A stretch of 64,000 nt of DNA, from assembly GCA_021732785.1 (NCBI GenBank), contig JAKFUG010000017.1, positions 51,352-115,351 of the forward strand, in the 5' to 3' direction. The translations under genes and the position numbers were made by a program. The stretch is from Planctomycetaceae bacterium (lineage in GTDB: Bacteria; Planctomycetota; Planctomycetia; Planctomycetales; Planctomycetaceae). How positions within the stretch are numbered: the first letter of the stretch is position 1; every line of letters starts with the position of its first letter. Shown here piece after piece: positions 1 through 64,000 of this stretch. The notes beneath the pieces were generated by a model, which was given only the letters and a program-made list of their open reading frames with translations, was not told the DNA's origin and did not search any database.

Positions 1-166
1 GGCATGGCCCTTCAGAGTGCGATACGAAGCGGCGGCGGTCAAGCGCAACGTGAGTTTTGCCGCTGTGATGGCGACCCATCATGGATGGTTTGTAAGGTGA
101 CCGTCGGTAGGGCGACTTCCTCGACCGGATGGCCGCCGCCGTCTACATTGGTGCCGAGGTGATCCA

Positions 167-1894
167 TTGTCGGCGAAAGCCCTGCCTGTTGTGCCCCGCG
201 GGACGTCCGTCTTTCCCACCGATCGGCATGCGCGCCGGTATTGGTGCCTGATCGCCATTTTGCTGGGAATCCCGGCGGTGTTGGGAGGTTTGTGTGCCCG
301 GCAGTGGACGCCGACGCACGATGAATATTGGCATCTTCCGCTGGGGTTATCCGCGCTGCTAACCGGGGATTGTCGGGCCGATCCGATCAACCCGCCGGTG
401 GTGCGGATGTGGGCGGCATTGCCCTTGTGGATGCAAAGCGTGTCGCTGGGTGAGTTGGCCCGACCGGCGCAGGATGCGTATGCCGTGGGCGATGCGTTTC
501 AGTTGGCCCATGTCGGGAATCATCGCGAACTGTTCTTCCGCGGCCGCTTGATGCTGCTGCCGTTCGGTCTCCTCGGCGGGGTGATTGTAGTCTTATGGGC
601 CCGGCGGTGGTGGGGTGACGCCGCGGGATTGCTGGCGGCGGCATTGTGGTGCGGCTGTCCGATCTTGCTGGCTCATTCGGCGATTGTTACCCACGACATG
701 CCGGGAGCGACGGCGACCTTGCTAGTGCTTTACGTCACCATGCACTACCGCGAACGTCCGTCAATGATTGGGCCGTGGGTGGTCGGCGGCATGATCGGAT
801 TCGCGTGCCTGATGAAGTTTTCAGCGCTATCACTGTTGCTTCTCGCACCGGTGTTTTGGTGGGTGCTGCCGACATCGCGACCGGTCGGTTGGAAACAACA
901 AGTCGGGGGATTGATGCCGGGGGCGATCACCTGGCTGATCGTGCTCCATCTTGGTTACGCCCTGGATTCCCTGTTTGGACGTCCGCTCCCCGCGACATCG
1001 TGGATGCTGGCGTGGTTGCCGCGGGGATTCACGCACGGTCTCGATGCATTGGGTGCGACTTTGAAGGTGCCGCACCCGGTGTATCTCAACGGGGAATGGA
1101 GTCTCGAAGGTTTTCGCACCTATTATCTGTATGGGTTGTTGTATCAACTCCCATTGGGATTATGGGCGTGCGGGTTGATCGCCAGCGGTTTGTGGTGGCA
1201 GAGAATTCGGGATCGCACCGAATTGCGGCGCGGCATTGCCATCGGTGTGGTGATCGCGGCGATTCTGTTACCGGCCAGTCTTTCCACGAATCAACTCGGC
1301 CTGCGATATGTGATGTCGATCATTCCGCTCGGAATTCTATTTGCCGCATCCGCCGCGAGGGATTGGCAACAGGTTGGTGTGGCTCGGAAATACGCGGTCT
1401 GGATGGCGATGGCGTTGACGCTTGCCGCGCTGCGTTATCACCCGCATCACTTGTCGTACTTCAATGAACTCGCCGGAGGACCGGAGCACGGCCGCGAGCA
1501 CCTCGTGGATTCCAATCTCGACTGGGGCCAGGATTTGCACGCCCTGCGCGATTATCTCGCGGCGCATTCGTCGTCAGAGCCGTTGTCTCTGGCGTACTTT
1601 GGAACGGCGTCACCAAAGTTGCTGGGGATCGAATACGATTTTCCCGCATCACCGCAGCCGCAACCGGGGCGCTATGCCCTCAGCGCGAACTTCATTGCGG
1701 GGCGTCCGCACATGCTGCGCGATCTGGACGGCCGCGAACGGATGGTCGCACTGGATGAATTCGCCCCGTTCCGGTACTTCACCCCGAAGGCCATGATGGG
1801 GTACAGCATCGCTTACTTTGAAATCTCACCCGAAGATGTAGCACGATATCACCGCGCGCGGCAACAAGCGATGGAGCAATTCGGAGAGCCTTGA
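167..1894 (+). CDS. Polytopic membrane glycosyltransferase, GT-C fold (GT39/GT83, ArnT/PMT-like)
   Basis: 575 aa with about 10 predicted TM helices at the N-terminus and a soluble C-terminal domain. The architecture is typical of dolichyl/undecaprenyl-phosphate sugar transferases. TTG start at 167; the true start is uncertain. Confidence 0.5.
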   Translation: MSAKALPVVPRGTSVFPTDRHARRYWCLIAILLGIPAVLGGLCARQWTPTHDEYWHLPLGLSALLTGDCRADPINPPVVRMWAALPLWMQSVSLGELARPAQDAYAVGDAFQLAHVGNHRELFFRGRLMLLPFGLLGGVIVVLWARRWWGDAAGLLAAALWCGCPILLAHSAIVTHDMPGATATLLVLYVTMHYRERPSMIGPWVVGGMIGFACLMKFSALSLLLLAPVFWWVLPTSRPVGWKQQVGGLMPGAITWLIVLHLGYALDSLFGRPLPATSWMLAWLPRGFTHGLDALGATLKVPHPVYLNGEWSLEGFRTYYLYGLLYQLPLGLWACGLIASGLWWQRIRDRTELRRGIAIGVVIAAILLPASLSTNQLGLRYVMSIIPLGILFAASAARDWQQVGVARKYAVWMAMALTLAALRYHPHHLSYFNELAGGPEHGREHLVDSNLDWGQDLHALRDYLAAHSSSEPLSLAYFGTASPKLLGIEYDFPASPQPQPGRYALSANFIAGRPHMLRDLDGRERMVALDEFAPFRYFTPKAMMGYSIAYFEISPEDVARYHRARQQAMEQFGEP

Positions 1895-2001
1895 GCGGTT
1901 GCGGCGCGGGGCGCGAAACCGCACAGCGAGGTCGGTGACCGTGGTGACGCGAACGAACGTCCTGTCTGGCTCTAAACTCTCGACTCTCCGCTCTCGACGT
2001 C

Positions 2002-3177
2002 TTACAGAATCCCCGGGCCTTTCACGTCGATGCCCTTGAGCATCATCTTCAGTTCTTCGGCGTTCGGGCTGATTTCGAAAGCATCGTTGCGGCTGATGAA
2101 TTCCATCTTCAGGAAGTGGTGCAGGCTATCGTTGAACTGCTGCATCCCTTCCTGCTTGCCAATGCGGATCGCCGCCGGGAGCTTTTCGTCGCTGCCTTCC
2201 AGAATCAGTTTCCGGATCGTGCCGTTGAAAAGCATAATCTCCTGAACGGGAACGCGCTTCGGCTTGTCGACGATCGTCGCCAGCAGTTTCTGGGCGACGA
2301 TCGCTTTCATGTTGAAGCCCATCGAGCTACGGAGCGCGTTGTGCATGCTCTGCGGGAAGAGGTCGAGAATACGTCCGATGGTCGACGGCGCGGATGAAGC
2401 GTGAATCGTTCCATACACGAGGTGCCCTGTTTCGGCGGCGTGCATGGCCGTTTCGAATGTTTCGCGGTCGCGCATTTCGCCCACGAGCATGATGTCGGGG
2501 TCTTGGCGCACGGCGTGTTTCATCGCCACGTGGAAGTCGATCACATCGCAACCGAGTTCGCGCTGATTGATCAGACACTTATCGGCCGTATACACGAATT
2601 CGACAGGGTCTTCGATAGTCAGAATGTGCTTGATATAGGTGTGGTTGATGTAATCCAGCATGGATGCGATCGTCGTCGATTTGCCGGAACCGGTCACGCC
2701 GGCGAGGAGCACCATCCCCTGATCGTACACGCACAGGTCGCGCAAGATCGGCGGCAGGAACAAGCCTTCAAAGTTGGGAATGTTCCGTTCGACTTTACGG
2801 CTGACCATCCCCATCTTGCCGGTTTGAATGAAGAGGTTCACGCGGAACCGCCAGAGTTCCCCTTTGTGCTCCATCACGTGGGCATAGTCGGCCCCGCCGG
2901 TCGCGAAAAAGATTTCCTGGTTCCGCTCGTCCATCATGGGCAAGCAGATTTCTTTCATCTTCTCTTCAGTGATGGGAGGCATATCCAGCGGTTTGAGCGT
3001 GCCACGGACGCGGAGAATCGCGGGCTTGCCCACCTGCAGGTGCAAGTCCGAGCCGTTGAGTTCGATCAGCGCCTTGAACAGCTTGTTGACTTCGAGGTCG
3101 CGGAGGTTGGCGCTCCCCAGGCGAATGGAATTGAATTTGGACGCGACGGCAGAACCACCACCACTCATGAGAGACAC
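2002..3177 (-). CDS. pilT: Type IV pilus retraction ATPase PilT
   Basis: 391 aa. Walker A GVTGSGKST, Asp box and His box are present. Full-length similarity to PilT/PilU twitching-motility ATPases. Confidence 0.9.
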   Translation of the reverse strand: MSLMSGGGSAVASKFNSIRLGSANLRDLEVNKLFKALIELNGSDLHLQVGKPAILRVRGTLKPLDMPPITEEKMKEICLPMMDERNQEIFFATGGADYAHVMEHKGELWRFRVNLFIQTGKMGMVSRKVERNIPNFEGLFLPPILRDLCVYDQGMVLLAGVTGSGKSTTIASMLDYINHTYIKHILTIEDPVEFVYTADKCLINQRELGCDVIDFHVAMKHAVRQDPDIMLVGEMRDRETFETAMHAAETGHLVYGTIHASSAPSTIGRILDLFPQSMHNALRSSMGFNMKAIVAQKLLATIVDKPKRVPVQEIMLFNGTIRKLILEGSDEKLPAAIRIGKQEGMQQFNDSLHHFLKMEFISRNDAFEISPNAEELKMMLKGIDVKGPGIL

Positions 3178-3346
3178 TCCCTTGGGGAAGCACGCAAGAA
3201 AACTGCGGGAAGCCGGATCAATTCGAGACGGACACCGGGGAGCGACACGTCTCCACCAAGGCCACCATCAACGTTCATTCTAACCCAAAAGGCCGGGCGA
3301 ACGGCAAGAGGAAGCGCGCGCAATCCGTGAACGGCAGACTCTGTTT

Positions 3347-3441
3347 GAAGAGTCGGGGCGGGGGCCCCGGCCTATGGATGTAAAAATCAACCTGAAATCA
3401 TAGGTCGGGGCCCCTGCCCCGACGCCTTTGAATTCAAACGG
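3347..3441. repeat. Palindromic hairpin element, family 1 copy 1 (GTCGGGGCGGGGGCCCCGRCCTA stem, ~22 nt AT-rich loop)
   Basis: About 25-bp GC-rich inverted arms around an AT-rich loop. Near-identical copies at 13184-13280 and 16371-16462. Confidence 0.8.
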
Positions 3442-3496
3442 TCGCATCACCTGCGATCAGCATATCTATCCACACGCATTCGGCGGGAATCAGCCG

Positions 3497-4903
3497 TTAC
3501 TTTTCCGCGATGCCCGGCGCGGCCACTTTGTTTTTCTGCAGCCAATCATCCAGGGCTTTCACCTGCTCGACCGTCACCTGCTGACCCGAGAGAAGGCTGT
3601 TCGTAATGGGCAGCACTAACTGATAAACCGGTTCAAACGCAGGAGTGGTCTGGGCATTGTTGCGGAAACCGCCTTTCGCTCGTTTCGCGGCATCCATGTC
3701 GGACGCATCCAGCGCGTTAAACGCCAGGTAGAGGAACCAGAAGTTCGTTTTCCAGATGGGATTCTTCGGCTGCTGCTGGGCCGCTTTCGCCAGGTCACGA
3801 GCAAACAGGGCCACTTCCCCGACCACGGTCGGCACATTGACGGACGGATCAAACGGCACGCGTCCCAGACTGCGGGCGGCCATTGCGCGGACTTGCCAGT
3901 CGCGCGCTGGATCATTCATCACCATTCGCAGCGTATCGACGATAAACGGCTTGCGGTTCTGCAGATCGAGGGTGACATCCAGCAGGGAGAGCGCTTCCGC
4001 CAGCCGCAACTGATACCAGAAGAACTTTTTCCCGTCCTTCAACTCCGCCACGATGGCATTGGCAACTTCGTGCTTGACGGGGACGCTGGGAACGCCGTAG
4101 CGCAACAAACGCACAATGCTGCGTGCCGCGGCGATTTTCACCGCCGGCGGTTGCTCGGGATCGGCGAGCACCTTGGCGAGCAGTGGCAAACCGTCGGCAA
4201 AGGCTTCCAGCTTCAAATTCCGCTGCGTATCGGTCTCGGTGAGATCCAATTCGCCGACGAGTGTCACCGCCTGAATGCGGACATACAGATTCTTCTTCAA
4301 CAACGCTTCCGACTGCTTGACGATTTCCGCCAGAATAAAGCGGCGGAAATTTCGCACGTCGGCGGCGGGGGCGAGTTTGCCAGCTTGCTGCAGATCGCGG
4401 ATGGAAAGGTCTTCACGCTTCACGTGCAGGTTCTGCAAGTTGTCTTTTTCGCAGAGCTGGGCCAACCGATACTTGATCCCCTTCCGGATGATGTTCTTGT
4501 CTTCGTCCTTAAGATTGCCGGTGCTGCCGCGGATCGCGCTTTTGTAGCGGTTTTCGAACTTCTTCAGGTCGGCCAATTCCTCCGGAGTTACCAGCGGCTC
4601 GAAGTCGATCATGACATCGGGTCTATCTGGCGGAACTTTGTATCCCTTGGGCAAACCGGTGACGGGATCGAGATTCGGGTCAACCGGTTTCGTGGGCATC
4701 ACGGCCGGTTTCGGTTTCGCAGTTCCGCCCGGAGCGGGCTTGGTGACCGCTTTTCCCGCGGCGCCCTTTTTGGGATCGGGTTTCTTCGCCTGAGCGAAGA
4801 CCTCGCGCGCCGGGACCGTCAGCAGACTCAGCATGATGAGGCTGACTGTGAGGAAAGATCCCACAAAACGTCCATCAACCTGCGGCAATTCGGCTTGACG
4901 CAC
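3497..4903 (-). CDS. Secreted HEAT/ARM-repeat protein with Lys/Pro-rich N-terminal region
   Basis: 468 aa with an N-terminal hydrophobic signal or anchor. Repeated alpha-helical motifs resemble HEAT repeats (LLAKVLADPEQPPAVKIAAARSIVRLL). Confidence 0.45.
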   Translation of the reverse strand: MRQAELPQVDGRFVGSFLTVSLIMLSLLTVPAREVFAQAKKPDPKKGAAGKAVTKPAPGGTAKPKPAVMPTKPVDPNLDPVTGLPKGYKVPPDRPDVMIDFEPLVTPEELADLKKFENRYKSAIRGSTGNLKDEDKNIIRKGIKYRLAQLCEKDNLQNLHVKREDLSIRDLQQAGKLAPAADVRNFRRFILAEIVKQSEALLKKNLYVRIQAVTLVGELDLTETDTQRNLKLEAFADGLPLLAKVLADPEQPPAVKIAAARSIVRLLRYGVPSVPVKHEVANAIVAELKDGKKFFWYQLRLAEALSLLDVTLDLQNRKPFIVDTLRMVMNDPARDWQVRAMAARSLGRVPFDPSVNVPTVVGEVALFARDLAKAAQQQPKNPIWKTNFWFLYLAFNALDASDMDAAKRAKGGFRNNAQTTPAFEPVYQLVLPITNSLLSGQQVTVEQVKALDDWLQKNKVAAPGIAEK

Positions 4904-5464
4904 GGAGTCGTCCTCTCAGGGGAAACTCGTCATGAGCACGATACTGGGGGATTGGTGGAAGAGATACGGACCCGACAAAGACGGGAGATCACTCTACAGG
5001 AGTGTAACATAGCGACGGAACGCGCCGCCATCCGGCATTCGGGGAAACTTTCGGTTGCGACTGTCGAGACACATGAAGATTGGCGGCGAAATCGTCACGC
5101 GCGGAAAGACTCGTCCGCTTCTCTGCGGGCGACAAGACCATACCGCCTCCCTCATCGCCAGTGCAGTGTTCGTATGTTCCCGTGTTTCGTCGGCCGGAAT
5201 GGTCTGGCGTCCGGTTGTCTCGAACGAAGCCTTGCGCGCATCGAAGGGACTGACGAGTTGGTCACGGTCATTTCCTTTGGGAAACCCCTCGATCCGTCCC
5301 CGCGAAGTCGGTCGGGCTTGATCAACCACGCCCCTCCCGCCGCGAGCAAACGCGCCCCGTCACTCATCATCGCACAACCGGATCGGTGGCCCGTGTCAGT
5401 CTGCGAATGATTGCGGGCGAGACACACAGGGTAGGGAACCGTATCGTATGTCTGGAGGTTGTTC

Positions 5465-6193
5465 ATGACAGGGGCGGGGTGGATTCGAGACCAATCTGTT
5501 CGCATCGGGACTTGGCTGGGCGAACGGGAGCCGGTGGTTTTATTGAGCGCATTTCTGGTGATCGCCGGGATCTTGAGTTTTATCGAGATCGCCGACAGTG
5601 TTCGCGAGGGCGAGACGACTCACTTCGATGCCTGGGCCGTGCGGTCGCTGCGGAAGCCCGATGATCCGGCGGTCCCCATCGGTCCGCGGTGGCTGCACGA
5701 GATGGGCCGCGATGCCACGGCACTCGGCGGCATCGGCTGGCTGGTCTCATTCACGCTGGTGGTGGCCGGCTACTTGTGGCTCGCGGGGAAAAGCCATATG
5801 GCGACCTTGCTGATGGTCTCCTCCACCAGTGGAACGGCGTTGGCGTTTGGGCTGAAATCGCTGTTTGACCGGCCGCGGCCGGATGTGGTCCCGCACCTCG
5901 CGCATGTCAGTTCGAGCAGCTTTCCCAGCGCGCACTCGATGATGTCCGCGATTGTCTACACCACGCTTGGCGTCCTCGTGGCGAGTGTCGTGGCGCGACG
6001 CCGGTTGAAAGCGTACATCTTAAGTCTGTCGCTATTGCTGACCGTCGTCGTCGGTCTCAGCCGCATCTATCTCGGCGTGCATTATCCCACGGATGTGCTC
6101 GCCGGTTGGATGGCCGGCCTCGTGTGGGCGCTGCTGTGCTGGCTCATCGCACGCTGGCTGCAACGCCTGGGGACTGTCGAACGCGCCGAATGA
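5465..6193 (+). CDS. PAP2 family phosphatase (phosphatidic acid / undecaprenyl-PP phosphatase-like)
   Basis: PAP2 motifs KxxxxxxRP (KSLFDRPRP), PSAHS and SRIYLGVHYPTD. Multi-TM. GGAGG RBS before the ATG at 5465. Confidence 0.8.
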   Translation: MTGAGWIRDQSVRIGTWLGEREPVVLLSAFLVIAGILSFIEIADSVREGETTHFDAWAVRSLRKPDDPAVPIGPRWLHEMGRDATALGGIGWLVSFTLVVAGYLWLAGKSHMATLLMVSSTSGTALAFGLKSLFDRPRPDVVPHLAHVSSSSFPSAHSMMSAIVYTTLGVLVASVVARRRLKAYILSLSLLLTVVVGLSRIYLGVHYPTDVLAGWMAGLVWALLCWLIARWLQRLGTVERAE

Positions 6194-6591
6194 AGGCGAA
6201 CGGGTGCATGCGGTAATTGGATGGGAGCATCCACGAACTATTCCGGACTCCGGAGCCCCAACGGGGTGACATTCGATAGCCCAGCCCGCAGGTCTTCCGG
6301 AGGGCTGGGTTTGCGATCGCACGGCACGGGCAGCCCCACCGGGGCGCGACTCTTTCCGGATTATCCCGTCGCGCCCCGTTGGGGCTTGGCAAGGTGCTTC
6401 GATCCGTTGACCCAGGGCTGCGCGAAGACGCTGCGCCGCTGGGCTATCGAATCACGCCCCCTTTGGGGCTGAAGGCCGACCTGTCCGCCAACCGACCGCT
6501 GCGATTCCGATCCTTGCCCGGCGGAAATCGATTGTCGGAACATGCTCGTCGACGCTGCCACGCTGCTGAAGTACGACCTGCCGGACGGGTT

Positions 6592-6981
6592 CTAGCCGTT
6601 GAATCGTCGGGCGAACCATTCCCCCAGCACGACGGCCGCGAGACCCCCTGCAAAATTCGCCACGGCGTGAAACCCGCCCCACAGGAAAGCGGGGGGTTGA
6701 CGAGCAAGAGCGACCGTTTCCAGCGACAACGCCGAAAACGTGGTCAGGCCACCGAGGACACCCGTGACGAGAAACAGCCGTGCATTCACGGACAGCCATT
6801 GATGTTCGGATCCGGAACCGGCGAGATAACCAATCGCCAGGCAACCGCCGATGTTGACGATCAGCGTGCCGAGCATGGGATAGTGTGGACACCACACGGC
6901 CGCCTCGCGCGCGACGACATACCGCGCCATGGCCCCGAGTGCGCCACCGAATCCAACCATCATCAGCGACCACGCATTCAT
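6592..6981 (-). CDS. crcB: Fluoride ion channel CrcB/Fluc
   Basis: 129 aa with 4 TM helices and the conserved GxLGGxTTFS motif (GVLGGLTTFSALS). Confidence 0.85.
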   Translation of the reverse strand: MNAWSLMMVGFGGALGAMARYVVAREAAVWCPHYPMLGTLIVNIGGCLAIGYLAGSGSEHQWLSVNARLFLVTGVLGGLTTFSALSLETVALARQPPAFLWGGFHAVANFAGGLAAVVLGEWFARRFNG

Positions 6982-7089
6982 AAGGGCTCACTCCGGATGG
7001 CTGACGTGGAAAGAGGAATGTTGTTCGTCGAGTTTACAAATTCCTATCGGTTCAAGCCCTCAGTGGATCGTCTTCGGTTCGGCTCGACT

Positions 7090-7578
7090 TTATCTCAGCA
7101 CGGGAATGAATTTCAGTTCGTCGCGACATAAGTCGAGAACAGCGACCGTGAATTGTCGGGCGCGGTGCAATGCCCCGGGGTTGATGAACCGTGTCGGACC
7201 CGCGCGCCGGTCTTCCGCCACGTGCGTGTGTCCGCTCAGAAAATAGTCGGGATTCCGGGCGAGCAACCGCCGTTCTTCGACGCGCAAATGACCGTGCGTC
7301 ACGGCAATCGTCTTCTCCGCCAGGGTGATCATGCCACCCAGTTCCAGCGACCGCGCTCCGGTCACTTCGGCAATTTCCCGCAGCGCTGCGACCGAATGGT
7401 AGTCATTGTTGCCGAAGACAAAATAGCACGACAAAACGGCACACGCCTGAATGATCTCAGGTTCTGTGACATCGCCACAATGGACGATCGCTTCGGCCCC
7501 GGCGACTTGCAACAACGCAATCGCCCGTTCGCACCGGAAGAGCTGATCGTGCGTGTCGGAGAGGATGCCGAGTTTCAT
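7090..7578 (-). CDS. Metallophosphoesterase, YfcE/MJ0936 family
   Basis: 162 aa. Motifs MKLGILSDTHD, GDV and GNND, then GHTH. Confidence 0.8.
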   Translation of the reverse strand: MKLGILSDTHDQLFRCERAIALLQVAGAEAIVHCGDVTEPEIIQACAVLSCYFVFGNNDYHSVAALREIAEVTGARSLELGGMITLAEKTIAVTHGHLRVEERRLLARNPDYFLSGHTHVAEDRRAGPTRFINPGALHRARQFTVAVLDLCRDELKFIPVLR

Positions 7579-7630
7579 GGAACGTGGATTTAGCGGAGGA
7601 AAGGCGATCTATTCCGCCCCGTGCGAGCGG

Positions 7631-8728
7631 TCAGGCCGCGCGACGGGAAACGTTCGTCAGCGTGTGTTTTTCGATGAGACGCTGTAACCCCCTCCACACG
7701 CGTTCGGAGGTGAGCGCTCGATGGCACGCGAGATGTTGCTCGCCGTTGTGCGGGCACGTCTTGTGGTAACTCCCCGCGCATGAGACTTCCGTCGACACGA
7801 ATTCGTGGGCGTCGCCCGGCGGTCCCGAACGCACAGCGCTCGTGCAGGTGAAGACGCCGAGCGACGGCGTGCCCAACTCCGCGGCGAGATGCAACGGGCC
7901 GGAGTCGTTGGAAAACATCGCATCGACGGAACTCACCACGGCGGCGAGTTCCTTGATCGTCGTGCGACCGGTGAGATCGAGCACGGCGGCGTGCGGCGCG
8001 GCGGCATGAATGCGCTGCGTCATTTCTTCCGAGGCACCGCGATCGGTTTTCGCGCCGACAATCACCGCGGTCCCGCCCCACGTGTTCGCGGCGCGGGCCA
8101 GCACTTCGGCGAACCCGGCCACCGGCCACCGTTTCGTTTCCCACTTCGCGCCCCACTGCACGGCGATGAGCGGCCGCGGCAATCCCGCCAGCCACGTTCG
8201 TGCTGCCGCATGGGCTGATAAGGGAACCTGCACCAACACCCGCCGCGGCATGTCGCCGACACCGAGCATTTCCGCGACGCGCCAATAACGCGCATGCGCC
8301 GGGACAGCGCGCGTGGTGCCGGGGATGGTGTGCGTGGTCGCGAAGTGCGATCCTTCCCGCGCCGTTTCGAGACCAATGCGATACCGCGCACGGGTAGCCC
8401 ATGTCATCAAGGCGGACCGCAACAGTCCTTGCAGATCGAAGACGAGATCGAATCGCGCTTGCGATAACTCGCGGGCCAACGTCGCCACTTGCAAGAGGCT
8501 CGGACGGCGATCACAACGAATCACGGCGTCAAGATCGGGATGCCCGGTGACCAGGTCGGCCAGTTCGCGCTGAATGACCCACGTGATGTGACTGGCGGGA
8601 AAGCGTCGCCGTAATGCCGGCAGCAATGGCAACGCTTGCACGACATCCCCGAGCGCGCTCGGCTTGATGATCGCAATCCGTCGCGCATCCCGTTGCTGCC
8701 AGAATCCCGTCGTCATCGACCGCATCAT
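7631..8728 (-). CDS. Glycosyltransferase family 9 (LPS heptosyltransferase-like)
   Basis: N-terminal RIAIIKPSALGDVVQALP motif typical of RfaF/WaaC GT9 enzymes. The ORF extends to 8872; the real start is probably internal, around 8716-8728. Confidence 0.7.
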   Translation of the reverse strand: MMRSMTTGFWQQRDARRIAIIKPSALGDVVQALPLLPALRRRFPASHITWVIQRELADLVTGHPDLDAVIRCDRRPSLLQVATLARELSQARFDLVFDLQGLLRSALMTWATRARYRIGLETAREGSHFATTHTIPGTTRAVPAHARYWRVAEMLGVGDMPRRVLVQVPLSAHAAARTWLAGLPRPLIAVQWGAKWETKRWPVAGFAEVLARAANTWGGTAVIVGAKTDRGASEEMTQRIHAAAPHAAVLDLTGRTTIKELAAVVSSVDAMFSNDSGPLHLAAELGTPSLGVFTCTSAVRSGPPGDAHEFVSTEVSCAGSYHKTCPHNGEQHLACHRALTSERVWRGLQRLIEKHTLTNVSRRAA

Positions 8729-8886
8729 CCCTGATTTCCTGAAGATTCTCCATGGCATGGTAGACGGTGTGGGAGATCGCGACAACGCCTGTTTTCTGCG
8801 GACGTTGGTTCGCGGAGTGGTGGACCCGGTTGCGGTTGCCGGAACCGTCGGGCACGGCGATCGAAGTTTCATCCCGAAGGGATGTC

Positions 8887-8934
8887 AGCCATTAGCCGGT
8901 AGTTGAGCGCAGCGACACCACCGGTTAATGGCTC
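8887..8934. repeat. Hairpin element, family 4 (AGCCATTAGCCGGTGGTTGAGCGCAGCGACACCACCGG core)
   Basis: Stem-loop flanked by short CATCCCGAAGGGATG-type hairpins. Related copies at 47316-47352 and 47412-47450. Confidence 0.6.
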
Positions 8935-9519
8935 TGATCCCTCTCGGGAGCAAATGCGAAGAATGAATGCCTACGATGCGTTGAAATCGCGGCTTCAAAA
9001 CGAAAAAGCCCGGAAGCAACGGGGTCCCAGGGGGGCTGAGGACCTGCATCGCTTCCGGGCGTTCGGATCATAGGGTGATCTTGCCCAGACAAAGGGAGCG
9101 AGCGCATCCTTGCGCAGCTCCCCGCGTCCTGTCCCGTTCGAGCGACGTCGTGGCGCATCCGTGCGACAGCGAACATCTCCCGGTGCGATATTGCCACCCG
9201 CGTGGCCGACACATCCCACCCACGAAACGAGACCGGGCGGCGGGAAAATAGGGACCAACTGAAACCCCGTCAACACCAATTCGTCCGTGCAGCGCGGATT
9301 GAAAATTTGTCCGTTCGACGGGACGAGTTTCGTGAAGCGGTGCGCGATTCGCATGGAGACCGGACGTGTTCCCACACTCTGCGTGGGAACACACGGCCCA
9401 GACGCTCCGCGTCGTCGCACTGAAGTTGGCTCGTCTGCCCTCTCAAACAGGAATCGCGACGCAGAGCGTCGCGGCCGGGCGTTCCCACGCGGAGCATGGG
9501 AACGAGGATTACGAAGGTT

Positions 9520-9882
9520 TTACACCCGGCGTTGGGGTCGCGTTTTCGGTCGCGGGCGCAGCACAAAATACAGGCCGGCGGAAAACAACGCCGCGGGAAT
9601 CAGGAACTTCAACGGCACTTTCGTCCGGGCGATCATCACCAATCCGAGCATCACCCCGGCGAGTGTCTGCCACGAAATGTGCGCCCACGCGGCGTCCCGG
9701 GTGCGCGTCGGCATCGCCAGCCAGACCGCACACATCACCACGCCGACGCGCGACAACGATCCCTCAAAAACTTCCGCCGCGCCGTCTTTCACCGTGAAAT
9801 GCACGATCAACGCCAGCGCGAAGCAACTCGCGGCGATGAGCCCGATCGACCACCGATTCACAGGAATAAGTCCGGACGACAT
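9520..9882 (-). CDS. Small hypothetical membrane protein (3-4 TM)
   Basis: About 120 aa starting MSSGLIPVNRW, with hydrophobic segments and a basic C-terminus. It is the short internal version of the long 9520..10371 ORF. Confidence 0.3.
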   Translation of the reverse strand: MSSGLIPVNRWSIGLIAASCFALALIVHFTVKDGAAEVFEGSLSRVGVVMCAVWLAMPTRTRDAAWAHISWQTLAGVMLGLVMIARTKVPLKFLIPAALFSAGLYFVLRPRPKTRPQRRV

Positions 9883-10053
9883 CCTTCGATTATGGATTGA
9901 CACTGAGGACAGAGCAACGCCGTTCGATTGTGACGCCGTGTGGACCGGGATACATTGCCTCCAACTGCCCTCCCCCGGAATTCGGCTGTGCGCGATGCTG
10001 ACGAGCACGGATTGAGTTCCCCCACCGTGAGAATGAACCACAGGAGAACTTTC

Positions 10054-11004
10054 ATGCCGCGTCTGCTGGGTCTCGCCGTCCTGCTGGGTGTGTGTCTGCT
10101 TGCCGACATGAATCGGTGTGAGGCCGATGGCCCGGCGGTCACCGTTGTGGAAGTGCCGGGGCAACTCGGTGTGCGTATCGGCGGCGAGCCGTTCGCGGTC
10201 TTCAATGTGGGACCGGGGCTCGTGAAGCCGTACGTCTTCCCCTTGCGAGCCCCCGGCGGACACGTGGTCAACACGGTCGCCCCGTTCGATCACAAGCACC
10301 ACAAGGGCGTCTGGGTCGGTGTAGAACACGTCAACGGCGTGAATTTCTGGGGTGGCAAATATCAACAGCAAGACGCCGTGGACACCACGCCGAACGCGGA
10401 ACGGATCGCCAACAAAAGTATTTCCGCGACGCCGAACGCCAACGGTTCCTTAACGGTGAAAATGGTCAACGACTGGCAAGGAGAAGCCGGCAAACCCGTG
10501 GTGATTGAAACTACCGACGTGACGATCTTCCCGAATCGCCTGATGGTGTACGACATCCATCTCACGGCCGGTGCCGATCCGGTGACGTTCCAGGATACGA
10601 AAGAAGGCTTCCTCGCCATTCGCGTCGCTCCGACGATGAATGGCAAAACCGGGGGCGTGATCGTTAATGCCGCCGGGGACATGGGCGAAGAAAACTGCTG
10701 GGGCAAAACGTCGCCGTGGGTCGATTACTCCGGTCCCGTCGATGGCAAGACCGCTGGCGTCGCGCTGTTCGATCACCCCGGCAATGTGCGGCCGTCGCGC
10801 TACCACGTGCGGGCTTATGGACTGTTCGCCATCAGTCCGTTTGGTGAGAAAGTTTATTCGAAAGGCCAATCGGCCGAAGTGCCGCTCACACTGCCACCGG
10901 GGCAATCGTTCGGCGTGAAGTACGGTCTCTTTCCGCACGCGGGAGATGCCGTCGGCGGGAAAGTCGCCGAAGCCCACGCCCAGTTTGTCGAATGGACGAA
11001 GTGA
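10054..11004 (+). CDS. Secreted hypothetical protein (possibly PmoA/DUF6807-like beta-rich protein)
   Basis: Signal peptide MPRLLGLAVLLGVCLLA. Beta-rich with a conserved HKHHKGVW motif. The family assignment is tentative. Confidence 0.45.
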   Translation: MPRLLGLAVLLGVCLLADMNRCEADGPAVTVVEVPGQLGVRIGGEPFAVFNVGPGLVKPYVFPLRAPGGHVVNTVAPFDHKHHKGVWVGVEHVNGVNFWGGKYQQQDAVDTTPNAERIANKSISATPNANGSLTVKMVNDWQGEAGKPVVIETTDVTIFPNRLMVYDIHLTAGADPVTFQDTKEGFLAIRVAPTMNGKTGGVIVNAAGDMGEENCWGKTSPWVDYSGPVDGKTAGVALFDHPGNVRPSRYHVRAYGLFAISPFGEKVYSKGQSAEVPLTLPPGQSFGVKYGLFPHAGDAVGGKVAEAHAQFVEWTK

Positions 11005-11024
11005 GCGCGAAAAAAAGCGGCGCG

Positions 11025-13067
11025 TCATTCCGGCAAGGGCATCGCGACGAGGGTATTGGCTTCGGTAAAGAGGAGCGTCTTGCCGTTGGGTGTCATCGTC
11101 ACGGCATCCATTTTGCCGGTGCGTTGAAAGAGCCGTTCGCCGGAGGGAACGTCCCACACATCGCATTGACCGCGGCCGCCGATGAGCAGGCGGTGGCCAT
11201 CGGTGGAAAACGCCGCACAGGGGAAGTGCTGCGGGAACGGAACAATCCGCTTCGGTTCCAGCTTGGGGACGGTGTAAAACTGACCGCCGCGGCCGGAGTC
11301 GATGAGGATTTCATCCACACCGGGACGTGCGCAGATTGCCTGGCATTGGCCGGTTTCCACCGAAGTGACGAGCTTGCCCGATTCCAGCGACCACACGGTC
11401 ACAGTGGTTCCCGCACTGCTGACGAGGTGCTTGCCATCGGTCGCAAAGGCGATCGCGAGGAAACCGAAATTATTTTGATTGTTCGCCGGGACCGGGACCG
11501 GGATGCGGATTTTTTCATCGCCGGTCTTTGTTTCCCACACGACGAGATCGTGTCGATTCCCACCCGCCGCGCAGAGTGTGCCGTCCGCTGAAATTGCAAC
11601 CTCGTGCGCCGTGTCCGTGACGCCGGCCAGCCCGACCCTTCTCTCCAGCGTCAACGGATTCCACAGGTCGAGGTGATGCGTCCCTTTGTATTGGCCGCCG
11701 GACATCAATAGCTGTTTGCCGTCGGGAGACACTGCCGCGCCGAAATACAAACCCGCCGCTTTTCCCGGGACGCCATCGAAACGCTTGTCGAGTTTTCGGG
11801 TCGTGAGATTCCACAACAGCGCCCGCTGATCGAAACCGGTGGTCAGCACATGTTCGTTATCGGGATACGCGGTCAGCGTGAGAATGTTCCCGCGGTGACC
11901 TTCAAACTGGACGAGGCCTTCCTCATCGGGTTCGCTCACCTGCGGCGATGACAGATCGGTGGTGGCAAAGAGGTTCTCCGGATCATTGGCGGAAGCGGGT
12001 TCGTCACTCGTTCTTGGGAACCGCAACCGCCACCATTGAACGTCGCCATTGTTGGCCCCGACGAGCAACTCCGTCCCATCATGATTCAGCGCAAGCAGGT
12101 CCGGCTGCGTTTCGACCGAGAATTCGCCGAGTTTCGCGTTGGGCATCGTGCTGTCATACAACCAAAGGATTCCATCCCGGCTGGCAAACGCATACCGGCG
12201 ACCGTCACCGGAAACCGCCGGGGCCCAACCGGCCACAAACGATGTGGTCGATTTCACCGCCAGCGTTTGCGGGTCGAGATGGCGGATGCCGCTGTTCTGA
12301 CTGCCGTGCAAGGCGAGTTGCCCATCCGGTTGTTCCCACAGGGCATACGCCGAGCTGCGCTGCGGCCATTTCTCCAGCAGATCGACGGTACCGGTGGTAA
12401 GGTTCCAGCGTGCGGCATGCGGAATGGGAGGCGGCACCGCATCGCTCGAAGCCGCCCCCGCCATGAAGAGCAATTGACCATCGCGCGAGAACCGCAACAT
12501 CCGCAACGATTCCACTACGGCTTTTTCCGTTAGCAGGGAACGGCCATCGACGGTGCTCAAGACGTGGACCGGCCAGCCATAGCCCCCGACGGCCAGACGT
12601 TTTCCATCCGGAGAAAAGGCGAGTTGCTGAAACGCACTGCGAGGGGTTTCCACGTCCGGGTGAAACAACCATCCGTCTTTCAGATCGGGCAGCGTCAAAT
12701 AATGCACGCGCTGCAACGCACCAATCGCGACATGCTTTCCATCCGGGGTGACCGCCATACCACCGCGGAGACTTCCTGCGAAGGTCCCTTTCCATTCCGC
12801 TTGAATCTGCCCGGTCTGACGATCGAGCAGCAGCGCGACGTTGCTCTCCTGCAAGACGAGAATCCCCTCGGTTCCCGGCACAAACGCCAAACCGGCGATC
12901 GGCGTCCGGTCGGCGATTCGAAACCGCCGCTTCAACTGGGCGGGGAACTCCGGCGACCGGGGAGCATTCGGCGCGACGGCACGGACCGCAATCGGGGGCG
13001 TCGGCTGCGCTTCTGCCAACGTCGCAAATTGGTTCCAGAAGAGCGCGAGCAGCACAACTCGAAGCAT
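11025..13067 (-). CDS. Secreted WD40 / beta-propeller repeat protein
   Basis: 680 aa with a signal peptide and more than 10 repeats of the DG..LA.GG.DG.V.LW type. Confidence 0.8.
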   Translation of the reverse strand: MLRVVLLALFWNQFATLAEAQPTPPIAVRAVAPNAPRSPEFPAQLKRRFRIADRTPIAGLAFVPGTEGILVLQESNVALLLDRQTGQIQAEWKGTFAGSLRGGMAVTPDGKHVAIGALQRVHYLTLPDLKDGWLFHPDVETPRSAFQQLAFSPDGKRLAVGGYGWPVHVLSTVDGRSLLTEKAVVESLRMLRFSRDGQLLFMAGAASSDAVPPPIPHAARWNLTTGTVDLLEKWPQRSSAYALWEQPDGQLALHGSQNSGIRHLDPQTLAVKSTTSFVAGWAPAVSGDGRRYAFASRDGILWLYDSTMPNAKLGEFSVETQPDLLALNHDGTELLVGANNGDVQWWRLRFPRTSDEPASANDPENLFATTDLSSPQVSEPDEEGLVQFEGHRGNILTLTAYPDNEHVLTTGFDQRALLWNLTTRKLDKRFDGVPGKAAGLYFGAAVSPDGKQLLMSGGQYKGTHHLDLWNPLTLERRVGLAGVTDTAHEVAISADGTLCAAGGNRHDLVVWETKTGDEKIRIPVPVPANNQNNFGFLAIAFATDGKHLVSSAGTTVTVWSLESGKLVTSVETGQCQAICARPGVDEILIDSGRGGQFYTVPKLEPKRIVPFPQHFPCAAFSTDGHRLLIGGRGQCDVWDVPSGERLFQRTGKMDAVTMTPNGKTLLFTEANTLVAMPLPE

Positions 13068-13183
13068 CGGAAAAACTCCTGCAGCGGTGCGAATGACCGT
13101 GGAAAAGGATCACCGCATCGTATCGCAGGCACATCGCTCGTTCCAGATGCGCAGCAGTGCCGAATTGATCCGGGGGCCACATT

Positions 13184-13280
13184 GAAGAGTCGGGGCGGGG
13201 GCCCCGACCTAAGATTTTAGACTGATTTTACATCCATAGGTCGGGGCCCCCGCCCCGACGTCTTTGGATTCAAACGGCCC
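13184..13280. repeat. Palindromic hairpin element, family 1 copy 2 (loop inverted relative to copy 1)
   Basis: Same stems and flanks as 3347-3441, but the loop sequence is its reverse complement. Confidence 0.8.
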
Positions 13281-13366
13281 GTACCCAGAATTGAACCGGG
13301 ATCTATGATGGGAGACAATCGTACCTTCTGTTTGTTTCACATCATCGGAACACCGAGAACGCCGCG

Positions 13367-14164
13367 ATGGCAGACGCCGGTCATCCGTCACAGACTGCAT
13401 GGTGGCAACGGTTGCGGCCGTGGTGGCAACCGGCGGTCGATTTTTTGTTTCCCCCGGCATGTCTGGTATGTGGTGCGTCCCCATCCGATTTGGAGAGCGT
13501 GTTCTGTGATGCGTGCGCCGACCAGTTGCAGAATGCGCCGGGAGCCCATTGCACGCGGTGCGGGGCCGCGGTCGGACCGAATCTGGTGACACTTTCCGGC
13601 TGCGGGCATTGTCACGGTGAGCATTTTGCCTTTCGACGGGTGATCGCCCTGGGCGTTTATGACGGTGCGCTGCAGGCGGCGATCGGGCACGGCCAGCAAG
13701 TTCACGGCGGTCCCTTGATGCGCGGGCTGACCGATTTGTTGATGGCCGATCATCTCACCGAGTTTCTCGCCGAAGAATTCGACGCCGTCGTCCCGATTCC
13801 ACAGGATTGGCAACGGCGGTTCTTCGGCATCCATTCGGCGGCGGAGACCGTCGCCGAACGGTTAGCCGAACGGTTGCAGCGGCCAATGCGGGCGTCGATT
13901 CTTCGCAAGCCGCGGCCGACGCCATCGCAAACCGGCGCGGCTCCGAGCGTGCGACGAGTCCAGCAGCGCGGGGCCTTTGAAGTCCCGACGGGGATGATCC
14001 TGACCGGGGCTCGTATTCTGCTCGCCGATGACGTTCTCACCACCGGGGCGACTGCGGAAGCCGCCACCCGCGCGCTGAAAGCCGCGGGAGCCGCCGATGT
14101 GGTGGTCGCCGTCATCGCCCGGGGCTTGGGAGCGAGTTCCGTCCGTGCCGCGCGGGTGGAATAA
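13367..14164 (+). CDS. comF: ComF family protein (phosphoribosyltransferase domain, competence-associated)
   Basis: N-terminal Cys-rich zinc finger (CLVCG...CDAC...CTRCG) followed by a PRTase fold (ILLADDVLTTGAT). Confidence 0.8.
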   Translation: MADAGHPSQTAWWQRLRPWWQPAVDFLFPPACLVCGASPSDLESVFCDACADQLQNAPGAHCTRCGAAVGPNLVTLSGCGHCHGEHFAFRRVIALGVYDGALQAAIGHGQQVHGGPLMRGLTDLLMADHLTEFLAEEFDAVVPIPQDWQRRFFGIHSAAETVAERLAERLQRPMRASILRKPRPTPSQTGAAPSVRRVQQRGAFEVPTGMILTGARILLADDVLTTGATAEAATRALKAAGAADVVVAVIARGLGASSVRAARVE

Positions 14165-14322
14165 ATCGAAACAACGATTCGAGGCGTGTGCCAAGGTGGC
14201 CTTGTTGGCGCAGGCTTCGTACTGGACAATAACATCTCGACAAACTCATGCCGGTTGGCTCAGCACTGCAAGCCTGGCACCCCGGTGATGCTCGTTGTTT
14301 TATCGAATCGTGAAGGCTTCGC

Positions 14323-15255
14323 GTGACGGTTTCTGAAACGTCTGTTGTTCGTCTGGCAACCCGCGGCAGTGCGTTGGCCCTGTGGCAGGCCCGGCATATT
14401 TCCGGCCTGATTCAACACGCCAGCCCCGGCACCACCGTGGAACTCGTGGAAATCTCCACAACCGGCGATCGCGTGCAGTCGCAACCGCTCCGCGACATGG
14501 GCGGCACCGGGGTCTTCACGCGGGAAGTGCAAGTCGCCGTGCTTGACGGCCGCGCCGATCTCGCGGTGCATAGTTTGAAGGACCTGCCCACCGAAACCGC
14601 ACCAGGTCTGGCACTCGCGGGGATTCCCGAACGGGGCGTGACCGCCGATGCGCTGGTCCTGCCAAAAGGAAGTTCGCTCGCACCGCAATGGGAAGCGTTA
14701 CCGCCGGGGGCTCGTGTCGGCACCGGCAGTCCGCGGCGGCAATCGCAACTGCGGTATCTCCGCCCCGATTTGCAACTCAGCGAAATCCGGGGCAATGTCG
14801 AAACGCGATTGCGGAAACTGGATGACGGTGAATATGACGCTCTGATTCTTGCCTCCGCGGGGTTGATTCGGCTCGGTTTGGAACAGCGGATTTCGTGTCC
14901 GATTGCGCCGCCGGTGATGTACCCCGCCGTCAGTCAGGGGGCGATTGGTCTCGAATGCCGGGCCGATGACGCCGCCACGCAGCGGTTGCTGCAACTCATC
15001 ACGCATGGGCCGACATGGGCCGCGGCACTCGCCGAACGGTCGCTGTTGCGATCATTACGCGCCGGCTGTCACGCCCCGGTCGGCGTCAGTACGCGGGTGG
15101 ACGGAAACGCCTTGCAAATGGAAGCCGTCGTGCTTTCCCCCGATGGAACAAAACGCTGGATCGCCACCGCGACCGGGACCGTTACCGATCCCGAACCGCT
15201 CGGAGCCGAAGTCGCCAAGTCCCTCATCGACCAGGGTGCCGCCGCCGTTTTGTAA
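14323..15255 (+). CDS. hemC: Hydroxymethylbilane synthase (porphobilinogen deaminase)
   Basis: 310 aa with RLATRGSALALWQA, the dipyrromethane cofactor region and a C-terminal domain. GTG start. Confidence 0.9.
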   Translation: MTVSETSVVRLATRGSALALWQARHISGLIQHASPGTTVELVEISTTGDRVQSQPLRDMGGTGVFTREVQVAVLDGRADLAVHSLKDLPTETAPGLALAGIPERGVTADALVLPKGSSLAPQWEALPPGARVGTGSPRRQSQLRYLRPDLQLSEIRGNVETRLRKLDDGEYDALILASAGLIRLGLEQRISCPIAPPVMYPAVSQGAIGLECRADDAATQRLLQLITHGPTWAAALAERSLLRSLRAGCHAPVGVSTRVDGNALQMEAVVLSPDGTKRWIATATGTVTDPEPLGAEVAKSLIDQGAAAVL

Positions 15256-15310
15256 CCGATGCCCAATCGACGCTTGCGGTTTCGCGCCCCGCGCCGATTT
15301 ACGCCGTGCG

Positions 15311-15505
15311 TTAATCTTCACTCTGCGCCCGCAAAATCGTCGGCGATTGGCTGGGCGAGAGCGACGTGAATTCCGGGTCCTGCGAGGGGGCCGGATGGCG
15401 GTTCAGCCGATGCAGCCGGTGGGGCTTCAGCTCGTGCAGCAGGGAAGCGCAGCCGATCAGGTTCGAGGCGGCGAGAATCATCACCAGCATGCCGATGCGT
15501 GACAT
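15311..15505 (-). CDS. Small putative lipoprotein (64 aa)
   Basis: AAGGAG RBS 8 nt upstream of the ATG for MSRIGMLVMILAASNLIGC. Lipobox LIGC. Confidence 0.4.
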   Translation of the reverse strand: MSRIGMLVMILAASNLIGCASLLHELKPHRLHRLNRHPAPSQDPEFTSLSPSQSPTILRAQSED

Positions 15506-15671
15506 GGCTTTCTCCTTCACGAGACCGACCTTCCTCCCGAAGTATCGATGGGGGCTGTCGTTGTTCTAAAACCGTGCTTGAATTACCAGAAGCCCAATTC
15601 CGCGGATGATCGCTCGAGTTACCGATGGAATCCCAAACTTCGTTGCCAATGCGGCGAAATCTGCCGCCCGT

Positions 15672-16172
15672 TCATTCCCGAGGCGAGGGTTCACTTCGTG
15701 GCGGCGGCGTTTTCGGAGTCACTCGTTTCGGTGTGGGACGCACGGGCGGTTGCACCGAGGGAATCGGGTCCAGTCCCGACAAGTCAATCGGCCGGAACGC
15801 GATCCGAATGCCGGGATCGACGGGATACAGCGAGCGACTGACCAGCCAGCCGTCACTTGGGAAGAACGATGGGGCAGCGGAAAGAACGCCGTGGCGGCGT
15901 TGTTCGATCCTGGCTTTGCGTTCCTGTGCGGCCTGCGCGGCCCGGGCATGAACCCGCTGTTGAGCCGGGGACGGTTCCGCAGCCGGTGCGGGGCGATGCG
16001 GAATGGGCGCGATCAGAGCCGGTTCGCTGGGCAGCGGCGGCGGTGGTGTCAGCGGTTGAAGGGCCGCGGGCGGAGTGGTTTCGGCGAACGGATCGGCTTC
16101 TTCTTCCGCACGGAGGCACTGCCCCGCGGTCAGCAGAAATCCGCACACAAAAGCCGTCAACCACCGGCGCAT
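15672..16172 (-). CDS. Secreted proline-rich hypothetical protein
   Basis: Signal peptide MRRWLTAFVCGFLLTAG followed by a Pro/Ala-rich low-complexity region. Confidence 0.35.
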   Translation of the reverse strand: MRRWLTAFVCGFLLTAGQCLRAEEEADPFAETTPPAALQPLTPPPPLPSEPALIAPIPHRPAPAAEPSPAQQRVHARAAQAAQERKARIEQRRHGVLSAAPSFFPSDGWLVSRSLYPVDPGIRIAFRPIDLSGLDPIPSVQPPVRPTPKRVTPKTPPPRSEPSPRE

Positions 16173-16370
16173 CGAAGAGCGCTCCCGGACAAACTGACGT
16201 GATTCTCCATCCATGAGGAATCAACACCGCTTGCCATCATCCTTCATCGGGCGACAACCCGGCCGACATGCAGGCGATTTGGCAGTTTACGCAAACTTTT
16301 CCGATTTTGCTGAGATTGCGGACGACGATTCGATTCGTGATTCCCTTCCGTAGTGAGTCCGCTTCAACTT

Positions 16371-16462
16371 AAGAATGTCGGGGCGGGGGCCCCAACCTAT
16401 GATTTCCCATGGATTTTCATATATATAGGTCGGGGCCTCTGCCCCGACTCTTGAAACCGACC
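16371..16462. repeat. Palindromic hairpin element, family 1 copy 3
   Basis: GTCGGGGCGGGGGCCCCAACCTATG ... ATAGGTCGGGGCCTCTGCCCCGAC. Lies in the divergent region upstream of recQ. Confidence 0.8.
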
Positions 16463-16595
16463 CACGATCTTCACTTCCTCCCGAGAGGGCAGCCCCTGCC
16501 GGGTCTGACGATCCAACGCTGGGAACTCGCCGAAAAGTTGTGTACGGTGCCGTGAACGTTTTTCGCCCATCCCCCACGCAGGAAATTGCCCCACC

Positions 16596-18806
16596 ATGTC
16601 CGCGACGACCGATGAATTGCGGTTGTTGCAGGCGGCTTTGCACAAGCATTGGGGCTACGACGGCTTCCGACCGCATCAGCAGGCGGCGATGCAGGCCGTG
16701 CTGGATGGCCGCGATTCCGTCGTCGTGCTGCCGACCGGTGGCGGAAAGTCGCTGTGTTATCAAGCCCCGGCGGTCATCCTGGAAGGCGTGGCGATCATCG
16801 TGTCGCCCCTCATCTCGCTGATGAAGGACCAGGTGGACAGCCTCCGTGAATGCGGCATCCCCGCGGCGGCGGTCAACAGTTCACAATCGGCTGCCGAACG
16901 GAGCGCGATCGCCGCGGAATTGCGGGCCGGTCGGCTCAAGCTGTTGTACGTCGCCCCCGAACGGCTTTGCACCGACCGGATGCTGCACTTCCTGCTGGAA
17001 CTGAAAATCTCGTTCATCGCCGTCGATGAAGCGCACTGTATCAGTAATTGGGGACACGATTTTCGTCCGGAGTTCCGGTTGCTGGGCCAACTCCGCAATA
17101 CGTTCCCCGATGTCGCCGTGCATGCTTACACCGCCACAGCCACCGAACTCGTTCGGCAGGACATCGCCGAGCAACTCCGGCTGAACGATACCGAATTCAT
17201 CGTCGGTTCGTTTGATCGCCCCAACCTGCAATACCGCGTGATGCGGCGGCAACAGGTAAAGTCGCAAATCCGCGATGTCATCGCCCGGCACAAAGGCGAA
17301 TCGGGCATCATTTACTGCATCTCGCGGCGGGAAGTCGATTCCACCGCCGCCGATCTGAAAGCCGACGGTTACCGCGCGCTCCCATATCACGCCGGGCTGA
17401 CCGACATCCAGCGGGTCAAACATCAGGACATGTTCGTCAACGACAAGGTCGACATCATCGTCGCCACGGTCGCGTTCGGCATGGGAATCGACAAGCCCGA
17501 TGTCCGCTTCGTCATCCACGCCGCGGCTCCAAAGTCGGTCGAGCATTATCAGCAGGAAACCGGCCGCGCGGGTCGTGATAGCCTCCCCGCCGAATGTGCC
17601 CTGTTCTACAGCCACGGCGACTTCATGACGTGGGAGAAGATGCAGTCCGACCTGGAAGGCGACGCCGCATCGCAGATGAAGGCCAGCCTGAAATTGATGG
17701 AGCACTATTGCTCGTCGATGAGCTGCCGGCATCGCACGCTGGTCGAGCATTTCGGACAGGACTACGACGGCGACAACTGTGCCGCATGCGATGTCTGCCT
17801 CGATCAACTGGAACTCGTGGCCGAGCCGCTGATTGTCGCGCAGAAGATTCTGTCGTGTGTGGTCCGTGTGCGGGAGATGTTCGGGGCGATGTATGTTTCT
17901 CAAGTGTTATGCGGCTCGCAGGAAGCCCGCATTCTGGAGAACGGCCACGATCGGTTGTCGACTTACAATTTGCTTGGGGACCTCCATCAGAACGTCGTGC
18001 GGGAATGGATCGAGCAACTCGTCGGGCAGGGATGTCTCGCGAAAGATGGCGAATATCGCACGTTGAAAGTGACGGCGTTTGGTCGGCAGGTGCTCAAGGG
18101 AGAAGCCGTCCCGCGGTTGCTGCAACCGACGAAAAAACGCGCCGCGACCACATCCACGACTTCGAAGGCAGCCGTTGACGAACAACCGTTTGATGCGGGA
18201 TTGTTCGAGTTTCTGCGGGCCTTGCGGAAGGAACTTGCCGAAGCCCGCGGCATCCCGCCATTCATGGTGTTCGGTGATGTGACCTTGCGGGACCTGGCCC
18301 GACGCCGCCCGGTGACCGCGGAAGCATTTCATGAAGTGCATGGCGTCGGCGATCGCAAAGCCGCCGAATATGGTGAGGTGTTTCGTGCGGCAATCGCCGA
18401 GTATTGCACCGCGCAGCAGTTGCCGACCGAAGTCGCTGTCCCGAAGGGGATCGTGCCCCCGGTTGTAAGCGAACGGCCGAAAGATCCTTCCGAGCGCAGT
18501 GCAGCGCAATGTACCGCGGATGGATACTTTCGCAGCGGCATGATGGTGGAGCAAGTCGCCGTGAAAATGAGCCGCGCGGTTTCCACCACGCGGCAATACC
18601 TCACGGAGTTCCTGCGCTTCGATCGGCGCACCTCACCGGAACCGTGGCTCGATCCGGCGGTCTTCGATCGCATTGCCGTTGTCGCCGCCGACTATCCGGA
18701 TGAACGTCTCAAGCCGTTGTTCGAGCATTTCGAAGGCGTGATTTCGTACGACGATTTGCGCGTGGCAATGGTGTGCCTGCGAAACCGCCAGGTCACGACC
18801 CTATAA
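16596..18806 (+). CDS. recQ: ATP-dependent DNA helicase RecQ
   Basis: 736 aa with DEAH helicase motifs ([17 protein letters not shown]), the RecQ zinc-binding and winged-helix regions and a C-terminal HRDC-like region. Confidence 0.9.
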
Positions 18807-18828
18807 TCCTTTTCGCGAAACAATCTCA

Positions 18829-18892
18829 ACAAGCCGGAAGCGCAAGCGCCCGGTTCTTTCGTAGTGACCGGGCGTTCGCGCTTCCGGCTTGT
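18829..18892. repeat. Hairpin element, family 2 (ACAAGCCSGAAGCGCRAGCGCCSGGT inverted arms)
   Basis: Sits immediately 3' of recQ. Related copies at 29530-29627, 45822-45908 and 49329-49415. Confidence 0.7.
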
Positions 18893-18993
18893 AATGGCGC
18901 TCCAGCCAATTTTTTTCTGTTCACCTCTTGACGCCGCCGCGGCCGATTGTATTATTGAGTTAATACAACACTCACCGCCGGGAGACTCGACCC

Positions 18994-19392
18994 GTGCAGA
19001 TTCATATCTCCACCACCGATGGCGTGGCGATCTACCTGCAGATCGTCAACCAGATCAAATACCTCGTCGCCTCCGGGCGGCTCGCGCCGGGGGAAGAACT
19101 CCCCGCCATTCGCGTGCTCGCCGAACGGCTGATGGTGAATCCCAACACCGTCGCCCGAGCTTACCGCGAACTGGAAGCGGCGGGCATTGTCGAAAAACGG
19201 CGGACCGCCGGGACGTACGTTTCCGATCAGGGATCGCCTCTCGCGCGGAAAGAACGGATCAAGATTCTCACTGAACGAATTGATGCCCTGCTGGCGGAAG
19301 CGCAGCAACTCAACATCGCGTTCGCGGATGTCGTCAAACTGGTCGAGCAACGCCAGGCCGTGTTGCAGCCCGCTCGTTCTGATTCTGGATGA
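18994..19392 (+). CDS. GntR family transcriptional regulator (YtrA subfamily)
   Basis: 132 aa with an N-terminal winged HTH (PAIRVLAERLMVNPNTVARAYRELE) and a short C-terminal helix, typical of YtrA. Confidence 0.85.
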   Translation: MQIHISTTDGVAIYLQIVNQIKYLVASGRLAPGEELPAIRVLAERLMVNPNTVARAYRELEAAGIVEKRRTAGTYVSDQGSPLARKERIKILTERIDALLAEAQQLNIAFADVVKLVEQRQAVLQPARSDSG

Positions 19393-19419
19393 GGAGCGAA
19401 TGGGTGAGTGTGGATCAAT

Positions 19420-19545
19420 ACGGTCCCTTCTCTCCCGTCCGCGGGGGAGAAGGTGGCCGATAGGCCGGATGAGGGGGCTGAATGTTTCAACACGCCCCCT
19501 CACCCTAACCCTCTCCCCCGCGGACGGGGGAGAGGGGACCGGAAG
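19420..19545. repeat. Inverted-repeat element between regulator and ABC genes (CTTCTCTCCCGTCCGCGGGGGAGAAGG / CCCTCTCCCCCGCGGACGGGGGAGAGGG)
   Basis: Two arms of about 28 bp that are reverse complements of each other, separated by about 55 bp. Confidence 0.6.
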
Positions 19546-19612
19546 TTACGAAAACGATTTTGTCACTTCGCACGGCTCACAAAGCCACAAACCGCTGTTG
19601 AGGAGTTTCGCC

Positions 19613-20515
19613 ATGCCCGATCCCTTCCCGTCATCGGCCCCGCCCGTGGTCGACATTCAGCGTGTGACGCGGCAATTCGGCACGAAAACCGCCTTGGATG
19701 AGGTCTCGCTCGTCGTCCCTCGCGGCGGCGTGTTCGGACTCATCGGCGGCAACGGCGCGGGCAAAACCACGCTCATCAAACACGTTCTCGGCATGCTGAA
19801 ACCGCAGATCGGAAGCGTGCAGGTGTTCGGTCTCAACCCGGTCGACAACCCGGTGGGGACGCTGGGCCGCATTGGTTATCTCTCGGAAGAGCGAGACTTG
19901 CCCAACTGGATGCGCGTGGGCGAATTGATGCGGTACACGCAGGCGTTCTTTCCGAACTGGGATGAAACCTACGCCGAGGAATTGCGGGTGGCGTTCGATC
20001 TCGATCCCAAAGCGAAAGTGCAGAATCTCTCTCGCGGACAACGGGCACGGGCTGGGCTATTGGTGGCACTCGCGCATCGGCCAGATCTGCTCGTACTGGA
20101 CGAACCGTCGTCGGGATTGGACCCCGTTGTGCGTCGTGACATCCTCGGGGCGATTATCCGCACCATTGCCGATGAAGGCCGGACGGTGTTGTTTTCCTCA
20201 CATCTGCTGGATGAAGTCGAACGAGTGGCGGATCGGGTCGCCATCATCCATCAGGGACGCATCGTCCTCACTGCGCCGATGGATGAGATCAAGGAAACGC
20301 ACCGGCGGATGACGCTGCGGTTCGGCCAATCGGTTGACCGGCCGCCGACACTGGTGGGAACGCTTTCCTGTGACGGCGGCGGGGCCGAGTGGACGTACAT
20401 CTGCAACGGCGAGAGCGGCCAACTCCGTCGCGCCGCCGATGCCCTCGGGGCCACGGTCGTCGATGATTCTTCGCTGACCCTCGATGAAATCTTCGTCTCC
20501 CGTGTGTTGAAGTAG
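19613..20515 (+). CDS. ABC transporter ATP-binding protein
   Basis: Walker A GGNGAGKTT, signature LSRGQRARAG and Walker B LLVLDEP. The start is taken after the intergenic palindrome. Confidence 0.85.
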   Translation: MPDPFPSSAPPVVDIQRVTRQFGTKTALDEVSLVVPRGGVFGLIGGNGAGKTTLIKHVLGMLKPQIGSVQVFGLNPVDNPVGTLGRIGYLSEERDLPNWMRVGELMRYTQAFFPNWDETYAEELRVAFDLDPKAKVQNLSRGQRARAGLLVALAHRPDLLVLDEPSSGLDPVVRRDILGAIIRTIADEGRTVLFSSHLLDEVERVADRVAIIHQGRIVLTAPMDEIKETHRRMTLRFGQSVDRPPTLVGTLSCDGGGAEWTYICNGESGQLRRAADALGATVVDDSSLTLDEIFVSRVLK

Positions 20516-20588
20516 TTCCCCTTTGTCCGCTTGCGGTTTCGCGCTCCGCCCCCATCCATCACCGTGACAACCGACAGGAGTCCGCATC

Positions 20589-22181
20589 ATGCGCACCGTC
20601 CCTTCCGCATTAATTTGGGAAATGGCGACCCGCGATCGCTGGCAAATGATTCTCATGGTCTGTGCGGGCAGCGCACTTCCCATCCTGCTGTACTCGGCAC
20701 TCGACTATCACGGGGCGATCGATCCGGCCGATCCGTCGTTTATGATCATGCACGTCATGCTGGTGCAGATCAATATGTTCATTTTCGGAGCCGGGGTGAT
20801 GACCTCTCTCGGCCCGATCAAACGGCTCTATTCGTATCCCGCGACCACATCGACGCTGGTGACGTGGCAACTGGTGCCGGCGATGGTGCTGGTGGGGTTG
20901 GAGATGCTGGCGATGTCCCTGGCCATGAATGCCCTCTTCGATGTGCAGTGGCCGTTGCTGGGGACATCGTTGTTTGCCGCGGTTGCTTCCTCGGCGGTCG
21001 TGGCAACGTTGTGGCTGACTGAAAATACCGCCTGGTTGCCATGGACGGTCGGCACCGTCGCGGCCGTGTTGGGACTGTGGTTCAAGTCGCGCCATGGCCC
21101 GCTGTTTGACCAACCGACCCATTACTGGACCGACATGACACTGCTGGACGGAGCGACGATGGTGGGGATTGCGATCGCCGCGCACGCGGTGGCCGTTTAT
21201 GGCGTCTCACGTCAGCGACGTGGAGAACCATTGCCTCCGATGGGAATCGCGGCATGGATTGATCGGGTTCTGAATTCCGGCGAACTCGTCCAGCGGAAAT
21301 TCGCCTCAGCCACAGACGCCCAGCTATGGGCCGAGTGGCAGAAGAAAGGGTGGGTGATGCCCGGCTGCGTGGGGTTTGGACTAATCATGAGCGGGCTCGG
21401 CTGGCTGATCTTCAATCGCAATCTGAGCGACATGATTGAAGGACTGTGTTTCGGGGGCGGGGCCGCCATGCCGATGATCGGGATGCTGGGGGGATTGATC
21501 CTCGGCAACAGCGGTCCCAGCGATGCCAATTATGCGATGGGTCCGTTTCTCTCCACGCGCCCGATGACGAACCAGCAACATGCCCGCATCCTGCTGTGGA
21601 CGGCTGCCAAAAGCGTGATGTATGCCTGGGTCCTGTGGGCCATTCCCGCAGTGTTGCTCTTTGTGTCCCTCTGGCTGACCGGCAGTTTCCCGTTGCTCAC
21701 CATAAAGCCCGGCATTGTCGACTGGTGGTGGACGTTCCTGCCGAGCGCGTTGCTCGGGCCGTGGCTCATTTCCACCTGTCTCGCCGCGGTCATGCTGACG
21801 GGGCGTTCCCATTTTTTTGTGATGTCGCTGATCTGCGCATTCATCGTTTCGCTTTCCGTGAATATTCTGACGGAGTACACGCTGACGCAAGAACAACGGT
21901 TGTTGTTTTGGCAAGCCGTGTTTATGACGGTGAGCGCACTGGCAGTCGTCGGAACAGTCGGGCTCTTCACGACGGCCCGACGACGCATGCTGATTGACGC
22001 CCCGGCGGTGTGGGTCTCGGCGGCGATGTGCGGAGTTCTCCTGGCCGCTTTGATCACATGGCAGTTCGTCGGCCCGCCGTTACCGCCTGTCGCCAGCGTG
22101 TGCCTTGTCGGGGCGATAGCCCTCATCGTGGCTCCGGTCGCCGGGACACCCCTCGCACTCGCCTGGAATCGGACACGGTGA
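20589..22181 (+). CDS. Polytopic membrane protein, probable permease partner of the ABC ATPase
   Basis: 530 aa with about 12 TM segments, immediately downstream of the ATPase in a YtrA-like operon. Confidence 0.5.
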   Translation: MRTVPSALIWEMATRDRWQMILMVCAGSALPILLYSALDYHGAIDPADPSFMIMHVMLVQINMFIFGAGVMTSLGPIKRLYSYPATTSTLVTWQLVPAMVLVGLEMLAMSLAMNALFDVQWPLLGTSLFAAVASSAVVATLWLTENTAWLPWTVGTVAAVLGLWFKSRHGPLFDQPTHYWTDMTLLDGATMVGIAIAAHAVAVYGVSRQRRGEPLPPMGIAAWIDRVLNSGELVQRKFASATDAQLWAEWQKKGWVMPGCVGFGLIMSGLGWLIFNRNLSDMIEGLCFGGGAAMPMIGMLGGLILGNSGPSDANYAMGPFLSTRPMTNQQHARILLWTAAKSVMYAWVLWAIPAVLLFVSLWLTGSFPLLTIKPGIVDWWWTFLPSALLGPWLISTCLAAVMLTGRSHFFVMSLICAFIVSLSVNILTEYTLTQEQRLLFWQAVFMTVSALAVVGTVGLFTTARRRMLIDAPAVWVSAAMCGVLLAALITWQFVGPPLPPVASVCLVGAIALIVAPVAGTPLALAWNRTR

Positions 22182-22271
22182 GGGGGTTTCTTCCAACGCA
22201 TCAACATCGGCCTTGACGTCCGTCCCCCCGCGTGCCGATAGTATGAACGCAGGCGGGCCACGCCTTTCGCA

Positions 22272-23636
22272 ATGAGGGTCGGACGGATGTTTCAGGTCAA
22301 CGGAGTCGCCGAAGCGGCGACGGCATTTCACCGTCGCCGTTTTTTACAGGCCGGATTTCTCGGTCTCGGGGGTCTCACGCTCGGACAGATGAACCGGCTG
22401 ACCGCAGCCGGGGCGGCCACAAAATCCGACACCGCCGTCATTCTCCTCTTCGTGCATGGCGGGCCGAGCCACCTCGAAACGTACGACATGAAGCCGCTCG
22501 CCGCGGCGGAGATTCGCGGACCGTTCGAACCGATTCGGACCAACGTTTCGGGCATCGACGTCTGCGAGCATCTGCCGAAACACGCGAAACTCGCCGATAA
22601 ATTCACGCTCATTCGGTCATGCACGCATGAGGAAGCCGACCATTTCGCGGGACATCGGCGGTTTCTCAGCGGTTACGGCACGTTGAAGCCCGGAACCGGT
22701 TATGAATCGTACTACCCGCAGGTCGGTGCCGTGGTGACACGAATGCTCCACGGTCGCGAACGGGGCATGCCCCCGGCGATTGCGGTTGGCGGCGTCGTGG
22801 TGAACGGTCCCGATTACGCCGCCGGTGTGTCCGAAGGTTATTGGAGCCCGATTTATCGCGTCCCCATCGTCAACGGCGGCTTGCGCGATGCTTCGTTGAC
22901 CGTCACGCCCGATCGTTTGGGTGATCGTCGGCAACTTCAGTCCAACCTGGATCGTCTCCGCCGTGATGCGGATCAAACGGGGATGATGTCGGCCCTGGAT
23001 GAGTTTGATCGTCAGGCCGTCGACGTGTTGACCTCCGGGAATGCCGAGCGGGCGTTCGATCTCAATCGCGAAGACCCGCGCGTTCGTGAGAAATATGGTG
23101 ACGGCTACGGTCAGGAAGTGTTGACGGCTCGCCGTCTGGTGGAAGCCGGGGTGCGGTTCGTCACCGTGCGCGCACCGGGAAGCGGTGTCGGGACGAAGGC
23201 GTACGATTGGGACGATCACGCCGTCAATTGGGATATGCGGACGGCCATGCTGGCGCGGTTGCCGAAGTACGATCACATTGTCAGCACGCTGATTGAAGAC
23301 CTGTTCGACCGCGGGCTGCACCAGCGGGTGATGCTCATCGTCACCGGCGAGTTCGGTCGCACGCCGCGGTTGGAATTCAAGGATGGTGTGATCGGCCGCG
23401 ACCATTGGCCGAGCGCGATGTCGATGCTCGTCACCGGCGGCGGCATTCGCACCGGTCAGGTGATCGGCGCGACCGACCACATCGGCAGCCGTCCGAGCGA
23501 ACGCCCGCTCGATCCGCACGACGTGCTGGCGACGATCTATCAACACCTCGGCATCGACCCGCACACGCACATCGCCGACCCGCAAGGAAGGCCGATCGCG
23601 CTGACGCACGGGACGCCGATTGCGGAGTTGTTTTAG
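22272..23636 (+). CDS. DUF1501 domain protein (sulfatase-fold, Tat signal)
   Basis: Twin-arginine motif RRRFLQAG. Conserved HGGPSHLETYDMKP and HW[P]S regions characteristic of Planctomycete DUF1501 proteins. Confidence 0.85.
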   Translation: MRVGRMFQVNGVAEAATAFHRRRFLQAGFLGLGGLTLGQMNRLTAAGAATKSDTAVILLFVHGGPSHLETYDMKPLAAAEIRGPFEPIRTNVSGIDVCEHLPKHAKLADKFTLIRSCTHEEADHFAGHRRFLSGYGTLKPGTGYESYYPQVGAVVTRMLHGRERGMPPAIAVGGVVVNGPDYAAGVSEGYWSPIYRVPIVNGGLRDASLTVTPDRLGDRRQLQSNLDRLRRDADQTGMMSALDEFDRQAVDVLTSGNAERAFDLNREDPRVREKYGDGYGQEVLTARRLVEAGVRFVTVRAPGSGVGTKAYDWDDHAVNWDMRTAMLARLPKYDHIVSTLIEDLFDRGLHQRVMLIVTGEFGRTPRLEFKDGVIGRDHWPSAMSMLVTGGGIRTGQVIGATDHIGSRPSERPLDPHDVLATIYQHLGIDPHTHIADPQGRPIALTHGTPIAELF

Positions 23637-23642
23637 AGGAAA

Positions 23643-23735
23643 AATCCTCTTCCACGCTTGCGCTTTGCCGGTCCCAGCGCCCGCGGCTTTTCTTCGATTA
23701 ATCGCGAACGGTGCGATCCGCAAAGCGCAAGCGTG
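23643..23735. repeat. Long imperfect palindrome 3' of DUF1501 gene (CACGCTTGCGCTTTG...CAAAGCGCAAGCGTG)
   Basis: 15-bp inverted arms about 60 bp apart. Shares the GCTTGCG motif with the hairpins at 15262-15295 and 20519-20552. Confidence 0.5.
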
Positions 23736-23744
23736 GATCGGACA

Positions 23745-24920
23745 CTACTTTCCAATCCAACCCTCGTCAAACTCCGCATGCTTCATGCTTTTCCCGCCTT
23801 CGACGAAATAACTGTAAACGACATGCACGCGGCCGTTCTTTGTTTGGATCACCGCGGGGTAGTGATATTGCCCGGTCGGTTGATCTTCGAGGTGGCGCGT
23901 CGTGGGCCATGTGCGGCCTTCATCGGTGGAGACCGACACCGCGAGTTTGTTCCGACCGGTGAGAGTGTCATTATAGACCAGCACCCAATGCCCGTTCTGC
24001 AACCGCACCGCGTCGAGACCCGAGCCGGGATTGGGAAGTTCGCTGGCACCCACCGGCCCCCACGTTTCGCCGTCGTCTTTGGATTCGCACACGCGAATTT
24101 TGCGGGTGATGCCGTTCTCGCGCATATAAGCAACGAGGGTGCCATCATCGCGACGCAGCACGCTGGGTTGAATCGCCCCGAAACTGATGAGCGGTTCGGA
24201 CGCCCGCCACGAGTTTCCTTCGTCATCACTGATCGCCATGAGTGAGAACGAAAACGTATCCGAATACAACGGCAGCAGAATCCGCCCGCTCGGCAACACC
24301 GTCGGCTTGCATCGCGGTTGCCAGCCGAGACGTTGATACAACTTATCGCCGAGTCGCGTGCGGACTTCTTCGATCTCGGCTTTGAGTTTATCGGACATCA
24401 ATGCGCTGGGAACAACGGCGACGAGTTGATCCAACTGCTTGCGACCCGCTTCGCTGAAGTCGTCCGGCTTGAGCCACAGGCTGTCGCGGCGCGCCCATTT
24501 CGGACAACCGACACCGGTGGGGTCATCCGCCACCAGCATCTGCGTCACGCACGATTCCCACGAATTCGCGAGAATCAACGGCCAGAACAACGTCAACCGC
24601 CCGCGTGCATCCACCATCAGACACGTGTTGCAATCGGGAAAGCCGGGCGTGTCGACGAGTAGAAATGCCTCGCTCCAGTCTTTTGAACCGACGGGCTTTC
24701 TGGCTCCCCAGACGGCGACATCATCCGCCCGCCGTTCCCCCGACCCGCGATACCACGAGACAAACAACTCGCCATTCGCCAACTCCGCAATCCCCGGCGC
24801 ATGGTTGTGCTGCGCGTTCAGCGGGAAGATCAGCTCCGAGGCAAAATACGGTTCCGCTGCAGTGAGCGGGGCGATTCCAGTCAGCAGAAACAGCAGGAAG
24901 AAAACGCTTCGGTGCCTCAT
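23745..24920 (-). CDS. BNR/Asp-box repeat glycoside hydrolase (sialidase/neuraminidase family)
   Basis: Signal peptide plus Asp-box motifs SDDEGNSW, SKDDGETW and STDEGRTW. Confidence 0.75.
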   Translation of the reverse strand: MRHRSVFFLLFLLTGIAPLTAAEPYFASELIFPLNAQHNHAPGIAELANGELFVSWYRGSGERRADDVAVWGARKPVGSKDWSEAFLLVDTPGFPDCNTCLMVDARGRLTLFWPLILANSWESCVTQMLVADDPTGVGCPKWARRDSLWLKPDDFSEAGRKQLDQLVAVVPSALMSDKLKAEIEEVRTRLGDKLYQRLGWQPRCKPTVLPSGRILLPLYSDTFSFSLMAISDDEGNSWRASEPLISFGAIQPSVLRRDDGTLVAYMRENGITRKIRVCESKDDGETWGPVGASELPNPGSGLDAVRLQNGHWVLVYNDTLTGRNKLAVSVSTDEGRTWPTTRHLEDQPTGQYHYPAVIQTKNGRVHVVYSYFVEGGKSMKHAEFDEGWIGK

Positions 24921-25013
24921 CGCGTGGCCTTTTCAAGAAATAGATGCTGACGGCATATCGCGGCCAACCCCACGCCGTCAACTGGCGGGCTGCACACGGG
25001 AGAAGAAGTTTTT

Positions 25014-25240
25014 CACAGAGAACACAGAAGCACAAAAAAGTGGGCGAATGAGAGGAGGGGGAACCACGGAATACACGGAAAGGAGATAAAGAGTGAAGAT
25101 GGCGATTGCGGAGAGGGGGGACAAGCCTTTCCACTTCCGTTCCATTATTTTCCTTGCTCTCGTCTTCCTTCCGTGTCCTCCGTGTATTCCGTGGTTCTCT
25201 CTCTTCCCATCTTTTCTATGTTCTCTGTGTCTTCTGTGGA
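25014..25240. repeat. MITE-like element, family 3 (nested inverted repeats GGAACCACGGAATACACGGA..GACACGGAAG)
   Basis: Outer and inner inverted repeats with an 85-bp core. A second copy at 51205-51525 has a different core. Confidence 0.7.
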
Positions 25241-25360
25241 AAAGACCTCATCCGAACACCCTTGCTCGCGCTGCGGGCTGGTAAAGCGGTGGTTTCGCGT
25301 TCGATGTCGCAATCGGGTAGACTCTCGCCGCATGAGTTGAAGCGTGTTTCCTGATTTCTG

Positions 25361-26152
25361 ATGAGCTGCGAAATGGACGTCATTGCCGGTCATTTGTACG
25401 ACTTCCCCAAGTATTACGACCTCATTTTCGGGTCGGACTGGAAAGCCGAGTACAAGTTTCTGCTCGAATGTTTCGACCTGTGGGCCCGTCGGCCGGTGAA
25501 GCGGATTTTTGAACCCGGCTGCGGCACCGGGCGGCTGATGATCAAGCTCGCGCAGGCGGGCTACGAAATCAGCGGGCTCGATCTGAATCCGAAAGCGGTC
25601 GACTACTGCAACAAGCGGCTCGCGAAGTACGGCTATCCCGAGTCCGCATTCATCGGCGACATGGCCGACTTTCATCTCAAGAAGAAGGTCGACGCCTGCT
25701 TCAACATGATCAATACGTTCCGGCATCTCCCCAGCGAAGCCGCCGCGTTGGCTCATTTTCGCTGCATCGCCGACTGTTTGAACAAGGGGGGCATCTACGT
25801 TCTCGGTCTGCACCTCACGCCGAAGACTACGCAGCAATGCACGGAAGAATGCTGGTCCGCGGCGAAGGGGAATCTGACGGTCAATTCGCGACTGTGGTCT
25901 ATCGGCATCGATCTGAAGAAGCGCGTCGAACGGATCGGCATGACGTACGACGTCCACACGCCGACGCAGCAGTTCCGCATCGAAGACGAAACCGCCTTCC
26001 GCACCTACTCCTCCGAACAGATGCAAGCCCTGTTCGACGCCACACCGGGACTGAAACTCGTGGAAACCTACGACTTCCGTTACCACATCGACTGGCCGAT
26101 TGAGATCGATGCGGATACGGAGGATATTGTGTATATCCTGCAGAAACAGTGA
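25361..26152 (+). CDS. Class I SAM-dependent methyltransferase
   Basis: SAM-binding motif I IFEPGCGTGRL, an acidic loop and post I/II motifs. Confidence 0.8.
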   Translation: MSCEMDVIAGHLYDFPKYYDLIFGSDWKAEYKFLLECFDLWARRPVKRIFEPGCGTGRLMIKLAQAGYEISGLDLNPKAVDYCNKRLAKYGYPESAFIGDMADFHLKKKVDACFNMINTFRHLPSEAAALAHFRCIADCLNKGGIYVLGLHLTPKTTQQCTEECWSAAKGNLTVNSRLWSIGIDLKKRVERIGMTYDVHTPTQQFRIEDETAFRTYSSEQMQALFDATPGLKLVETYDFRYHIDWPIEIDADTEDIVYILQKQ

Positions 26153-26164
26153 TTGGTTACAGAC

Positions 26165-26194
26165 GTAGGGTTTGCCGAGTCCACGAGGCGAACC
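26165..26194 (+). repeat. 30-bp element family 6 copy A (GTAGGGTTTGCCGAGTCCACGAGGCGAACC)
   Basis: One of four copies in alternating orientation. Confidence 0.85.
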
Positions 26195-26220
26195 TGTTGG
26201 AGTCAAAAAAGGACACTGGA

Positions 26221-26475
26221 ATGGTTACCGTCTCGGTAACGATAACTATTGCGGGGATTTGGCCAACCCCACAGGAATTGGCGGCTCGAAATGCAGTTAC
26301 AGATTCATTAACAGCATCGAACATCGGCACATTGGCCGGAGCAGGCGGCGGTCGCGGAGAAATGGATTTCTCATACCGCGTCTCAGACGAGGTGGCTGCT
26401 CGCAAGGCGATCGACTCGGCGATGCAAGCTCACATGGTTGGCACAGAGTACCGAATTCGAACCTCGATCGAATGA
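26221..26475 (+). CDS. Small hypothetical protein (85 aa) inside repeat-bounded lower-GC module
   Basis: ORF MVTVSVTITIAGIW... in a roughly 52% GC segment bracketed by inverted family-6 copies. No recognisable family. Confidence 0.25.
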   Translation: MVTVSVTITIAGIWPTPQELAARNAVTDSLTASNIGTLAGAGGGRGEMDFSYRVSDEVAARKAIDSAMQAHMVGTEYRIRTSIE

Positions 26476-26501
26476 TGTCAGATTATTGGATTCTTTGAAT
26501 C

Positions 26502-26531
26502 GGTTCGCCTCGCGGACTCGGCAAACCCTAC
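26502..26531 (-). repeat. 30-bp element family 6 copy B (reverse orientation)
   Basis: GGTTCGCCTCGCGGACTCGGCAAACCCTAC. One mismatch from the reverse complement of copy A. Confidence 0.85.
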
Positions 26532-26762
26532 GTGCTGCCGAAGCAGACCCTACGAATTCATTTCGCTAATCCGCGAAGTACCTGCGGAATATCGGAACAC
26601 TGCCAGCCTTGTTTGAAGTTGACGCCGTCGGTGCGAACCCAGGTCTTGCGGGGGAATTGCAGCGGTTTTCCGGTCGGTAACAAGCCCGTCGCTCTCCGGT
26701 CTGTGTGCCCTTGGCGACCCGGTGACGCAGGGCGAGGACCCGCACGCAACGGTGTAACCGAG

Positions 26763-26792
26763 TAGGGTTTGCCGAGTCCTCGTGGCGAACCG
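26763..26792 (+). repeat. 30-bp element family 6 copy C
   Basis: GTAGGGTTTGCCGAGTCCTCGTGGCGAACC. Confidence 0.85.
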
Positions 26793-26838
26793 TCTTCGCT
26801 GTGAGCAACACTCGCCCAGTGATTTTCTTGTCGTACGA

Positions 26839-27312
26839 TCACAGCGCATATTGATCGCGCAGTAAACCAACGCCGTTGAAGAGGACCACCAGCACGACCG
26901 GCGTGAGGACCAACGCCTGCCATTTCCAGTATTCCTGCCAGAGCCACGTGTGAAGAAATTCACCGCGCCGGATGTGCGTGTACCATTGGGCAAGCAGGAC
27001 GGTGATTGGTACGCCAATGACGTAACCGTTGAGAAGACCAGCGGCAGTTAACCAGGGGAAAATCGGCACACGCAGTCCGCCGAAGGGATCGGCAATCATC
27101 TGGTAACTGATAAAACCAGTGATGCCAACGGCGACCAACGCAAAGAAGACCGAGAGGAGTACGTCCCGTAGCCGAACACAAATTGGGGCGTCGACCCGAT
27201 AGCCACGGATGCCGCACTGCGGGCAGTACAGCATCTCCGGCAACATTGGGATATCGCACGATTCACACCTCAAACACCGATCATCGACTGTGAATTGCAG
27301 AAATCGAAACAC
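26839..27312 (-). CDS. Membrane protein with N-terminal zinc ribbon (CxxC...CxxC) and 4 TM helices
   Basis: 157 aa with CLRCESCD....CPQCG followed by hydrophobic helices. Lies inside the second family-6-bounded module. Confidence 0.5.
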   Translation of the reverse strand: MFRFLQFTVDDRCLRCESCDIPMLPEMLYCPQCGIRGYRVDAPICVRLRDVLLSVFFALVAVGITGFISYQMIADPFGGLRVPIFPWLTAAGLLNGYVIGVPITVLLAQWYTHIRRGEFLHTWLWQEYWKWQALVLTPVVLVVLFNGVGLLRDQYAL

Positions 27313-27465
27313 GGTTTTGCCTATGAAACAGGTGAATCAATTGGACGCATCATCCTCTCTACGTTTGTGGCTCGCAGGATGTGGGAAGCACAATCCGACA
27401 AAGATTCAGAGTCCGGTGATTCTACGAAATCGGTTACGACATCGACTTGCCGATCGATCCGGAAT

Positions 27466-27495
27466 GGTTCGCCTCGCAGACTCGGCAAACCCTAC
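27466..27495 (-). repeat. 30-bp element family 6 copy D (reverse orientation)
   Basis: GGTTCGCCTCGCAGACTCGGCAAACCCTAC. Lies inside the 3' end of the next gene. Confidence 0.85.
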
Positions 27496-28367
27496 GGAAC
27501 AACCGCGTTTTTCGAGGGGGCAATTGTTCGGCGCGTCCAGTGCCATTTCCGACACAGTGGGCAGCGTTCGTAGCGCAGATTCATGCCGAAATTGAATCCT
27601 GTGAACAATCCGCGGCCATACGGTTGATGGCAACTGGGGCAGATGGCGTGGCCGTAGAAAATGACGCCCAAGCGGCTGTTCCACCCGCCGAGCCCGATCA
27701 GCCACGCCAACGCTATCGTGAAACAACCGACAACCCACAGCGCCACGAGGAGCTGCGCGATGTTCTTGTCCGCTCCGAGCCAGCCGAGGTGGGCCATTCT
27801 GATCGGAAAGTTCGCACAGTAATGGGCGAGCGTAGCACTCGCAAAGCCCCATCGGAAGCCCGGACCGCAGCGCCATGCGGCCAAGACAATGGCCGTCATC
27901 CCGCTGTGAATTGCGCAGGTCATGAAGCGTTCCTGGATGAACCCGCCCAACTGATACCACGGTAGAGCCGCGATCTCGGGCTTGCGTTCCGCAATCAATC
28001 CGGCGACGGTGACCATTTCACCCAGCGCAAACCCCAATCCCAGTGCGAGCGCGACTTGCACAATGTTCTCCCGTGTGATTGATTTCCTCACGCGGGGCAA
28101 TAACAGCGGCCATAACTTTGCCGGCTCTTCAGTCAGCGGGGCGTACGCCGTCCGAAGCCAGCCCAAGGCTTCTCCGTCTCCCAGGAGCGTGACGAGCCAA
28201 CCGTCCAAGGGCATCCGGACGCCGTGAAACATCACCCAACACGTGGGCAGCGTCGCCATCAAGCACAGCGACATCCACCGCCGCTCCGTCACCGGCGTCG
28301 CGCACCACAACCACGTTCCGAACACGCCGAGGGAAACCAGCATCGCGACAAGCGTTGCGATGAGCAT
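27492..28367 (-). CDS. Polytopic membrane protein, possible PrsW/CPBP-like intramembrane protease with C-terminal zinc ribbon
   Basis: 291 aa. Candidate motifs are EExxK (TEEPAKL), an F....H region and HxxxN (HYCAN), plus a C-terminal CPSC...CPLC ribbon. The family call is tentative. Confidence 0.4.
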   Translation of the reverse strand: MLIATLVAMLVSLGVFGTWLWCATPVTERRWMSLCLMATLPTCWVMFHGVRMPLDGWLVTLLGDGEALGWLRTAYAPLTEEPAKLWPLLLPRVRKSITRENIVQVALALGLGFALGEMVTVAGLIAERKPEIAALPWYQLGGFIQERFMTCAIHSGMTAIVLAAWRCGPGFRWGFASATLAHYCANFPIRMAHLGWLGADKNIAQLLVALWVVGCFTIALAWLIGLGGWNSRLGVIFYGHAICPSCHQPYGRGLFTGFNFGMNLRYERCPLCRKWHWTRRTIAPSKNAVVP

Positions 28368-28433
28368 TTTGTACCTCCTGAAAGTCGGTCTGTGGTCGCA
28401 TCGGACATTCGTGATGTGGCCGATGTGGATTCA

Positions 28434-28823
28434 TCATTTCAGCAAAGTGACCAGACCCACGATCGACAAGATGACCACGAAGACCGCTACGATCACGATT
28501 GCCGTTAGGGCGTCCGGTTGCATTCCACTCCAGGTCCGGTACGGATCCTGATGCAATTCGGCATCTTGCGCGCGGCAGGCGATTGGCCGACGCAATCGCA
28601 CGCGGTTGTTGTCCAGCTTTTCGAACAGGTCCCACCCGGCTTCCGCTTCCTGATCCAATGCCGCGCGGAGACGGGCGGGATGGCGGAAGGTGGCCCAGGC
28701 GCTGCGGAGAATTTTGTACTCGTACCCATCGTCGGTGGTCATTGGGGCGGTCTCCAGTTCTTCTTCACGTTCGCGGTCTTCACGACGTTTTTTGGCGGCA
28801 GCAGCCGCAGCGGCTCCGGACAT
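28434..28823 (-). CDS. DUF4177-like small protein with C-terminal TM anchor
   Basis: YEYKIL core motif, poly-Ala and acidic N-terminus, C-terminal hydrophobic helix. Confidence 0.45.
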   Translation of the reverse strand: MSGAAAAAAAKKRREDREREEELETAPMTTDDGYEYKILRSAWATFRHPARLRAALDQEAEAGWDLFEKLDNNRVRLRRPIACRAQDAELHQDPYRTWSGMQPDALTAIVIVAVFVVILSIVGLVTLLK

Positions 28824-29087
28824 GGTTCCATCTTTCCGTCATTCAAGGCGATCCATTGGACTTGTGAAGCGAAAAACGTCTGAGGACATGCGGGTAGATC
28901 ACGGGCACGGAACGGTGGCAGACATTTTTTCTGAAATTCCCCCCGCCTGTCGACACGGTCGCGTATAATCCAAAAATGAATGGAGCGCCGGTGCCTTGTG
29001 ACACCGGCGGGGACGTGTCGGGCCGAAACTGTTGCCCGCCGATCTTTGAGATGACAAAACTCCGTTCGTCCCGCCTGAGAGACCACC

Positions 29088-29516
29088 GTGGCTCCGTCCC
29101 GCCGTCATAAAGCCCGCGAAACTGTCCTGCAGATGCTCTATCAGAAGGATCTTAATCCGGATGTGACCATCGAAGACATCCGCGCGATGATTCAAGAACA
29201 AATCTCGGACGACGAACTGGGCCGTTTCGCCTGGCGGTTGTTCGCCGGGGTGATGGAATCGCGTACGGCTCTCGACAGCAAGATTGAAGCGACCGCGGCC
29301 AACTGGGGCCTCAGCCGCATGGCTCCGACCGATCGGAATGCGATCCGTCTGGGTGCGTTTGAACTGCTCTATACCGACACTCCGCCGCGCGTGGTGATCG
29401 ACGAAGCCCTCGAACTTGCCAAAACCTACGGCGGCCCGAATTCCGGTTCGTTCGTCAACGGCATTCTCGACCGGCTCATCCCGGAAGAGAAACGCACGCC
29501 AAAACCAGAAGCCTGA
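29088..29516 (+). CDS. nusB: Transcription antitermination factor NusB
   Basis: 142 aa with the RRxARExxLQxLYQ N-terminus and conserved NusB helices. GTG start. Confidence 0.85.
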   Translation: MAPSRRHKARETVLQMLYQKDLNPDVTIEDIRAMIQEQISDDELGRFAWRLFAGVMESRTALDSKIEATAANWGLSRMAPTDRNAIRLGAFELLYTDTPPRVVIDEALELAKTYGGPNSGSFVNGILDRLIPEEKRTPKPEA

Positions 29517-29529
29517 TGACCGCGATACA

Positions 29530-29627
29530 ACGAGCCCGAAGCGCCAGCGCCGGGTGTATGCGATATTTGTGATCTTCCTCGGGTCTCAAATGAGAAGGCA
29601 CCCGGCGCTCGCGCTTCGGGCTTGTAG
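29530..29627. repeat. Hairpin element, family 2 copy (between convergent nusB and cation antiporter)
   Basis: ACGAGCCCGAAGCGCCAGCGCCGGGT ... ACCCGGCGCTCGCGCTTCGGGCTTGT with a roughly 45-nt loop. Confidence 0.7.
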
Positions 29628-29666
29628 GGGTGCTGTTTTCATGGATCTGTCAACGGCATCGTAGAA

Positions 29667-30695
29667 TCATCCCTGTTGCTGCCCCAGGATGTAGAGCACA
29701 TACAACGCTGCCAGAATGAGGGCGATGACCAGAATGGCGTCGGGATCGATCACGCGTTGGCGTTTCGTTTCGCCATAGAGTTGACCGATGACGGCGACCG
29801 AAGTGACGATGACCGCCGCCGCCCCCGTGACGATGTGATCGGGTGAGACCGATGCCAGCAGGCTCCCGGGGTAGAGTGCATCGAGCGGCAAAAGCAGCAG
29901 CATGTTGAACGCGTTGCTGCCGAAAATATTGCCCGCCGCGAGATCGAATGCGCCCATCCGCACGGCGACGATACTGGCGACCAGTTCCGGCAGCGATGTC
30001 GTGAGCGCCACCAATGTGGTACCGACGAATGTCCGCCCGAGTCCGGATTGATCGGCGATCACCCCGGCGCTGATCGAAAGTGACGGACCGACGAGGACGA
30101 TCACCCCGGCAGCCGCCACGAACCCGATGATCGCGGTCCTCAACGACATGGATGGGACAGCTTCGGCAGCCAATGGAGTGGGCGTCTCGTGATGGTCCTG
30201 TCTCGCAAGTTGCTGATCGCGAAAGATCAACCGCACTCCGAACAGATAGGCGATGCCCACGAGCCACAACGTCGGCGCGATTCCCCCCAATGTGATGCCC
30301 CCCAGTCGTGACCCGGCGGCGATGCCGAAGATGACGAGGCTGGTGGTGAGAATCCCCGCCATCGCGCTCAGAGCATGCCCCATGGATTCGCGACTGAAAG
30401 CTCGGCGGGCGGAATGATAGATCCAGTCGAGACTGGCAAGGATCAGCAGATTCATCAGCGAACTGCCGAACAGATCGCCGACGGCAAGATCGGGCATATT
30501 GTTGCGGATCGCGGTGATATCGACCACGAGTTCCGGCAGCGATGTCGCCCCGGCGATGAGAATGCTCCCGACCAGCAAGCGGCCGAACCCGGTCAATTCC
30601 GCAATCGCATCCCCGCACCACGCCAAGGCCGTTCCCGCCGCGACAATGATCAGCGAGCAAACGGCAAACGTGATCAGGGCAGTCGTCAGTGTCAT
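29667..30695 (-). CDS. Ca2+/Na+ antiporter, CaCA family (YrbG-like)
   Basis: Two alpha-repeat motifs, GATSLPEL and GNIFGSNAFN, and about 10 TM helices. Confidence 0.85.
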   Translation of the reverse strand: MTLTTALITFAVCSLIIVAAGTALAWCGDAIAELTGFGRLLVGSILIAGATSLPELVVDITAIRNNMPDLAVGDLFGSSLMNLLILASLDWIYHSARRAFSRESMGHALSAMAGILTTSLVIFGIAAGSRLGGITLGGIAPTLWLVGIAYLFGVRLIFRDQQLARQDHHETPTPLAAEAVPSMSLRTAIIGFVAAAGVIVLVGPSLSISAGVIADQSGLGRTFVGTTLVALTTSLPELVASIVAVRMGAFDLAAGNIFGSNAFNMLLLLPLDALYPGSLLASVSPDHIVTGAAAVIVTSVAVIGQLYGETKRQRVIDPDAILVIALILAALYVLYILGQQQG

Positions 30696-30866
30696 GCGGG
30701 ATCACCCACTTTCAGCAGGAGTTTTGCGTCACTTCTCGAACGAGTGGCGACAGATGGCGGTTCACGGGAATCGAGCATAGCCCGCCTCGATTCCCGCGAG
30801 TGCTGTGGAGACCAGCATCCTCCGCAGCACCCGCGAATCGAATCATCACTCATTGACCCGCGATCA

Positions 30867-33209
30867 TCAATTCACACTCGCCGTGTTGACGGGTTCATGC
30901 AACATCGCCGAGGCATCGCGCGTGAGCTGCTGCGTAAGGTCGTCGAACTCTGCGGGTTCTATCGGGCCGTTTGGTGTGAAGCCGGATTTTTCGGCGACGA
31001 GCAGGCCGAGTAATGTGCCGAGCAATCCTTGACCGCCGAGTGCATTCGTATCGCCACCGTTTCCGTTCGTCATGAACAATCGCTGTGGGACGAGCGGCTG
31101 CGTGGCGTGGGCGAGTTCCTTCGAGGCGAACGCCAGCGCGAACAACCGTGGGTCGCCGTAGGACGCGATTTTCTTCTGCAACACCGCGGCTTCCGCAAGG
31201 CCCTCTTGCAGAATCCGCAGCGCTTCCCCGCGGCCGGTGAGTTTGTTGCGCTGGCTTTCCGCTTCCGCAAGCAAACCGACTTGCTCCGCATGGCGGCGAG
31301 CACGGGCGACTTCGGCGTCGCCTTCACACTCGGCCATCTGAATCTGCAACCGCGTTGCCGCGAGATCGGTCTGCGCCTGCATGATCTTCCGATCGTTCTG
31401 CCGCTTGGCGATTGCCAGTTCCGCGTCGCCGTTGCTTTCGGCGATCTGCACTTTCAGCCGCGCGTTGGTCATCTCCGTCTGCATCGCCGCCTGGGCTTTC
31501 GCTTCGTTGAGGACCCTCAACTTGTCGTTCGCCGTGCATTGATGTTCGTAGGTTTCCACTTGTTCGATCGACAATTGCCGCAGACGGAGTTGTTCGAGCA
31601 GCGATTCAATCTTCCCGTCGGCTTCCGCGGTGTCGGGCTTGCCGATGAGAACATCGACGCATTCAATGTCGAACTCGTGGAACCGCCGACGTAATTCGGC
31701 CTGGGCTTCGCGCTGGATCACATCGCGGTCGTGCAACAGTTCGAGCATCGTCTTGCGGTGCGCGATGTCCCGGAAATATGCGGACAGCAGCGGATCGAGT
31801 GTTTGCGTGATCAACTTCTTCACGTCACCGAAGCGCTGGATCACGCTCGGCGCGCGTTGATAATCGATATGCACCACCACCGACAACGGCAGCGACGGTT
31901 CGTACGCATCGCGCGTGACGAGATCGATGGACCGCAGGTTTTCATCGTACCGATGCGTCTCCGTCCGGCCGGTGATCCAGTGCAACACGAAGTTCGTCGT
32001 CGGCACGAGGACAATGTTCCCCGCGTACACATTGAAGGCGTACTTGCCGGGTCCGAGTGGTTGCTTCCACACGCCCCGTTCCCCTTCGGCGACTTGCTCG
32101 CCGTGACGGAACGCATCGCCGGACAAATCGCGACCGGTGCGACCGTAGTAACTCACCACGACGCCGACATGACCGATAGGCACGACCGTCTTCGGGACCA
32201 TTTCCACCGAGGCAAACCAGCGGTTGATAAAGTACGTGCCGTCGGTGAGCGCCTGGTATTGCCGACCGCGACGACCACCAGCGTGCAGGAACGCTTCGGG
32301 GTCCTGAAAGTTATTGTGATCGGTCCCGAGAGCGGCGTCACCACCGACGGGCGGGGCGATCAGTTCCCCCGCCAGCAACGACGGGCCGTCCTGCACCGTG
32401 ACGATGCCGATGGTGTCATCGACTTCATCCCCGGTAGCAGCCGTCCCGGCACGACCGCCGACGACGACCGGTTGGAAACCGTTCACCACTTGCAATTCCG
32501 CTTGCCATTGCTTGACGGCGGTCCGTTCCTGCGGTTCCTGCACTTGTGACAGCGCAAACACATGCCCCGTCGTGATGACCACGAACAATGCCGGGTTCAC
32601 GGCATACACGCCTTCACGCAAGATGGCCCGTTGCCGCCCGCGTTGACCGCGTGGATGTTCCGGTCCCGGTTCGAGGAACAGCGCGGCGTCCTGGAAGTTG
32701 TTGCTCGGGACGATACGGCCGAGCGTTTGACTGGGCGACAACGATTCGCCATCGCGAGCATAGACGTAACCAATCTCACCCTGCGGAATGGTCACCAGCC
32801 GGGCTTTGTGAATGCGGTATTGCCAGCGGTAATAGCCGAAGTGCAGGCCGCCGCGCACCAGCCGGGCCTGATAACCGGCCTCGCCATTCAATGCGACGAT
32901 GCGTCCTTCGGCGAGGGAGCCGCGACCCGACCAGAGTTTCTCCACGACGCCCACGCGGTTATGGGGAATGTACCGCATGCAGAGCCACCAGAGAAACAGG
33001 AGTGCGGGGACGCCGATGGCGAGGAGCATCCACACGCTGGCGTGCAGGAACCAGTGGCCCACGTCGGTCAGGTTCAGTCCGTCAAACAGGATTTCAGTGA
33101 TTTTTTCCAAGATCGATCCGACGACGATTTTCATCGTCAGCCCTTCCTGCGAGCGCAACGCGGCTCGCGGCGCGGAGGCGGTCTCATTCATGGGGGATGG
33201 CCATCTCAC
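30867..33209 (-). CDS. Flotillin-like SPFH/band-7 protein with two SPFH-like domains and long coiled coil
   Basis: 780 aa with an N-terminal TM segment, SPFH motifs (RVGVVEKLWSG) and an extended E/A/Q/R-rich flotillin-type coiled coil. Confidence 0.7.
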   Translation of the reverse strand: MRWPSPMNETASAPRAALRSQEGLTMKIVVGSILEKITEILFDGLNLTDVGHWFLHASVWMLLAIGVPALLFLWWLCMRYIPHNRVGVVEKLWSGRGSLAEGRIVALNGEAGYQARLVRGGLHFGYYRWQYRIHKARLVTIPQGEIGYVYARDGESLSPSQTLGRIVPSNNFQDAALFLEPGPEHPRGQRGRQRAILREGVYAVNPALFVVITTGHVFALSQVQEPQERTAVKQWQAELQVVNGFQPVVVGGRAGTAATGDEVDDTIGIVTVQDGPSLLAGELIAPPVGGDAALGTDHNNFQDPEAFLHAGGRRGRQYQALTDGTYFINRWFASVEMVPKTVVPIGHVGVVVSYYGRTGRDLSGDAFRHGEQVAEGERGVWKQPLGPGKYAFNVYAGNIVLVPTTNFVLHWITGRTETHRYDENLRSIDLVTRDAYEPSLPLSVVVHIDYQRAPSVIQRFGDVKKLITQTLDPLLSAYFRDIAHRKTMLELLHDRDVIQREAQAELRRRFHEFDIECVDVLIGKPDTAEADGKIESLLEQLRLRQLSIEQVETYEHQCTANDKLRVLNEAKAQAAMQTEMTNARLKVQIAESNGDAELAIAKRQNDRKIMQAQTDLAATRLQIQMAECEGDAEVARARRHAEQVGLLAEAESQRNKLTGRGEALRILQEGLAEAAVLQKKIASYGDPRLFALAFASKELAHATQPLVPQRLFMTNGNGGDTNALGGQGLLGTLLGLLVAEKSGFTPNGPIEPAEFDDLTQQLTRDASAMLHEPVNTASVN

Positions 33210-33744
33210 TGTGCTTGCGCTTAGCGGACACTAGTCGCGTGCTAAGCGCAAGCAGTCATAAGACGAGAGAAATCAGGAGAGCGGTGGGCTCAATCCTTCA
33301 CGAAGAGTCTGCCCATTCAAAACGTGGTCGAGAGCACACGTCTCAACCGGCCTGCGAGGTTAGCTGACGGGCTAGAGCTTGAATGTGCTCCGGTGAACTC
33401 GGGCATCGCCGTTGTCCCACCTGCGCCCCATGCGGCTCGTCGTGAAGACGTTCCGCGTTGGTTCCCCCGCTCTCGTGTCCTGCCACGAGACTCGGCTGCA
33501 TCCCTGACATTATGGCAAGTTGCAACTTCAGACAGAAAAGATGCGAACGGCATGCCGGACAATGCAGATTGCCCGAAGATCTTGTTGCCGAATTACTTAT
33601 GGCTGGCATATTCCGGACGTTGCGATGTGTCGAGACAGTTGGTTTTCAGGAAATAGCTTCCGTGCACTGATTGCGCGGCTGTGGGCTGGTGATGTGGGGT
33701 TGAATTTATCCCATCCAATGGTATGATTTGGCTGTGTCGTCCCC

Positions 33745-34188
33745 GTGGCGTGGGTCGATAAGCATGATGCTGGGAAAGCCCTGATGAAGACCCGAGGCCG
33801 ACTGGTGTACCCAGGACATCATTTCAAACCTGAGGATTGGTTGGGGTTCATTGAGTTGAAGCCATTCACTCGGCTATGGGAGAAATTGGAGCTGACTGAC
33901 ATGGATCTCCAGCTTGTGCAGATGGCAATCATCTGTGAGCCGAAGGCGTGTCCGGTGATCCCCGCAACAAACGGCGTCAGGAAACTTCGATTTCAGAGAT
34001 ATGGGTCTTCACGCGGGAAGAGTGGTGGAATGCGTCTCTGTTACGCGTATTTTGAGGAACACAAGAAAGTGATTCTTATGCTTGTCTACCCCAAGAGCAT
34101 AAAGGAAGACATCACCGTTGAGGATAAGCGGAATCTACGGAGTGCAATGGAGCGGATCGAGAAGGAACTCGAATCACCTGCATCCTGA
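33745..34188 (+). CDS. Type II toxin, RelE/ParE superfamily (HigB/Gp49-like)
   Basis: 147 aa. Sits upstream of an HTH antitoxin, the toxin-first order typical of higBA. The region is AT-richer than its flanks. Confidence 0.5.
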   Translation: MAWVDKHDAGKALMKTRGRLVYPGHHFKPEDWLGFIELKPFTRLWEKLELTDMDLQLVQMAIICEPKACPVIPATNGVRKLRFQRYGSSRGKSGGMRLCYAYFEEHKKVILMLVYPKSIKEDITVEDKRNLRSAMERIEKELESPAS

Positions 34189-34236
34189 TCTTTCTTCAAG
34201 GGAATACAGGATCGGGTACCAGCCAGGAAAGTCACA

Positions 34237-34644
34237 GTGACCATGAAGAAAAAAACGATCTCAACGACTGACGATCTGTTTGAAGGGAAGACGTTCGGCG
34301 AGTTGCTTGTCGAAGGGGCGGAAGAATTCGCGGAGGCATTGGAGCAAGACAAGAAGTCGATTCCGAAAGAATTTACTTGTCACACGATGTCGCTCGACTT
34401 GGAACCGACCTTTTACACACCCGAAATGGTCAAGGGCACTCGCAAGAAACTGGGGGCATCCCAAGCCGTGTTTGCGCGTTTCCTAGGGGTGTCCATCAAG
34501 ACCGTTCAGGCGTGGGAACAAGGCAAGAATCGCCCGCAAGATTCTGCATGCCGGTTCATGGACGAAATCCAGGCCAAGCCGGATTATTTCAAGGAACGAT
34601 TGTCAGCGATGGCGACACAGAAACGTGTCGTTTCCGGGATGTAA
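34237..34644 (+). CDS. HTH XRE-family antitoxin (HigA/MqsA-C-terminal-like)
   Basis: HTH region LGASQAVFARFLGVSIKTVQAWEQGKNRP. Confidence 0.6.
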   Translation: MTMKKKTISTTDDLFEGKTFGELLVEGAEEFAEALEQDKKSIPKEFTCHTMSLDLEPTFYTPEMVKGTRKKLGASQAVFARFLGVSIKTVQAWEQGKNRPQDSACRFMDEIQAKPDYFKERLSAMATQKRVVSGM

Positions 34645-34667
34645 CAAATTACACATGGAGAAAATGG

Positions 34668-34720
34668 AAACCTCCCGCGATCAATTGACCGCGGGAGGTC
34701 ACACTTTCCAATTTTTTCTC
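34668..34720 (+). terminator. Intrinsic terminator after TA operon
   Basis: Stem CCTCCCGCG / CGCGGGAGG followed by TCACACTTTCCAATTTTTTCTC. Confidence 0.6.
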
Positions 34721-34798
34721 GCCCTATCGCTTTTCAGAGTGAGCCTCAAGAGGCGTCATTACTCTGTATATGTTGCTTTAACGAGCATCTGTCGAGCA

Positions 34799-37023
34799 TC
34801 ATGCACTGCGGGCCAGCGGCAATGTGGAAACGGTCGGCAGCGGTACGGTTGCCGACGTGTGACCGTAGTGAGTGACATTGCCTGTGGGCGCATTCGCGAC
34901 GAGATCGAACGTGGCTTGCGTCACTTCCACGAGTTCGTTGAACGGAATCGGTGACGGGCCGCCGGTCTTGATGGCTTCGACGAAAGCGGCAGTTTCGGCG
35001 CGATGGCCTTTGTCCTGCTTCCACAGGCCCATCTTCTTGAAGCCGGGCCAGCCGAAGCCGCGAAGCTTAAGGAAGTTGTCGAGCTGCAACACGCGACCGG
35101 CACAGAAGACTTCCAACCGTTCCTTGCTGAAGCTGCGGTGGCCGTTGCCGAGGTAATGAATCGTGCCGAAGCTGCCGTCGGCGAAACGGAGCGTGCAGAC
35201 GAGCTTGTCGTCGGCGATGCTGACCGAAGCGTTCTCACCCATTTGCAGCGACTGAGCATCAACGATCGGTTGCCCGGCGAGATACCGCAGGAGATCGACA
35301 AAGTGGCACCCCTCGCCGATCATGCGCCCGCCGCCGACTTCCGGGTTGTGCGTCCAATGGTCCGCGGGCAGCAATCCCGCGTTCACGGTCATCACGAAAC
35401 TCTTCGGTTCTGCGACGCCCTTCAAGAGTTTCGCCATCTGCTGCACCTGCGGGGCGAAGCGGCGGTTAAACCCGACCATCACCTTGCACTGCGGCGACGC
35501 AGCTTGAGCGGCGATCACGCGGTCCAACTCTGCGCGAGTGAGACACAACGGCTTTTCGACAAACACATGCTTCCCGGCAGCGAGCGCCCGGCAAACGTAG
35601 TCCGCGTGGGAATCGTGCCGGGTGGCGATGATCACCGTGTTGATTTCGGGGTCTTCAAAGACTGTCTTGAGATCGGTCGTCGCTTGTTCGATCCCAAAAC
35701 GCTTGGCGGCATGGACTGCCGAAACGCCGCCGCGGCTGGCGACCGACTTGAACCGTACGCCGGCTTTCTGGAACGCGGGCAACAGCACGTGGCTGGCGAA
35801 CCCGCCCGCGCCGATGACACCGACCACGACGTTCGAGGTCGCGGGGGCGGTCTTCTTATCAACCGCGAAGGGAACGCGCACAGTAATCTTACGCAGTGAT
35901 GCCGCCTGTGCGGGCGTGTCTTCCGGCGCGAGCAGCAATACGCCGAGTGATGGTTCTTTCCCGCCGACGACATCATACGCATCCGACGCCTGACAGATCG
36001 GGAAGCGATGCGTGATGAGTGGCGAGACATCGAGCTGGCGTTGAGCGATCAGATCGAGCACCGCGGTGAAATTGCGTTGTTCAGTCCACCGGACGAACGG
36101 CAGCGGATAATCGCGGCCCTGGTCTTCGTACTCAGCGTCATACCGTCCCGGTCCATAAGAGCACGAGACTTGGAACGAGAGTTCTTTGCGATAGAAATCG
36201 TCGCGCGACAGGTTCAATCCAGCCACACCAACCAATACGATTCGACCACGTTTACGGCTGACGAGTGCGGCTTGATGCACCGGTTCGTGGCTGCCCGTCG
36301 CCGCGGTGATCAGCACGCCATCCATGCCCGCGCCGCGTGAGAAAATCTGGGCGCGACCGATAAGGTCTTCCTGTCCGAGATGAACCGTTTCCGCCCCCAT
36401 CTGCTGCGCGAGTTTCAGTCGTGCTGGATTGAAGTCCGCGCCAAGAACGCGCGCCCCGTTGGCCCGCAGCAATTGCACCGCGAGCAGACCAATCAACCCG
36501 AGCCCGGAGACGAGGAAACACTCCCCCAGCGTCGGTGCGGCGAGTCGAATCCCCTGCAGCGCAATTGACGCGAGCACGCCGAACACCGCTTGATCGTCGG
36601 CCACACCCTCGGGAATCTTCGCACACAAATTCTGCGGGACCGACACCATCTCGGCGTGATGCCCGTTGGAAAGCACGCGGTCGCCGACTTCAAAACCGGT
36701 CACGCCGGCTCCAACGGCGACCACGGTCCCGACGTTGCAGTAGCCGAGTTCAATGGCTTCATCAAGTTTCGTGAACACCGATTCCAGCGTCGAAACGACG
36801 CCGTCGGTCTTCATTTTTTCGAGGACCATGCGGACCTGATCGGGGCGCTGGCGGGCTTTGCCGATGAGGCTCGCCTTGGCGAAGTCGGTCACCATCCGTT
36901 CGGTGCCCGCGGAGATGAGCGTGACGCGGGTCTGAATCAGCAGCCAGCCGGGGCGAACCTGGGGACAGGGAACTTCGACCACTTGTGTCTTGCCGGCGCG
37001 CAATGATTGCAGAACTTGATGCA
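34799..37023 (-). CDS. Bi-domain oxidoreductase: N-terminal zinc-type alcohol dehydrogenase (MDR) fused to C-terminal Gfo/Idh/MocA NAD-binding dehydrogenase
   Basis: MDR region LISAGTERM...GYCNVGTVVAVG. Gfo/Idh/MocA region VVGVIGAGGFASHVLLPAF...VFVEKP. Probable GTG start (MHQVLQSLRAG) preceded by GGGGGGA. Confidence 0.8.
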
Positions 37024-37606
37024 CGTTCCATCCCCCCGACTGATCCGGTCCTTCGGTCAACGAGGGTCCGGTGACGCACCCTCCCGTAGCGCGGAACGTA
37101 TTGAAATCGGGCAAACGCCGCAAGAGGGATCTGTGGCATGGCATTGGTGAGCCATTCCATGAGCCGCGCGGTGCTCGCTCGCGGTGAAGCGTCCGCGAGC
37201 GCATTCGGGCTCGTTACGCGAGGGGAACGAGCCCGACCCGCCGGCGCTCGATCGGTGCAATCGTGACGGGACAAACCGTTTGCGAACTCCGCGCGAAACA
37301 CGAAGATCAGAACGTCTGATCTCAACCCGGCTACGACGAGGCGTTCGATATTAACAAACCCCATTTCGGCTTCAAAATGCCTGCGCGGCCGGAAGTGAAA
37401 TAATGGCCAGCATGCTTAAGGATATGGATGGCTCCGGTTGACCGTACTCGGTCTACCGGAGTCGCATCGCGACAACAAGAGGTTCATGACAATCGACCAC
37501 CAAACGTCTCACATCCTGCGACTGAGCCACCCTGATTGGAGAGCACGCCAATCGGGGCCACCCGTGTCTGAACTTTTACTGCCTGGACCTTCACCGACAC
37601 CAGAAA

Positions 37607-39244
37607 TCACGGCAACAGGGGACCGAACACCGGCGCGTCCTTCGCCCAGTCGAACAGTTGATCGCGCAGGGCGACTGCCGTCTCTTCGTACGAGCCTGCT
37701 TCGCGCCCACCCGCCAGGCTGGTGCTGCCGACATAAGTTCCCCACTTGTCGGCAGTGGAAACCGCATACATGGCATTGAACCACAGCCGCCCGGAATTGC
37801 TGGGATCGACGGCGATGCCGTTGTAATCACCCCACCGGATGCGGCCATTCGAGTTGACGGTGTAGGCACGTTGGCCTTCCCGCAGCAATCCCAGCGGTTG
37901 AATGTTGCCATTCAGGTCGATCTGCGTGTAGAGACTCCCGGGATATCGGGTGCTTCCCGAGAAATTGAAGATCGTCCCCAGATTGCCATTCCCCGAAACC
38001 GCGACCGCAGGGTAATAGTAGTAGAACGAAGGTGAGCCAATCGTCACATCCAGTGACTTTGTGAAGTTGCTGGTGTTGACTCCAATATATTGGGCAGCAC
38101 ACGGGAATGTGCCTCGCTGTGCGGTATGCGTTGTATAGAAGCGGTTGTTGCGATAGACCGCGTTCTGCAACCGGGCATCTCCGCTGTCCAGTCGCGCAGT
38201 CGAGTCCTTTTGCACGGCGGTTTGTGGCGCGGTCCAACTGTTGACGGCGATCGAACGGCGGTTCATCACCCGCGTGGAAACCGCGATGTCGAAGAACGTG
38301 ATCGAACTGCCTGAACCGGACGAACAGGCGGCCAGATACTCGCTGCCGGGGGTGCCGAAAGTGATCGCCGGCTGGATCGTAAAGACCCGGTTGTTGCTGG
38401 CATCGCGGACGTCGGCGAACTCGAATCCTGACAGCGATTGTCCTGCATACGCGGCCGCTTTGGGATACAAGCGGATTTTGGCATACTGAAAGGCATTCGA
38501 GGAATTGAACTGGTTGGAGGTGATATAGAAGTATGTGTTGTCGAAGCCGAGTTTTTCGTAATCCGCCCAGAAACCCGTATCGGTGTTGGGAAAATCGATA
38601 TCATTTCGCAGATAATAGACCCACCAGTTGTTGCCATTCGTCGTCGGAATTCCCGTTTTGGAAACGGCCAGGATGTACCAGCCATCGGTTTTGGCGGAAT
38701 TGCGCGTGATGGTGAGAACGATGAATCGGCCGGAGAAATGGTCGTACGCGCAGACCGGATCGAAAACCGTGGTCCCTCCAGACGGAATACCAAAGATCGT
38801 CTGTAGCGTACCGGTCGATGCAATGCCCCCCAAGCGGTTGGAGACCCGCATCGTGCTGTTCACGACTTGCAACACATGATTGGGTCCGACGGCCAGATGG
38901 GGATCCGCCGGGCGAAAGCCCGTATCCCCAACCCCTTCAAATGTCGTGCCCGTCGCCGGGGCGTTACTACCGATACGCGACGGCGGGGCGAGCTGAATGC
39001 TGCCGGAATTATCGGTTGGGAGCGCGGAACGTTGGGTCATGCCGTCGGCCCATTCGGGCAAGGCTCCCACATCGAGATCCACTTCCCCCGAGCCGGAAGC
39101 CCGACGGGCTTCGACCGGAACAGGGTGGGCGGCTTCCGATGCGGCTTGCGGGAGTTGTTGGGCAAACGCTCCATCCGGTGCCTGACACAGTACGCCGAGC
39201 AGGAGCAGCCGTATTGATGAGGAAATCGTTGTGCTGCGATGCAT
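37607..39244 (-). CDS. Secreted hypothetical protein (545 aa, beta-rich)
   Basis: Signal peptide MHRSTTISSSIRLLLLGVLCQA. No family recognised. Confidence 0.45.
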   Translation of the reverse strand: MHRSTTISSSIRLLLLGVLCQAPDGAFAQQLPQAASEAAHPVPVEARRASGSGEVDLDVGALPEWADGMTQRSALPTDNSGSIQLAPPSRIGSNAPATGTTFEGVGDTGFRPADPHLAVGPNHVLQVVNSTMRVSNRLGGIASTGTLQTIFGIPSGGTTVFDPVCAYDHFSGRFIVLTITRNSAKTDGWYILAVSKTGIPTTNGNNWWVYYLRNDIDFPNTDTGFWADYEKLGFDNTYFYITSNQFNSSNAFQYAKIRLYPKAAAYAGQSLSGFEFADVRDASNNRVFTIQPAITFGTPGSEYLAACSSGSGSSITFFDIAVSTRVMNRRSIAVNSWTAPQTAVQKDSTARLDSGDARLQNAVYRNNRFYTTHTAQRGTFPCAAQYIGVNTSNFTKSLDVTIGSPSFYYYYPAVAVSGNGNLGTIFNFSGSTRYPGSLYTQIDLNGNIQPLGLLREGQRAYTVNSNGRIRWGDYNGIAVDPSNSGRLWFNAMYAVSTADKWGTYVGSTSLAGGREAGSYEETAVALRDQLFDWAKDAPVFGPLLP

Positions 39245-39640
39245 GAGCGGCCCTTTCTAAAATGCTACTTCAGTAACGACATGGAAACTGATGCGTCGTG
39301 ATCAACGGGAATGATGTCGATGCCACTCATCGTAATCCACGAAGCCTTCAGCGACCCTCACACTATCTCGCGGCATATGAAGCTTCAAGGAGGCGGCAAT
39401 CAGGTTATTGCCCATCGCACGGGTATAAATACCAAGGCGAATCGCGTTGGTGACCATCGCGTTGTTACGGCGGGAACGATTACGGTTGCAGGCGGGTCGT
39501 TCGCAAAGGAGCGCCGATGAGAATCCGCTCACGAAGAAACCCTTGCTCCGTGGACTCGAAGCCGACGCGGATTACAGTGACGTCGGTTGCGTTGAAACGC
39601 ACCTCTTTCACCTCATACCCAATCTGTCGAGCGTCGTAAT

Positions 39641-39765
39641 GCACCCTACTAACTTACCAGCGGTAGAGCGCCGTTCCCCAAGTCAACCCGGCGGGTGACT
39701 GGGGCGAAGTCTGCGCCGCCCCAGAAGCAGCGCGGTCATCTGGGTTGTCGACGACTCCAACCCAG
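39641..39765 (-). repeat. Repeat family 7 copy 1, includes a relic of the fabH 3' end
   Basis: The reverse complement encodes ...SPAGLTWGTALYRW* (compare the FabH C-terminus GFGAGLTWGTALYRW*). This is followed by a CTGGGGCGAAG..CGCCGCCCCAG hairpin and a GGGTTGTCGACGACTCCAACCC palindrome. Confidence 0.6.
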
Positions 39766-39778
39766 CCACTCGCGCATT

Positions 39779-40306
39779 TCACTTCGCGACGTTCGATGCC
39801 GGTGGTGGCGCGAGGGATGGTCCAGATGGGGGCGATGCCGCCAACGGGGTTTTCTTCAGGAACTTCTTGAGCGGAATGTCGTAGTATCTTGCTCCGGCCG
39901 TGGGCCCAGTCATTTGCGATCGACCATCCACCGTCATGGTGAAGATCCGAACCACAGCGCGGTCGGCGAATTCCTTTCCGACCTCCACCTGCCCGGTGAG
40001 ATTGCCGTCCTCGGTGGGCTTCATCGCGATGGGCGTCTTCACGAGATTCGTGCCCGTCTGATTCGGATTACTGAACGCCATCACGAAGACCGAATGAATG
40101 GGCTTGAGTTTCCCTTGATCTGCCAGCGTGAAGTGGACGGTCAGCATGTCGCCATGGGTGGCGTCCACTTCAACGTCGTACTTCAATCCCCACTCGTCTT
40201 TCGACGGACCCAGCGCATACCAGACCGCCCAGGTGCGGCTCGTCATCAGGACCACGGCGATGATGACGAGCAAACCTGCCGCGCGGGGCAAAATTCGAAA
40301 GACCAT
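39779..40306 (-). CDS. Hypothetical membrane-anchored protein
   Basis: 175 aa with an N-terminal TM and a Pro-rich C-terminus. Confidence 0.4.
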   Translation of the reverse strand: MVFRILPRAAGLLVIIAVVLMTSRTWAVWYALGPSKDEWGLKYDVEVDATHGDMLTVHFTLADQGKLKPIHSVFVMAFSNPNQTGTNLVKTPIAMKPTEDGNLTGQVEVGKEFADRAVVRIFTMTVDGRSQMTGPTAGARYYDIPLKKFLKKTPLAASPPSGPSLAPPPASNVAK

Positions 40307-40479
40307 GTCAGTGACACCTCATGAAGATCGCGGTCGCCGATTCACGTATCGGAAGGTCGGCTATACCCATCGCGCGACGCATTGAACCAGTCCACCTCGA
40401 TTCGAGCAATATCAATCGGAGTCGTGTAGGGCGGGCTCTGCCCGCCAGCTTGATGTACCGCGCGTGGTGGGGAGCGCGT

Positions 40480-40600
40480 CCTGCGAGAGTTACTTCCACG
40501 CCGCCGGTGTCCCCGGGCCGGGTGGCTGGGGCGAAGTTCTCGCCGCCCCAGAAATAACGCTGCCTCTGGGTTGTCGAAGACTCCAACCCAGCCACCCGCC
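40480..40600 (-). repeat. Repeat family 7 copy 2 (3' of lepB)
   Basis: About 85% identical to 39641-39765 over roughly 80-120 bp. Confidence 0.6.
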
Positions 40601-40617
40601 GTGGCGCTCAGCGGAAC

Positions 40618-41457
40618 TTATTCAATTCTTTGGCCAATCCGCGGCCAGCGAATCCGGCCGGATTCGTAATGCGTTGTGTCGTCTGGATTGGGAAACCGTC
40701 TCTCGACCGAAAAATAGATCAACATCGCTCGACTATGAAAGCTGGAAAAAGGAATCGGGCCAAGCGTGCGGCTGTCGTTTGAGCGACGTCGATTGTCTCC
40801 AAGGACAAAGAACTCACCCGCGGCAATCGTGCTCGGTCCATAGTTGGAAAGTTCAGGAACGGGGGCCAGTTCGGGATCGAGGAATCCATGTGGATCAGCC
40901 CGCTCTTCGTCATTAAGAAAAACCTTTTCATTACGGATTTCGATCCGGTCCCCCGGCAATCCGACCACACGCATCACCCACAACGCCGAGTTCGGCCCCC
41001 GACTGGAAAACACAACAACATCATCGTGGCGCAGATTCGAAGGGCGAGACCAGAGTTTGTCTGCGAGTAATCGATCACCCGGAAGCACCGTAGGGGACAT
41101 CGCGCGCGTCGGCACAACAAACGCTTCCGTGATGTTGTCACGAATGGCATAAGCGATGGCGTTGTTAGTTACCACTGCGATGACGTAAGCAAGGAGATAG
41201 GTCCACCATCGCTGATATGGACGCAACAGCGTGGCACGTTGTTGCGCTGCCACTCGATAAGCATCGACGATCAGGAACAGCGAATAGCCGACATAAAACA
41301 GCGCACCGGTGAAGATTCCCAATGGACCGGACGTGAAAGGAATTGTCAGAAAGAACAGGAGGGCAAGAATATGGCCCCCGATCCAAAGCAATAGCCCACG
41401 ACGAAGCCGACCGGCATACATGTGTCCGAGCGATCCGCCCAACAGCGCTAGCAGCAC
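40618..41457 (-). CDS. lepB: Signal peptidase I
   Basis: S26 boxes: Ser box VPTRAMSPTV, Lys box (VMRVVGLPGDRI) and GDNRRRSNDSR. The N-terminal TM extension is longer than usual. Confidence 0.85.
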   Translation of the reverse strand: MLLALLGGSLGHMYAGRLRRGLLLWIGGHILALLFFLTIPFTSGPLGIFTGALFYVGYSLFLIVDAYRVAAQQRATLLRPYQRWWTYLLAYVIAVVTNNAIAYAIRDNITEAFVVPTRAMSPTVLPGDRLLADKLWSRPSNLRHDDVVVFSSRGPNSALWVMRVVGLPGDRIEIRNEKVFLNDEERADPHGFLDPELAPVPELSNYGPSTIAAGEFFVLGDNRRRSNDSRTLGPIPFSSFHSRAMLIYFSVERRFPNPDDTTHYESGRIRWPRIGQRIE

Positions 41458-41530
41458 GGCCAGTCAAGGATGTCGAGGTTTCGCAGGAATTGCCGACATG
41501 CGGAATGTCCCGCTGCAACAAAACGCGGGC

Positions 41531-42571
41531 TTACCAGCGATACAGTGCCGTACCCCAGGTCAATCCGGCGCCGAAGCCGCTCATGAGGACGGTGTCGCCG
41601 CGGTGGATGAGGCCGCGCTGGTAGGCTTCGTCGAGGGCAATCGGAATCGAGCCCGCGGACGTGTTGCCGTACTGCTGGAGATTGTTGAACACCCGGCTGC
41701 TGGAGATGCCGAGCTGTTCCATCGCGTAATTGATGATGCGGATGTTGGCCTGGTGCAGGACGTACAGCGAGACGTCGTTCACCCCCAGCCCACTCTTCCG
41801 CAGCACCAGTTCGATGGTTTCGGTGACGGCCCGGACCGCCCATTTGAAGACGTTGCGGCCGTCCATTTGCAGGTATTGATCGCCGGCGTCGAGCGTGGCA
41901 TGCGTGAGGGGCGACTTGCTGCCGCCGCTCTTGCGATCGAGCATGCAACCGCCGGAACCGTCAGAGCCCATCTGATAACAAACGAGACCCTGATGCGGGT
42001 CTCCTTTAGTCATGAGCACGGCCCCGGCGCCGTCCCCAAAGAGGGGGGCGACCTTCTGATCGGCCGGGTTCACAATGCGGCTGTTGCAGTCGCCGCCGAT
42101 GACGAGAGCCATCTTGCTGTTGCCGGTGGCGACATACTGGGCCGCCGTCGACATGGCATACACAAAGCCAGAACAGGCCGCGTGAACGTCGAACGCCGGG
42201 GCATCAATGCCGAGCGCATCCTGCACGAGATTCGCGGTTGTGGGACATTGGTAATCGGGGGTGAAGGTGCCGACGACAACCAAGTCGATTTGCCGCGGGT
42301 CGATGTTGCCAGCGCGGAGCGCGCGTTTGGCGGCTTCGATACAGAGATCGCTGGTGGCTTGTTCGGGGGCCACATAGCGGCGGGCGAGAATGCCCGTCCG
42401 TTGCTCGATCCATGCCGAGTCGCAACCGTAGCGGGATTGCAGATCGGCGTTGGTGATAATCGTTTCAGGAAGGTACGAACCCGTGGCGACGATCTGCACG
42501 CCCAGCAGGGAGCGCGTGCGCTGCGACCACGATTTCGTCGGTGCGGCATCGGAGGAGGCATCGACAAACAT
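41531..42571 (-). CDS. fabH: 3-oxoacyl-ACP synthase III
   Basis: Active-site Cys in AACSGF, plus His and Asn regions, and the typical C-terminus GFGAGLTWGTALYRW. Confidence 0.9.
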   Translation of the reverse strand: MFVDASSDAAPTKSWSQRTRSLLGVQIVATGSYLPETIITNADLQSRYGCDSAWIEQRTGILARRYVAPEQATSDLCIEAAKRALRAGNIDPRQIDLVVVGTFTPDYQCPTTANLVQDALGIDAPAFDVHAACSGFVYAMSTAAQYVATGNSKMALVIGGDCNSRIVNPADQKVAPLFGDGAGAVLMTKGDPHQGLVCYQMGSDGSGGCMLDRKSGGSKSPLTHATLDAGDQYLQMDGRNVFKWAVRAVTETIELVLRKSGLGVNDVSLYVLHQANIRIINYAMEQLGISSSRVFNNLQQYGNTSAGSIPIALDEAYQRGLIHRGDTVLMSGFGAGLTWGTALYRW

Positions 42572-42995
42572 CGATCGTCCTAATGCCGCACGCGGCAGGT
42601 CTGCGACCATGGACTCCATCGGCGTCACCCTGGGAGCGGGAGAGCTATCGTACACAGCAAGTGCATCCTTGCGCCGAGGGCCCTGCTACGGAGCGATCCG
42701 GTCGTTGTTCTGCAATTTGAGCGCAGTCCAGCATCAGTTCGACTTCGTAACGTGGATTGTCCGTAAACCTTGCGGCAGCCTTGATTCCCTCGAAGTATAT
42801 CGACGGAGCCCAAACCCATCCAGCGAACCGCCCTTCCTGATTTGACTTTCGGAAATCCGGATGCGGTTCTGACGACTGGCGAAAGTCTGCACCCTCGGCA
42901 CGTTGCGGCATTATGGCAAAGGACGAGATTCCGGCAAGACGAATTCCCAACCCCCCGGGAATGCAATCCCGCCGCCCCTCTTTCATAATGACGTA

Positions 42996-43406
42996 ATGCC
43001 AGTACACCGTATCCATCTTCGTGGCCCGTGGGATGTCACCGGACCATGGCCCGACGCCGCAGAATCCGGGGAAATCCGGTCGGTGACCCTGCCTCAACGC
43101 TGGGAAACGGTGTTTGGATCAAACTCCGGTACCGCGACATTCTCCCGCTGGTTTCATCAACCGACGAATCTGGTCGAAGAAGATCGGTTGGCCATCGCGC
43201 TCACCGGCGTGACAGGAAGCGGCCGGGCATGGCTGAATGAGCACCCGCTCGGTGAATTCACCGCCCGTGAAGAAACCGTGAGGTTGCCGCTACGGCTGGG
43301 GCAATTGCAGCATCGCAACCGATTACGGATTGAGCTGTCGTGTACGGTCGGGCAATCCGGACTCTACGACGCCGTCGCGATTGAGATTGATTCGGACAGT
43401 GAGTGA
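42996..43406 (+). CDS. Hypothetical protein
   Basis: 137 aa ORF starting MPVHRIHLRGPWDV. Weak support. Confidence 0.25.
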   Translation: MPVHRIHLRGPWDVTGPWPDAAESGEIRSVTLPQRWETVFGSNSGTATFSRWFHQPTNLVEEDRLAIALTGVTGSGRAWLNEHPLGEFTAREETVRLPLRLGQLQHRNRLRIELSCTVGQSGLYDAVAIEIDSDSE

Positions 43407-43430
43407 TTGCGGATTCGTTCTCCATCCTCG

Positions 43431-44369
43431 CTATGCGGCTCGGGCGGGCCGTTGGGAGGTCGCGAGATAGGCAACCCGCCCGGATTGCTCGAACGTAACC
43501 GATGTGCTGCGGCGGACTTGGATGCGTAGTCCGTACGGAAGCGCCACTTCCGGTTTGAGCTGCCATTCGTCGCCGTCAATGCATTCCAGTTCGACATCCG
43601 GCGGCGAGGGCAGCGGCGGACAAAACGTCACATGCACCACGGCTTCGCGCTGACCGGAGGCGAAATGCACGCGTACGGTCCCCTCAATCGCTTCGCCGTC
43701 GGGTTCATCGCGGCGGGTCATCCACTGCGTGGTGGATTCGTCGCCGATGTCATCTTCGATGGGCGGTTCGTCTTCCAGAAGGGAGGGCGAAGCTCCCGCT
43801 GAGCCGCGGTTTGTCCCCCCGGTGTCGACGATGCCTTCGCTCGGTACCGCCTCGGTTTCCGTGGGATTCGACGACAACAGGTTCATCCACCAGTCGGTCG
43901 TTTCCAGCACCGCGACGCCGAGCACCACCGCTCCGATGGCCGCGATGCCGAGCAGTGCTCCCGATTGAGCGGGGGTTGCCGAAGCGGCGATCACCAGCGA
44001 AAACAACGTCGGCAGCCCCCACGCGGTCAGTTCGGGCAGCCATTTGATGATTGGCCAGACGTGTGCCACTGGCTCTGCCAGTGCTGATTTCAGGGATTGA
44101 GAAAGGGGTTGCTCACTGGGGAGGACACTGGCAGAGCCAGTGGCAGACGTGCGTCGCTGACAGGTTCGAGGCTGATCGCGACGGAACAACCATAACGCCA
44201 CAACGGACACTGTCACTGCGAGAATCACCGCGATGCTCAGCGCCGCCGTCGGCAGTGTCCCGGTGTAGGCCCCGGCCAACCGTCGCGAGGCGACCACCGC
44301 GGTACACAACACCAGCGCGGTCCACAGGCCGAGGGCCGCCGAGCGACTGTTGAGCGATTTTCCGTCCAT
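43431..44369 (-). CDS. Hypothetical polytopic membrane protein
   Basis: 312 aa with several TM helices. Last gene of the ECF-sigma-led gene string. Confidence 0.4.
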   Translation of the reverse strand: MDGKSLNSRSAALGLWTALVLCTAVVASRRLAGAYTGTLPTAALSIAVILAVTVSVVALWLFRRDQPRTCQRRTSATGSASVLPSEQPLSQSLKSALAEPVAHVWPIIKWLPELTAWGLPTLFSLVIAASATPAQSGALLGIAAIGAVVLGVAVLETTDWWMNLLSSNPTETEAVPSEGIVDTGGTNRGSAGASPSLLEDEPPIEDDIGDESTTQWMTRRDEPDGEAIEGTVRVHFASGQREAVVHVTFCPPLPSPPDVELECIDGDEWQLKPEVALPYGLRIQVRRSTSVTFEQSGRVAYLATSQRPARAA

Positions 44370-44497
44370 GATCCTGCTCCCTGAACCGGGAGTGATACCG
44401 TAATTGGCGGTTGGCGCACAGCAGAATTTTGCGCGGGAAACGAAGAGACCCAGGGATCGGAATCCCTGGGCTTCTGCGGATCTCGTGCTGTCGGGGG

Positions 44498-45757
44498 TTA
44501 CTTTTTCTCGATCCGGTCGAGCGATTCCTGCAGGTCTTGCAGTTTCTTTCGCAGGGATTCCTGTTGCTTCGTCAGCAGTTCCTGCTGTTGTTTCTGCAAC
44601 ATTTCGAGCTGTTTGTCGAGCAACTCAATCTTTGCGGCCAGGTCCGCAGGAGACGCGGCGGCTTTCACCGGGGGCGGTGCTGTCACGGTCACTCGGCCGG
44701 TCACTTTCGCGTCGGAATTCACGGCCTGGCCTTTGATCGTTTCCGTCTGGTAGACCGTTCGCACCGGCCAGTTCGATGTTCCCGCCCAGGGATGTGCGAA
44801 CGCCGGACCACCCGCATGGGGCAAACCCTGATGTAAGGTCGCGATCACGGCTTGCAGGGCATTGCGCCCTTCCGGCGGCAGCGTGCCGATTTCTTTCTCG
44901 GTCGCACCCCACGAATTGTTCTTGCCGGTTTGGTACTTGATCTGAATCGGTTCCTTACCCGTTTTCGTGATGGTGACGGTCACATTCTCCGGCAATTCGG
45001 GGTTGGACATCACGACGATGTGCGGCACTCCGGGGGGAGGTAACGTCACCGGAGGAGCGACCACCGGGCCGGTGAAGTGGATCGTTGTCGGTTGCGGTTG
45101 ATTGCTGATCACGGATTGCAACTCCCGCAGCAATTGCTGGATGCGCTCGGGATTGGCAGGGGCTGAGGGCGGAGCCACGGCGAGATTCAAGGTGCCTGCG
45201 CTCAGCAACGACACGTCCTGATTCGGTTGCGGCCGTTCGGCGGGCGTGACGGTAATGTCCTGCGGCTTGCCTTGGCGAATCACCGTCAACACCAGCGGTT
45301 TTGTTTCCGCTTTCACCACCATGCCGGTTAAAGTCGCCACGCTGTCGAGGGGTTTGCTTTCATCGCCGAATTTCACCGTGGTGATGACGTCATGCACCTG
45401 AAACCCGGCGGCTTTCGCGGGGCTGCTCTCCGCGACCATCGTCACCAGGAGCGCCTGCTTTTCCGTCAGGCCGAGCTGCGATTTCAAAGCGTCCGTGGCC
45501 AACTCGCACCCGAGACCGATCCAATACTTGCTCTCCGGCCCAGCATCGACCAGGGCGAAATGTCCGGAACCGACCACTTCCAACCGCGGGGCATTCTCCG
45601 GCGCTGTTCCATTGGAAACGTTCGCATCGACATCGTTGATCAAGGTGGCATCCACCCGAATCGCAGCCGGTTCTTCTCCCCGCACCACAGACAGCAGTAC
45701 GCCGCCTGCCGCCAGGACAACCCACAGGCCGAACAACATTCTCGACATGGAATTCAC
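44498..45757 (-). CDS. Secreted PDZ-domain protein with C-terminal coiled coil
   Basis: Signal peptide, a PDZ-like region (GLTEKQALLVTMVAESSPAKAAGFQVHDVITTV) and a Q/E/K/L-rich C-terminus. Confidence 0.5.
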   Translation of the reverse strand: MNSMSRMLFGLWVVLAAGGVLLSVVRGEEPAAIRVDATLINDVDANVSNGTAPENAPRLEVVGSGHFALVDAGPESKYWIGLGCELATDALKSQLGLTEKQALLVTMVAESSPAKAAGFQVHDVITTVKFGDESKPLDSVATLTGMVVKAETKPLVLTVIRQGKPQDITVTPAERPQPNQDVSLLSAGTLNLAVAPPSAPANPERIQQLLRELQSVISNQPQPTTIHFTGPVVAPPVTLPPPGVPHIVVMSNPELPENVTVTITKTGKEPIQIKYQTGKNNSWGATEKEIGTLPPEGRNALQAVIATLHQGLPHAGGPAFAHPWAGTSNWPVRTVYQTETIKGQAVNSDAKVTGRVTVTAPPPVKAAASPADLAAKIELLDKQLEMLQKQQQELLTKQQESLRKKLQDLQESLDRIEKK

Positions 45758-45821
45758 TCCTCAAAAAGGTTTCACTTCCACGACGATCCTTCGTCGCAGG
45801 TGATTTCACAGATCATTTTTA

Positions 45822-45908
45822 ACAAGCCCGAAGCGCGAGCGCCGGGTTCTTCTTCGTTCGTTATTCGAGATCAATGCGAAAAACCCGGCGCTGGCGTTTC
45901 GGGCTTGT
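45822..45908. repeat. Hairpin element, family 2 copy (inside the sigma / anti-sigma / PDZ gene string)
   Basis: ACAAGCCCGAAGCGCGAGCGCCGGGT ... ACCCGGCGCTGGCGTTTCGGGCTTGT. Confidence 0.7.
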
Positions 45909-45915
45909 GAGACGC

Positions 45916-46611
45916 TCACCGGAAGTCCGCGAGGCTCACGGGGCTGACGGTCCATTCCTGCACGGGCAGGTAACCTCGCCTCCCGTCGGCGAGATCGACT
46001 TCCACCCATTCTTGCCGTTCCACCAGCTTCTGACCGTGCCGCAGCAGCATCTCGCGGACGCGGTCGGGCACACCGGGGGTCGCGTGCAGCCACGCCTGCC
46101 CCACGGGCGAAGACGCATCGACCACTGGCGTCGCCACCGGGTGCGATAACGCCCCGTCGCCATACTGGAACGACACCGGTACCGTTTCCATAACAGGAAC
46201 CGTGGCTTCGTCGTTCTGTTCGGAGGATTGCGGGGCAACAGCCACTGTCGGTGCGGACTCCGTGGCAATCGACCACGGCCGCCCGAAGTGCATGCCTCCG
46301 AAGAACGCCAACAGCACTGCCGCCCCCGTCAACAGGAAGTGTGTCACCCCGCGGCGGGAGTGCGGTATGTTCTTTGTCGTCGGAGTCATCATGACAGCGG
46401 GTATCGTGGGCGCGATCCAGTCCTGACAGGTTCGTCGCAAGGTCTGCGCTTCGAGAAATGCTAACCCGACCCGCCGCCATTGAATCGGCGAATTTTCTAA
46501 CTGTTCGAGGACCGCCCGGTGTTCCGCGGGCGACAATTCCCCATCGACGAGCCGGTCGAGCAGTTCATCGGTCAGCGTCTCTTCGTTGTCGGACAGCGCG
46601 GATAAATTCAT
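45916..46611 (-). CDS. Putative anti-sigma factor (single TM)
   Basis: ATGA-overlapping start with the upstream ECF sigma gene. Cytoplasmic N-terminus, one TM and a periplasmic C-terminus. Confidence 0.5.
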   Translation of the reverse strand: MNLSALSDNEETLTDELLDRLVDGELSPAEHRAVLEQLENSPIQWRRVGLAFLEAQTLRRTCQDWIAPTIPAVMMTPTTKNIPHSRRGVTHFLLTGAAVLLAFFGGMHFGRPWSIATESAPTVAVAPQSSEQNDEATVPVMETVPVSFQYGDGALSHPVATPVVDASSPVGQAWLHATPGVPDRVREMLLRHGQKLVERQEWVEVDLADGRRGYLPVQEWTVSPVSLADFR

Positions 46612-47162
46612 CGGGTCGACTCCAGCAACTGAAACGCGGCGAGTTCCGACCGCAACCGGGCCCGCGCCCGATGCAACCGGGCTTCCACCGCCGACTCGCT
46701 CACGCCTAACCGGGCGGCGAGGTCGCGATAACTCCATTCCTCCGTGTATTTGAGCACCAACAACTCGCGATCCTTCGGAGTCATTCGCAACAGCGATTGC
46801 CGCACCAACTGCTGCCGTTCGTCCGCCAGCAGCCACGCCAGCGGATCCAGAGGCGCGGCCGGACGCTCGGCACCATTCTCACCAAAACGCTGCTGCAAGC
46901 GTCGTTGTCTGCCCCTTTTGCGACGGTACAACAGCGCCAGACGAACCGCCATGCCATACAACCACGCGGGGAGTTTGTCCGACGCCACATGCACCGGCGG
47001 CTTGCGGATCACGGCGACGGCGAGTTCCTGAAACAACTCGTCGACCGCGGTCCGTTCGCCGCACCGCACCAGCAGCACCGTCCGCAACCACCGTCCGTGC
47101 GTCGCCAGCAGCGCGGGTCCGTCCGCAGGTCCAGCATCGGCGGTAGTCCATCGCCCGTGCAT
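46608..47162 (-). CDS. RNA polymerase ECF-type sigma-70 factor
   Basis: Region 2 (WLYGMAVRLALLYRRK) and region 4 (LVLKYTEEWSYRDLAARLGVSESAVEARLHRAR). Confidence 0.85.
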   Translation of the reverse strand: MHGRWTTADAGPADGPALLATHGRWLRTVLLVRCGERTAVDELFQELAVAVIRKPPVHVASDKLPAWLYGMAVRLALLYRRKRGRQRRLQQRFGENGAERPAAPLDPLAWLLADERQQLVRQSLLRMTPKDRELLVLKYTEEWSYRDLAARLGVSESAVEARLHRARARLRSELAAFQLLESTR

Positions 47163-47315
47163 CTCACCACGGTAGTTGCCGCCGGAAGAAAAATCTTGCG
47201 AAGTGTTTCGTTTTGCCCAGAATTTATGGCAAGGTTTCGATTGCTGACAGGGTGACATGCGGGATGGGAACGACCGGGGTATGCGGTTTCTGGAAACGAC
47301 CCCGGTAGGGGTCTC

Positions 47316-47450
47316 AGCCATGAGCCGGTGGTTGAGCGCAGCGACACCACCGGACTTTGATTCGAAATGGAATTGCATCCTGAAGGGATGCGATCCTTCG
47401 CATCAACTTGCAACCGGTGGTGTCGCTACGCTCAACCACCGGCTAATGGC
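47316..47450. repeat. Composite hairpin element, family 4 (two inverted copies flanking a GCATCCTGAAGGGATGC hairpin)
   Basis: AGCCATGAGCCGGTGGTTGAGCGCAGCGACACCACCGG on one side and its inverted copy AACCGGTGGTGTCGCTACGCTCAACCACCGGCTAATGGCT on the other. Lies 150-300 bp upstream of the ECF sigma start. Confidence 0.6.
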
Positions 47451-47615
47451 TTTCATCCCTCCGGGATAAGTAAACGCCCGGGGACGATTTCGATAAGCCG
47501 TGTTAATATCAACACCGTTCATGGCGAAGATGATGTTGAACGAACGTCTGCACGTGAAGGAATCGGATCCTCATTAGCCGATCCGTGGGTGCTCGTCCCG
47601 AAAAGTGACGAGGAA

Positions 47616-48119
47616 TTATAAATCCACGGTGAACAACACCGAGCGCTGCGCTTCCGCGGCTCGATGATAGAACTCGACGAGTTGCTCGAATTCGTCCCAC
47701 GTTGACTGGTAATCGTCGAGACCGTACGGGCCGTCGTAATCGTCGGGAGAAATCCGGTCGTAGCCCACGCGGAAATCGCGTGACGTGACTTTGCTCAACG
47801 CAGCGGCGATGAGTCCCACCTGCTCGGCATCTTTCAGGCTGATGATGTAATCGTTCTCGTCGTAGAGTTGCTCGCCGCCAAGAATCACATGATTGAGCGG
47901 GAACGTCCCGTTGTTCCAGCCAATGTCGCCGTCGGTGAGACAGCGGTGGATCGCGTCCCACGTCTTGCCAAGATCGCACAGCCACAACGGCTGATTCTCG
48001 AAAAAGTCTTCTTCGATTTCCCGTTGCAGAAAATCGACACGGTCATCGTCATCGTCCATCTGACGAAGCCGATCGACGACTGCGGATTCCACAGCGAATA
48101 ACACACCGATGCCGGACAT
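47616..48119 (-). CDS. DUF1877 (YfbM-like) family protein
   Basis: 167 aa. Motif pattern DF...LW..D.GKTWDAIH.CLT resembles E. coli YfbM. Confidence 0.45.
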   Translation of the reverse strand: MSGIGVLFAVESAVVDRLRQMDDDDDRVDFLQREIEEDFFENQPLWLCDLGKTWDAIHRCLTDGDIGWNNGTFPLNHVILGGEQLYDENDYIISLKDAEQVGLIAAALSKVTSRDFRVGYDRISPDDYDGPYGLDDYQSTWDEFEQLVEFYHRAAEAQRSVLFTVDL

Positions 48120-48133
48120 GGGAAAGCTTTCAA

Positions 48134-48273
48134 GGAGTCGAGAGCGGAGAGTCGAGAGTCAAGAGCCAAAGGGAGAGCAAGACTCACGCACAACATATCA
48201 AAGTGACCACGACGTAATTCCGAACGAGCCGACTTATCTGGCTCTCGACTCTCGACTCTCCGCTCTCGACTCC
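48134..48273. repeat. MITE-like element, family 5 copy A (34-bp inverted arms built from GAGTCGAGA tandem sub-repeats)
   Basis: GGAGTCGAGAGCGGAGAGTCGAGAGTCAAGAGCC ... GGCTCTCGACTCTCGACTCTCCGCTCTCGACTCC with a 72-bp spacer. Confidence 0.75.
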
Positions 48274-49317
48274 CTACACCAGCGGCGTCTTGTGGGCTTC
48301 GCCGGGGATTTCGCGGACGTATTGCGGCACGGCATAGCCCGGCAGGCGCTTGCGTAGTTCGGTCATCAGAGTGCGACCGGTTTCCTCGGGGACTTCAAAA
48401 TGCGCGGTGCCGTTCACGCGGTCGAGCTGATGCAGATAGTACGGCATGACCCCGAGATCGATCAGCCGTTCGCACAGCTCCACCAGCGCGGTCACCGAAT
48501 CGTTCACGCCGCGTAAGAGCACCGTCTGGTTGAGCGTGGTGATCCCGGAGCGAACGAGTAGCCGGACGACATCGGCACAATCGCCGGTCAATTCCCGGGC
48601 ATGATTCGCATGGATCACCATCCACGGCGTGAGCCGCGATTCGGACAGCCGTTCGATGAACGACGGGGTGATCCGTTCAGGCAACACAATCGGCAACCGC
48701 GTGTGAATGCGCAGCCGACGCAAATGGGGAATGGTTTCCAGTTGTTCGATGAGCGCGAACAGCCGGGCATCGGTCAATGCGAGGGGATCACCGCCGCTGA
48801 GCAGCACTTCGTGAATGGAATCATCGGCGGCGAGCGCGTCGAGCGCCGGTTGCCAGTCGTCCAACTGTCGCGGCGATTCGGCATAGGGATAATGCCGGCG
48901 GAAGCAGTAACGGCAATGGACCGCGCACACGCCGGTGGTGATCAGCAACGCGCGGCCGTTGTACTTCTTCAACAGCCCCGGCGCGATTTGCGCGGCATCA
49001 TCCCCGACGGCATCCACGCTGTAACCCGGCGGCGATTCCGCTTCGACATCCAGCGGCAGCACCTGCCGCAGTAACGGATCGTGTGCGTCCTCCGGCGTCA
49101 TTCGTGCGAGGTAACTTTCCGGCACCAGTAACGGAAATAACTTCGCCCCGCGCTGAGCCGAGGGCAACCATTCGCGCGGCAAAGACAGGCGTTCCAGCAA
49201 CACCGCGGGATCACGCACGGCATTCGCCAGCGCCTGCTGCCAGGCGGCGCGATGGATCGGTGCGGAAAGGGGGGACAACATCGTCATGAGACGATTGTCC
49301 CCGGAAAGCATGCACAA
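48274..49317 (-). CDS. Lysine 2,3-aminomutase family radical SAM protein (EpmB/KamA-like)
   Basis: CxxxCxxC radical SAM motif CAVHCRYCFRR. GGDPL. Length about 347 aa fits EpmB. Confidence 0.7.
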   Translation of the reverse strand: MCMLSGDNRLMTMLSPLSAPIHRAAWQQALANAVRDPAVLLERLSLPREWLPSAQRGAKLFPLLVPESYLARMTPEDAHDPLLRQVLPLDVEAESPPGYSVDAVGDDAAQIAPGLLKKYNGRALLITTGVCAVHCRYCFRRHYPYAESPRQLDDWQPALDALAADDSIHEVLLSGGDPLALTDARLFALIEQLETIPHLRRLRIHTRLPIVLPERITPSFIERLSESRLTPWMVIHANHARELTGDCADVVRLLVRSGITTLNQTVLLRGVNDSVTALVELCERLIDLGVMPYYLHQLDRVNGTAHFEVPEETGRTLMTELRKRLPGYAVPQYVREIPGEAHKTPLV

Positions 49318-49328
49318 AAAAAGGCCCC

Positions 49329-49415
49329 TACAAGCCCGAAGCGCGAGCGCCGGGTTCTCTTTATCATGCCGTAAAGCAAAATTCGAAGAACCCGGCGCTC
49401 GCGCTGCGGGCTTGT
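49329..49415. repeat. Hairpin element, family 2 copy (divergent intergenic region)
   Basis: ACAAGCCCGAAGCGCGAGCGCCGGGT ... ACCCGGCGCTCGCGCTGCGGGCTTGT. Confidence 0.7.
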
Positions 49416-49563
49416 GAATGCGGTTTTCCCCCTACAAGGGCGAATTTTCTCGACTTTTTCTCTGCGATTCCGCTATGCTCGCCGAATCAACCACTTTCGA
49501 TGCGTTGCTGTCCGCAAAGTTCCGCATCGCTGGTCCCCGCACCTCTCTGAAAAGGCGGCAACG

Positions 49564-51138
49564 ATGGCTCCTCGTTCTCGACGTGAATTCCTGGCCGATG
49601 TCGGTTGCGGAATGGTGGTCGCGGGTATCGGTTCCGCGACGGCGTTCGATCTCGGTCTCGCCCCGGCTTGGGCCAAAGAAGGCGACGGCCCTGAACTCGC
49701 CTTCGGTGATCGTGAACCGCTGGTCCGCCTGTTGCAGGACACCAGCGCGGACAAGATGCTGCCGATGGTGGTCGAACGTTGGAAGCAGGGAACGTCGCTG
49801 GAAGAAATCGTGGCCTGTGCGGCGCTCGCGAATGCCCGCACGTTCGCCGGGGAAGATTACATCGGCTTCCACACGATGATGGCCCTCACGCCGGCGCTGA
49901 AGATGGCCCGCGAGATGCCGACGGCAATCAGCTTGCTGCCGATCCTGAAAGTGCTCCATCGCAACAGCACCCGCATTGAAGAACACGGCGGGCATGCTTC
50001 GGAAAAAATGCACCCCGTCGCCTTCGATGCCACGCAAACCGCCGTTCCGTCACCGGACCAGCTTCATCAGGCGGTGCTTGGAAAGGACAAAGTGCAGTCG
50101 GAAGAACTTTTCGCGCGGATCGCCCGGCAGTCTCCCGACGCGGCGTTCAACAGCGTGCTCGAAGTTGTGCAGGACAACACGGAAGTGCATCGCGTGGTGA
50201 TGCCGTACAAAGCGTGGGAACTGCTCGATGTCGTCGGCCGCGAGCACGCTCATTCGCTGCTGCGGCAATCGGTGCGGTACTGCGTGAAAGCGGAGATGAA
50301 CACCCACAACGATTATGCCCGCGGCGGCAGCCAGTTGTTGCCGAAGCTCTTCGATGAACACAAGCTGTTGTCGAAACCGTTCGGGACTTCACCGGCTGAT
50401 GACGCCTGGGTTGACCATCTCTCGAAAACGATTTTCCAGAGCACGCCCGATGAAGCCGCGGCGGCGGTGGCGATGGCGCTCACCGAAGGGTTCGCCCCGG
50501 ATGCGATCGGCGAAGCGGTGACACTCGCAGCGAATCAGTTGCTGCTGCGCGATAAGGGACGGCCGAAATCGCAAGCCCAGGCGACCAAGCCCGAAGGCAG
50601 CATCCACGGCGATTCCATCGGCGTGCATGCGGGGGATTCGGCGAATGCGTGGCGGAACATGGCCCGCGTCGCCAATCCGCGGAATGTCGCCGCATGTCTG
50701 ATTCTCGGTGCCTGGCAAGTCGCATTCGATCGCACGTCGCGCGGCGGTGACTTCCTCGCCTGGCAACCGTGGCCGTTGTCGGAACACACCGAGACGTTGA
50801 AGTCCGCGGCCAGTCAGCTTTCTGCGGATGACGTGTTGAAGACGCTGGATAATGCCATCCGCGCGAACGATCAGGCGCTCGCCAGCGCGGCAACGGCCGC
50901 ATTTGCTGATCGCGACGGCAACCCTGCGGCGATCTTCTCATTGTTGCGCGGCTATGCGATCAGCGAAGACGGGGCCTTGCACGCGGAAAAATACTACCGC
51001 ACCGTCAGCCAGGAATTCGCCGAAGCCCGCGCCGCGTTCCGGTGGCGGTATGTGATCGGTCTGTCCCGCGTCACCGCCAGCGAATTCGGCCGGCCCGCGC
51101 CGGGAGTGGCGATCGCCCGTGAATTGCTGCACGGATAA
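49564..51138 (+). CDS. Tat-signal exported all-alpha hypothetical protein
   Basis: Twin-arginine motif [17 protein letters not shown]. No recognisable family. Confidence 0.5.
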
Positions 51139-51204
51139 TTCAGACAGAGAAACCAACGCCTCGCCCGCACCCCGGTTGCTTCCGTGCAGCCGGGGTGCTT
51201 TCGT

Positions 51205-51525
51205 TTCATGTGGTGGAAATAAGAGAGGAACCACGGAATACACGGAGGACACGGAAGAATACCGGAATGAAAAGTCAGAGGGCGGAGCGACTGACACGCA
51301 TTCCAGGAGTCATCCGTGCGTTTTGAAACGTGCCGCTCATCACGCGGAGCGTGATGGCCACCATGGTAGCCATCACGCTCCGCGTGATGAGCGGATCCCA
51401 CACAACGCGCTGTTCATTGTTAGGATCAGTATGACACGATCTCCGCCGGACCGAGATTTCTTGATCCTGATCTTTTCCAATTCCGTGTCTTCCGTGGTTC
51501 GCTCCGTTTTTCTGTTCTGTGGTTG
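51205..51525. repeat. MITE-like element, family 3 copy 2 with nested 64-bp near-perfect palindrome (51333-51394)
   Basis: Terminal inverted repeats GGAACCACGGAATACACGGAGGACACGGAAG / ATTCCGTGTCTTCCGTGGTTC. Inner palindrome CGCTCATCACGCGGAGCGTGATGGC...GCCATCACGCTCCGCGTGATGAGCG. Confidence 0.7.
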
Positions 51526-51592
51526 CGAACTCCCCGCACGGCGGCGACACTGCGGATTCGAGTTCATTCCAATCAGGCACGAGGAAACGCAG

Positions 51593-52387
51593 ATGCGCAA
51601 GAATCCGGTGAAGGCGGCCTTGAGGGCGGGGCAGCCACAAGTGGGAACGTGGCTCTCGTTGGGGAGTGTCTTCGCCGCGCGGGTGATGGCCCGTGTGGGC
51701 TTTCCGTGGCTGACGGTCGACCTCGAACACTCGCCCATCGGTTGGACCGACGCTGGCTTGCTCTTCGGCGCGATTGCCGACGCTGGCTGCACCGTGTTGG
51801 CCCGCGTGCCGAAGGGCGATCACGATTACATCAAGCGCGTGCTCGACGCCGGGGCGCACGGCATCGTGGTGCCGATGGTCAACACCGTGGAAGAAGCGAA
51901 GATCGCGATCGCCGCCGCGAAGTATCCCCCCGCGGGCAACCGCTCCGTCGGCGGATCGATGCACGCCCTGAATTTCGACGCCACCGCGGGTGACTACTTC
52001 AAGCATGCGAACGATGAGATTCTCGTCGTGCTGCAAACCGAATCGCCGCAGGGGGTCGAGAATGCCGACGCGATCTACAGCCTGCCGGGCGTGGACGCCA
52101 TTTTCGTCGGCCCTAACGATCTCACCTTCCAGATGCGCGACAAGGACGGCAACGATCCCACCCCGGAAGTGTTTGAAGCGGCGTTGCAAAAGATTCTCGC
52201 CACCGGCAAGAAGCACGGCACCCCGGTCGGCCTGCATGTGCAAAGCGTCGATCAGGTCAACCGCCGCATCGCCGAAGGCTGGCAATTCATCGCGATCGGC
52301 AGCGAACTCCGCTTCATGACGGTCGAAGCGCAGAACATCGTGAAGTCCCTGAACCTCGCCACCGCAAAAGACCTCGCGCGGTATTAA
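51593..52387 (+). CDS. HpcH/HpaI family aldolase (2-keto-3-deoxy-sugar acid aldolase)
   Basis: TIM-barrel class II aldolase. GAGGAA RBS before the ATG at 51593. Confidence 0.8.
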
Positions 52388-52524
52388 CCATGAAGTGGAG
52401 CAACGCCGGAAGCCCAGGGTCTTTACGTTCCATTCCTCTGTTATCACCTTCCATCAGCAGATAAAATCAACTTTGCTACCTACCCACCGCTCACTTCTTT
52501 TCGTGACATGCTGAAGGGGCGATC

Positions 52525-52767
52525 ATGTCCCGTGTGGAACAACTCCTGGAGGCCAGTCGCCAACTCCGGCCTGACGAACGGCTCACGCTGGCGGAAGCCC
52601 TCTGGGAGTTAGTCACTGCCGATGATGATGCTGGAGAGTTGCAACTCAGCACAGAACAACGCGCCGAGTTGGATCAGCGATGGGAACGCTTTCAAGCGCA
52701 CCCCGAATCAGCCGTGAATTGGGCGGACGGTCTTGCAAAACTTGCTGTCTTGCGGTCCAAGAGATGA
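52525..52767 (+). CDS. Addiction-module antitoxin (TIGR02574-like component)
   Basis: 80 aa acidic protein. Its stop overlaps the toxin start (ATGA). Confidence 0.55.
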   Translation: MSRVEQLLEASRQLRPDERLTLAEALWELVTADDDAGELQLSTEQRAELDQRWERFQAHPESAVNWADGLAKLAVLRSKR

Positions 52768-53046
52768 GTGTCCCGCACCGGTTTCTTCCGGAATTCTTCG
52801 CCGATGTGGAAGAAGCGGTCGCATGGTATGACTCTCAGGAACCTGCCGCCGCCGATCGGTTTCATCTCCTGATTTCAACCACGCTGGACCGTCTGATCGC
52901 TTCGCCGCAGTCGAACCCCCATTGTGGATCACATCACGCGAGTCGCCGTGATGGGCGATTTCCCGTACGGAATCTATTTTCGGACAGTTGAAGATGAAAT
53001 CGTTATCGTCGGGCTTTGGCATTTGAGCCGAAAGCCGGGCCTGTAG
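52764..53046 (+). pseudogene. RelE/ParE-family toxin gene, frameshifted
   Basis: The N-terminal part reads in one frame, MSVPHRFLPEFFADVEEAVAWY.... The conserved C-terminus VMGDFPYGIYFRTVEDEIVIVGLWHLSRKPGL is in another frame. The switch is near the C5 run at 52916-52920. Confidence 0.55.
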
Positions 53047-53098
53047 CATCGCCGAAAGTAACTCGCGATGAATTCGCCGATACACTTCAATGCAGTCG

Positions 53099-54250
53099 TT
53101 ATTTGACGAACGCAATCCGTGCGGCTTTGCGGAAGACGTCCTGGCTCTTGGCCCCTTCGCCCCGGAACCCCGCGTGCTGGACCAGCCAGATGTAAATCAG
53201 GCCGGTGTCGGTCTCGGCGACCGAGTTCGTGGAGTAGGCCCCTCCATGACCGAACGTGGTCTTCGAAACGCTGAAACCGAGGCTGTAACTTTCTTTCACG
53301 GTCTCCGGGGTCTGGCGGGTGGTGATTTCCTTCATCGCCGCTGCGGAGAGGTACCGCTTGCCGTCGAGTTCGCCGCCGTTGAGCAGCATCTGGTAGAACC
53401 GGGCGAGATCGTGCGCGGTCGAAAAGAGTCCCCCGGCGGGCATGGGGAAACGTTCTTTGCGATCAGTGAGCGGGTAGTACAACTGGCCGATGGGGGTCTC
53501 GACGAGCCCTTCTTTACCCAACTTATCCATGCCCGGTTTGTACGCTTTCGCAATCCGCGCGGCTTGGGCTTCGCTCGGCCAGAACGTGGTGTCGGTCATC
53601 CCCAGCGGCTGGAAGAACCGCGTGTCGAGGAAGTCTTCAAAGGACGTCTTCGTCACCACTTCGATGATCCGCGCGGCGGTGTTGATCCCCGCGTTGCTAT
53701 ACTGGTACTTCGTGTCGGGATCAAAATCGAGCGGCGTCATGGCATAGGAACGGACGCGCACGCTGAGCGGATACAAATCGAGCGTCGGTTCTTCGAGAGC
53801 CGATTTGAACGGCATCCCGCTGGTATGCGACAGCACATTCCGAATCGTCGGCGGATGCGTCGGCTTCTTGAGCAGTTTGTGCGCGTCATCTTTCTCCGCG
53901 ACATACATCAGCCCTTTGAACTCCGGCAGATATTTTTCCACCGGGTCATCGAGCGAAACTTTGCCTTCATCGACGAGCAGCATGAACGCCGCGCCGGTGA
54001 TCGGTTTCGACTGCGATGCGATCCAGAACATCGAATCGGACTTCATCGGCTGCTTCGCGGCGACATCCGCCCAACCGACGGTTTCCGTCGTGAGGATCTT
54101 GTCCTTGTTCGCGACCAGCATCACCGCCCCGGCGAGTTCTTCGCGATCGACGAACGGCTGCACTTCCTTTGAAACCGTCTGCGCTGACAAAGGCGCTGCG
54201 ATGACCAGCGTGATGAAAAGTGTGAGGGAGCGGGAGAGGAGGGTTTTCAT
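53099..54250 (-). CDS. Serine hydrolase, beta-lactamase/PBP4-like family (class C-like)
   Basis: Signal peptide MKTLLSRSLTLFITLVIAAPLSA. SxxK motif SQSK, Tyr and KTG-like regions. Confidence 0.8.
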   Translation of the reverse strand: MKTLLSRSLTLFITLVIAAPLSAQTVSKEVQPFVDREELAGAVMLVANKDKILTTETVGWADVAAKQPMKSDSMFWIASQSKPITGAAFMLLVDEGKVSLDDPVEKYLPEFKGLMYVAEKDDAHKLLKKPTHPPTIRNVLSHTSGMPFKSALEEPTLDLYPLSVRVRSYAMTPLDFDPDTKYQYSNAGINTAARIIEVVTKTSFEDFLDTRFFQPLGMTDTTFWPSEAQAARIAKAYKPGMDKLGKEGLVETPIGQLYYPLTDRKERFPMPAGGLFSTAHDLARFYQMLLNGGELDGKRYLSAAAMKEITTRQTPETVKESYSLGFSVSKTTFGHGGAYSTNSVAETDTGLIYIWLVQHAGFRGEGAKSQDVFRKAARIAFVK

Positions 54251-54336
54251 TGGGAATTTCGCTGAAAGTGAGAGGTCACTCGGTGGGATCGACGCACGGC
54301 ACGAAACCGCAAACGCAGTTGGCAGGCGATGGGTTC

Positions 54337-55812
54337 TTATGGCTGTGAGGAAGTCCACATCTTCCCGACAGTCTCGACAATGTTCTTGATCTGACTGGGC
54401 ACGGCATAGGCGGCGACCACGAGAATGCAGAGAACGGCAATCCACAACAGAACGTCGGTGATCAGCCATGGCCGCAGGCTCCGATGCACCTTGAAATACC
54501 GGAAATACAACGTTGAGACGGCAATCATGGGAAGTGTCGCGCCCTGGGCAACGCCCCCGATGGTCACCATCAATACCGGATTGCGCGCGAGAACAAAGAA
54601 CGCCAGCGCCAGCAGCGGATACACCAAACAGAACCGCCGAATCCACCGGGCACGCTCTTCCGCCGATTTCGTCGCCGTGGCCCCGGCCAAGACCAGCACG
54701 TCCGCCATCAACCGGCTATTCGCGGCACAGGAAAGGTACAGCGTTTTGAACAACACTGCCCCGGCACCGATGAGGAACAACACTCGTGCCCATTCTCCGA
54801 ACGGACCGACGTACATCTTGGACAGGGTGTCGATCAACGACTGGTTGTCCGGAACCAGTTTTTGCGGATGCAGCACGGCGGCACCCATCACATAAAATGC
54901 CACGGTCGATACGGTGAACACCACCATGCTCACCCAGGCATCGAGGTGCATCACGCGGACCCAGCCGCGCGCCCGGCGATCCCACTCCGGCGTGCCGTCC
55001 GCGCGTCCGACATACCGCGCGTACCCTTTTTCGAGGCACCAGTACGGATAGTAGAACAATTCCGTTGCCCCGACCCCGGTAACCCCAAAGACAGCAAACG
55101 CAGCCATCAGGCCGCTATCGGGAAACTGGAACTGGAATCCGGTGGCGACATCGGCCGGTCGAATAGGATAGGCCGTGAAGCCCAAGGCACTCGCTGCGAA
55201 AACGGTGACGAGTGTGACGCCGACCACAATCAAGGTCGTCAGCCATTCGATGCGACGATATCCGCCTCCGTAAATCAATGCCATCGTGACGAAGCACGTG
55301 ATGATCGCCCACGGCAGCTCGGGGCGATCGAGCAACACCGCCTGCATTGATGGAGCGATCGTGCCGACCCATGCGGCAGAGAGTCCGGCCACTTTGGGAA
55401 ACGCCAGATTCAGCGCCTGCCCGATGGTCCCGACCATGCCGCCGAGTTGCACCACCGTGCAGAGCATCATGAAGAACCACCACCAGACGAGCCAGTGGGC
55501 TCCGAGCCGCGGTCCGGGCAGTTCGTTGAGGGCTCCCAGCGTGGGGCGACCAGAAGAGATCGCGTACCGGCCAATTTCGATCTGCACAAAGACCTTAATC
55601 ACGCAACTGAAGAGAATCAGCCACAGAAAAATGAAGCCATGTTCGGCCCCCAGACGGGTCGTCAGAATCAGTTCGCCGGACCCGACGATCGTCCCCGCGA
55701 GGATGATCCCGGGTCCGATTTTGCGCAGCGCTGCCCACATGGTGGCAGGTGGCTCCTGGATGTCTTCCGGGGGGAGCGCGTACGGATCGTAGGCCACGAC
55801 TTCGTCGTTCAT
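54337..55812 (-). CDS. NRAMP-related membrane transporter with divergent metal-site motif
   Basis: TM1 region GPGIILAGTIVGSGELILTTRLGAEHGFIFLWLIL aligns with NRAMP GPGFL..DPGNIETDLQAGAQYGY.LLWVIL. The DPGN is replaced by GSGE. Confidence 0.5.
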   Translation of the reverse strand: MNDEVVAYDPYALPPEDIQEPPATMWAALRKIGPGIILAGTIVGSGELILTTRLGAEHGFIFLWLILFSCVIKVFVQIEIGRYAISSGRPTLGALNELPGPRLGAHWLVWWWFFMMLCTVVQLGGMVGTIGQALNLAFPKVAGLSAAWVGTIAPSMQAVLLDRPELPWAIITCFVTMALIYGGGYRRIEWLTTLIVVGVTLVTVFAASALGFTAYPIRPADVATGFQFQFPDSGLMAAFAVFGVTGVGATELFYYPYWCLEKGYARYVGRADGTPEWDRRARGWVRVMHLDAWVSMVVFTVSTVAFYVMGAAVLHPQKLVPDNQSLIDTLSKMYVGPFGEWARVLFLIGAGAVLFKTLYLSCAANSRLMADVLVLAGATATKSAEERARWIRRFCLVYPLLALAFFVLARNPVLMVTIGGVAQGATLPMIAVSTLYFRYFKVHRSLRPWLITDVLLWIAVLCILVVAAYAVPSQIKNIVETVGKMWTSSQP

Positions 55813-55949
55813 CGCGGAAGGCCCTGGGGGTGCAACGTCGGGGTGTGATGGATCAAGGAGCAGTGATGATACCATCGCGCGCGACCGTCCGCATGGGTCA
55901 GTGGGAACCGCTCGCCCCTTCGGCTAACGTCTTTTGCACCGGTTCGGCT

Positions 55950-57311
55950 ATGATTCCTGGAAAGAATCGTCATCAGCGACCGTTCGCGATTCCTCTCCAC
56001 TGGCTGCCATTGATGTTTGCTTTCGCTATTCGCAACTTGTTCAGCCGACCGATTCGGACCGTCCTCGCCTTGCTGGGGCTGTCCGTCGCCATCATGGGAA
56101 TGGTCGGGCTGTTCTCCGTCGCGGCGGGGTTGCAGGCCACGATCGATCAAACGTTCGGTCGGGTCCCCGGATTGCTCGCGATGCAGCCCGGCGCGCCGTT
56201 TCCGCTGTTCTCGAAATTGCCCGCCAGTTGGGCCGATGAAATCGCACAGTTCCCGGGCGTGAAAACCGTGTGCCGGGAACTCTGGTCGCGCGTGCAACTG
56301 GTCGATGGCAAAGTGACGTTTAATCCCCCGCGGTTTCTCTTCGGGATGGATCTCGACAACGTGGGCCATTTGACGAAAAGTGTCTACCGCGGCGACATCG
56401 TCGAAGGCCGGTTTCTGACCCCGGACGACGAAGACAAACTCAACTGCGTGATCAGCGGCGAGATCGCCCGCGACTACAAAAAAACGGTCGGCGACATTCT
56501 GCGGGTCGACGGCGTTGACCTCACCATCGTCGGCATCTATGAGACCGGATCGATGTTGCTGGATGTCGCCATTCTTGTGCATAGCGCCACCGGCCGGAAA
56601 ATGATGCAGTTCGACCCGGCATCGATTTCATCGTTGTACATCGAGCCCGATGGAACCGTGCCGAACGAAGTTCTGCTGGCAACCATTCAACAGCACTTCA
56701 AAGGCCGCGGGCCGGCTGCGGAGCTGTCCATGAGCGCGCTGACCGGCGGTGGTCCTCAGGGCGCGATTACCGACATGGCGCTGAACCTGCTCTCCGGCAG
56801 CAAGCCGAAGCCAGCACCCAAAGCGGAGAAGGATTCTCCTTTGAAGGTCGTTGATGACGACGGCATCGAGGTCCGCACGGCACAGGAGTTCGGCCAGCGA
56901 CTCAACAGCTTCAGTTCCGAACTCGATATCTTTCTGTGGTTGATGAATACTATCGGGGTGGTGATCGCGCTGCTGAGCATTCTCAACACGATGATGATGA
57001 GCGTGTCCGAACGGTTGATCGAGTTCGGCGTGTTGCGGGCGAATGGCTGGACCGCGCGGGATGTCCTCAAGCTGATCGTGGCGGAAAGCGCCGTGCTCGG
57101 CTTCTGCGGCGGGGCGATTGGCTGCGTGCTGGGATGGCTCGGCACCTTCGTGGTGAACTGGTATTTCGCGGCGAAGATTTATTTGTACGCGAGCCCGCCG
57201 CTGTTGTTGACGAGCCTGATCTTTGCCATCGCCCTGGGGATTTTTGGAGGTGTCTACCCCGCGATGATGGCCGTGCGAATGTCGCCGATTGACGCGATTC
57301 GGAGAGGATAA
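55950..57311 (+). CDS. ABC transporter permease, FtsX/MacB/LolE family
   Basis: N-terminal TM, large periplasmic domain and a C-terminal 3-TM FtsX domain. No ATPase gene is adjacent. Confidence 0.8.
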   Translation: MIPGKNRHQRPFAIPLHWLPLMFAFAIRNLFSRPIRTVLALLGLSVAIMGMVGLFSVAAGLQATIDQTFGRVPGLLAMQPGAPFPLFSKLPASWADEIAQFPGVKTVCRELWSRVQLVDGKVTFNPPRFLFGMDLDNVGHLTKSVYRGDIVEGRFLTPDDEDKLNCVISGEIARDYKKTVGDILRVDGVDLTIVGIYETGSMLLDVAILVHSATGRKMMQFDPASISSLYIEPDGTVPNEVLLATIQQHFKGRGPAAELSMSALTGGGPQGAITDMALNLLSGSKPKPAPKAEKDSPLKVVDDDGIEVRTAQEFGQRLNSFSSELDIFLWLMNTIGVVIALLSILNTMMMSVSERLIEFGVLRANGWTARDVLKLIVAESAVLGFCGGAIGCVLGWLGTFVVNWYFAAKIYLYASPPLLLTSLIFAIALGIFGGVYPAMMAVRMSPIDAIRRG

Positions 57312-57421
57312 ACTGAACTCATACCAGCCCGTGGATGTATTCGCTTTCGTGTGCCACGGCCGTGGCTTACAATCAATTCAAGGGCGGCTAACGCTCGTCA
57401 CATTCTACAGGAGTATCGACG

Positions 57422-57793
57422 ATGCGAACCCATTGTTTGATCGCGGGGGCAATGGCTCTATTGTGTGTATTCTCGACGGTGGAGTCCGCCCATGCGAACG
57501 TCAACGGTAAAGCGTTCGCGGCGACGATTTACACTCTTTCGCAAACGCACTACACGAACACGTACATCTTTGCCGACGATGGCGGCGATCCGAACACCGG
57601 GCCGTTTGGCGTCATGGAGGGAGGACAAGGGAACTGGCAACAGTGGCCCCTGCAACAGCTCTCTCTCTGGTCGGCGGCCTATTCCTACGGGAACAGAACA
57701 TCGAACATTACCGGCATTCAAGTCGGCACGCGGATGTATGGTTACGGAAACAGCAGCACCGGGGGCTTGTTTCTCGTCTTGCCCTATCCGTAA
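57422..57793 (+). CDS. Small secreted protein, paralog 1 of a tandem pair
   Basis: Signal peptide. Conserved V.GK.F....YT....F.D.G....GPF....GG.G.WQ with 58063-58470. Confidence 0.5.
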   Translation: MRTHCLIAGAMALLCVFSTVESAHANVNGKAFAATIYTLSQTHYTNTYIFADDGGDPNTGPFGVMEGGQGNWQQWPLQQLSLWSAAYSYGNRTSNITGIQVGTRMYGYGNSSTGGLFLVLPYP

Positions 57794-57912
57794 TCCAAAG
57801 TGAACCGCGGTGGCTATGGCTGTCGCCACCGTCACACGCCGGTTTGATCGGCATGCCGCGGTTTGTGACTGCACGGTGATTCGAGAACCAGCAGACTCAC
57901 CTCACCGCAGCA

Positions 57913-57962
57913 TATAGCCGGCCGTGCGAATGTCGCCGATTGACGCGATTCGCCGCGGATAA
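57913..57962 (+). pseudogene. Duplicated 3'-terminal fragment of the ftsX permease gene
   Basis: GCCGTGCGAATGTCGCCGATTGACGCGATTCG is identical to 57270-57301, the end of the permease ORF. Confidence 0.6.
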
Positions 57963-58062
57963 TTGTTGCGAACCGTGGTTTTGGGTCGTTAAACTTCGGT
58001 GGGCATTTTGCCCACTCGTCTCCGTTTCCCGCTTCGCTTGTTCAACCAGAAAGGCCCGCGCT

Positions 58063-58470
58063 ATGTTCGCCCATCGATCCCTGCTGGCAATTGCCACACT
58101 CGCGGTTGTCTTGACAGTCAGTGGTTCGGCTCACGCCGACGTCAAAGGGAAGACGTTCCCTGTGAATGTCTACACCAGTTTTGCTACCAGCTTCAGCGAC
58201 AACCTCACCTTTGGCGATGGCGGCAGCCCCGCCATGGGCCCATTTACATCGCAACAGGGCGGCGCGGGAACCTGGCAGGAAACGAACATCGGCCCCCTCG
58301 CCATCTGGTCGTGCTTCTTTGTTGACGGATCGCAGTTTCGCGTCGATCTCGGCGGCCTGCAGTACGGCACGTTTCTGATTGGTACCGGCGGCAGCAATGA
58401 AGGTGATCGGTATTTGGTGATTTCCGCTCAGCCGACCGGGCGGAGTGCGGGCGGTTCCTACAAGCCGTAA
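58063..58470 (+). CDS. Small secreted protein, paralog 2 of a tandem pair
   Basis: Signal peptide MFAHRSLLAIATLAVVLTVSGSAHA. Homologous to 57422-57793. Followed by the hairpin TCACCCCTC..GAGGGGTGA. Confidence 0.5.
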   Translation: MFAHRSLLAIATLAVVLTVSGSAHADVKGKTFPVNVYTSFATSFSDNLTFGDGGSPAMGPFTSQQGGAGTWQETNIGPLAIWSCFFVDGSQFRVDLGGLQYGTFLIGTGGSNEGDRYLVISAQPTGRSAGGSYKP

Positions 58471-58529
58471 TCGCCCTGCTCTCGATTGTCGAATAATCAC
58501 CCCTCATCGACGGCGATCGAGGGGTGATT

Positions 58530-60113
58530 TCATTCCGCATACAGCGGCTTGTGCCGATACGGTGTTTCCAGAATCAGCAGGCACATCACGGTGACGTATA
58601 ACCGGCCGGCTTTGTCGCCGTATTCTTCGCCCGCGCCCGGTGGTTGTGTGGGATGCCAACTGCCGCGGACGTCGTTCCCTTTACCACCCCCGCCGATAAG
58701 CTGATTCTTCACCACGAGATCGCGCACCGGCGGGTACCACGTTTCCCACGGTTCGCCCCCCAAGTTGTGCAGCATCTGCGCGGTGTAATACCACCCATAA
58801 ACATTGCGGCGACCGCCCGACCATTCCGCGCGATTCTCAGGGGTCAACAGAAACTGCACGCCGTCGACCATCGGCGGATGATCCTTCGGCCAGCCCATCC
58901 ATTGCCGACAGAGCAAGCCTTCCGCCGTCAGTGCCGCCGTCACCCGTTGCGGCGGATCGTGCGGTTCGTATTTGTAACGCGCGCCGCGTTGTTCCTGCAC
59001 GGAATCGAGGAACTGGCTGGCCCGCTCGAACTCGCCCTCGCCGACATTGATTCCGGCAATCCGGGCCGTGTGCAGCGCCATCAACGCCCAGCCGGTGACG
59101 GACAAATCGCCATTCATCTGCCGGGAAATCGGCCGGTATTTCCAGCCCCCTAAATCGGGATGTTGCGAGTCGAGGAGATAGCGAACGGCTTTTTCTGCGG
59201 GAACGCGGTACGTCTCGTCATCGGTGAGTGCGAGCGTTTCGCACAGCACCAGCGTGGCCATCGCGTGAGCATAAAATGCCGGTTGCCGGCCTTCTTCCTG
59301 TCGCTGGTCGTGTAAGTCGCCGGTGTTGGGATCCTGTGTGTCGACCAGCCACTTCAGCCCCTTCCTGACGACCGCGGCGTGTTCCCCTTCGAGATGCGTC
59401 GCGTTGGTCCCCAGAAACGCCAGCAGCGCGAGCGCCGTGGCTCCGGTATCGGTCCGAATCACTTTGAAACCGGGGTCGGGATAGCCTTGATGAAGTTCCC
59501 ATTTCCCGTCGCTGTTCTGTTGACGGGCCAGCCATGCCAATCCGGCTTTCACGGCCCGTTGCGAATCGTTTGAACCGCCGAGACCTTCGAGTCCGGTCCC
59601 GCCGCCACCGGCTCCGTTTCCGCTTCCCTTCCCGCCGGTGCCCACGCCCCGGTTGCCGAAGGCCCCCTGGCCGACATTCACCGGTTTCACACCCGGCCCC
59701 GGTCCGGCGACGGGGGCGACTTCTTTCGGTGGCGTCTTCGCGGACCCTGGCCCCCCCGTCGAAGGAACGGCGGTGATGTTCACCGGCAAACCGACCGGCT
59801 TGCGCTTCCCCTTGGTATTCGCCGGCAAGTGCGAAGCATCGAACCAATCGGCGATATACGTGTCCACCACGTTTTCGCGCGGAAGCTGGTAAATCCACAG
59901 CCCCAGGGCAATCAACACGGTCGCGTGCAGAAGGACGCTGATGCCGACGCCCGTTCCCAGCGTGAAGGCCACCCGTCGCAGCTTTTCCTGCCAGGTGAGC
60001 TGCTGCCAGGTGGACTCGCGGGGATCGACATCAATGCCCAGGTCCGGTCCGCGCACACGCTTCGGCCGCGGTTTGGCGGCAGGCGGAACAATCATGGGCG
60101 GGTCAGCGGACAT
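58530..60113 (-). CDS. Membrane-anchored prenyltransferase / squalene-oxidase-repeat (alpha/alpha toroid) protein
   Basis: N-terminal TM followed by a Gly/Pro-rich linker. Repeats of the QNSDGKW / DLGGWKY type, typical of terpenoid-cyclase-fold proteins common in Planctomycetes. Confidence 0.7.
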   Translation of the reverse strand: MSADPPMIVPPAAKPRPKRVRGPDLGIDVDPRESTWQQLTWQEKLRRVAFTLGTGVGISVLLHATVLIALGLWIYQLPRENVVDTYIADWFDASHLPANTKGKRKPVGLPVNITAVPSTGGPGSAKTPPKEVAPVAGPGPGVKPVNVGQGAFGNRGVGTGGKGSGNGAGGGGTGLEGLGGSNDSQRAVKAGLAWLARQQNSDGKWELHQGYPDPGFKVIRTDTGATALALLAFLGTNATHLEGEHAAVVRKGLKWLVDTQDPNTGDLHDQRQEEGRQPAFYAHAMATLVLCETLALTDDETYRVPAEKAVRYLLDSQHPDLGGWKYRPISRQMNGDLSVTGWALMALHTARIAGINVGEGEFERASQFLDSVQEQRGARYKYEPHDPPQRVTAALTAEGLLCRQWMGWPKDHPPMVDGVQFLLTPENRAEWSGGRRNVYGWYYTAQMLHNLGGEPWETWYPPVRDLVVKNQLIGGGGKGNDVRGSWHPTQPPGAGEEYGDKAGRLYVTVMCLLILETPYRHKPLYAE

Positions 60114-60116
60114 GAA

Positions 60117-60288
60117 GACAGAGTCAAGTGTCAAGAGCGGAGTGTCAAGTGCCAGAATACGACACAAGCCGAGACCTCGACAGAGATCGATTCTGTGAAG
60201 GTCACGTTCAACCGGTCAAACTCTCGGAACAGAGTTCTCAAGCATCTTTCCGGCACTTGACACTTGACCCTCAGCACTTGACCGTCTT
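60117..60288. repeat. MITE-like element, family 5 copy B (arms built from GTCAAGTG tandem sub-repeats)
   Basis: AGACAGAGTCAAGTGTCAAGAGCGGAGTGTCAAGTGCCAG ... CCGGCACTTGACACTTGACCCTCAGCACTTGACCGTCT with a roughly 95-bp spacer. Confidence 0.7.
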
Positions 60289-60348
60289 CTGCGTTTCCGC
60301 GAAAACGGAGGGGCGCTAATCGCTTTTCGCTTTCCAGGATCGCTTTCG

Positions 60349-62037
<1,689 letters not shown>

Positions 62038-62090
62038 GAAGCCCAGCCATTGCGATGGCTGGGATGGAATCCGAAAGCAGGCGCGATCCC

Positions 62091-62576
62091 ATGAATCTGA
62101 TTGACGAACTGAAAACGATTGTTCGAGCCATGCACGCCGCGGGAATTCCTTATGCGGTCTGTGGGGGCATCGCCGTGACGATTCATGGATTTGCACGAAC
62201 CACGCGCGACATCGATCTGTTAATCCAACCCAAGGACCTCGACCGCACGCTCGAATGCGTTCATGGCGTCGGATACAATCTGGAAGGCGGGACGATTCCC
62301 TTGGGAACCGGCGAAGGGTTCGAGCAAGAACTGGTCCGCATTTCCAAAGCCGTTGGACGAGAACTGATGACGCTCGACTTACTGCTAGTCGACCCGCTGT
62401 ATGAACCGGCTTGGGCATCACGCAGCCAGTTCGTCTGGCTGGATGAAAATCTCACTGTGGTTTCGCGCGATGGTCTCGCCATCATGAAGCGGTTGTCAGG
62501 TCGCCCGCAAGACCTCGTGGACCTTCAACGATTAGGAATTGACTCGGATGACACCCCCAACGCGCCCGCCGGTTGA
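62091..62576 (+). CDS. Nucleotidyltransferase-fold protein (MNT/DUF6036-like)
   Basis: GG..V..HG motif (CGGIAVTIHG) and a DIDLL acidic dyad typical of minimal nucleotidyltransferases. Confidence 0.5.
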   Translation: MNLIDELKTIVRAMHAAGIPYAVCGGIAVTIHGFARTTRDIDLLIQPKDLDRTLECVHGVGYNLEGGTIPLGTGEGFEQELVRISKAVGRELMTLDLLLVDPLYEPAWASRSQFVWLDENLTVVSRDGLAIMKRLSGRPQDLVDLQRLGIDSDDTPNAPAG

Positions 62577-62577
62577 T

Positions 62578-62751
62578 ATGTCTCCCGAGGCCATTGCCCA
62601 GCGCCTCGAAGAACTCGCGGATTTGTACGAGTTCTGGAAGTCGATTCGCACGGCGAAGTACGTGGGACCGGTGAATCCGCCGGCCACATCAACCACGGAA
62701 AAGCAGAACACCCCAGCCTTGGCAAAGGCTGGGCTTCCGGGCGATGTTTGA
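62578..62751 (+). CDS. Small hypothetical protein (57 aa)
   Basis: Starts 2 nt after the nucleotidyltransferase stop. No family. Possible partner protein. Confidence 0.2.
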   Translation: MSPEAIAQRLEELADLYEFWKSIRTAKYVGPVNPPATSTTEKQNTPALAKAGLPGDV

Positions 62752-62757
62752 ATCGTA

Positions 62758-63999
62758 TTAACCCAACCATTCCGGCTTGAACAGCATCATCAATCCGATG
62801 GCAAGAATCACGCTGCCGCTGATGAGCTTCAGCATGCGGCCCCCCTCTTCCTGCAGGCGATGCTTGCCGAGCGTGATGACCACCACGGCGACCATCAGCG
62901 AATCGTCGAACATGTAGGCGGCGATGTACAGCAGTAGATAAGCGTGATTCATCCACGGCGGGAGATTTTGCATCGTGAGGACGCCGGTGTACATCGCGGG
63001 GAGACCGGCGGTGCAGAGGAGTTCCACGATGTTGACGAGGACGGCGAGCACGCTGGCCCCGATGATCGCCCCAATCAGCGATTCCGCCATCACAATCTTG
63101 CGGACGCGGGCGGCGACACTCGACTTCGCCGATTCCGGGATCGACAGCGACACGCCTTTCTTGAAAGCGAAGAAATCCTTGACGTGGATCACACCGACTG
63201 TGGTGCCGAGAATGCCGAGGGCGATCTGTGCGGCTCGCACCAGTCCGATGAGATAGAAGACGTTGAGCCACGCCGTCATGAAGAGGTAGTACGCGGCACC
63301 GCTGATGAAGACGAATGATCCCGCGACGGCGAGAATCTTGCGGCGATCCTTCAGGTTCACGAGAACTGACAGCAGAAACATCAGCACCCACATCGCGCAC
63401 GGGTTAAAGCCGTCGACGAGGCCCACCATGATGGTGAACGCGGGCATGCCCCACTGCTTCCAATTGACTTCGCCGATGAACGGCAGCTTGACCACATCGG
63501 ACTGCCGAGCGGCTTCGACCACGACCTTTTCCACGGCCGTTGTTTCTTCGGGGAGCGCAAGTTTCCGCGGCGATTTGACCGCCGGAGCATCGCCGTCATC
63601 GGCCATGGGTTCGATCGCCGACGGTGGGAGGGCGACATCGTTGACTGCGGGAGGCGGAGCAGCGGCATCATCCAATGCCGGTGGCGGTGTCTCGTCTGAC
63701 AATGCCGGCGGGGGAGCATCATCGGCCCACGCCTGTCCCCACACGGACGGATAGTGGTAGCGTTGTTTGTCGTTCCGAAGCGACGCTTGCGCCGGTGGCG
63801 CGGGTGCCGGGGCTGCGGCGGGAACACAATCGAGGGTCACCGCTTTGAGCGTGTCTTCCCATTGCTTGCCGGTCGACACGATGTCGTTGAAGCCGACCTG
63901 GAATTTTCCGGCCGCATGCACCGCCGGAACGCCAGTCCCAGTGACACGATACCGCTGGGCGACTTCGTTCATGCGGGCGGAAACGCCCGCCTCCAGCAC
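62758..63999 (-). CDS. Membrane thiol-disulfide protein: thioredoxin-like periplasmic region fused to DsbD/CcdA-like transmembrane domain (5' end outside window)
   Basis: The TM region carries Cys in FNPCAMW and LCTAGLPAMY, reminiscent of the DsbD_2/CcdA core. The ORF continues past the window end. Confidence 0.45.
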   Translation of the reverse strand: MLEAGVSARMNEVAQRYRVTGTGVPAVHAAGKFQVGFNDIVSTGKQWEDTLKAVTLDCVPAAAPAPAPPAQASLRNDKQRYHYPSVWGQAWADDAPPPALSDETPPPALDDAAAPPPAVNDVALPPSAIEPMADDGDAPAVKSPRKLALPEETTAVEKVVVEAARQSDVVKLPFIGEVNWKQWGMPAFTIMVGLVDGFNPCAMWVLMFLLSVLVNLKDRRKILAVAGSFVFISGAAYYLFMTAWLNVFYLIGLVRAAQIALGILGTTVGVIHVKDFFAFKKGVSLSIPESAKSSVAARVRKIVMAESLIGAIIGASVLAVLVNIVELLCTAGLPAMYTGVLTMQNLPPWMNHAYLLLYIAAYMFDDSLMVAVVVITLGKHRLQEEGGRMLKLISGSVILAIGLMMLFKPEWLG

Positions 64000-64000
64000 G

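Follow-up and report, generated by a model that had tools for sequence, protein, structure and literature searches.

Among the features of the window (the whole 64-kb stretch of DNA analyzed here, with a G+C content of 60% and protein matches that place it in the family Planctomycetaceae), its many short palindromes raise the question of whether they are mobile DNA, elements serving the host, or copies of local origin.

Palindromic repeats of the window

The window contains about 27 strongly folding palindromic elements of at least 12 sequence types (Table 1), and thus both counts of the initial annotation, at least eight palindromic families and more than 25 insertions, hold. Together the elements amount to about 2.9 kb, or 4.7% of the window DNA and ~22% of its intergenic DNA. 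Inverted-repeat scans (arms ≥14 nt, complementarity ≥80%) gave 23 non-overlapping repeats, compared to 2–13 (median about 4–5) in Markov shuffles, and 20 of the 23 lie outside the gene set, whereas only ~21% of the window is intergenic. The earlier description of the insertions as intergenic is correct for these 20 of 23 inverted repeats but not for J, which is intragenic. Sequence types were defined by self-BLAST and direct-repeat families; A is present in three copies, B in four doublets and one half, D in two copies and one half, E in four copies, and C, I, and L in two copies each, and types F, G, H, J, K, and M are single-copy in the window.

Most elements consist of hairpin units with stems of 7–10 bp and loops of 3–4 nt, occurring as singles, inverted doublets (REPIN-like), and clusters, and the MFE z-scores of most elements range from -7 to -15. 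Most elements have no T-run, and six are located between divergent genes. The structured variation reported previously was observed as loop inversion, with the spacers of A1 and A2 being reverse-complementary and their outer flanks in one orientation, and as tandem sub-repeats in the arms of D (7-nt units) and I (9-nt units). Moreover, H is nested within I, and C1 resembles C2 with an insert. Each family had been assigned its own arm sequence, but the families are not wholly independent of one another: F and H have the same ACGC-GGA-GCGT top, and AAGCGCAAGCG is common to B, M, and a hairpin at 33212.

The density of the elements is not unusual, contrary to the initial annotation, as the window value of 3.6 inverted repeats per 10 kb falls within the 1.9–5.4 found in relatives; the repeat load is ordinary for the clade and the elements are of an already known kind. 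Such a hairpin load matters for annotation and genome evolution. Among the 170 ORFs with a length of 120 aa or more, 28 overlap an element and are not genes. Despite the warning that the repeats would mislead ORF callers, real gene callers are mostly unaffected, and none of nine long first-start ORFs crossing elements (0/9) occurs in the public protein collection. Two exceptions were observed among called genes, namely the gene with J inside it and, in a relative, one of 61 aa that runs across an I doublet.

Table 1. Palindromic elements and other hairpins of the window (positions in the window; ".", no strand assigned).
Element	Positions	Strand	Description
A1	3333–3450	.	Tail-to-tail doublet of REP hairpin GTCGGGGC-NNNN-GCCCCGAC, ATAG tags inward
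A2	13170–13283	.	Between divergent genes; flanking 8-mers CGAATTGA / AGAATTGA
A3	16351–16469	.	Upstream of recQ; outer inverted repeats CGTAGTGAGTCCG...CCGACCCACGATC
B1	18826–18895	.	Doublet, 20 nt past recQ stop codon
B2	29527–29628	.	Doublet between convergent nusB and Na/Ca-exchanger genes
B3	45819–45911	.	Doublet between anti-sigma and PDZ genes
B4	49327–49418	.	Doublet between divergent epmB and 524-aa gene
B half-element	25264–25285	.	Single arm
C1	47296–47470	.	Long nested palindrome, 38–52-nt arms, z = -14.9
C2	8866–8945	.	Compact family C hairpin; weak sub-threshold Acido-Lenti-1 match
D1	48130–48278	.	Palindrome, arms of 7-nt tandem sub-repeats (GAGTCGA)
D2	1950–2006	.	Single family D arm between convergent genes
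D3	60115–60290	.	D-like palindrome, GTCAAGT heptads
E1	26164–26194	+	GTAG-GGTTTGCC-N10-GGCGAACC, 13 nt past methyltransferase stop codon
E2	26502–26533	-	GTAG REP, inverted; brackets 84-aa ORF with E1
E3	26761–26791	+	GTAG REP
E4	27466–27497	-	GTAG REP overlapping stop codon of gene 27492–28367(-)
F	9365–9506	.	Inverted doublet of two-hairpin unit (GTTCCCACGC-TCC-GCGTGGGAAC ... GACGC-TCC-GCGTC)
G	19421–19541	.	Doublet of CCCTCTCCCCCG-CGGA-CGGGGGAGAGGG between GntR (ytrA-like) and ABC ATPase genes
H	51333–51394	.	Near-perfect tail-to-tail doublet of GTAG/GTGG-tagged REP, inside I2
I1	25009–25243	.	Inverted arms of CACGGAA-type 9-nt sub-repeats
I2	51215–51535	.	I-type arms 51221–51260 and 51470–51530 around H
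J	44059–44150	.	Palindrome of CACTGGC-AGA-GCCAGTG hairpins
K	6254–6470	.	Nested palindrome between convergent PAP2 and crcB genes
L1	39687–39773	.	Two hairpins inside outer stem, just downstream of (-) gene
L2	40512–40599	.	Second L copy, downstream of signal peptidase gene
M	23651–23737	.	Palindrome between convergent DUF1501 and BNR genes; outer arms perfect over 18 bp
Terminator-type hairpin	44440–44478	-	GAAGCCCAGGG...CCCTGGGCTTC
Palindrome	18947–18968	.	TTGTATTA-N6-TAATACAA, upstream of GntR gene

Dispersal and turnover of the elements

For ten types (A, B, D–J, and L), further copies exist in genomes of other Planctomycetota, in metagenomes, or in IMG/VR contigs, and these families are therefore not merely local duplicates, the outcome that would have refuted the initial annotation. 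At least 92 stretches from about 20 Planctomycetota MAGs carry family B, and 22 metagenome stretches carry A, with the alignment to the window copies limited to the ~100–125-nt element. Copies of D, E, F, G, H, L, and the 44440 hairpin occur in the loci of relatives, including E1-type copies (L008, L064, and L042), F as singles and doublets (L007, L021, L049, L129, and L131), G (three copies in L078, and L018, L008, and L002), H (L051, L055, L058, and an array in L025), and an L2-like copy in a different gene context (L056). G is probably the "ytrA-operon palindrome" described previously. The cores of I and J have matches in IMG/VR contigs (two contigs for J), and no copies of C, K, and M were found outside the window.

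Orthologous intergenic sites in three relatives harbor other families or none. The epmB-DUF1877 spacer, filled by D1, measures 154 nt here versus 75, 10, and 118 nt in the three relatives; for the empty site in L135, a deletion is likelier than an ancestral empty site. At the orthologous site of D3, L135 has a B doublet instead. I2 with its nested H occurs only in the window and is absent at the orthologous site in all three relatives, with L135 having an F-like doublet there. Palindromic DNA also entered a coding sequence, as J forms a 102-nt in-frame insertion in a membrane-protein gene (43431–44369, minus strand), and its 34 codons are absent from two orthologs. The insertion lies between transmembrane helices, in a loop of a conserved protein whose gene stays open.

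Family B is phylum-wide and evolves by compensatory change at orthologous sites. At the orthologous site of B3, L138 has a doublet and L139 one arm. B4 has counterparts at its orthologous site in both L135 and L138, with at least four compensatory arm changes and unrelated spacers, each copy matching the family variant of its own genome. B1 is a CCGG/CCGG arm variant compensated within and between arms, and arm agreement within B doublets exceeds the expected values (0.81 versus 0.43, and 0.63 versus 0.37). The 56 B doublets gave no signal of target-site duplication. Conservation of the positions of B3, B4, and the 44440 hairpin across species fits function and selfish persistence equally. Some old copies (B3 and B4) are held palindromic through compensatory change or homogenization, and thus a host function acquired after insertion, as an RNA or DNA hairpin, is possible, especially for B.

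Tagged REPs, the A shell, and RAYT genes

All four E copies start with GTAG, the tag of H is GTAG or GTGG (unit GTAG-CC-ATCACGC-TCC-GCGTGAT; z = -13.8), and GTAG is also present on single A units elsewhere. The E and H elements and the core of A are REP hairpins tagged with GTAG or ATAG; no GTAG-type tag or target duplication was recognised in B, F, G, D, and I. The E copies lie 13–48 nt past stop codons or overlap them, and the four copies have no orientation bias relative to transcription. The ORF bracketed by E3 and E4 is a zinc-ribbon/TM ORF and not a RAYT.

The A copies of the window consist of a REP doublet within an outer inverted-repeat shell. The outer ends of A1 (z = -8.1) are degenerate and its identity to metagenome copies is 80–90%, and A3 is bordered by the target-site duplication TTCCCTTC / TTCACTTC. 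The flanking 8-mers match at 7 or 8 of 8 positions in 8 of the 12 copies having both outer repeats, compared to at least 7 matching positions in 0 of 132 mismatched control pairs. The A shell thus behaves as a MITE with 8-bp target-site duplications; no autonomous IS with its inverted repeats was found.

Two RAYT genes are present in related metagenome contigs (L112 and L126), each flanked by A-type REP units or doublets, and the link to a RAYT that had been proposed as a check was thereby found for the A core. The two proteins reach 119.5 and 101.4 bits with NCBIfam NF047646 (cut-off 80), and with Pfam Y1_Tnp (cut-off 23) they reach 34.5 and 28.3 bits. The A core has a cognate RAYT in these two contigs. 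Searches by tblastn with two approximate query sequences found no RAYT or IS200-like ORF in the window, and none in ~1 Mb of relatives' loci except in L112 and L126.

Origin of the elements

The window likely holds a mixture of small palindromic elements, non-coding and either mobile or amplifying, of a kind typical of Planctomycetaceae and the wider Planctomycetota. For the source genome, we infer that the most likely copying enzymes of E, H, and the A core are RAYTs encoded elsewhere in that genome, HUH/Y1 enzymes that would act on single-stranded hairpins without target duplication. In A, the REP doublet is carried in a terminal-inverted-repeat shell that transposes like a MITE and makes the 8-bp duplications. 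Candidate mobilizers of B, F, G, D, and I include class 3 TnpA-Y1, a RAYT in trans, and recombination or gene conversion. Intergenic sites gain, lose, and replace elements on the time scale of species divergence, and the elements can nest in each other, flip their loops via inter-arm recombination, and occasionally land in frame within genes, as with J.

It seems unlikely that the palindromes are instead host regulatory or structural elements, such as terminators without a T-run, mRNA 3'-end stabilizers, insulators, or nucleoid-protein or gyrase sites as in E. coli BIMEs, which would resemble one another by binding one common factor. The very low folding z-scores, the proximity of E to stop codons, the I core directly upstream of start codons in phage-like contigs, and the pairing of B3, B4, and the 44440 hairpin kept by compensatory changes at orthologous sites are in line with such roles. 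However, one orthologous spacer can hold different families or none among close relatives, and the duplications at the A shell and the RAYT genes flanked by A units point to mobility. Moreover, a host role is at odds with the general lack of T-runs, the unbiased orientation of E, the six elements between divergent genes, and the one in frame within a gene.

An origin of all families as ordinary MITEs, i.e., deletion derivatives of DDE-transposase ISs with terminal inverted repeats and duplications, would explain the A shell and the long inverted arms of D and I around a non-coding center, yet it appears improbable given the B doublets without a duplication signal, the GTAG-type tags on E, H, and the A core, the RAYT of the latter, and the lack of a visible parent IS. 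In addition, single hairpin units and tandem arrays are seen besides doublets for B, E, F, G, and H, which is REP/BIME behavior. Local duplication or misassembly in one metagenome-assembled genome is hardly credible: the source is apparently a draft contig, types C, K, and M were seen nowhere but in this window, and repeat N is a genuine local duplication, but the ten recurring types come from independent assemblies of many studies, contigs of 1–3 Mb included, and some are at orthologous positions in three relatives, which refutes this origin for A, B, D–J, and L.

The favored reading, a mixed mobile population, has parallels in known systems. Rhodopirellula baltica has several REP families side by side with many tyrosine transposase genes (PMC3733652), and the GTAG-tagged REP super-family (Di Nocera et al., 2013) includes GTAG-20 and GTAG-21 of this species (PMC3733652). 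The window sequences differ from the R. baltica peptide signatures given in the supplement of that paper (PMC3733652). The elements resemble the REP/REPIN and RAYT systems (REPtrons) of E. coli, Pseudomonas fluorescens, and Stenotrophomonas in their short G+C-rich hairpins with GTAG-like tags (E, H, and the A core), in forming singles, head-to-head or tail-to-tail doublets, and clusters, in the presence of several mostly extragenic families within one genome, and, for the A core in L112 and L126, in a RAYT gene bordered by its own REPs. They differ from REPtrons in that a GTAG tag is absent from B, F, G, D, and I, in the shell around the A doublet, which makes target-site duplications, and in the RAYT link of A, which comes from relatives rather than the source genome. 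Class 3 TnpA-Y1 "REPtron-like" loci, principally of Planctomycetes and Acidobacteria, are flanked by atypical high-copy hairpins (PMC6006769) and may supply mobilizers for the untagged families, although the sampled DNA yielded no class 3 gene.

The A shell resembles bacterial MITEs (Correia/NEMIS of Neisseria and Nezha of cyanobacteria) in its length of ~125 nt, terminal inverted repeats (GGTAGTGGGTCAGTTT), 8-bp target-site duplications, lack of coding capacity, and dispersal, but its interior is a RAYT-type REP doublet instead of IS remnants, no parent IS was found, and the other window families are without duplications. J is similar to Rickettsia palindromic elements and intragenic REPs (PMC3733652) as a palindromic in-frame insertion, differing from them in phylum and sequence and being the one intragenic case seen in the window. 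The outer arms of K, each a two-hairpin unit, and the ends of C share the layout and GGCUA linker of Rfam Acido-Lenti-1 (RF01687), with scores of 18–28.8 bits, under the gathering score of 37, and differ in forming inverted pairs of a larger palindrome.

Several repeats were set apart from the families. Repeat N (57269–57311 and 57920–57962) was rejected as a palindromic family because it is non-palindromic, and the hairpins at 44440–44478 and 51165–51207 were rejected as repeat elements, being ordinary conserved terminators; the former has orthologs with compensatory changes in L138 and L139, and hairpins like it are present at other loci. The palindrome at 18947–18968 is probably an operator and not a repeat family.

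Repeat content, density and dispersal

The window has a G+C content of 57-63% and no tRNA genes, and its Pfam matches include DUF1501, WD40, an ECF sigma/anti-sigma pair, RecQ, and EpmB; the closest RecQ and EpmB homologues carry the names Planctomycetaceae, Schlesneria or Pirellulales, which assigns the window to the Planctomycetaceae. A gene map based on codon bias contains approximately 52 genes and leaves 13.2 kb as intergenic DNA. An inverted-repeat tool reported 30 pairs, and our own scan (arms ≥14 nt, pairing ≥80%) identified 23 non-overlapping inverted repeats, 20 of which are intergenic, versus 2-13 in Markov shuffles. Self-BLAST and direct-repeat families were used to group the elements into types A to M, which total approximately 2.9 kb; this is 4.7% of the whole window, and about 22% of the DNA between its genes. 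The initial annotation had described at least eight palindromic families with more than 25 elements, and this count is upheld by the inverted-repeat scans, self-BLAST, and direct-repeat grouping. The structured variation that it described is likewise confirmed: copies A1 and A2 have mutually inverted spacers between flanks of the same orientation, H sits nested within an I-type element, C1 corresponds to C2 with extra inner hairpins, and the arms of D and I are built of short tandem sub-repeats (7-nt and 9-nt units, respectively). For most elements, the fold is 7-15 standard deviations more stable than those of dinucleotide shuffles. Short hairpin-forming palindromes are found in the A core (8-bp stem, 4-nt loop), E (8-bp stem), and H (7-bp stem, 3-nt loop), and the B arm and the F, G, and J units are likewise short imperfect palindromes that fold as hairpins.

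The repeat load is high by general bacterial standards. The density had been called unusual, which does not hold among relatives (1.9-5.4 inverted repeats per 10 kb), and the abundance of elements is ordinary for the clade. With one repeat finder throughout, the density in the window is 3.6 inverted repeats per 10 kb, compared to 3.3 and 1.9 in two related loci (L135 and L094) picked by protein rather than by repeat, 2.6-5.4 in repeat-selected loci of six other genomes, and 0.3-1.4 in shuffles.

Dispersal was examined in relatives' genomes and metagenomes. A genome-collection scan with a degenerate B arm recovered at least 92 stretches; the matches listed include about 20 metagenome-assembled genomes (MAGs) labelled Planctomycetaceae, Planctomycetia, Pirellulales, Gemmataceae/Gemmatales, and Phycisphaerae, about 27 fetched 8-kb stretches bearing B from a single MAG (CAWATZ), and two isolated matches in other phyla that may be due to chance. 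BLAST against 660 kb of these B-scan loci located E, F, G, H, D, L, and the terminator hairpin at 44440 at unrelated loci in several genomes. A metagenome scan with the A arm yielded 22 stretches, with nine separate contigs of a single sample among them, and the element alone aligns with the window copies (80-90% identity). In IMG/VR, the I core is present in 13 stretches and the J core in two, and the viral-contig scans gave no matches for the B, A, K, C, and E cores, which is uninformative. No copy of C, K or M was found outside the window by BLAST of the 660 kb of loci or, for C and K, by core and peptide searches; among spurious translated copies sought with peptides, C gave no candidates and the one K match is an unrelated repeat protein. 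Purely local duplication, the outcome under which the annotated families would not be dispersed, therefore applies at most to C, K, and M, seen in the window alone, while ten types recur elsewhere.

The elements are not canonical terminators. Most have no more than four T among the 10 nt that follow, whichever strand is read, and six are located between divergent genes; the true terminators are separate conserved hairpins. Readings as CRISPR or integron attC sites were rejected (no regular spacing, no R'/R'' core sites), and Rfam matches to microRNA precursors of plants and animals, seen for D1, G, H, A3, and C1, are far below gathering and reflect only long hairpins. Target-site duplications and terminal inverted repeats are present in the outer shell of A, and no duplication signal was detected in B. 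A palindrome over the likely -10 box upstream of a GntR gene looks like a putative operator. The annotated repeats are real and their interpretation is essentially right: they are new families of known kinds, namely GTAG-type REPs and REPINs (inverted REP doublets) with a REP-associated tyrosine transposase (RAYT), a MITE-like shell, hairpin doublets that lack a tag, and a palindrome inserted in frame within a gene. Beyond Rhodopirellula baltica, the repeats of Planctomycetota are little described, and the window offers a compact view of REP-, REPIN-, and MITE-like lineages that coexist, nest, and replace one another, leaving the known picture of bacterial repeats unchanged.

Coordinates of features in the window and, where a locus is named, in related contigs
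Feature	Location	Details
Acido-Lenti-1 matches on K and C arms	6254-6309 (-), 6411-6470 (+), 8870-8899 (-), 47439-47468 (+)	
crcB gene (fluoride channel)	6592-6981 (-)	leader 6982-7089
Palindrome upstream of GntR gene	18947-18968	putative operator
Low-G+C region	24000-28000	G+C 0.569
SPFH/Band-7 domain gene	30867-33191 (-)	774 aa
Perfect hairpin	33212-33254	14 bp
c-di-AMP riboswitch (RF00379)	33335-33507 (-)	55.7 bits, gathering 38
Type L	39687-39773, 40512-40599; L056 1283-1366	two hairpins in outer stem
J-bearing ORF	43431-44369 (-)	312 aa
True terminators	44440-44478, 51165-51207	
Unstab_antitox antitoxin gene	52525-52767 (+)	
ParE toxin gene	52680-52991, 52924-53046 (+)	two frames
N, direct duplication	57269-57311, 57920-57962	43 nt
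Segment reduced to 83 nt in L135	57312-58529	1.2 kb
ORFs of this segment	57422-57793, 57940-58470	no Pfam matches
RAYT ORFs	L126:5016-5534; L112:831-1427	NCBIfam NF047646, 119.5 and 101.4 bits, cut-off 80
Gene across I-type doublet	L094 5158-5343 (-)	61 aa; doublet 5175-5306; GCA_964484765.1
A element with F unit	L129 305-440	

Family A, a REP core in a MITE-like shell

The A core unit is (A/G)TAG-GTCGGGGC-NNNN-GCCCCGAC, with the tagged single strand ATAG-GTCGGGGCCCCYGCCCCGAC; the tag is ATAG in the core and GTAG in five single units of related loci (L113, L115, L119, L125, and L132). Two metagenome loci, fetched solely for carrying A arms, were matched by a RAYT query (tblastn). The two ORFs both exceed the NCBIfam cut-off, pass Pfam Y1_Tnp, and contain the HUH, WQ, and YxHxNP motifs; one has a single A unit on each side, 7 and 13 nt off its ends, and the other lies between two head-to-head doublets. 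The arrangement is a REPtron in the classical sense of PMC3733652. The RAYT link suggested in the initial annotation stands for the A core alone among the families, in two related metagenome contigs, but does not extend to the window, in which no RAYT was found by tblastn with RAYT and IS608 TnpA query sequences. The A core provides a concrete REP-RAYT pair that is biochemically testable.

The window copies and most metagenome copies of A are tail-to-tail doublets within a shell of outer inverted repeats (GGTAGTGGGTCAGTTTAAAGA ... TTGAATTCAAACTGACTCACTGCC). The shell is bounded by direct 8-mers that agree at 7 or more of 8 positions in 8 of 12 copies, including A3 (TTCCCTTC/TTCACTTC) and A2 (CGAATTGA/AGAATTGA), versus none of 132 mismatched pairs. 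We attribute these 8-bp duplications of the composite to the outer shell rather than to the REP core, and shell-free A doublets do occur (L116, L118/L128, and L122). The family may have arisen when a MITE captured a REPIN, or fused with one, and then amplified. The parent of the shell would be an IS with a DDE transposase, ends in GGTAGTGGGTCAGTTT, and 8-bp duplications; neither a pair of A-shell termini enclosing a transposase nor a shell lacking the REP core was found in approximately 1 Mb of loci. This REP-doublet-in-MITE design is a point of some interest. In one metagenome copy, the right outer repeat is replaced by an F unit directly abutting the REP core, which is a case of one family truncating or inserting into another.

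Family B and turnover at orthologous sites

The B arm is ACN-AGCCCGAAGCGCNAGCGCCGGG, and its doublets have a spacer of 1-90 nt (56 doublets from other genomes and the four of the window); one MAG also carries tandem arrays of the arm. A single arm can fold by itself, and in a rare CCGG/CCGG variant the changes compensate each other within an arm as well as between the arms. The ends are a paired ACN/NGT and there is no unpaired tag; GTAG in the flank was not accepted as one, being present in only two of nine arms. The 56 doublets from other genomes gave no signal of a target-site duplication.

Parts of the window between 43.4 and 62 kb are syntenic with three relatives, L135 (GCA_021733445.1), L139 (Logan assembly of SRR28423907), and L138 (GCA_964484765.1), with EpmB identities of 90, 87, and 84%, respectively. 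Two other comparisons were rejected: the recQ neighbourhood, which is not syntenic in the 90% relative, and locus L024, which shares one gene and has rearranged flanks. Copy B3 is a doublet in the window and L138 and a single arm in L139. For copy B4, the doublet is shared by the window, L135, and L138; L139 has unrelated sequence at the site. At least four compensated arm positions differ among the three B4 copies, their spacers are unrelated, and each copy bears the arm variant typical of the B family of its own genome. This indicates either selection for pairing or homogenisation and replacement by other members of the family.

B doublets occur from Planctomycetia to Phycisphaerae; they are retained at orthologous intergenic sites, and the palindrome is kept by compensatory changes. 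Two aspects of B are of some interest, its spread across the phylum and a concerted evolution that preserves pairing; B could serve as a phylum-wide marker, and its concerted evolution for the study of repeat homogenisation. A broader reading, which we consider rather unlikely, is that B is neither a RAYT-type REP nor a MITE but a phylum-wide structured element, spread and homogenised by an undescribed mechanism and used by the host as a bidirectional hairpin signal between genes, with the REP-doublet-in-MITE shell of A as a second way for such hairpins to hitch-hike. Candidates for the mechanism would be a class 3 Y1 enzyme or templated conversion between copies.

Other families also turn over at these sites. 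The I+H composite is found in the window only, L135 has an F-like doublet in its place, and L138 and L139 have neither; the T-run terminator beside the gene is conserved in all four genomes. At the D3 site, L135 carries a B doublet instead. The spacer between epmB and the DUF1877 gene is 154 nt long with D1, 75 nt with a short D-like palindrome, 118 nt with other hairpins, and 10 nt in the fourth genome; this shortest state probably arose by deletion, since a conserved ribosome-binding stretch is also missing from it. Also of some interest is how rapidly one family takes the place of another at a given intergenic site.

Other families, gene models and neighbouring features

The E unit is GTAG-GGTTTGCC-N10-GGCGAACC, with GTAG kept in all four copies and a T·G position in the stem that results in good folding on the GTAG strand alone. 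Its copies lie at or close to gene 3' ends (E4 overlaps a stop codon) and form two widely spaced pairs, tags outward, around small non-transposase ORFs; in two other genomes E forms tight doublets. The bracketed ORFs, a zinc-ribbon/TM protein and an 84-aa protein, were rejected as RAYTs since they have no Pfam support. H is a tail-to-tail doublet of GTAG-CC-ATCACGC-TCC-GCGTGAT with GTAG/GTGG tags, and relatives have singles and a 33-nt tandem array. F (a two-hairpin unit) and G (a one-hairpin unit) both occur as singles and inverted doublets, and F and H have the top ACGC-GGA-GCGT in common. In repeat anatomy, a GTAG-like tag is absent from F, G, D, and I.

The K arms and C ends match the Rfam family Acido-Lenti-1 (RF01687) at 28.8, 19.9, 20.8, and 18 bits, below the gathering threshold of 37; there may be a relationship between the published Acido-Lenti-1 ‘sRNA’ motif and repeats with REP-like units. 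Type L has an outer stem that encloses two hairpins (CTGGGGCG...CGCCGCCCCAG and CTGGGTTG...CAACCCAG); it is located just after two minus-strand genes in the window and, in a relative, beside a gene unrelated to these. No RNA motif in Rfam matches it, and it is probably non-coding because the two copies differ by indels. In five phage-like IMG/VR contigs (L100, L101, L102, L108, and L110), the I core AACCACGGAAKACACGGAA is located 15-35 nt upstream of ATG start codons, often accompanied by further CACGGAA repeats, and there it may be a 5'-leader or promoter-proximal signal rather than a palindrome arm.

The J-bearing ORF encodes a four-helix membrane protein whose exact product is present in the public collection. 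The stretch between helices 2 and 3 is exactly 34 residues shorter in its orthologs in L138 (55% identity) and L139. Between conserved codons, the J region is 120 nt in the window versus 18 nt in the orthologs; the net difference of 102 nt equals 34 codons and keeps the frame. J is an in-frame intragenic palindromic insertion, comparable to the intragenic REPs of PMC3733652 and of the same kind as the Rickettsia palindromic elements.

The concern that such repeats mislead ORF callers is borne out in part. Among 170 ORFs of at least 120 aa, 28 overlap an element and are not genes, and the first-start ORFs of four real genes extend into elements, but none of nine long element-crossing ORFs is present in the public protein collection. 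The actual gene-model errors seen are small, namely the J-bearing model and a 61-aa gene in L094, which has no Pfam match and is called exactly across an I-type doublet. For annotation, about a fifth of the intergenic DNA of the window is repeat-derived.

Several other features were observed in the window. At neither threshold does Rfam report a fluoride riboswitch in the crcB leader, a slightly unexpected result for such a gene. A c-di-AMP riboswitch upstream of the SPFH/Band-7 domain gene, with a perfect hairpin between the two, is the sole Rfam match of the window at gathering. The region of lowest G+C has four E REPs around small domainless ORFs, I1, and a B half-site, and may be a recently acquired or rearranged patch. 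The antitoxin gene is followed by a ParE gene split over two frames, which is probably a frameshifted pseudogene because it is intact (98 aa) in L135. N duplicates the 3' end of a MacB/FtsX gene, stop codon included, and its copies bracket the first 651 nt of the DNA that L135 lacks; the arrangement from 57269 to 57962 resembles that after site-specific integration at a gene 3' end.

Follow-up and report, generated by a model that had tools for sequence, protein, structure and literature searches.

Composite REP/REPIN-like palindromic repeats of Planctomycetaceae, probably with rare accidental inversions of the spacer between their arms

Tagged REPs and their head-to-head dimers with conserved spacers were described by Di Nocera et al. 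(2013) as the GTAG and CGTC REP superfamilies (PMC3733652). Together with REPINs (Bertels & Rainey 2011, PMC3116915, PMC3337134) and the BIMEs of E. coli, they resemble in many respects three hairpins found in a 64,000-nt stretch of a Planctomycetaceae genome, hereafter called the window. The likeness covers the unit itself, i.e., a GC-rich imperfect palindrome with an 8-bp stem, a 4-nt loop and an unpaired tetranucleotide tag at its end, as well as its inverted pairing across a 20–100 nt spacer into a dimer that folds into a long hairpin, the many extragenic copies, the presence of several subfamilies and unrelated REP families within one genome, and the persistence at orthologous sites. We consider it likely that the three hairpins belong to a Planctomycetaceae family of composite, REP/REPIN-like palindromic repeats, and that the inverted loop of one of them (copy 2) is the outcome of a rare accident between the arms, in replication or recombination, and is not the state of a switch.

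The three copies were found where the earlier note had placed them (3347–3441, 13184–13280, and 16371–16462), and all three carry the near-identical, GC-rich inverted arms of 23–25 nt that it had described. The arm pattern GTCGGGGCGGGGGCCCCGRCCTA, searched with up to three mismatches, has exactly six matches in the window (two per copy, on opposite strands) against none expected, since none of 100 shuffled sequences contained any match. The ends given previously proved to be too short, as degenerate outer inverted repeats extend the copies to approximately 3335–3450, 13172–13284, and 16350–16468; the full element, of about 115–130 nt, is thus larger than had been stated.

Each arm is a 20-nt REP-type stem-loop (GTCGGGGC-CCCY-GCCCCGAC) with an ATAG or TTAG tag directed inward, toward the loop, and the two inverted arms form a head-to-head REP dimer with an AT-rich spacer of about 25 nt. 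The arms are enclosed by a second, outer inverted repeat of 18 nt, GT[A/C]GTGGGTCAGTTTGAA, which takes the form GT[A/C]G-TGGGTCAGTTTGAA ... TTCAAACTGACCCA-C[T/G]AC. One linker is 7–8 nt longer, owing to a mini-palindromic insertion present on a single side only, which gives the element a polarity independent of its loop. The family therefore differs from the described REP dimers and REPINs in that its dimer is nested in an 18-nt inverted repeat ending GT(A/C)G...C(T/G)AC, with an asymmetric linker, and from tagged REPs in that the inward tag is ATAG (61 of 86 arms among the matches listed) or TTAG (15 of 86) instead of the canonical GTAG. REP-like repeats with the same stem-loop and a true GTAG tag occur in Chloroflexota, Stenotrophomonas, and other taxa. 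Three tetranucleotides of the element could act as a "foot", i.e., the inner ATAG, the GTCG at the arm start, and the outer GTAG/GTCG.

The conserved part is the arm stem-loop, which is apparently either selected or homogenised. Among the matches listed, 97.5% of the intra-arm stem pairs are Watson-Crick. In one subfamily (C), one arm reads GAC..GTC and the other GTC..GAC, so that pairing is kept within the stem of each arm, at the cost of T:T and A:A mismatches in the long hairpin, a pattern that amounts to one U-A to A-U compensatory pair. The outer inverted repeat almost never occurs without arms (54 of its 59 matches lie within 70 nt of one). On either strand, the long hairpin is extremely stable, with folding energies of −58 to −75 kcal/mol (z −6.6 to −9.4).

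Copy 1 (3335–3450, + strand) has the canonical arrangement, i.e., short-linker side, forward loop, and long-linker side, and its RNA fold reaches −69.9 kcal/mol (z −9.4). On the + strand, it consists of a left arm (3352–3374), which is a REP-type unit read on the − strand (ATAG tag and GCCGGGGC-CCCC-GCCCCGAC), the AT-rich loop TGGATGTAAAAATCAACCTGAAATCA in its forward, majority orientation (3375–3400), a right arm (3401–3423; TAG and GTCGGGGC-CCCT-GCCCCGAC), which forms two G:T wobbles with the left one, and the long linker (GCCTTTGAATTCAAAC, a mini-palindrome) with the degenerate outer inverted repeat (3424–3450). In copy 2 (13172–13284, + strand), the 23-nt arms are perfectly complementary and the loop (13212–13236, + strand; AGATTTTAGACTGATTTTACATCCA) is the reverse complement of the majority orientation of the family, so that the order is short side, reverse loop, and long side. 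Copy 3 (16350–16468, − strand) is again canonical and inserted in the opposite orientation, its long-linker side beginning with GTAG at 16350; its loop (16400–16425), read on the − strand as TATATATGAAAATCCATGGGAAATCA, is co-oriented with that of copy 1.

The central claim of the earlier note, that the loops of copies 1 and 2 are reverse complements of each other while the flanks keep their orientation, was borne out. Loop 1 and the reverse complement of loop 2 match at 20 positions of a 26-column alignment, and both copies share TTGAAGA on the left and G(C/T)CTTTG(A/G)ATTCAAACGG on the right. Loops so short and AT-rich, which still differ at 6 of the 26 aligned positions, might be unrelated sequences that are complementary by chance; this is hardly credible, as the observed score was not reached in any of 5000 composition-preserving shuffles, the loops aligned directly give only a chance-level match (p = 0.20), and about 20 copies, from both genomes, show one and the same consensus for the loop. 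The shuffle test and the recurring consensus together refute it. Contrary to the earlier note, copy 3 does not share the + strand flanks of the other two, since it is reverse-complemented in its entirety (107 nt, 77% complementary to copy 1). Its loop, compared with that of copy 1, is significant against the reverse complement (p = 2e-4) and not significant directly, which places it in the same direction as loop 1 in element orientation. Among the three window copies, only copy 2 is thus flipped relative to its own flanks.

A family scan with a one-arm pattern returned at least 70 loci, at least 46 of which come from a single Planctomycetaceae MAG (CAZAGI01), and a few, among the matches listed, from two other Planctomycetaceae MAGs. 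At least 43 complete two-arm elements, including those of the window, fall into at least four subfamilies, which have the arms in common and differ in loops and flanks. The idea that there might be just three copies with unrelated loops does not hold, as copies number in the dozens in the related MAG alone, where at least four subfamilies are present, and the loops are related. It should be stressed that the scan favours well-preserved arms and that the approximately 20 copies of the window's subfamily come mostly from another species.

Within these limits, the count of loop orientations that the earlier note had proposed gave, for the window's subfamily and among the matches listed, 15 complete canonical copies with one partial copy fitting them, three flipped (copy 2 and the MAG loci L003 and, probably, L045), and one symmetric; in the sister subfamilies B and C, none of 17 listed copies is flipped. 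In both L003 and L045, the linker is of the TGATTTTT type and is paired with the corresponding loop subtype, and the two loci have derived loop bases in common, whereas copy 2 pairs a GAATTC-/GGATTC-type linker with a loop of the window lineage. By these differences in linker and loop subtype, the loop has been flipped at least twice, independently, within the family. The two flipped MAG copies, for their part, seem to derive from a single fixed event and not from ongoing switching.

The segment between the inverted repeats of fimS and hin/gin-type switches also occurs in both orientations, but there, hundreds of base pairs with a promoter are inverted, a dedicated recombinase lies nearby, and both states are present in the population, whereas the family described here inverts 25 nt, its states look fixed, and no recombinase was found in about 0.5 Mb (the window and the loci). 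The invertible hairpin of the earlier note stands insofar as the loop has been inverted between fixed flanks more than once. Its further reading as a programmed element, in which the arms would be sites for a site-specific or HUH enzyme and the loop would reversibly toggle a directional signal (a protein-binding site, an outward promoter, or a polar terminator), is highly improbable. It would account for inversions placed exactly between the arms, for at least two flips, for the many copies in divergent promoter regions, for an AAATCAA motif conserved in the loop, and for the arm stem-loop followed by a T-rich loop, which is terminator-like on one strand. However, flipped copies are rare (three of about 20, and none of 17 in the sisters, among the matches listed), the derived bases common to L003 and L045 suggest one fixed ancestor, and neither a recombinase nor an HUH gene was found in the 0.5 Mb. 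Moreover, conservation within the element is lowest in the loop (at an orthologous site, 13/25 positions match, against 44/46 in the arms), the loops of other subfamilies are unrelated, and the terminator-like tail is weak and mismatched to gene orientation at copies 2 and 3.

An accident between the arms would agree with the state of the arms themselves. Fully Watson-Crick arms of 23 nt are present in three of three flipped and one of 16 canonical copies (Fisher p = 0.004; p = 0.02 if the flips are counted as two events), a pattern that fits template switching or recombination between arms. Small inversions in hairpin loops are a related phenomenon of chloroplasts. Loop inversions through template switching have been documented (PMC8794818), and template switching between inverted repeats is reported to homogenise the arms and to invert the spacer (PMC8604942). 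Quasipalindrome mutations and hairpin-loop inversions (PMC8794818, PMC8604942, PMC5941160) share with copy 2 the inverted spacer between short inverted repeats, the untouched flanks, the arms made perfectly complementary through the same event, and the independent recurrence across lineages. The difference lies in the substrate, which is here a dispersed, mobile-type repeat family; this offers many unflipped paralogues for comparison with a flipped copy, which may itself be propagated. No description of spacer inversion inside a dimer was found in the REP/REPIN papers examined.

In the proposed mechanism, the family is a putative non-autonomous element that is spreading, or has spread in the past, via single-stranded hairpin intermediates, as REPINs do. 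With its perfect inverted arms of 23–25 nt, replication could switch templates across the hairpin, or the arms could recombine with each other within one molecule; either event would at once invert the spacer and make the arms perfectly complementary. The flip would then be a rare, heritable mutation; the flipped copy would stay in place and could itself be propagated, and loop orientation would be without importance for the persistence of the element. In short-read contigs of the same strain, breaks occur at arm/loop junctions.

The site of copy 2 has a counterpart in the related MAG, where the element L042 lies between homologues of WD40, ComF, and HemC proteins (59, 80, and 84% amino-acid identity, respectively). 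The two elements have nearly equal distances to the genes, the same flank polarity, and opposite loops, while the intergenic DNA surrounding them does not align. An independent insertion at a hot spot may also be compatible with this picture. Copy 2 would then not have been flipped in place: a master copy was inverted once, and its flipped variant was later inserted or replaced the resident element, the window and MAG elements being independent insertions at a preferred site. A flipped variant can indeed be present at two loci that have derived bases in common, as L003 and L045 show, and near-identical arms within non-aligning intergenic DNA would be expected of elements younger than the species split. 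We regard this history as rather unlikely, since the linker and loop bases of copy 2 (GATTTTACATCC) are nearest to those of copy 1, which belongs to the same genome, and stand further from the flipped MAG lineage, and since polarity and position relative to both flanking genes agree in the two genomes; besides, the original loop inversion would still be required, which changes the place of the event and not its mechanism.

Neither a RAYT nor another Y1 (HUH) or any other transposase adjoining the copies was found in the window and the at least 70 loci (about 0.5 Mb), which is a difference from REPINs, and we treat the mobility of the family and its membership among REPINs as putative for this reason. 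The size of 100–130 nt, the terminal inverted repeats, the intergenic location, the long hairpin, and the non-coding character are shared with bacterial MITEs (Neisseria Correia/NEMIS, ERIC, and RUP; PMC3733652), but flank inspection revealed no evident target-site duplication at the element ends, the outer-repeat matches examined included no insertion sequence that has these inverted repeats and could be a parent, and the core is a REP-type dimer instead of a degenerate insertion-sequence end. The class 3 TnpA(Y1) "REPtron-like" systems, known mainly from Planctomycetes and Acidobacteria, comprise high-copy atypical hairpins around a Y1 transposase gene (PMC6006769). They belong to the same phylum, and the CCGA within the arm fits their hairpin foot CnGA; in contrast, no class 3 ORF (NHVH / YV..EQ) was detected in the sequence examined, and the available part of the supplementary tables of that report holds no Planctomycete entries and no matching hairpins. 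The connection is a lead only.

The gene context in the window was assigned by Pfam and by homology to the related MAG. Copy 1 lies between two − strand genes, i.e., the 3' end of a HEAT-repeat gene (3497–4903) and the 5' end of a gene encoding a PilT-like ATPase (2002–3177), and copy 2 between the divergent WD40 (11025–13067, −) and ComF-like (13367–14164, +) genes. Copy 3 is flanked by an ORF at 15672–16214 (−) and recQ (16596–18806, +), and is probably also located between divergent genes; this ORF has no Pfam match, is absent from crude gene calls, and is indicated solely by a MAG match of 39% identity. The statement that two of the three copies occupy divergent regions is thus probably correct. 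By crude gene calls, all 40 elements examined are intergenic; every gene context is represented, with about half of the elements between divergent genes, in contrast to the mainly downstream position of classical REPs. Given this distribution and the lack of a U-tract, the elements are not simple terminators.

The same data bear on the possibility that the family is a host-selected cis-acting signal that merely resembles a mobile repeat, e.g., a structured RNA, a bidirectional transcription barrier, an mRNA-stabilising hairpin, or a DNA site for a nucleoid protein or gyrase, with an irrelevant loop orientation. Such roles are credited to REPs of other bacteria (PMC3733652), and the extremely stable hairpin on both strands, the arms conserved at the orthologous site despite diverged neighbouring DNA, and the intergenic location of all examined copies would be in line with them. 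Nevertheless, we find this reading unlikely: no Rfam family was matched (the sub-threshold matches were to generic hairpin models of miRNA precursors), the U-tract is absent, copies occur in all gene contexts, including divergent pairs with no transcript to end or stabilise, and several subfamilies with terminal inverted repeats and GTAG..CTAC ends are typical of mobile repeats. The presence of about half of the copies between divergent genes could nonetheless hint at a function.

The arm motif GTCGGGGCGGGGGCCCCGRCCTA, searched with up to 3 mismatches, was found exactly six times in the 64-kb window, twice per site and on opposite strands, and not once in any of 100 dinucleotide-preserving shuffles, which confirms the three hairpin sites described in the earlier note. 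The loops were delimited as the stretch between CCTA and TAGG and then aligned. Loop 1 and the reverse complement of loop 2 agree at 20 positions of a 26-column alignment, a score reached by none of 5000 shuffles, while the direct alignment of both loops is at the chance level (p = 0.20); the reported reverse complementarity is thus real. As the left (..TTGAAGA) and right (G(C/T)CTTTG(A/G)ATTCAAACGG) flanks, common to copies 1 and 2, are co-oriented, the loop of copy 2 is inverted relative to its flanks. The proposed common orientation of flanks holds for these two copies and fails for copy 3. Positions 3340-3446 and 16354-16460 were paired by the repeat finder into a 107-nt inverted repeat (I1; 77% complementary), and therefore copy 3 is a complete element of reversed orientation. 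Its loop, when taken from the minus strand, is co-oriented with the loop of copy 1 (p = 2e-4), and the only flipped copy of the window is copy 2.

Copies found in a related genome revealed an additional, outer inverted repeat, GT(A/C)G-TGGGTCAGTTTGAA ... TTCAAACTGACCCA-C(T/G)AC, degenerate remnants of which are present in all three window copies. The ends of the elements are therefore placed at about 3335-3450, 13172-13284, and 16350-16468, i.e., the sites were correctly located by the earlier note, and the element is longer than was assumed there. The outer repeat belongs to the arm-bearing unit, since 54 of its 59 near-matches lie no more than 70 nt from an arm; the remaining five look like chance matches.

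The use of a one-arm pattern in a search of the species-representative genome collection indicated at least 70 loci. At least 46 of the loci listed come from a single metagenome-assembled genome (MAG), CAZAGI01 (uncultured Planctomycetaceae bacterium), and two other Planctomycetaceae MAGs gave single matches each among the matches listed. The organism of the window belongs to the same family as CAZAGI01, and its ComF-like, HemC, and WD40 products show 80%, 84%, and 59% identity, respectively, with those of the CAZAGI01 locus L042. A phage origin of the element was rejected, as viral contigs contained no match to the one-arm pattern. After pairing of the arms (tolerance of 5 substitutions), 43 complete elements were recovered, including the three window copies. 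They form at least four subfamilies having arms in common and differing in loops and flanks: A, the window type, with the loop consensus TGGATGTGAAATCAACTGAAAATCA, and B, C, and D, with other loops and flanks.

The outer repeat and the arm are separated by a linker whose length differs between the two sides of the element: it is short on one of them (S: ..TTTGAAGA directly before the arm) and exceeds this length by 7-8 nt on the other (L), where it contains the mini-palindrome TTTGAAAAATCAAAGA or CTTTGAATTCAAAC. Owing to this asymmetry, each copy can be oriented without reference to its loop. Within subfamily A, the canonical arrangement (S, forward loop, L) was found in 15 complete copies (including copies 1 and 3 and L042) and is also fitted by one partial copy. 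Three copies are flipped (S, reverse loop, L), namely copy 2 and two loci from the pattern scans, L003 and L045 (the latter truncated on its far side by a contig end), and one, at locus L014, is symmetric (S-S). The count of loop orientations suggested in the earlier note has therefore found both of them, the flipped one being in the minority. Loop and linker polarity agree in every copy of subfamilies B (n = 10) and C (n = 7). A metagenome scan with a short-linker-plus-arm pattern gave five further matches: one canonical, one symmetric, and three short-spacer/no-spacer or incomplete ones.

The inversion of the loop is recurrent. Copy 2 combines a GAATTC-type long linker with a loop carrying bases of the window lineage (GATTTTACATCC, as in copy 1), and L003 and L045 have the TGATTTTT-type linker and the loop subtype usual for that linker. 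The two latter elements have derived bases in common (ACTTCAC) and are probably descendants of a single flipped ancestor; the flip of copy 2 is an independent event. The same arrangement could in principle be produced by the independent gain of a long linker on the other side of the element; this was rejected as unlikely, because in each flipped copy the linker is of the subtype that goes with its loop. Inversions of large chromosomal segments between two copies would give S-S or long-long elements and do not explain copy 2 or L003. Such an inversion, by recombination between arms of two copies, may explain the symmetric elements L014 and L078, and perhaps L045. The first two have a short linker on both sides (L014 at 5627-5698), and L045 (5-75) could be the reciprocal long-long form.

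An orthologous site was also examined. The gene order around L042 is the same as around copy 2 (WD40 gene on the minus strand, then ComF-like and HemC genes on the plus strand). The distances of the L042 element from the two adjacent genes are nearly those of copy 2, and its short side is on the left and its long side on the right, as in the window. By manual count, the forward loop of L042 is identical at 13 of 25 positions to the copy 2 loop after reverse complementation of the latter vs 6 of 25 in the direct comparison; the loops at this orthologous site have opposite orientations. The arms of both elements are identical at 44 of 46 positions, and the neighbouring intergenic DNA does not align. 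The simplest reading is that this is an old resident element, whose loop would have been inverted in the window lineage; alternatively, there may have been two independent insertions at a hot spot.

Fully Watson-Crick paired 23-nt arms were found in all three flipped copies and in only one of 16 canonical copies of subfamily A (Fisher one-sided p = 0.004, or p = 0.02 with the pair from the MAG treated as one event). Template switching between inverted repeats is documented to invert the spacer and homogenise the arms (PMC8604942), loop inversions have been attributed to template-switch mutations (PMC8794818), and arm correction was described for proteobacterial inverted repeats (PMC5941160). 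As perfect arms along with spacer inversion are the documented outcome of template switching, we favor a model in which the flip would be a rare accident of replication or recombination at a repeat prone to form cruciforms, afterwards fixed and inherited. A polymerase switching template between the arms would leave the spacer inverted and the arms perfectly complementary, and the trace would be identical if the arms recombined within one molecule with accompanying gene conversion. This model assumes a functionally neutral loop, which is supported by the fact that the loop is less conserved than any other part of the element.

The earlier note considered the element to be invertible. As an evolutionary event, the inversion of the loop between the arms stands, and the invertible-element reading is unsupported. 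A site-specific invertible switch is expected to possess a dedicated recombinase and to show both orientations side by side at a single locus. No recombinase was found near any copy. Three Logan contigs from the strain of the window (SRR10388212/3; L071 1-30, L072 1-35, and L079 1-40) terminate precisely where the arms of copy 2 meet its loop, on either side, and the one Logan contig reaching into the copy 2 loop has the same orientation as the window. These contigs, of 2-4 kb, were found by identical-protein look-ups, which gave no record for the recQ and pilT-like products. We consider it very improbable that the flip is a recurrent, perhaps enzyme-assisted process (RAYT-like or repair-coupled on a cruciform), which reorients a directional signal of the spacer. 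If this were the case, candidate signals would include AAATCAA, a conserved motif, and a polar terminator made up of an arm and a T-rich stretch, and the members of a dispersed REPIN-like family would serve, in addition, as miniature orientation switches in the divergent promoter regions of Planctomycetes.

The arms are small palindromes in their own right, which read, inner end first, (A/T)TAG-GTCGGGGC-CCCY-GCCCCGAC. Their 8-bp stems are Watson-Crick paired at 671 of 688 pairs. The inward tetranucleotide is ATAG in 61 and TTAG in 15 of 86 arms, and not GTAG; the composite element has GTAG or GTCG at its outer ends. In one arm of subfamily C, the sequence has changed to GAC....GTC, and that of its partner is still GTC....GAC, hence the arms' own stems are perfect while the long inter-arm helix gains T:T and A:A mismatches, which indicates that the maintained unit is the arm stem-loop. 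In a formal pair count, one pair had undergone a compensatory change of both partners (U-A to A-U), and the percentage of paired positions and the covariation score were reached by no shuffle; the support is modest, since this change is a single inherited event.

RNA folding of the full unit, from either strand, gives a single long hairpin (-58 to -75 kcal/mol; z from -6.6 to -9.4). Rfam 15, applied at the gathering score to the whole window and at a permissive E-value to copies 1 and 2, gave no family match for the element. Only sub-threshold miRNA-precursor models, reflecting generic hairpin similarity, were found, and a curated RNA family was therefore rejected. The fold and covariance-model check for a structured RNA, proposed earlier, thus yielded a stable hairpin and no Rfam family.

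A tagged REP consists of a short stem-loop and an unpaired tag of the GTAG type; such REPs occur mostly as head-to-head or tail-to-tail dimers, whose spacers of 20-100 nt, conserved typically in the head-to-head ones, allow folding into larger hairpins (PMC3733652), and two inverted REPs with a spacer make up the REPIN concept (PMC3337134). Imperfect palindromes of 20-40 nt that form a short stem-loop are characteristic of tagged REPs (PMC3733652), and the arms are of this type; the element is, by crude gene calls, extragenic and has a high copy number (three copies in 64 kb and at least 46 loci in CAZAGI01), as is also characteristic of them. As in REPIN-RAYT systems, two inverted REPs fold across a spacer into one hairpin. 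Because this anatomy matches the published descriptions of tagged REPs and REPINs, the element is regarded as a probable new member of the REP/REPIN kind, with a nested architecture of a head-to-head REP dimer inside a second inverted repeat. The stem-loop of the arms, with a true GTAG before it, also accounts for the pattern matches in Chloroflexota, Dehalococcoidia, Stenotrophomonas, Pseudorhodobacter, and other genomes. The Chloroflexota MAG JAUYDU01 (L008, L025, L026, L031, L038, L039, L048, L059, and L062) contains many copies of a different composite repeat, i.e., a GTAG-tagged GTCGGGGC..GCCCCGAC stem-loop beside a second palindrome (GTAGGGCAGGGCCCCAGCCCTGCC), arranged in tandem in L059.

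REPIN-RAYT systems are expected to include a cognate, single-copy RAYT (Y1/HUH transposase) gene with the same REPs on its flanks. A RAYT or Y1 transposase was found neither in the window nor in the at least 70 loci (about 0.5 Mb of fragmentary sequence) by tblastn with the E. coli RayT, three weak matches to which are ordinary enzymes. Scans for HUH/tyrosine motifs, including the class 3 signature, most reports of which are from Planctomycetes (PMC6006769), were negative in the same 0.5 Mb, and Pfam revealed no RAYT or Y1 transposase among 19 small ORFs of the window. The supplementary tables of PMC6006769 hold no Planctomycete hairpin sequences for comparison. A classical MITE was also rejected. 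Terminal inverted repeats shared with an insertion sequence would be expected of it, whereas here the outer repeat is tied to the REP arms, almost never occurs apart from them, and was seen with no IS-like partner, which also argues against a parent insertion sequence; target-site duplications were not evident in the flanks, viewed by inspection.

According to Pfam, copy 1 is located between the 3' end of a HEAT-repeat gene (3497) and the 5' end of a PilT-like ATPase gene (3177), both on the minus strand, and copy 2 between a WD40 gene (-) and a ComF-like phosphoribosyltransferase gene (+), which are divergent. Copy 3 has the ORF 15672-16214 (-) on its left and recQ (+) downstream. The placement of copy 3 between divergent genes is provisional, because the ORF has no Pfam match, was not called by the crude gene caller, and is backed solely by a homologue of 39% identity in the MAG. 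Hence, the assignment of two of the three copies to divergent regions is probably correct. By crude gene calls, all 40 elements examined (MAG loci and window) are intergenic. For 34 of them, a gene was called on each side; these genes are divergent in 16 cases, convergent in 8, and tandem in 10 (17 divergent and 9 tandem when copy 3 is reassigned as divergent). With about half of the elements between divergent genes, the distribution differs from that of classical REPs. The outer repeat ends hold outward-facing TTGAAT/TTCAAA hexamers. An intrinsic terminator was rejected, as no U-tract (T-run) follows the long hairpin, one weak arm-level match (copy 1) was found, and the gene context, with its 16-17 divergent pairs, does not fit; the view that these are not simple terminators was thus upheld.

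By this analysis, a conspicuous hairpin repeat found in Planctomycetaceae is assigned, as a probable member, to the REP/REPIN class, in a phylum where such elements are barely described, and its full anatomy is defined as a nested head-to-head REP dimer. The asymmetry of linkers makes the family a natural recorder of spacer inversions; with complete genomes, it could be used to measure the frequency of such inversions in bacteria and to test the neutrality of REPIN spacers. Perfect homogenisation of the arms, as seen in the flipped copies, is what template switching at inverted repeats is predicted to leave as its signature. For annotation purposes, these hairpins, which break short-read assemblies, should be masked as repeats and not described as terminators, small RNAs or switches.

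The window contains several other repeats. A second inverted-dimer family (18824-18895, 29525-29628, 45817-45910, and 49325-49418, with single arms near 25264-25285 and 37226-37247) has a REPIN-like architecture and a sequence unrelated to the studied element; its arms are (C)TACAAGCCCGAAGCGCGAGCGCCGGGT, the spacers (20-45 nt) vary in sequence, and the outward ends are ..GCTTGTAG / GTGA. A canonical 5'-GTAG-tagged REP (GTAGGGTTTGCCGAGTCC..CG.GGCGAACC) occurs in four clustered copies of alternating orientation (26163-26194, 26502-26533, 26762-26792, and 27466-27496). The 157-aa ORF bracketed by this cluster (26839-27312, minus strand) encodes a membrane/zinc-ribbon protein and was rejected as a RAYT or transposase. 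Another dispersed hairpin family (1958-2006, 48132-48168/48239-48273, and 60123-60157/60248-60282) consists of inverted pairs of short tandem motifs (GAGTCGAGAG.., GTCAAG..) with 70-90 nt between the arms. Repeats of 52-56 nt (..AGCCGGTGGTTGAGCGCAGCGACACCACCGG..), 85-91% identical or complementary, are located at 8871-8926, 47302-47353, and 47412-47467, and a hairpin at 47.3-47.5 kb, adjoining an ECF-type sigma factor gene (46611-47378), is made up of two of these repeats. There are also a near-perfect 31+31 nt palindrome without a spacer at 51333-51394 and a 30-nt exact inverted match, GAACCACGGAATACACGGAGGACACGGAAG, joining two sites 26 kb apart (25048-25210 and 51228-51257). Two adjoining small ORFs at 33745-34641 (+), with weak Pfam matches to a RelE toxin and an MqsA/HTH antitoxin, may constitute a toxin-antitoxin pair, and a c-di-AMP riboswitch (ydaO/yuaA class) was found at 33335-33507 on the minus strand (55.7 bits vs the gathering score of 38).

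Follow-up and report, generated by a model that had tools for sequence, protein, structure and literature searches.

Two palindromic elements in the 64-kb window, the whole stretch of DNA analysed here, may well be gene-less, non-autonomous members of a system resembling REPINs and their RAYT gene, with a PD-(D/E)XK nuclease as the driver. The arms of both elements are identical to arms that bracket GxxExxY nuclease genes. The 9-bp words of which the arms are made would be sequence-specific binding sites of the nuclease whose gene lies in the full-size copy, and this nuclease would spread or maintain the gene-less hairpins in trans, in analogy to REPINs and the RAYT gene, without producing target-site duplications. 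The more specific proposal that the words are the recognition sites of GxxExxY, and that the gene and its arms form a new nuclease-driven class of palindromic mobile DNA in both bacteria and archaea, is put forward tentatively.

Structure of the two window elements

The sequence GGAACCACGGAATACACGGA is present four times in the 64-kb window with three mismatches or fewer, at 25060(+), 25179(-), 51227(+) and 51482(-), forming two inverted pairs, and gives 0 matches across 100 shuffles. These shuffles, together with the recurrence of inverted partners or third words, lead to rejection of a chance or low-complexity origin of the arms. Between the two elements, the right arm of the first (25168-25197) is complementary at 30 of 30 positions to the left arm of the second (51228-51257), and the window arms are composed of the 9-bp units CCACGGAAT, ACACGGAGG and ACACGGAAG. 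Inverted termini with 9-bp sub-repeats, common to both elements, are thus present as originally described, and a comparison of the two cores bears out the claim that the interiors are unrelated to each other. The features of the two sites are as follows.

24862-25287, no strand: variable segment with element 1, not homologous to the closest relative (L133); boundaries by blastn
25010-25040, plus strand: outer left arm of element 1, purine-rich CACAGAA-type words, TTTTCACAGAGAACACAGAAGCACAAAAAAG
25060-25081, plus strand: inner left arm of element 1, two CACGGAA words, GGAACCACGGAATACACGGAAA
25082-25167, no strand: core of element 1, an imperfect palindrome by fold, without coding signal
25168-25198, minus strand: inner right arm of element 1, three words, CTTCCGTGTCCTCCGTGTATTCCGTGGTTC
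25211-25243, minus strand: outer right arm of element 1, by sequence and fold, CTTTTCTATGTTCTCTGTGTCTTCTGTGGAAAA
25288-25372, plus strand: conserved region by the methyltransferase start codon, outside the element, 84% identity to the element-less L133
51167-51204, plus strand: intrinsic-terminator-like hairpin with a T tail, 3' of the upstream 574-aa gene, outside element 2
51205-51508, no strand: whole element 2, an insertion/deletion difference from the relative L138; boundaries by blastn
51227-51257, plus strand: left arm of element 2, three words, GGAACCACGGAATACACGGAGGACACGGAAG
51258-51476, no strand: core of element 2, several sub-hairpins, without coding signal
51333-51394, no strand: 62-nt palindrome nested in the core of element 2
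51477-51501, minus strand: right arm of element 2, two words, CCAATTCCGTGTCTTCCGTGGTTCG
51509-51592, plus strand: conserved region by the HpcH start codon, outside the element, 86% identity in L137 and L138

Element 1 forms one imperfect palindrome of 235 nt (25009-25243), and its RNA fold has an energy of -110.9 kcal/mol (z -7.6 versus shuffles). It is nested: CACAGAA words (25010-25040 and 25211-25243) form an outer module around the CACGGAA module, and the two halves of the outer module pair with each other when 25008-25248 is folded. Homologues place the start of the methyltransferase gene, which encodes a product of 259 aa, at position 25373. Element 1 therefore lies upstream of this gene as proposed, at a distance of about 130 nt rather than 121 bp.

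Element 2 has its left end at 51205, where it was first placed, and its right end is moved by comparison with L138 from 51525 to the nearby 51508; the HpcH gene starts at 51593. The element folds with a z of -8.7 versus shuffles. The near-perfect palindrome reported in its core is real, and it measures 62 nt instead of 64 bp, with arms of 31 nt (51333-51363 and 51364-51394) that are 97% complementary. It is made of the 19-bp hairpin CATCACGC-N3-GCGTGATG, present twice in opposite orientations. A Verrucomicrobia MAG (L117) has a similar TCACGC...GCGTGA hairpin pair 3' of a stop codon, and therefore the palindrome looks like one more stem-loop repeat, a small module separate from the arms. This pair is the only related hairpin found elsewhere, and viral contigs contain none. 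Protein and DNA HMM searches detect no remnant of GxxExxY in the core of element 1 or in that of element 2, and the 64-kb window carries neither a GxxExxY gene nor a remnant of one. The window also has other hairpins, made of different words.

The arm family and the GxxExxY gene

The terminal repeat was expected to recur elsewhere, and it does: the 18-mer AACCACGGAAKACACGGA is found at over 119 loci in genomes of about 14 bacterial phyla and in two Methanosarcinaceae MAGs, and the arm is nearly unchanged in sequence over this range. Of the 144 matches, 82% have either an inverted partner or a third word in phase. Each arm consists of two to four direct 9-bp words with the consensus R-CACGGAA-N, preceded by KKAAC, and the purine-rich strand runs inward from either end. 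The window arms likewise have two or more 9-bp C[A/G]CG[G/A]AA words in phase after AACC in inverted arrangement, by which the proposed family is defined. The typical member is an intergenic hairpin of 42-180 bp, and carrier genomes have further sites at about 1.3 per 100 kb. Carriers with a complete genome include Planctomicrobium sp. SH661 (NZ_CP195791.1), Luteolibacter sp. Populi (NZ_CP161812.1) and OW818698.1. Loops can be as short as about 10 nt or as long as an entire gene of 125 aa, the short loop being the commonest, so that the shared inverted termini with swappable cores of the original prediction are the general pattern of a dispersed family. The window copies have larger loops, which hold other small palindromic modules. 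Within one MAG the arms are alike and the loops differ, except in L039, where two copies have a common core; sharing of arms and not of cores among the copies of one genome is not usual when an element is copied as a whole.

By crude gene calls, the hairpins occupy 8 convergent, 18 co-directional and 3 divergent intergenic regions, and single arms are sense to the flanking gene in 13 cases and antisense in 13. A constant position 5' of an ORF, as had been proposed from the two window copies, is therefore not a property of the family. A viral origin of the arms is rejected, as 2.9 million viral contigs contain 13 matches only. Two viral contigs carry 17-18 arms in a single orientation with no inverted partner, chained to other word modules, and some palindromic modules on viral contigs fall within long ORFs. 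The matches from Rfam 15 are limited to generic long hairpins (miRNA precursors) and score far under the gathering threshold, and hence no Rfam family can be assigned to the elements at the gathering score. The literature search found no paper with the arm sequence and no published description of the elements.

The full-size form of the element encloses a gene for a GxxExxY protein of about 125 aa (TIGR04256 / PF13366, PDDEXK_3, PD-(D/E)XK). In about 62 of 80 metagenomic loci, counted as independent, arms with CACGGAA, CACGAAA or CGCGAAA words abut the start and stop codons of this gene, and '>gene<' is the most frequent layout (32 of 80). Genome loci show the same arrangement, the gene being bracketed by arms in L037 and L050 and lying between two hairpins in L039. 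Among 220 loci, GxxExxY is the sole gene family that recurs next to the arms. The left arm of the cassette ends at the start codon, often giving a Shine-Dalgarno-like GGA(A/G)G motif, and the right arm begins immediately 3' of the stop codon. The word type is the same in the two arms of 49 cassettes and differs in 1-4, 30 of 35 cassettes are pure in word type, and other arms on the contig of a cassette match its word type in 36 of 40 cases. The nearest protein neighbour has the same word type in 57 of 62 cases against a chance level of about 44%, a covariation of word type with protein clade that simple co-inheritance of gene and arms would also give. Many cassettes are translationally coupled to adjoining restriction-modification genes and may therefore have settled into operons instead of being actively mobile.

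The GxxExxY / PDDEXK_3 protein has over 7,800 close relatives by search, and its function is listed as unknown in accessible literature (PMC3424549), where GxxExxY is only mentioned in passing. The AlphaFold model has a pLDDT of 40, too poor for use, and no solved homologue is detected by sequence. The link between motif and GxxExxY provides a direct experimental handle on a very large protein family. The arms are often mistranslated as N-terminal extensions or small ORFs, such as NHGIHG..., TTEYTE... and SVSSVV..., and annotation practice should treat such products as spurious.

The arrangement is similar to the REP/REPIN-RAYT system in several respects. Both comprise short palindromic intergenic repeats that number tens to hundreds in a genome and frequently form inverted hairpin pairs; both lack target-site duplications; both have one small nuclease-type gene between inverted copies of the repeat; and in both the repeat variant tracks the protein clade. 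The enclosed gene is, however, a PD-(D/E)XK GxxExxY gene and not a Y1 HUH transposase. REPs are defined by a GTAG or CGTC tag (PMC3733652), whereas the present arms begin with KKAACC and have neither tag. In addition, the arms are tandem arrays of 9-bp words instead of a single stem, their loops are freely variable, and the same arm is distributed over about 14 phyla and an archaeal family, in contrast to lineage-specific REPs. BIMEs and Rickettsia palindromic elements are likewise intergenic mosaics of nested or chained palindromic modules; they are not known outside single lineages or with an associated nuclease gene.

If the nuclease does act on the words, the system would be a functional analogue of RAYT and REPINs built on another enzyme fold and spreading without target duplication, and genomes would be seeded with tens to hundreds of gene-less hairpins, including the two in the window. 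A causal link would also mean a second independent origin of the arrangement of one domesticated or selfish nuclease with many palindromic satellites, so far represented by REP/RAYT, with an exceptional reach over phyla and domains.

Alternatives to a nuclease acting on the words

An RNA-level element, in which the arms pair in the transcript into a long stem, is unlikely, though it accounts for several observations. The stem would be cut by RNase III as in 23S rRNA intervening sequences, or it would fold back to mask the ribosome-binding site of the nuclease gene, and the gene-less hairpins would be remains of cassettes, or stems for processing or stabilisation. In agreement with this, both window elements fold well beyond shuffles, the arms of the cassettes are flush with the start and stop codons and supply the Shine-Dalgarno-like motif, and hairpins are commoner between convergent than divergent genes. 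Stems of some 23S rRNA intervening sequences enclose small ORFs, and such small ORFs are scattered in many copies over the same phyla; an inverted-repeat stem around an optional small ORF is common to those sequences and the present elements.

The pattern of conservation argues against pairing. Four-fold synonymous sites are saturated and the words are still kept; identity is 29% at synonymous sites and 65% in the arm linkers, which are free of the constraint of the detection rule. The linkers of the two arms of one element are 58% identical, compared with 50% for shuffled partners, indicating that the words are kept and not the pairing. Mismatches between cassette arms in the sense RNA comprise 20 G:U, 21 A:C and 33 transversion-type pairs, so there is no G:U excess. 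Single arms have no strand bias relative to flanking genes, and a similarity search against E. coli rRNA finds rRNA in none of the 220 loci and none in the window, unlike the intervening sequences. Moreover, a simple stem has no requirement for one and the same 18-mer in many phyla, and exact loss of the gene tens of times per genome is implausible.

Since the words are conserved in sequence without a pairing constraint, some protein is likely to read them. That protein could be another conserved one for which the arms are binding arrays, or the repeats could be spread solely by recombination and horizontal transfer, with GxxExxY as a frequent passenger. Although the word conservation itself, the coincidence of gene-order breaks with arms, the same-orientation arrays of 17-18 arms chained with other word modules on the two viral contigs, and the window hairpins made of different words are all compatible with this explanation, it is quite improbable. 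No gene family besides GxxExxY recurs at the arms, the word type tracks the GxxExxY clade and is uniform per contig, and it is hard to name a host protein, common to bacteria and Methanosarcinaceae, that would read an identical 18-mer. CsrA or Hfq binding, ECF sigma promoters, rrn BoxA and attC sites were dropped because of a misfit in orientation, hairpin context or motif.

There is little room for the view that the elements are classical MITEs, that is, deletion derivatives of a DDE-transposase element such as one of Mu type with several transposase-binding sites per end. Like bacterial MITEs, they are small, non-coding and intergenic, have terminal inverted repeats, here of inward-reading tandem sites, and are present or absent among relatives. 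The ends of phage Mu, which are bound by MuA, have C[A/G]CGAAA-type half-sites that are spaced by 9 bp and run inward from the terminus. The Mu right end reads TGAAGCGGCGCACGAAAAACGCGAAAG..., and the Mu sequence CACGAAAAACGCGAAAG and the CACGAAA-type arm CACGAAAAACACGAAAG agree at 16 of 17 positions and have the 9-bp spacing in common. However, a search of 95 elements for target-site duplications of 2-9 bp at offsets of 0-4 finds none, the counts being equal to those of shuffled controls, and so the 5-bp duplication of Mu is absent as well. Either position preceding AACC may be T or G, with no fixed terminal TG, and none of the 220 loci has a transposase ORF between or beside the arms, leaving the elements without a parent insertion sequence or a nearby DDE transposase. 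Only the termini, and not the interiors, are common to the copies. The original description of the elements as MITE-like is therefore not upheld in the classical sense, and the resemblance of the arms to Mu ends may be coincidental.

The element sites in close relatives

The comparison of the flanking loci with relatives, proposed as a check, shows that the elements are absent or different there. At the site of element 1, L133 contains 785 bp that include a 188-aa ORF, and at the site of element 2, L138 has 695 bp with a 181-aa ORF. L137 keeps near HpcH only one arm of element 2, a lone right arm orthologous to that of the window, at a gene-order break. No clean empty site is found, as the relatives have other DNA at both positions; their replacement segments have no terminal inverted repeats, and no remnants of their small ORFs are detected in the window. 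The differences among close relatives fall exactly at the elements, and gene order between relatives breaks at the element sites. The window elements look like passive insertions at two rapidly changing intergenic sites, 5' of conserved promoter-proximal sequence. If the words are indeed sites of the nuclease, the elements would nest in other palindromes and mark hot spots of small-gene swapping and gene-order breaks.

These comparisons also bear on the original proposal of a mobile promoter or operator carrier whose 62-nt palindrome would be a regulator-binding site for the HpcH gene, which is the least credible of the explanations: both window copies do lie upstream of a gene, and the palindrome does have an operator-like layout of two 19-bp dyad sites 33 bp apart, but the family is found in every intergenic context, convergent ones included, and the similar hairpin pair of another phylum follows a stop codon. 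Apart from the single arm in L137, the element is absent in L133, L138 and L137, and neither element 1 nor element 2 has a sigma-70-like promoter. The palindrome is missing upstream of HpcH in relatives whose protein is 94-97% identical. Relatives with 93-97% identical proteins and no element or palindrome keep the approximately 85 bp next to the start codon, and because this start-proximal sequence is conserved where the element is not, a promoter or operator role of the elements is unlikely. On the other side of element 2, the terminator-like hairpin at 51167-51204 is also kept in L138.

Two word-repeat elements and their genomic setting

With up to three mismatches allowed, the 20-mer GGAACCACGGAATACACGGA has four sites in the window, which form two inverted pairs, and it has no match in 100 shuffles.

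Features at the two elements in the window
24920, minus strand: start of the BNR-repeat gene flanking element 1
25009-25243: element 1
25060 (plus) and 25179 (minus): GGAACCACGGAATACACGGA pair of element 1, sequence match with up to three mismatches
25373: start, set by homologues, of the SAM-dependent methyltransferase gene flanking element 1
51167-51198: terminator-like hairpin belonging to the 574-aa gene upstream, directly followed by element 2
51205-51508: element 2
51227 (plus) and 51482 (minus): GGAACCACGGAATACACGGA pair of element 2, sequence match with up to three mismatches
51593, plus strand: start of the HpcH aldolase gene downstream of element 2

At 30 of 30 positions, the right arm of element 1 is complementary to the left arm of element 2. 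The arms of both elements are built from 9-bp xCACGGAAx units, and their interiors are unrelated to each other. The shared inverted termini, the tandem 9-bp sub-repeats and the differing cores of the original prediction are thereby confirmed, as is its palindrome in element 2. Element 1 is one imperfect palindrome of 235 nt, in which the CACGGAA module is enclosed by an outer module of CACAGAA words, and its RNA fold reaches -110.9 kcal/mol (z = -7.6). The RNA fold of element 2 also closes through the arms (z = -8.7), and its core consists of several sub-hairpins, among them the palindrome at 51333-51394, in which the hairpin CATCACGC-N3-GCGTGATG occurs twice in opposed orientation.

Element 1 sits in the divergent gap between the BNR-repeat and methyltransferase genes, and element 2 lies between plus-strand genes. 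The top protein matches are from Planctomycetaceae such as Schlesneria and Planctellipticum. In the relative L133, which has a 93% identical methyltransferase and the same neighbours, homology to the window ends at 24861 and resumes at 25288, with 426 bp containing element 1 between the homology blocks in the window versus 785 bp containing an unrelated 188-aa ORF in L133. In L138 (HpcH 94% identical), homology continues to 51204, including the terminator, and resumes at 51509, and the place of element 2 is taken by 695 bp containing an ORF of 181 aa that is unrelated. Of the element, L137 (HpcH 97% identical) retains just the right arm, which sits at the orthologous position and precisely where gene order breaks. 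Both elements thus differ between near relatives and occupy fast-changing spots. Neither terminal repeats in the relatives' replacement segments nor remnants of those segments in the window were found, and no clean empty site at either position was found among the relatives compared.

The position just upstream of an ORF had led to the proposal of a mobile promoter- or operator-bearing element. This proposal is not sustained: the ~85 bp adjoining each start codon are conserved whether the element is present or absent, no sigma-70-like promoter was found in elements 1 and 2, and the palindrome is missing from L137 and L138, so that a promoter or operator function is unlikely. A Verrucomicrobia MAG has a similar TCACGC...GCGTGA hairpin pair after a stop codon, which also counts against this function.

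Spread of the arms and their association with GxxExxY genes

An exact scan of one genome per species finds AACCACGGAAKACACGGA at 119 loci at least, and by this measure the termini belong to no merely local family. We estimate a chance expectation of ~35 matches in ~1.2e12 positions for an 18-mer with one two-fold position. Among the matches listed are Verrucomicrobiota, Planctomycetota, Lentisphaerota, Kiritimatiellota, Acidobacteriota, Chloroflexota, Desulfobacterota, Alpha-, Beta- and Gammaproteobacteria, Bacteroidota, Ignavibacteriota, Armatimonadota, Hydrogenedentota, Riflebacteria, one Clostridia MAG and, in the archaea, two Methanosarcinaceae MAGs. The 18-mer is followed by a third in-phase word in 101 of the 144 matches listed and has an inverted partner within 700 nt in 67; one or the other is present in 118 (82%). 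The usual family member is a hairpin of 42-180 bp, and in size the window elements lie towards the upper end. Carrier genomes have further independent sites outside the seed regions at ~1.3 per 100 kb, and the window has 2 in 64 kb. Matches were found in 13 of 2.9 million viral contigs. No Rfam family matches the elements, and no paper containing the arm sequence was found in the accessible literature.

Clustering of all ORFs in the fetched loci (crude ORF calls) ties a single family to the arms, namely small proteins of TIGR04256 GxxExxY / PF13366 PDDEXK_3; no transposase is among the clustered ORFs of all loci. In a Desulfamplus locus (L037), the left arm leads directly into the ATG, the right arm begins just past the stop codon, and the ribosome-binding site of the next host gene follows directly. 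A Verrucomicrobiae locus (L050) has the same arm-ATG and stop-arm layout, and in a Brocadiaceae locus (L039) the gene is flanked by two complete hairpins with a common core. Recognisable word arms of the CACGGAA, CACGAAA or CGCGAAA variant are present at the gene ends in ~62 of 80 metagenomic loci fetched for one GxxExxY subfamily (identity to the query 67% or more). Arm-gene-arm is the commonest layout (32/80), and the others mostly have an adjoining complete hairpin. Over all loci, inverted repeats of any kind bracket 40 ORFs, 33 of which are GxxExxY, a figure biased because the 80 loci were picked for this gene. At the level of sequence, the window elements are shown to share a family with the arms bracketing GxxExxY genes.

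These cassettes may have settled into defence operons. Genes for HsdM, an Eco57I/MmeI-type methylase or a YhcG-type nuclease often follow them immediately (L141-L220, e.g. L143, L141, L187, L149 and L201), and many metagenome cassettes are translationally coupled to these genes; a stop/start overlap with the upstream gene is frequent.

Word identity, arm pairing and mode of spread

Several results point to the words being read by their sequence and not serving as a stem alone. The word variants of the left and right arms agree in 49 cassettes and disagree in 1-4; 30 of 35 cassettes have a pure word type, and none is a half-and-half mixture. In 57 of 62 cases the nearest protein neighbour has the same word type, against ~44% expected by chance; at identities below 80% this holds for 14 of 17. 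The four CGCGAAA cassettes group together, and other arms on the contig match the cassette's word type in 36 of 40 cases. Cassette pairs whose proteins are ~70% identical have saturated four-fold synonymous sites (29% identity) but keep their words, and 65% of the linker bases, left free by the arm detection rule, are still identical in these pairs, a comparison based on the 7 cassettes that survived strict filtering.

The family resembles REP/REPIN sequences and their RAYT in that inverted repeats flank a nuclease gene, gene-less palindromic copies are numerous in intergenic DNA, target duplication is absent, copies are gained or lost between relatives, and the repeat variant follows the protein clade. 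It differs from REP/RAYT in having a PD-(D/E)XK enzyme, arms composed of tandem 9-bp words and an extraordinary reach across phyla. This overall pattern favours the view, to which we give an even chance, that the words would be binding sites of the GxxExxY nuclease and the gene-less hairpins its non-autonomous satellites, mobilised in trans. PDDEXK_3 is noted to have moved horizontally between bacteria and archaea (PMC3424549), and the reach across phyla agrees with this.

The chief alternative is a function as an RNA stem, either in processing or in fold-back control of the nuclease gene, and it is improbable. The two arms of an element share 58% of their linker bases, compared with 50% ± 1.3% for shuffled partners, and therefore pairing as such is hardly maintained. 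Cassette arm mismatches show no G:U excess in the sense RNA (20 G:U, 21 A:C, 33 transversion-type), single arms are 13 sense and 13 antisense to flanking co-directional genes by crude gene calls, and rRNA is absent from all 220 loci; all four results weaken this alternative.

Hallmarks of cut-and-paste transposition are absent. Target-site duplications, raised in the original prediction, are not in excess: in 95 elements with both AACC...GGTT ends, the frequency of direct repeats (2-9 bp long, offsets 0-4) does not exceed that of shuffled controls, and in 60 of these elements the inverted repeat ends at AACC/GGTT. The right end of phage Mu (AF083977), read inward, holds CACGAAAAACGCGAAAG and CACGATAAATGCGAAAAC, C[A/G]CGA-type half-sites spaced 9 bp, of which CACGAAAAACGCGAAAG is identical to a CACGAAA-type arm at 16 of 17 positions with the same 9-bp spacing. 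Despite this striking resemblance, membership in the Mu family finds no support, because the 5-bp duplication, the fixed terminal TG and the DDE transposase are all missing.

Nested modules and other repeats

Nesting of modules is common. Besides element 1, other hairpins are nested between the CACGGAA arms of element 2, and in two Methanosarcinaceae MAGs (L040 4190-4365 and 6050-6180; L110) a CACGGAA hairpin lies inside a ~170-bp palindromic repeat with termini TTATAGTC..., one copy of which adjoins an 11-bp tandem array, AAAAAGGTAGA. One cassette cluster is enclosed by a TTCCCGGAAT... inverted repeat. The viral contigs L127 and L128 (IMGVR_UViG_3300020074_001175 and 3300020083_000121) carry 17-18 CACGGAA-type arms, all in gene direction and without inverted partners, chained with CGCAGAT, GAATTGA, GTTGAGAG and CACGAAT word modules; some lie within long ORFs and would be translated. 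No single model fully accounts for these nested and chained arrangements.

Further hairpins in the window, at 48134-48168 / 48239-48273 (related arm at 1958-2006) and 60123-60157 / 60248-60282, have the words GAGTCGAGA and GTGTCAAGT, unlike CACGGAA, but share the architecture of the two elements, with a tandem-word purine-rich arm, an arbitrary core of 70-90 nt and a pyrimidine-rich arm, which suggests a wider class of word-repeat hairpins. A GTAG-tagged REP-like repeat, ACGTAGGGTTTGCCGAGTCCNCGAGGCGAACC, occurs in both orientations at 26163-26194, 26502-26533, 26762-26792 and 27466-27496; one pair brackets a small ORF (26148-26475), and the stretch holding them (26150-28560) also has no homology to L133. 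Two more palindromic families, ACAAGCCCGAAGCGCGAGCGCCGGGTTCT and GTCGGGGCGGGGGCCCCGACCTA, are represented by hairpins at 18829, 29530, 45822 and 49330 and by sites at 3352, 13189 and 16377. The repeat CCGG..GTCTCAGCCATGAGCCGGTGGTTGAGCGCAGCGACACCACCGG (52-56 nt) has three copies, at 8871-8926, 47302-47353 and 47412-47467, two of which form an inverted pair 60 nt apart. A c-di-AMP riboswitch (RF00379) lies at 33335-33507 on the minus strand (55.7 bits; gathering score 38). The arms also generate long spurious ORFs and N-terminal extensions (window 51119-52387 and, on the minus strand, 50938-51401; L041, L050, L073), with peptides including SVSSVV, and are thus a likely source of annotation errors.

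Follow-up and report, generated by a model that had tools for sequence, protein, structure and literature searches.

Four copies of a 30-nt element in alternating orientation surround two small genes of lower GC content in the Planctomycetaceae DNA analyzed in the present work. This arrangement raises the question of what the copies are: the ends of mobile units carrying passenger genes, regulatory sites, or members of a dispersed repeat family. Repetitive extragenic palindromes (REPs) are short, non-autonomous, hairpin-forming DNA elements, and they are generated and spread in single-stranded DNA by a single-copy HUH/Y1 enzyme, the RAYT. The comparison of the four 30-mers with related sequences suggests that they are very probably members of a GTAG-tagged REP family, hereafter named REP1. 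REP1 represents a new sequence family of an already known class; since GTAG-tagged REPs had been recognized before, the finding is real but ordinary.

Position and structure of the four copies

The window, i.e., the whole stretch of 64 kb, was scanned on both strands for the 30-mer, allowing up to three mismatches. Exactly four matches to the consensus GTAGGGTTTGCCGAG-NNNN-CGAGGCGAACC were retrieved, at positions 26165(+), 26502(-), 26762(+), and 27466(-); the number expected by chance, estimated from 100 dinucleotide-preserving shuffles, was 0. An earlier note on this DNA had reported four alternating 30-bp copies with one or two mismatches between them, which was borne out (0, 1, 2, and 2 mismatches to the consensus for 26165-26194, 26502-26531, 26762-26791, and 27466-27495, respectively). 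Three of the start positions given there were exact (26165, 26502, and 27466), and that of copy C had to be corrected from 26763 to 26762. The four copies and the genes around them are the following:

25361..26152, + strand: SAM-dependent methyltransferase gene (263 aa), the host gene upstream of copy A
26165..26194, + strand: REP copy A, loop TCCA; 12 nt past the methyltransferase stop codon, in sense orientation
26221..26475, + strand: gene for a protein of 84-85 aa between copies A and B; conserved small-protein family, ferredoxin-like fold predicted by a structural model
26502..26531, - strand: REP copy B, loop TCCG; 26 nt past the stop of the 85-aa gene and antisense to that gene
26532..26553, - strand: second, shorter GTAG-tagged hairpin, GTAGGGTCTGCTTCGGCAGCAC, folding as GTAGGGTCTGC-TTCG-GCAGCAC; it abuts copy B in the same orientation
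26762..26791, + strand: REP copy C, loop TCCT, with CGAG changed to CGTG beside the loop; antisense to the 157-aa gene, whose 3' end is 47 nt away
26839..27312, - strand: 157-aa protein gene enclosed by copies C and D; N-terminal zinc-ribbon-like CxxC...CxxC, remainder hydrophobic
27466..27495, - strand: REP copy D, loop TCTG, in sense orientation; the 291-aa gene ends on the TAG (27494-27492) of this copy's GTAG, which serves as its stop codon
27492..28367, - strand: conserved 291-aa membrane protein gene, with copy D providing its stop codon

The shorter hairpin at 26532-26553, absent from the earlier note, is similar to the GTAGGGTCCGC-TGTG-CGGACC family, found as inverted doublets in MAG DASRYX (L020 and L077).

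The four copies, which are those seen so far of the source genome (4 in 64 kb), all fall within 1.33 kb and are all extragenic (4/4). They are surrounded by ordinary chromosomal genes, with one unit in each gap among four consecutive genes, but two units in the convergent gap. They differ from one another solely in the loop or, in the case of copy C, in one base adjoining it. Regarding distances and composition, the values reported earlier hold: A to B is 367 bp with the copies included (307 bp inside, 51.1% GC), C to D is 734 bp (674 bp inside, 53.4% GC), and the B to C core is 230 bp with 60.4% GC, the window mean being 59.9%. The GC3 is 0.53 for the 85-aa ORF, 0.65 for the 157-aa gene, and 0.76-0.78 for the flanking genes. 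The 307-, 230-, and 674-nt spacings revealed no complementarity between the window copies. Moreover, two short-read contigs of the source organism end at the inner edge of copy D (27467 and 27471), as expected of a multi-copy 30-mer.

The REP1 unit starts at its 5' end with an unpaired GTAG tag and one G, followed by the stem GTTTGCC/GGCGAAC, which contains a conserved T.G wobble and reaches eight pairs once the flanking G and C are included. Inside the stem there is a conserved tandem G.A/A.G mismatch and then a closing G-C pair, and the loop is variable, 4 nt long but reaching 6 nt in some copies. All four window copies and 56 of the 57 tabulated family copies start with GTAG, the exception being a degenerate copy in L035 that starts with GTGG; in the predicted folds the tag is unpaired. 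The folding of the single hairpin as DNA is not striking when compared with shuffled sequences (z = -0.4 to -1.4), and the search of Rfam did not retrieve any family at the four sites. A generic scan of the window for GTAG plus a hairpin was also tried; it yielded 23 sites versus about 49 in mononucleotide shuffles, and this criterion is thus too loose.

The comparison of the 57 family copies revealed that the conserved stretch is sharply limited to 30 nt, with random flanks and with neither target-site duplications nor any conserved internal sequence. The earlier proposal of MITEs or cassettes therefore stands only in part. The repeat is of a mobile type, being dispersed and beyond chance; its reading as MITE ends or cassette boundaries finds no support, what is conserved being a 30-nt unit, and the duplications expected beside the copies were looked for and are absent. 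A MITE was accordingly rejected, as no terminal inverted repeats surround a unit of defined length. An integron attC cassette was rejected as well, given that the copies alternate in orientation and that no integrase is present among the nearby genes put through Pfam; orientation, spacing, and position also speak against the CRISPR, attC, and operator readings.

Dispersal of REP1 and its association with RAYT genes

The search for the 30-mer in related genomes, which had been suggested as a check, revealed that it is not unique to this locus and is dispersed in several Planctomycetaceae MAGs. In all, REP1 was found at many unrelated loci of at least five Planctomycetaceae MAGs and of two MAGs labeled Pseudomonadota, and two MAGs harbor at least 15-19 copies in the sampled 59-94 kb. 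Elsewhere the element occurs as singlets or, for the most part, as tight doublets, not around genes. The related MAGs contain 17 tight (+,-) doublets with GTAG outward and spacers of 14-32 nt (typically about 20 nt), plus two more with spacers of 95 and 103 nt, and no tight (-,+) doublet. The most frequent partners are a unit with loop TCCG and one with loop TCTT (six doublets); in L048 and L051, a whole doublet together with its spacer has seemingly been duplicated. BIME-like arrays were detected in L025, L055, and L159: in L025, REP1 alternates with a second GTAG REP through fixed linkers of 9 and 25 nt, and the arrays of L037 and L159 include a sister REP. In sister families GTAGG and the hairpin persist, with other bases in the stem (GTGGGCC/GTCCCAC in L150, GTGCGT/ACGCAC in L148, and CTGGGTTA/TAACCCAG in L149).

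The window copies are unlike these relatives in their spacings, which are of 307, 230, and 674 nt versus about 20 nt in the doublets. The inverted pair with a short spacer that characterizes REPINs is hence seen in the family in related MAGs and not among the four window copies. Similarly, the latter do not form a BIME: their orientation alternates, but genes and unique DNA, rather than linkers, lie between them.

As for the enzyme, in L037 the ATG of a RAYT gene lies 37 nt past the end of a REP1 unit; the product of this gene scores 176.6 bits on the NCBIfam model "REP-associated tyrosine transposase" (NF047646, cut-off 80) and also matches Pfam Y1_Tnp. An independent RAYT homolog in L159 (72% identity) has REP1 36 nt before its ATG and shares with L037 the AACC-ATAAT junction. 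A sister REP lies directly after the RAYT stop in L159 and is present 3' of the RAYT in L037 as well. The failure to recognize any known element at this locus can thus be revised, GTAG followed by an imperfect palindrome being the REP signature (PMC3733652) and REP1 adjoining a RAYT gene in these two loci.

REP1 was seen next to a RAYT only in one MAG labeled Pseudomonadota and in one unlabeled metagenome contig. In the Planctomycetaceae, the RAYT genes detected (L075, L090, L094, and L148) have a sister REP, GTAGGGTGCG..., on their flanks instead of REP1; that of L075 is cut by the end of the locus, and its homologs are mostly truncated, with sister REP flanks. Neither phmmer nor tblastn retrieved any RAYT/Y1 enzyme from the 64-kb window, which for this class of enzyme agrees with the previous observation that no transposase is present there; the search for RAYT remnants, which covered the B-C core and the remainder of the window, was negative as well. 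This is expected, since a RAYT acts in trans. We infer that the source genome encodes a RAYT of this clade, which would have made copies A-D.

The position of the copies relative to genes was evaluated with a crude gene call filtered on GC3, according to which 37 of 56 copies are extragenic in sequence that is 83% coding (non-coding share 17%). A test based on the longest open frame was dropped, being confounded by the long antisense frames of high-GC DNA. In 21 out of 58 copies, a gene encoding 100 aa or more on the same strand as the REP ends within 30 nt of GTAG, and the opposite arrangement occurs once; in three of these 21 stop-facing copies the TAG of the tag is itself the stop codon.

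This orientation bias (21 vs. 1), together with the stable hairpins predicted in sense transcripts, would also suit RNA elements selected by the host, that is, 3'-end stabilizers or terminators devoid of mobility. Nevertheless, this is very unlikely to be the whole explanation. The T-run of an intrinsic terminator does not follow the hairpin, so REP1 does not qualify as one; the four copies were not called as terminators either (0/4), and the sequence after AACC is random. Furthermore, copies B and C, which are antisense to genes, fold poorly as RNA, and the occurrence of near-identical 30-mers at many loci, along with a REP-flanked RAYT, points to copying rather than to convergent selection. 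The REP explanation leaves room for a secondary role at the RNA level.

A palindromic sequence repeated around adjacent genes might also be read as a set of operator sites for a regulator of the two small genes, an alternative raised in the earlier note. It is scarcely credible: the copies lie at gene 3' ends and stop codons rather than at promoters, REP1 stands beside many genes that are unrelated to one another, in several genomes, occurs as tight doublets where two genes converge, and flanks RAYT genes, and the palindrome is strand-asymmetric (T.G wobble and unpaired GTAG) with a variable center.

The enclosed genes and the origin of the arrangement

The 85-aa ORF had been described as an orphan; on the contrary, it has 74 representative homolog clusters at E<=1e-3, 25 of which at E<=1e-10, and its homologs are found in varied genomic contexts. 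A profile of the family did not match any PDB sequence, and the fold search with the structural model retrieved generic ferredoxin-like neighbors alone. No Pfam, NCBIfam, or PADLOC match above the cut-off was obtained for the 85-aa, 157-aa, and 291-aa proteins, and the zinc ribbon recognized in the 157-aa protein remained sub-threshold (Zn_ribbon_15, E=0.008). The relatives of the 291-aa gene, from 49 metagenome loci and with at most 58% identity, exhibited neither conserved synteny nor REP1, and for this reason they are uninformative on empty and filled sites.

The two small genes may be thought of as passengers of REP-bounded cassettes, with A...B and C...D each representing a mobile unit enclosed by two GTAG-outward REPs. 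The polarity of the two pairs is indeed that of the REPIN doublets and of the REPs around the RAYT in L148, the 85-aa gene is placed symmetrically (26 nt to copy A and 26 nt to copy B), the enclosed genes are lower in GC and GC3 than the flanking ones, and the varied contexts of the 85-aa homologs resemble those of an accessory gene. In addition, a RAYT could move such a cassette as a whole, given that in a REPtron the RAYT gene itself lies between two GTAG-outward REPs. However, the 85-aa homologs with 63-70% identity, in three contexts, are adjoined by neither REP1 nor a GTAG hairpin nor an inverted repeat, no other gene-sized (+,-) pair was seen among about 36 Planctomycetaceae loci, and the inner flanks of the A-B and C-D pairs have no sequence in common. 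Moreover, by chance alone the order +,-,+,- is expected with a probability of about 1 in 8, and REPs attached to the stop codons of the outer genes would account just as well for copies A and D.

As the 85-aa gene is not an orphan, its homologs lack flanking repeats, and target-site duplications are absent, the idea of cassettes with passengers is unsupported, and we consider it quite unlikely. The more specific form of it, in which A-orf85-B and C-zn157-D would be REPtron-like mini-transposons mobilizable by a RAYT, with a passenger replacing the RAYT gene, is decidedly improbable; if true, it would mean that a "domesticated" transposase moves genes in a way not described before. The 85-aa and 157-aa genes are neighbors of the REP element, not parts of it.

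Alternatively, A-B and C-D might have been tight doublets that were split by the later insertion of the DNA carrying the small genes. Their polarity fits, the loops of C and D (TCCT and TCTG) recall the common TCC-/TCT- heterodimer type, and the genes taken as inserted have a lower GC3. This scenario requires two independent whole-gene insertions into targets of about 20 nt lying side by side, though, and there is no trace of insertion scars, of IS remnants, or of duplicated halves of a spacer; without an empty site it is indistinguishable from independent singlets. On the whole, we regard it as unlikely.

The preferred reading is that of a dispersed REP family. A RAYT encoded elsewhere in the genome would generate and spread REP1 in single-stranded DNA, and one unit would have landed, or been retained, in each gap, with two in the convergent one. 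Copies A and D both read in the sense direction at the point where the upstream genes stop, and the corresponding transcripts would have stable RNA hairpins at their 3' ends; in particular, the sense orientation of copy A implies that the methyltransferase transcript would carry a G.U-containing hairpin. By analogy with what has been described for E. coli REPs, such hairpins might shield the 3' end of the mRNA or dampen the termination of translation. The plain picture of independent singlets does not explain the lower GC3 of the two enclosed genes.

Implications and comparison with known systems

These data add a well-defined REP/REPIN family to the Planctomycetaceae, where REPs have been little described, and tie it to a specific RAYT clade. 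From the viewpoint of annotation, REP1 units explain assembly breaks, spurious read-through ORFs, and stop codons supplied by the repeat. Furthermore, an apparently identical 30-mer is present in MAGs labeled as belonging to two phyla, for which a binning or labeling artifact is possible; were it not an artifact, it would conflict with the usual picture of a strictly vertical REPIN-RAYT inheritance.

The closest known system is that of the GTAG REPs (Di Nocera, De Gregorio & Rocco 2013, PMC3733652), defined by GTAG plus an imperfect palindrome. REP1 shares with them the unpaired GTAG, the imperfect palindrome, the 20-40 bp size range, the extragenic location downstream of ORFs, the dimers in opposite orientation, the TAG donated as a stop codon, the association with RAYTs, and the occurrence in Planctomycetes, where GTAG-20 and GTAG-21 of Rhodopirellula baltica were reported. 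The same work describes DNA inserted between dimer partners as well as REPtrons. The R. baltica families differ in sequence from REP1, as judged by the peptides that they encode when intragenic; REP1 is marked by the conserved internal loop of tandem G.A/A.G and by the T.G wobble, and its window copies are hundreds of nucleotides apart instead of forming tight dimers.

The REPIN-RAYT systems of Pseudomonas and Enterobacteria (Bertels & Rainey 2011, PMC3116915; PMC3337134) are similar with regard to the inverted doublets of the related MAGs, their strict polarity, the apparent duplication of whole doublets, and a RAYT that is not near most copies. In contrast to them, the window has no tight doublet, and the REP1 spacers, at about 20 nt, do not reach the length typical of a Pseudomonas REPIN.

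With the E. coli REP/BIME and TnpA-REP system (REPtron; PMC3479197), REP1 has in common the GTAG tag, a stem with a conserved mismatch, alternating arrays of two variants with fixed linkers (L025 and L159), and a REP-flanked Y1/HUH enzyme. The two differ in sequence and in host phylum, and the REP1 arrays were seen only in MAGs labeled Pseudomonadota and not in the window. Lastly, REP1 is like MITEs in being short, non-autonomous, multi-copy, and intergenic; unlike them, it is made up of just one 30-nt hairpin and has a Y1 rather than a DDE transposase as partner.

The REP1 copies and their surroundings

The 30-nt GTAG-tagged unit REP1 (GTAGGGTTTGCCGAGTCCACGAGGCGAACC) is present in four copies (A to D, from left to right) in the window with no more than two mismatches, none being expected from 100 shuffles. 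These are the four alternating 30-bp elements with one or two mismatches described in the earlier note, whose coordinates hold for copies A, B and D; copy C begins at 26762, one base before the 26763 assigned there.

REP1 copies, adjoining hairpin and base composition of the region
26165-26194, +: REP1 copy A; sense; begins 12 nt past the stop of the methyltransferase gene (25361-26152, +)
26502-26531, -: REP1 copy B; antisense; 26 nt past the stop of the 85-aa gene (26221-26475, +)
26532-26553, -: shorter second GTAG-hairpin, GTAGGGTCTGCTTCGGCAGCAC; directly adjoins copy B
26762-26791, +: REP1 copy C; antisense; 47 nt past the 3' end of the 157-aa gene (26839-27312, -)
27466-27495, -: REP1 copy D; sense; overlaps the end of the 291-aa gene (27492-28367, -)
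A-B interior: 307 nt, GC 51.1%
B-C core: 230 nt, GC 60.4%
C-D interior: 674 nt, GC 53.4%
Window: 64,000 nt, GC 59.9%

The arrangement is that of four REP1 singlets in adjacent intergenic gaps, the TAG of copy D's tag being the stop codon of the 291-aa gene. The distances and the lower GC content of the A-B and C-D segments, both previously described, were confirmed; GC3 is 0.53 for the 85-aa ORF, 0.65 for the 157-aa gene and 0.76-0.78 for the outer genes. The hairpin beside copy B resembles a second family, which makes doublets in the MAG DASRYX.

The layout of the unit is GTAG-G-[GTTTGCC]-GAG-NNNN-CGA-[GGCGAAC]-C. The GTAG tag is unpaired, the stem has eight pairs, and a G-C pair closes the hairpin around a variable loop that measures 4 nt or, in some genomes, 5-6 nt. 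Since one of the stem pairs is a T.G wobble, the GTAG strand forms a stronger hairpin than the complementary strand. The tandem G.A/A.G mismatch is kept in all the REP1-family copies seen, and copies A-D vary solely in the loop, plus one loop-adjacent base in copy C.

Short Logan contigs of the source organism stop at 27467 and 27471, at the inner edge of copy D, and one begins at 29629, within another repeat family of the window; in de Bruijn assembly, contigs end in this way at multi-copy 30-mers. The surrounding genes are ordinary chromosomal ones (RecQ, ABC ATPase, DUF1501, BNR protein, NusB, Na/Ca exchanger and SPFH protein). The methyltransferase matches the PADLOC model 'mad2' (mads_2, E=4.7e-16) over the SAM-binding domain only, which probably reflects a general resemblance among methyltransferases rather than a defence system. 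Moreover, a c-di-AMP riboswitch (33335-33507, -; Rfam RF00379, 55.7 bits, gathering score 38) lies upstream of a 780-aa SPFH/Band-7 domain gene (30867-33209, -).

Short repeat families are unusually plentiful in the source genome. An intergenic family (ACAAGCCCGAAGCGCGAGCGCCGGGTTCT) occurs at 18824-18857, 29525-29649, 45817-45910 and 49325-49418; its copies mostly have an inverted partner 25-42 nt off, resembling REPIN doublets (tight inverted REP pairs) yet lacking a consistent GTAG tag, and the copy at 29600-29639 contains the end of one of the source organism's Logan contigs. A third family of about 100 nt (3340-3446, 13171-13277, 16354-16466) consists of inverted GTCGGGGCGGGGGCCCCGACCTA(T) hairpins flanking an AT-rich spacer. 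Further multi-copy intergenic units are one of 52-56 nt (CCGGTGGTGTCGCTGCGCTCAACCACCGG...; 8871-8926, 47302-47353, 47412-47467) and one rich in GAGTCGAGAG (1958-2006, 48132-48278), while a GAACCACGGAATACACGGAGGACACGGAAG repeat (25048-25210 and 51228-51257) sits just upstream of the methyltransferase gene.

Distribution of REP1 in other genomes

A scan with the pattern GTAGGGTTYGCC-N8-12-GGCRAACC, using one genome per species, retrieved at least 89 loci; matches also fitting GAG...CGAG, left unspecified in the pattern, were assigned to the true REP1 family. This family is spread across many contigs of at least five Planctomycetaceae MAGs (DASRYX01, CAZDGB01, CAYMAO01, JBGSUN01 and CAZAGI01), so that the 30-mer is not unique to this locus, a possibility considered in the earlier note. 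In 57 copies among the matches listed, the conserved block is exactly 30 nt long, the flanks are random save for weakly preferred bases at -1 (C) and +1 (A), and no target-site duplication, as sought following that note, was found. The MITE reading is not supported on these grounds, nor is that of the 30-mer as an operator site.

The Planctomycetaceae loci contain at least 17 tight REP1 pairs with spacers of 14-32 nt, all in the (+,-) order, that is, with GTAG ends outward, which is the REPIN layout. Among the matches listed, these loci hold two further pairs with spacers of 95 and 103 nt and no tight pair of opposite order; there, the most frequent doublet type combines a TCCG and a TCTT loop (six doublets). 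The doublets of two loci (L048 and L051) appear to be duplicates of a single whole doublet, spacer included.

According to a crude GC3-filtered gene call, non-coding sequence makes up 17% of the total and holds 37 of 56 copies among the matches listed. In 21 of 58 listed copies the GTAG lies no more than 30 nt from the end of a REP-strand gene encoding at least 100 aa, and for three of them (window copy D, L029 and L032) the tag's TAG is the stop codon; the opposite arrangement was found in one of the 58.

True REP1 is also abundant, as in the Planctomycetaceae, in at least two MAGs labelled Pseudomonadota (JAWOIT01 and JBDLJH01), which suggests either a horizontal transfer of the REP-RAYT system between phyla or a binning/labelling problem. 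The 30-nt units of these MAGs (L003-L070 and L037, respectively) and of the Planctomycetaceae-labelled ones are identical at all 26 non-loop positions. In JAWOIT01, REP1 alternates up to six times in succession with a second, inverted GTAG REP (GTAGGGTGCCGCC...GGCGCACC), with fixed linkers of 9 and 25 nt, an architecture matching that of E. coli BIMEs.

A sister REPIN, of related GTAG hairpins, lies at L150 4662-4754 (GTAGGGTGGGCCGAG-TGGAG-CGAGTCCCACC, two inverted copies, 31 nt between them); its stem shows compensatory changes, GTAGG and the internal loop GAG...CGAG are retained, and a called 682-aa ORF without a Pfam match encloses it.

The genes between the copies and the RNA level

The 85-aa ORF (84-aa protein), formerly regarded as an orphan, matches 74 representative clusters (E<=1e-3, full-length alignment). 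The family is conserved, with proteins of about 84 aa, the motif WP..EL.ARNAV...GAGGG.G.MDFSY and invariant Arg23 and Gly36. The predicted fold is ferredoxin-like, with high confidence (pLDDT 93) and generic structural neighbours only; no match was found in Pfam, PDB sequences, NCBIfam or PADLOC. Homologs often lie amid small accessory genes (Glyoxalase, TfoX_N, DUF413, DUF4261).

Copies A-B and C-D are both GTAG-outward, the gaps on either side of the 85-aa gene are symmetric (26 nt) and the enclosed genes are low in GC3; these traits would suit a special arrangement, either a REPIN split apart or GTAG-outward REP pairs carrying genes as cargo. However, the +,-,+,- order by itself arises by chance about once in eight, and we consider a split REPIN improbable. 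The cargo alternative appears very improbable, since homologs of the 85-aa gene (63-70% identity) occur in three genomic contexts (L150; L151 and L152; L153-L157) with no REP1, GTAG hairpin or inverted repeat of at least 10 nt beside them. The flanking copies are therefore not carried along with the gene, and the cassette reading of the earlier note is not supported. The 291-aa gene is conserved too; its relatives (up to 58% identity) share no common synteny and no REP1, hence offer no empty site for comparison.

In the sense transcript, solid RNA hairpins are formed by copies A and D but not by B and C; none of the four is followed by a T-run or called as a terminator. E. coli REPs stabilise the mRNA upstream of them, and REPs less than about 15 nt from a stop codon reportedly lower translation via ribosome stalling. 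From position and fold, copies A and D could plausibly have a secondary role as hairpins at RNA 3' ends.

Association with RAYT genes and comparison with known REP systems

As previously noted for transposases in general, neither a RAYT (REP-associated tyrosine transposase) gene nor a remnant of one was found within the 64-kb window. At L037, 37 nt separate the end of REP1 from a downstream ORF of 174 aa that carries HUH and C-terminal Tyr motifs. The product of this ORF matches Pfam Y1_Tnp and, at 176.6 bits, lies above the cut-off of 80 for the NCBIfam model NF047646 ('REP-associated tyrosine transposase'); its homologs include proteins so named by NCBI. An independent homolog (L159, 72% identity) has two REP1 copies upstream; 36 nt lie between the end of the nearer one and the ATG, and the AACC-ATAAT junction is that of L037. 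Its stop codon is followed by an inverted sister REP, and REP1 and sister REP alternate farther out; this arrangement is a REPtron, a RAYT gene flanked by REPs.

On Planctomycetaceae-type contigs, the REPs flanking RAYT genes are sister REPs with GTAG outward: GTAGGGTGCGTGCAGCGCCAGCGAAACGCACC on either side at L148, another GTAGG-hairpin at L149, and GTAGGGTGCGTC...GACGCACC at L075, L090 and L094. None of these five has an exact REP1 flank, which is the main gap in the link between REP1 and RAYT. Many RAYT genes of this clade are shortened to 73-159 aa (L090 2-265, L091 10001-10288, L094 10001-10222 and most other homologs, including one 'partial' gene of Symmachiella dynata); they retain a GTAGGGTGCG-type REP on the 3' side and look like decaying REPtrons.

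In E. coli, the RAYT TnpA-REP binds REPs folded in single-stranded DNA and cuts them at the GTAG tag or close by, which requires the tag and loop-edge mismatches (PMC3479197; summarised in PMC3733652). By analogy, a RAYT would most likely recognise REP1 by its conserved GTAG, its T.G wobble and its G.A/A.G internal loop, and the variable loop would likely be free to drift.

The MITE, cassette and operator readings are not supported. We are confident that copies A-D are a real feature and represent a new sequence family within the known GTAG-REP/REPIN class. Planctomycetes carry such REPs, namely GTAG-20 and GTAG-21 of R. baltica (PMC3733652), whose sequences differ from REP1, judged by their intragenic peptides. 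The positional habits reported for GTAG REPs (Di Nocera et al. 2013, PMC3733652), i.e., location downstream of ORFs, oppositely oriented dimers, a TAG stop codon donated by the tag, DNA insertions between dimer partners and the existence of REPtrons, are those of the REP1 family.
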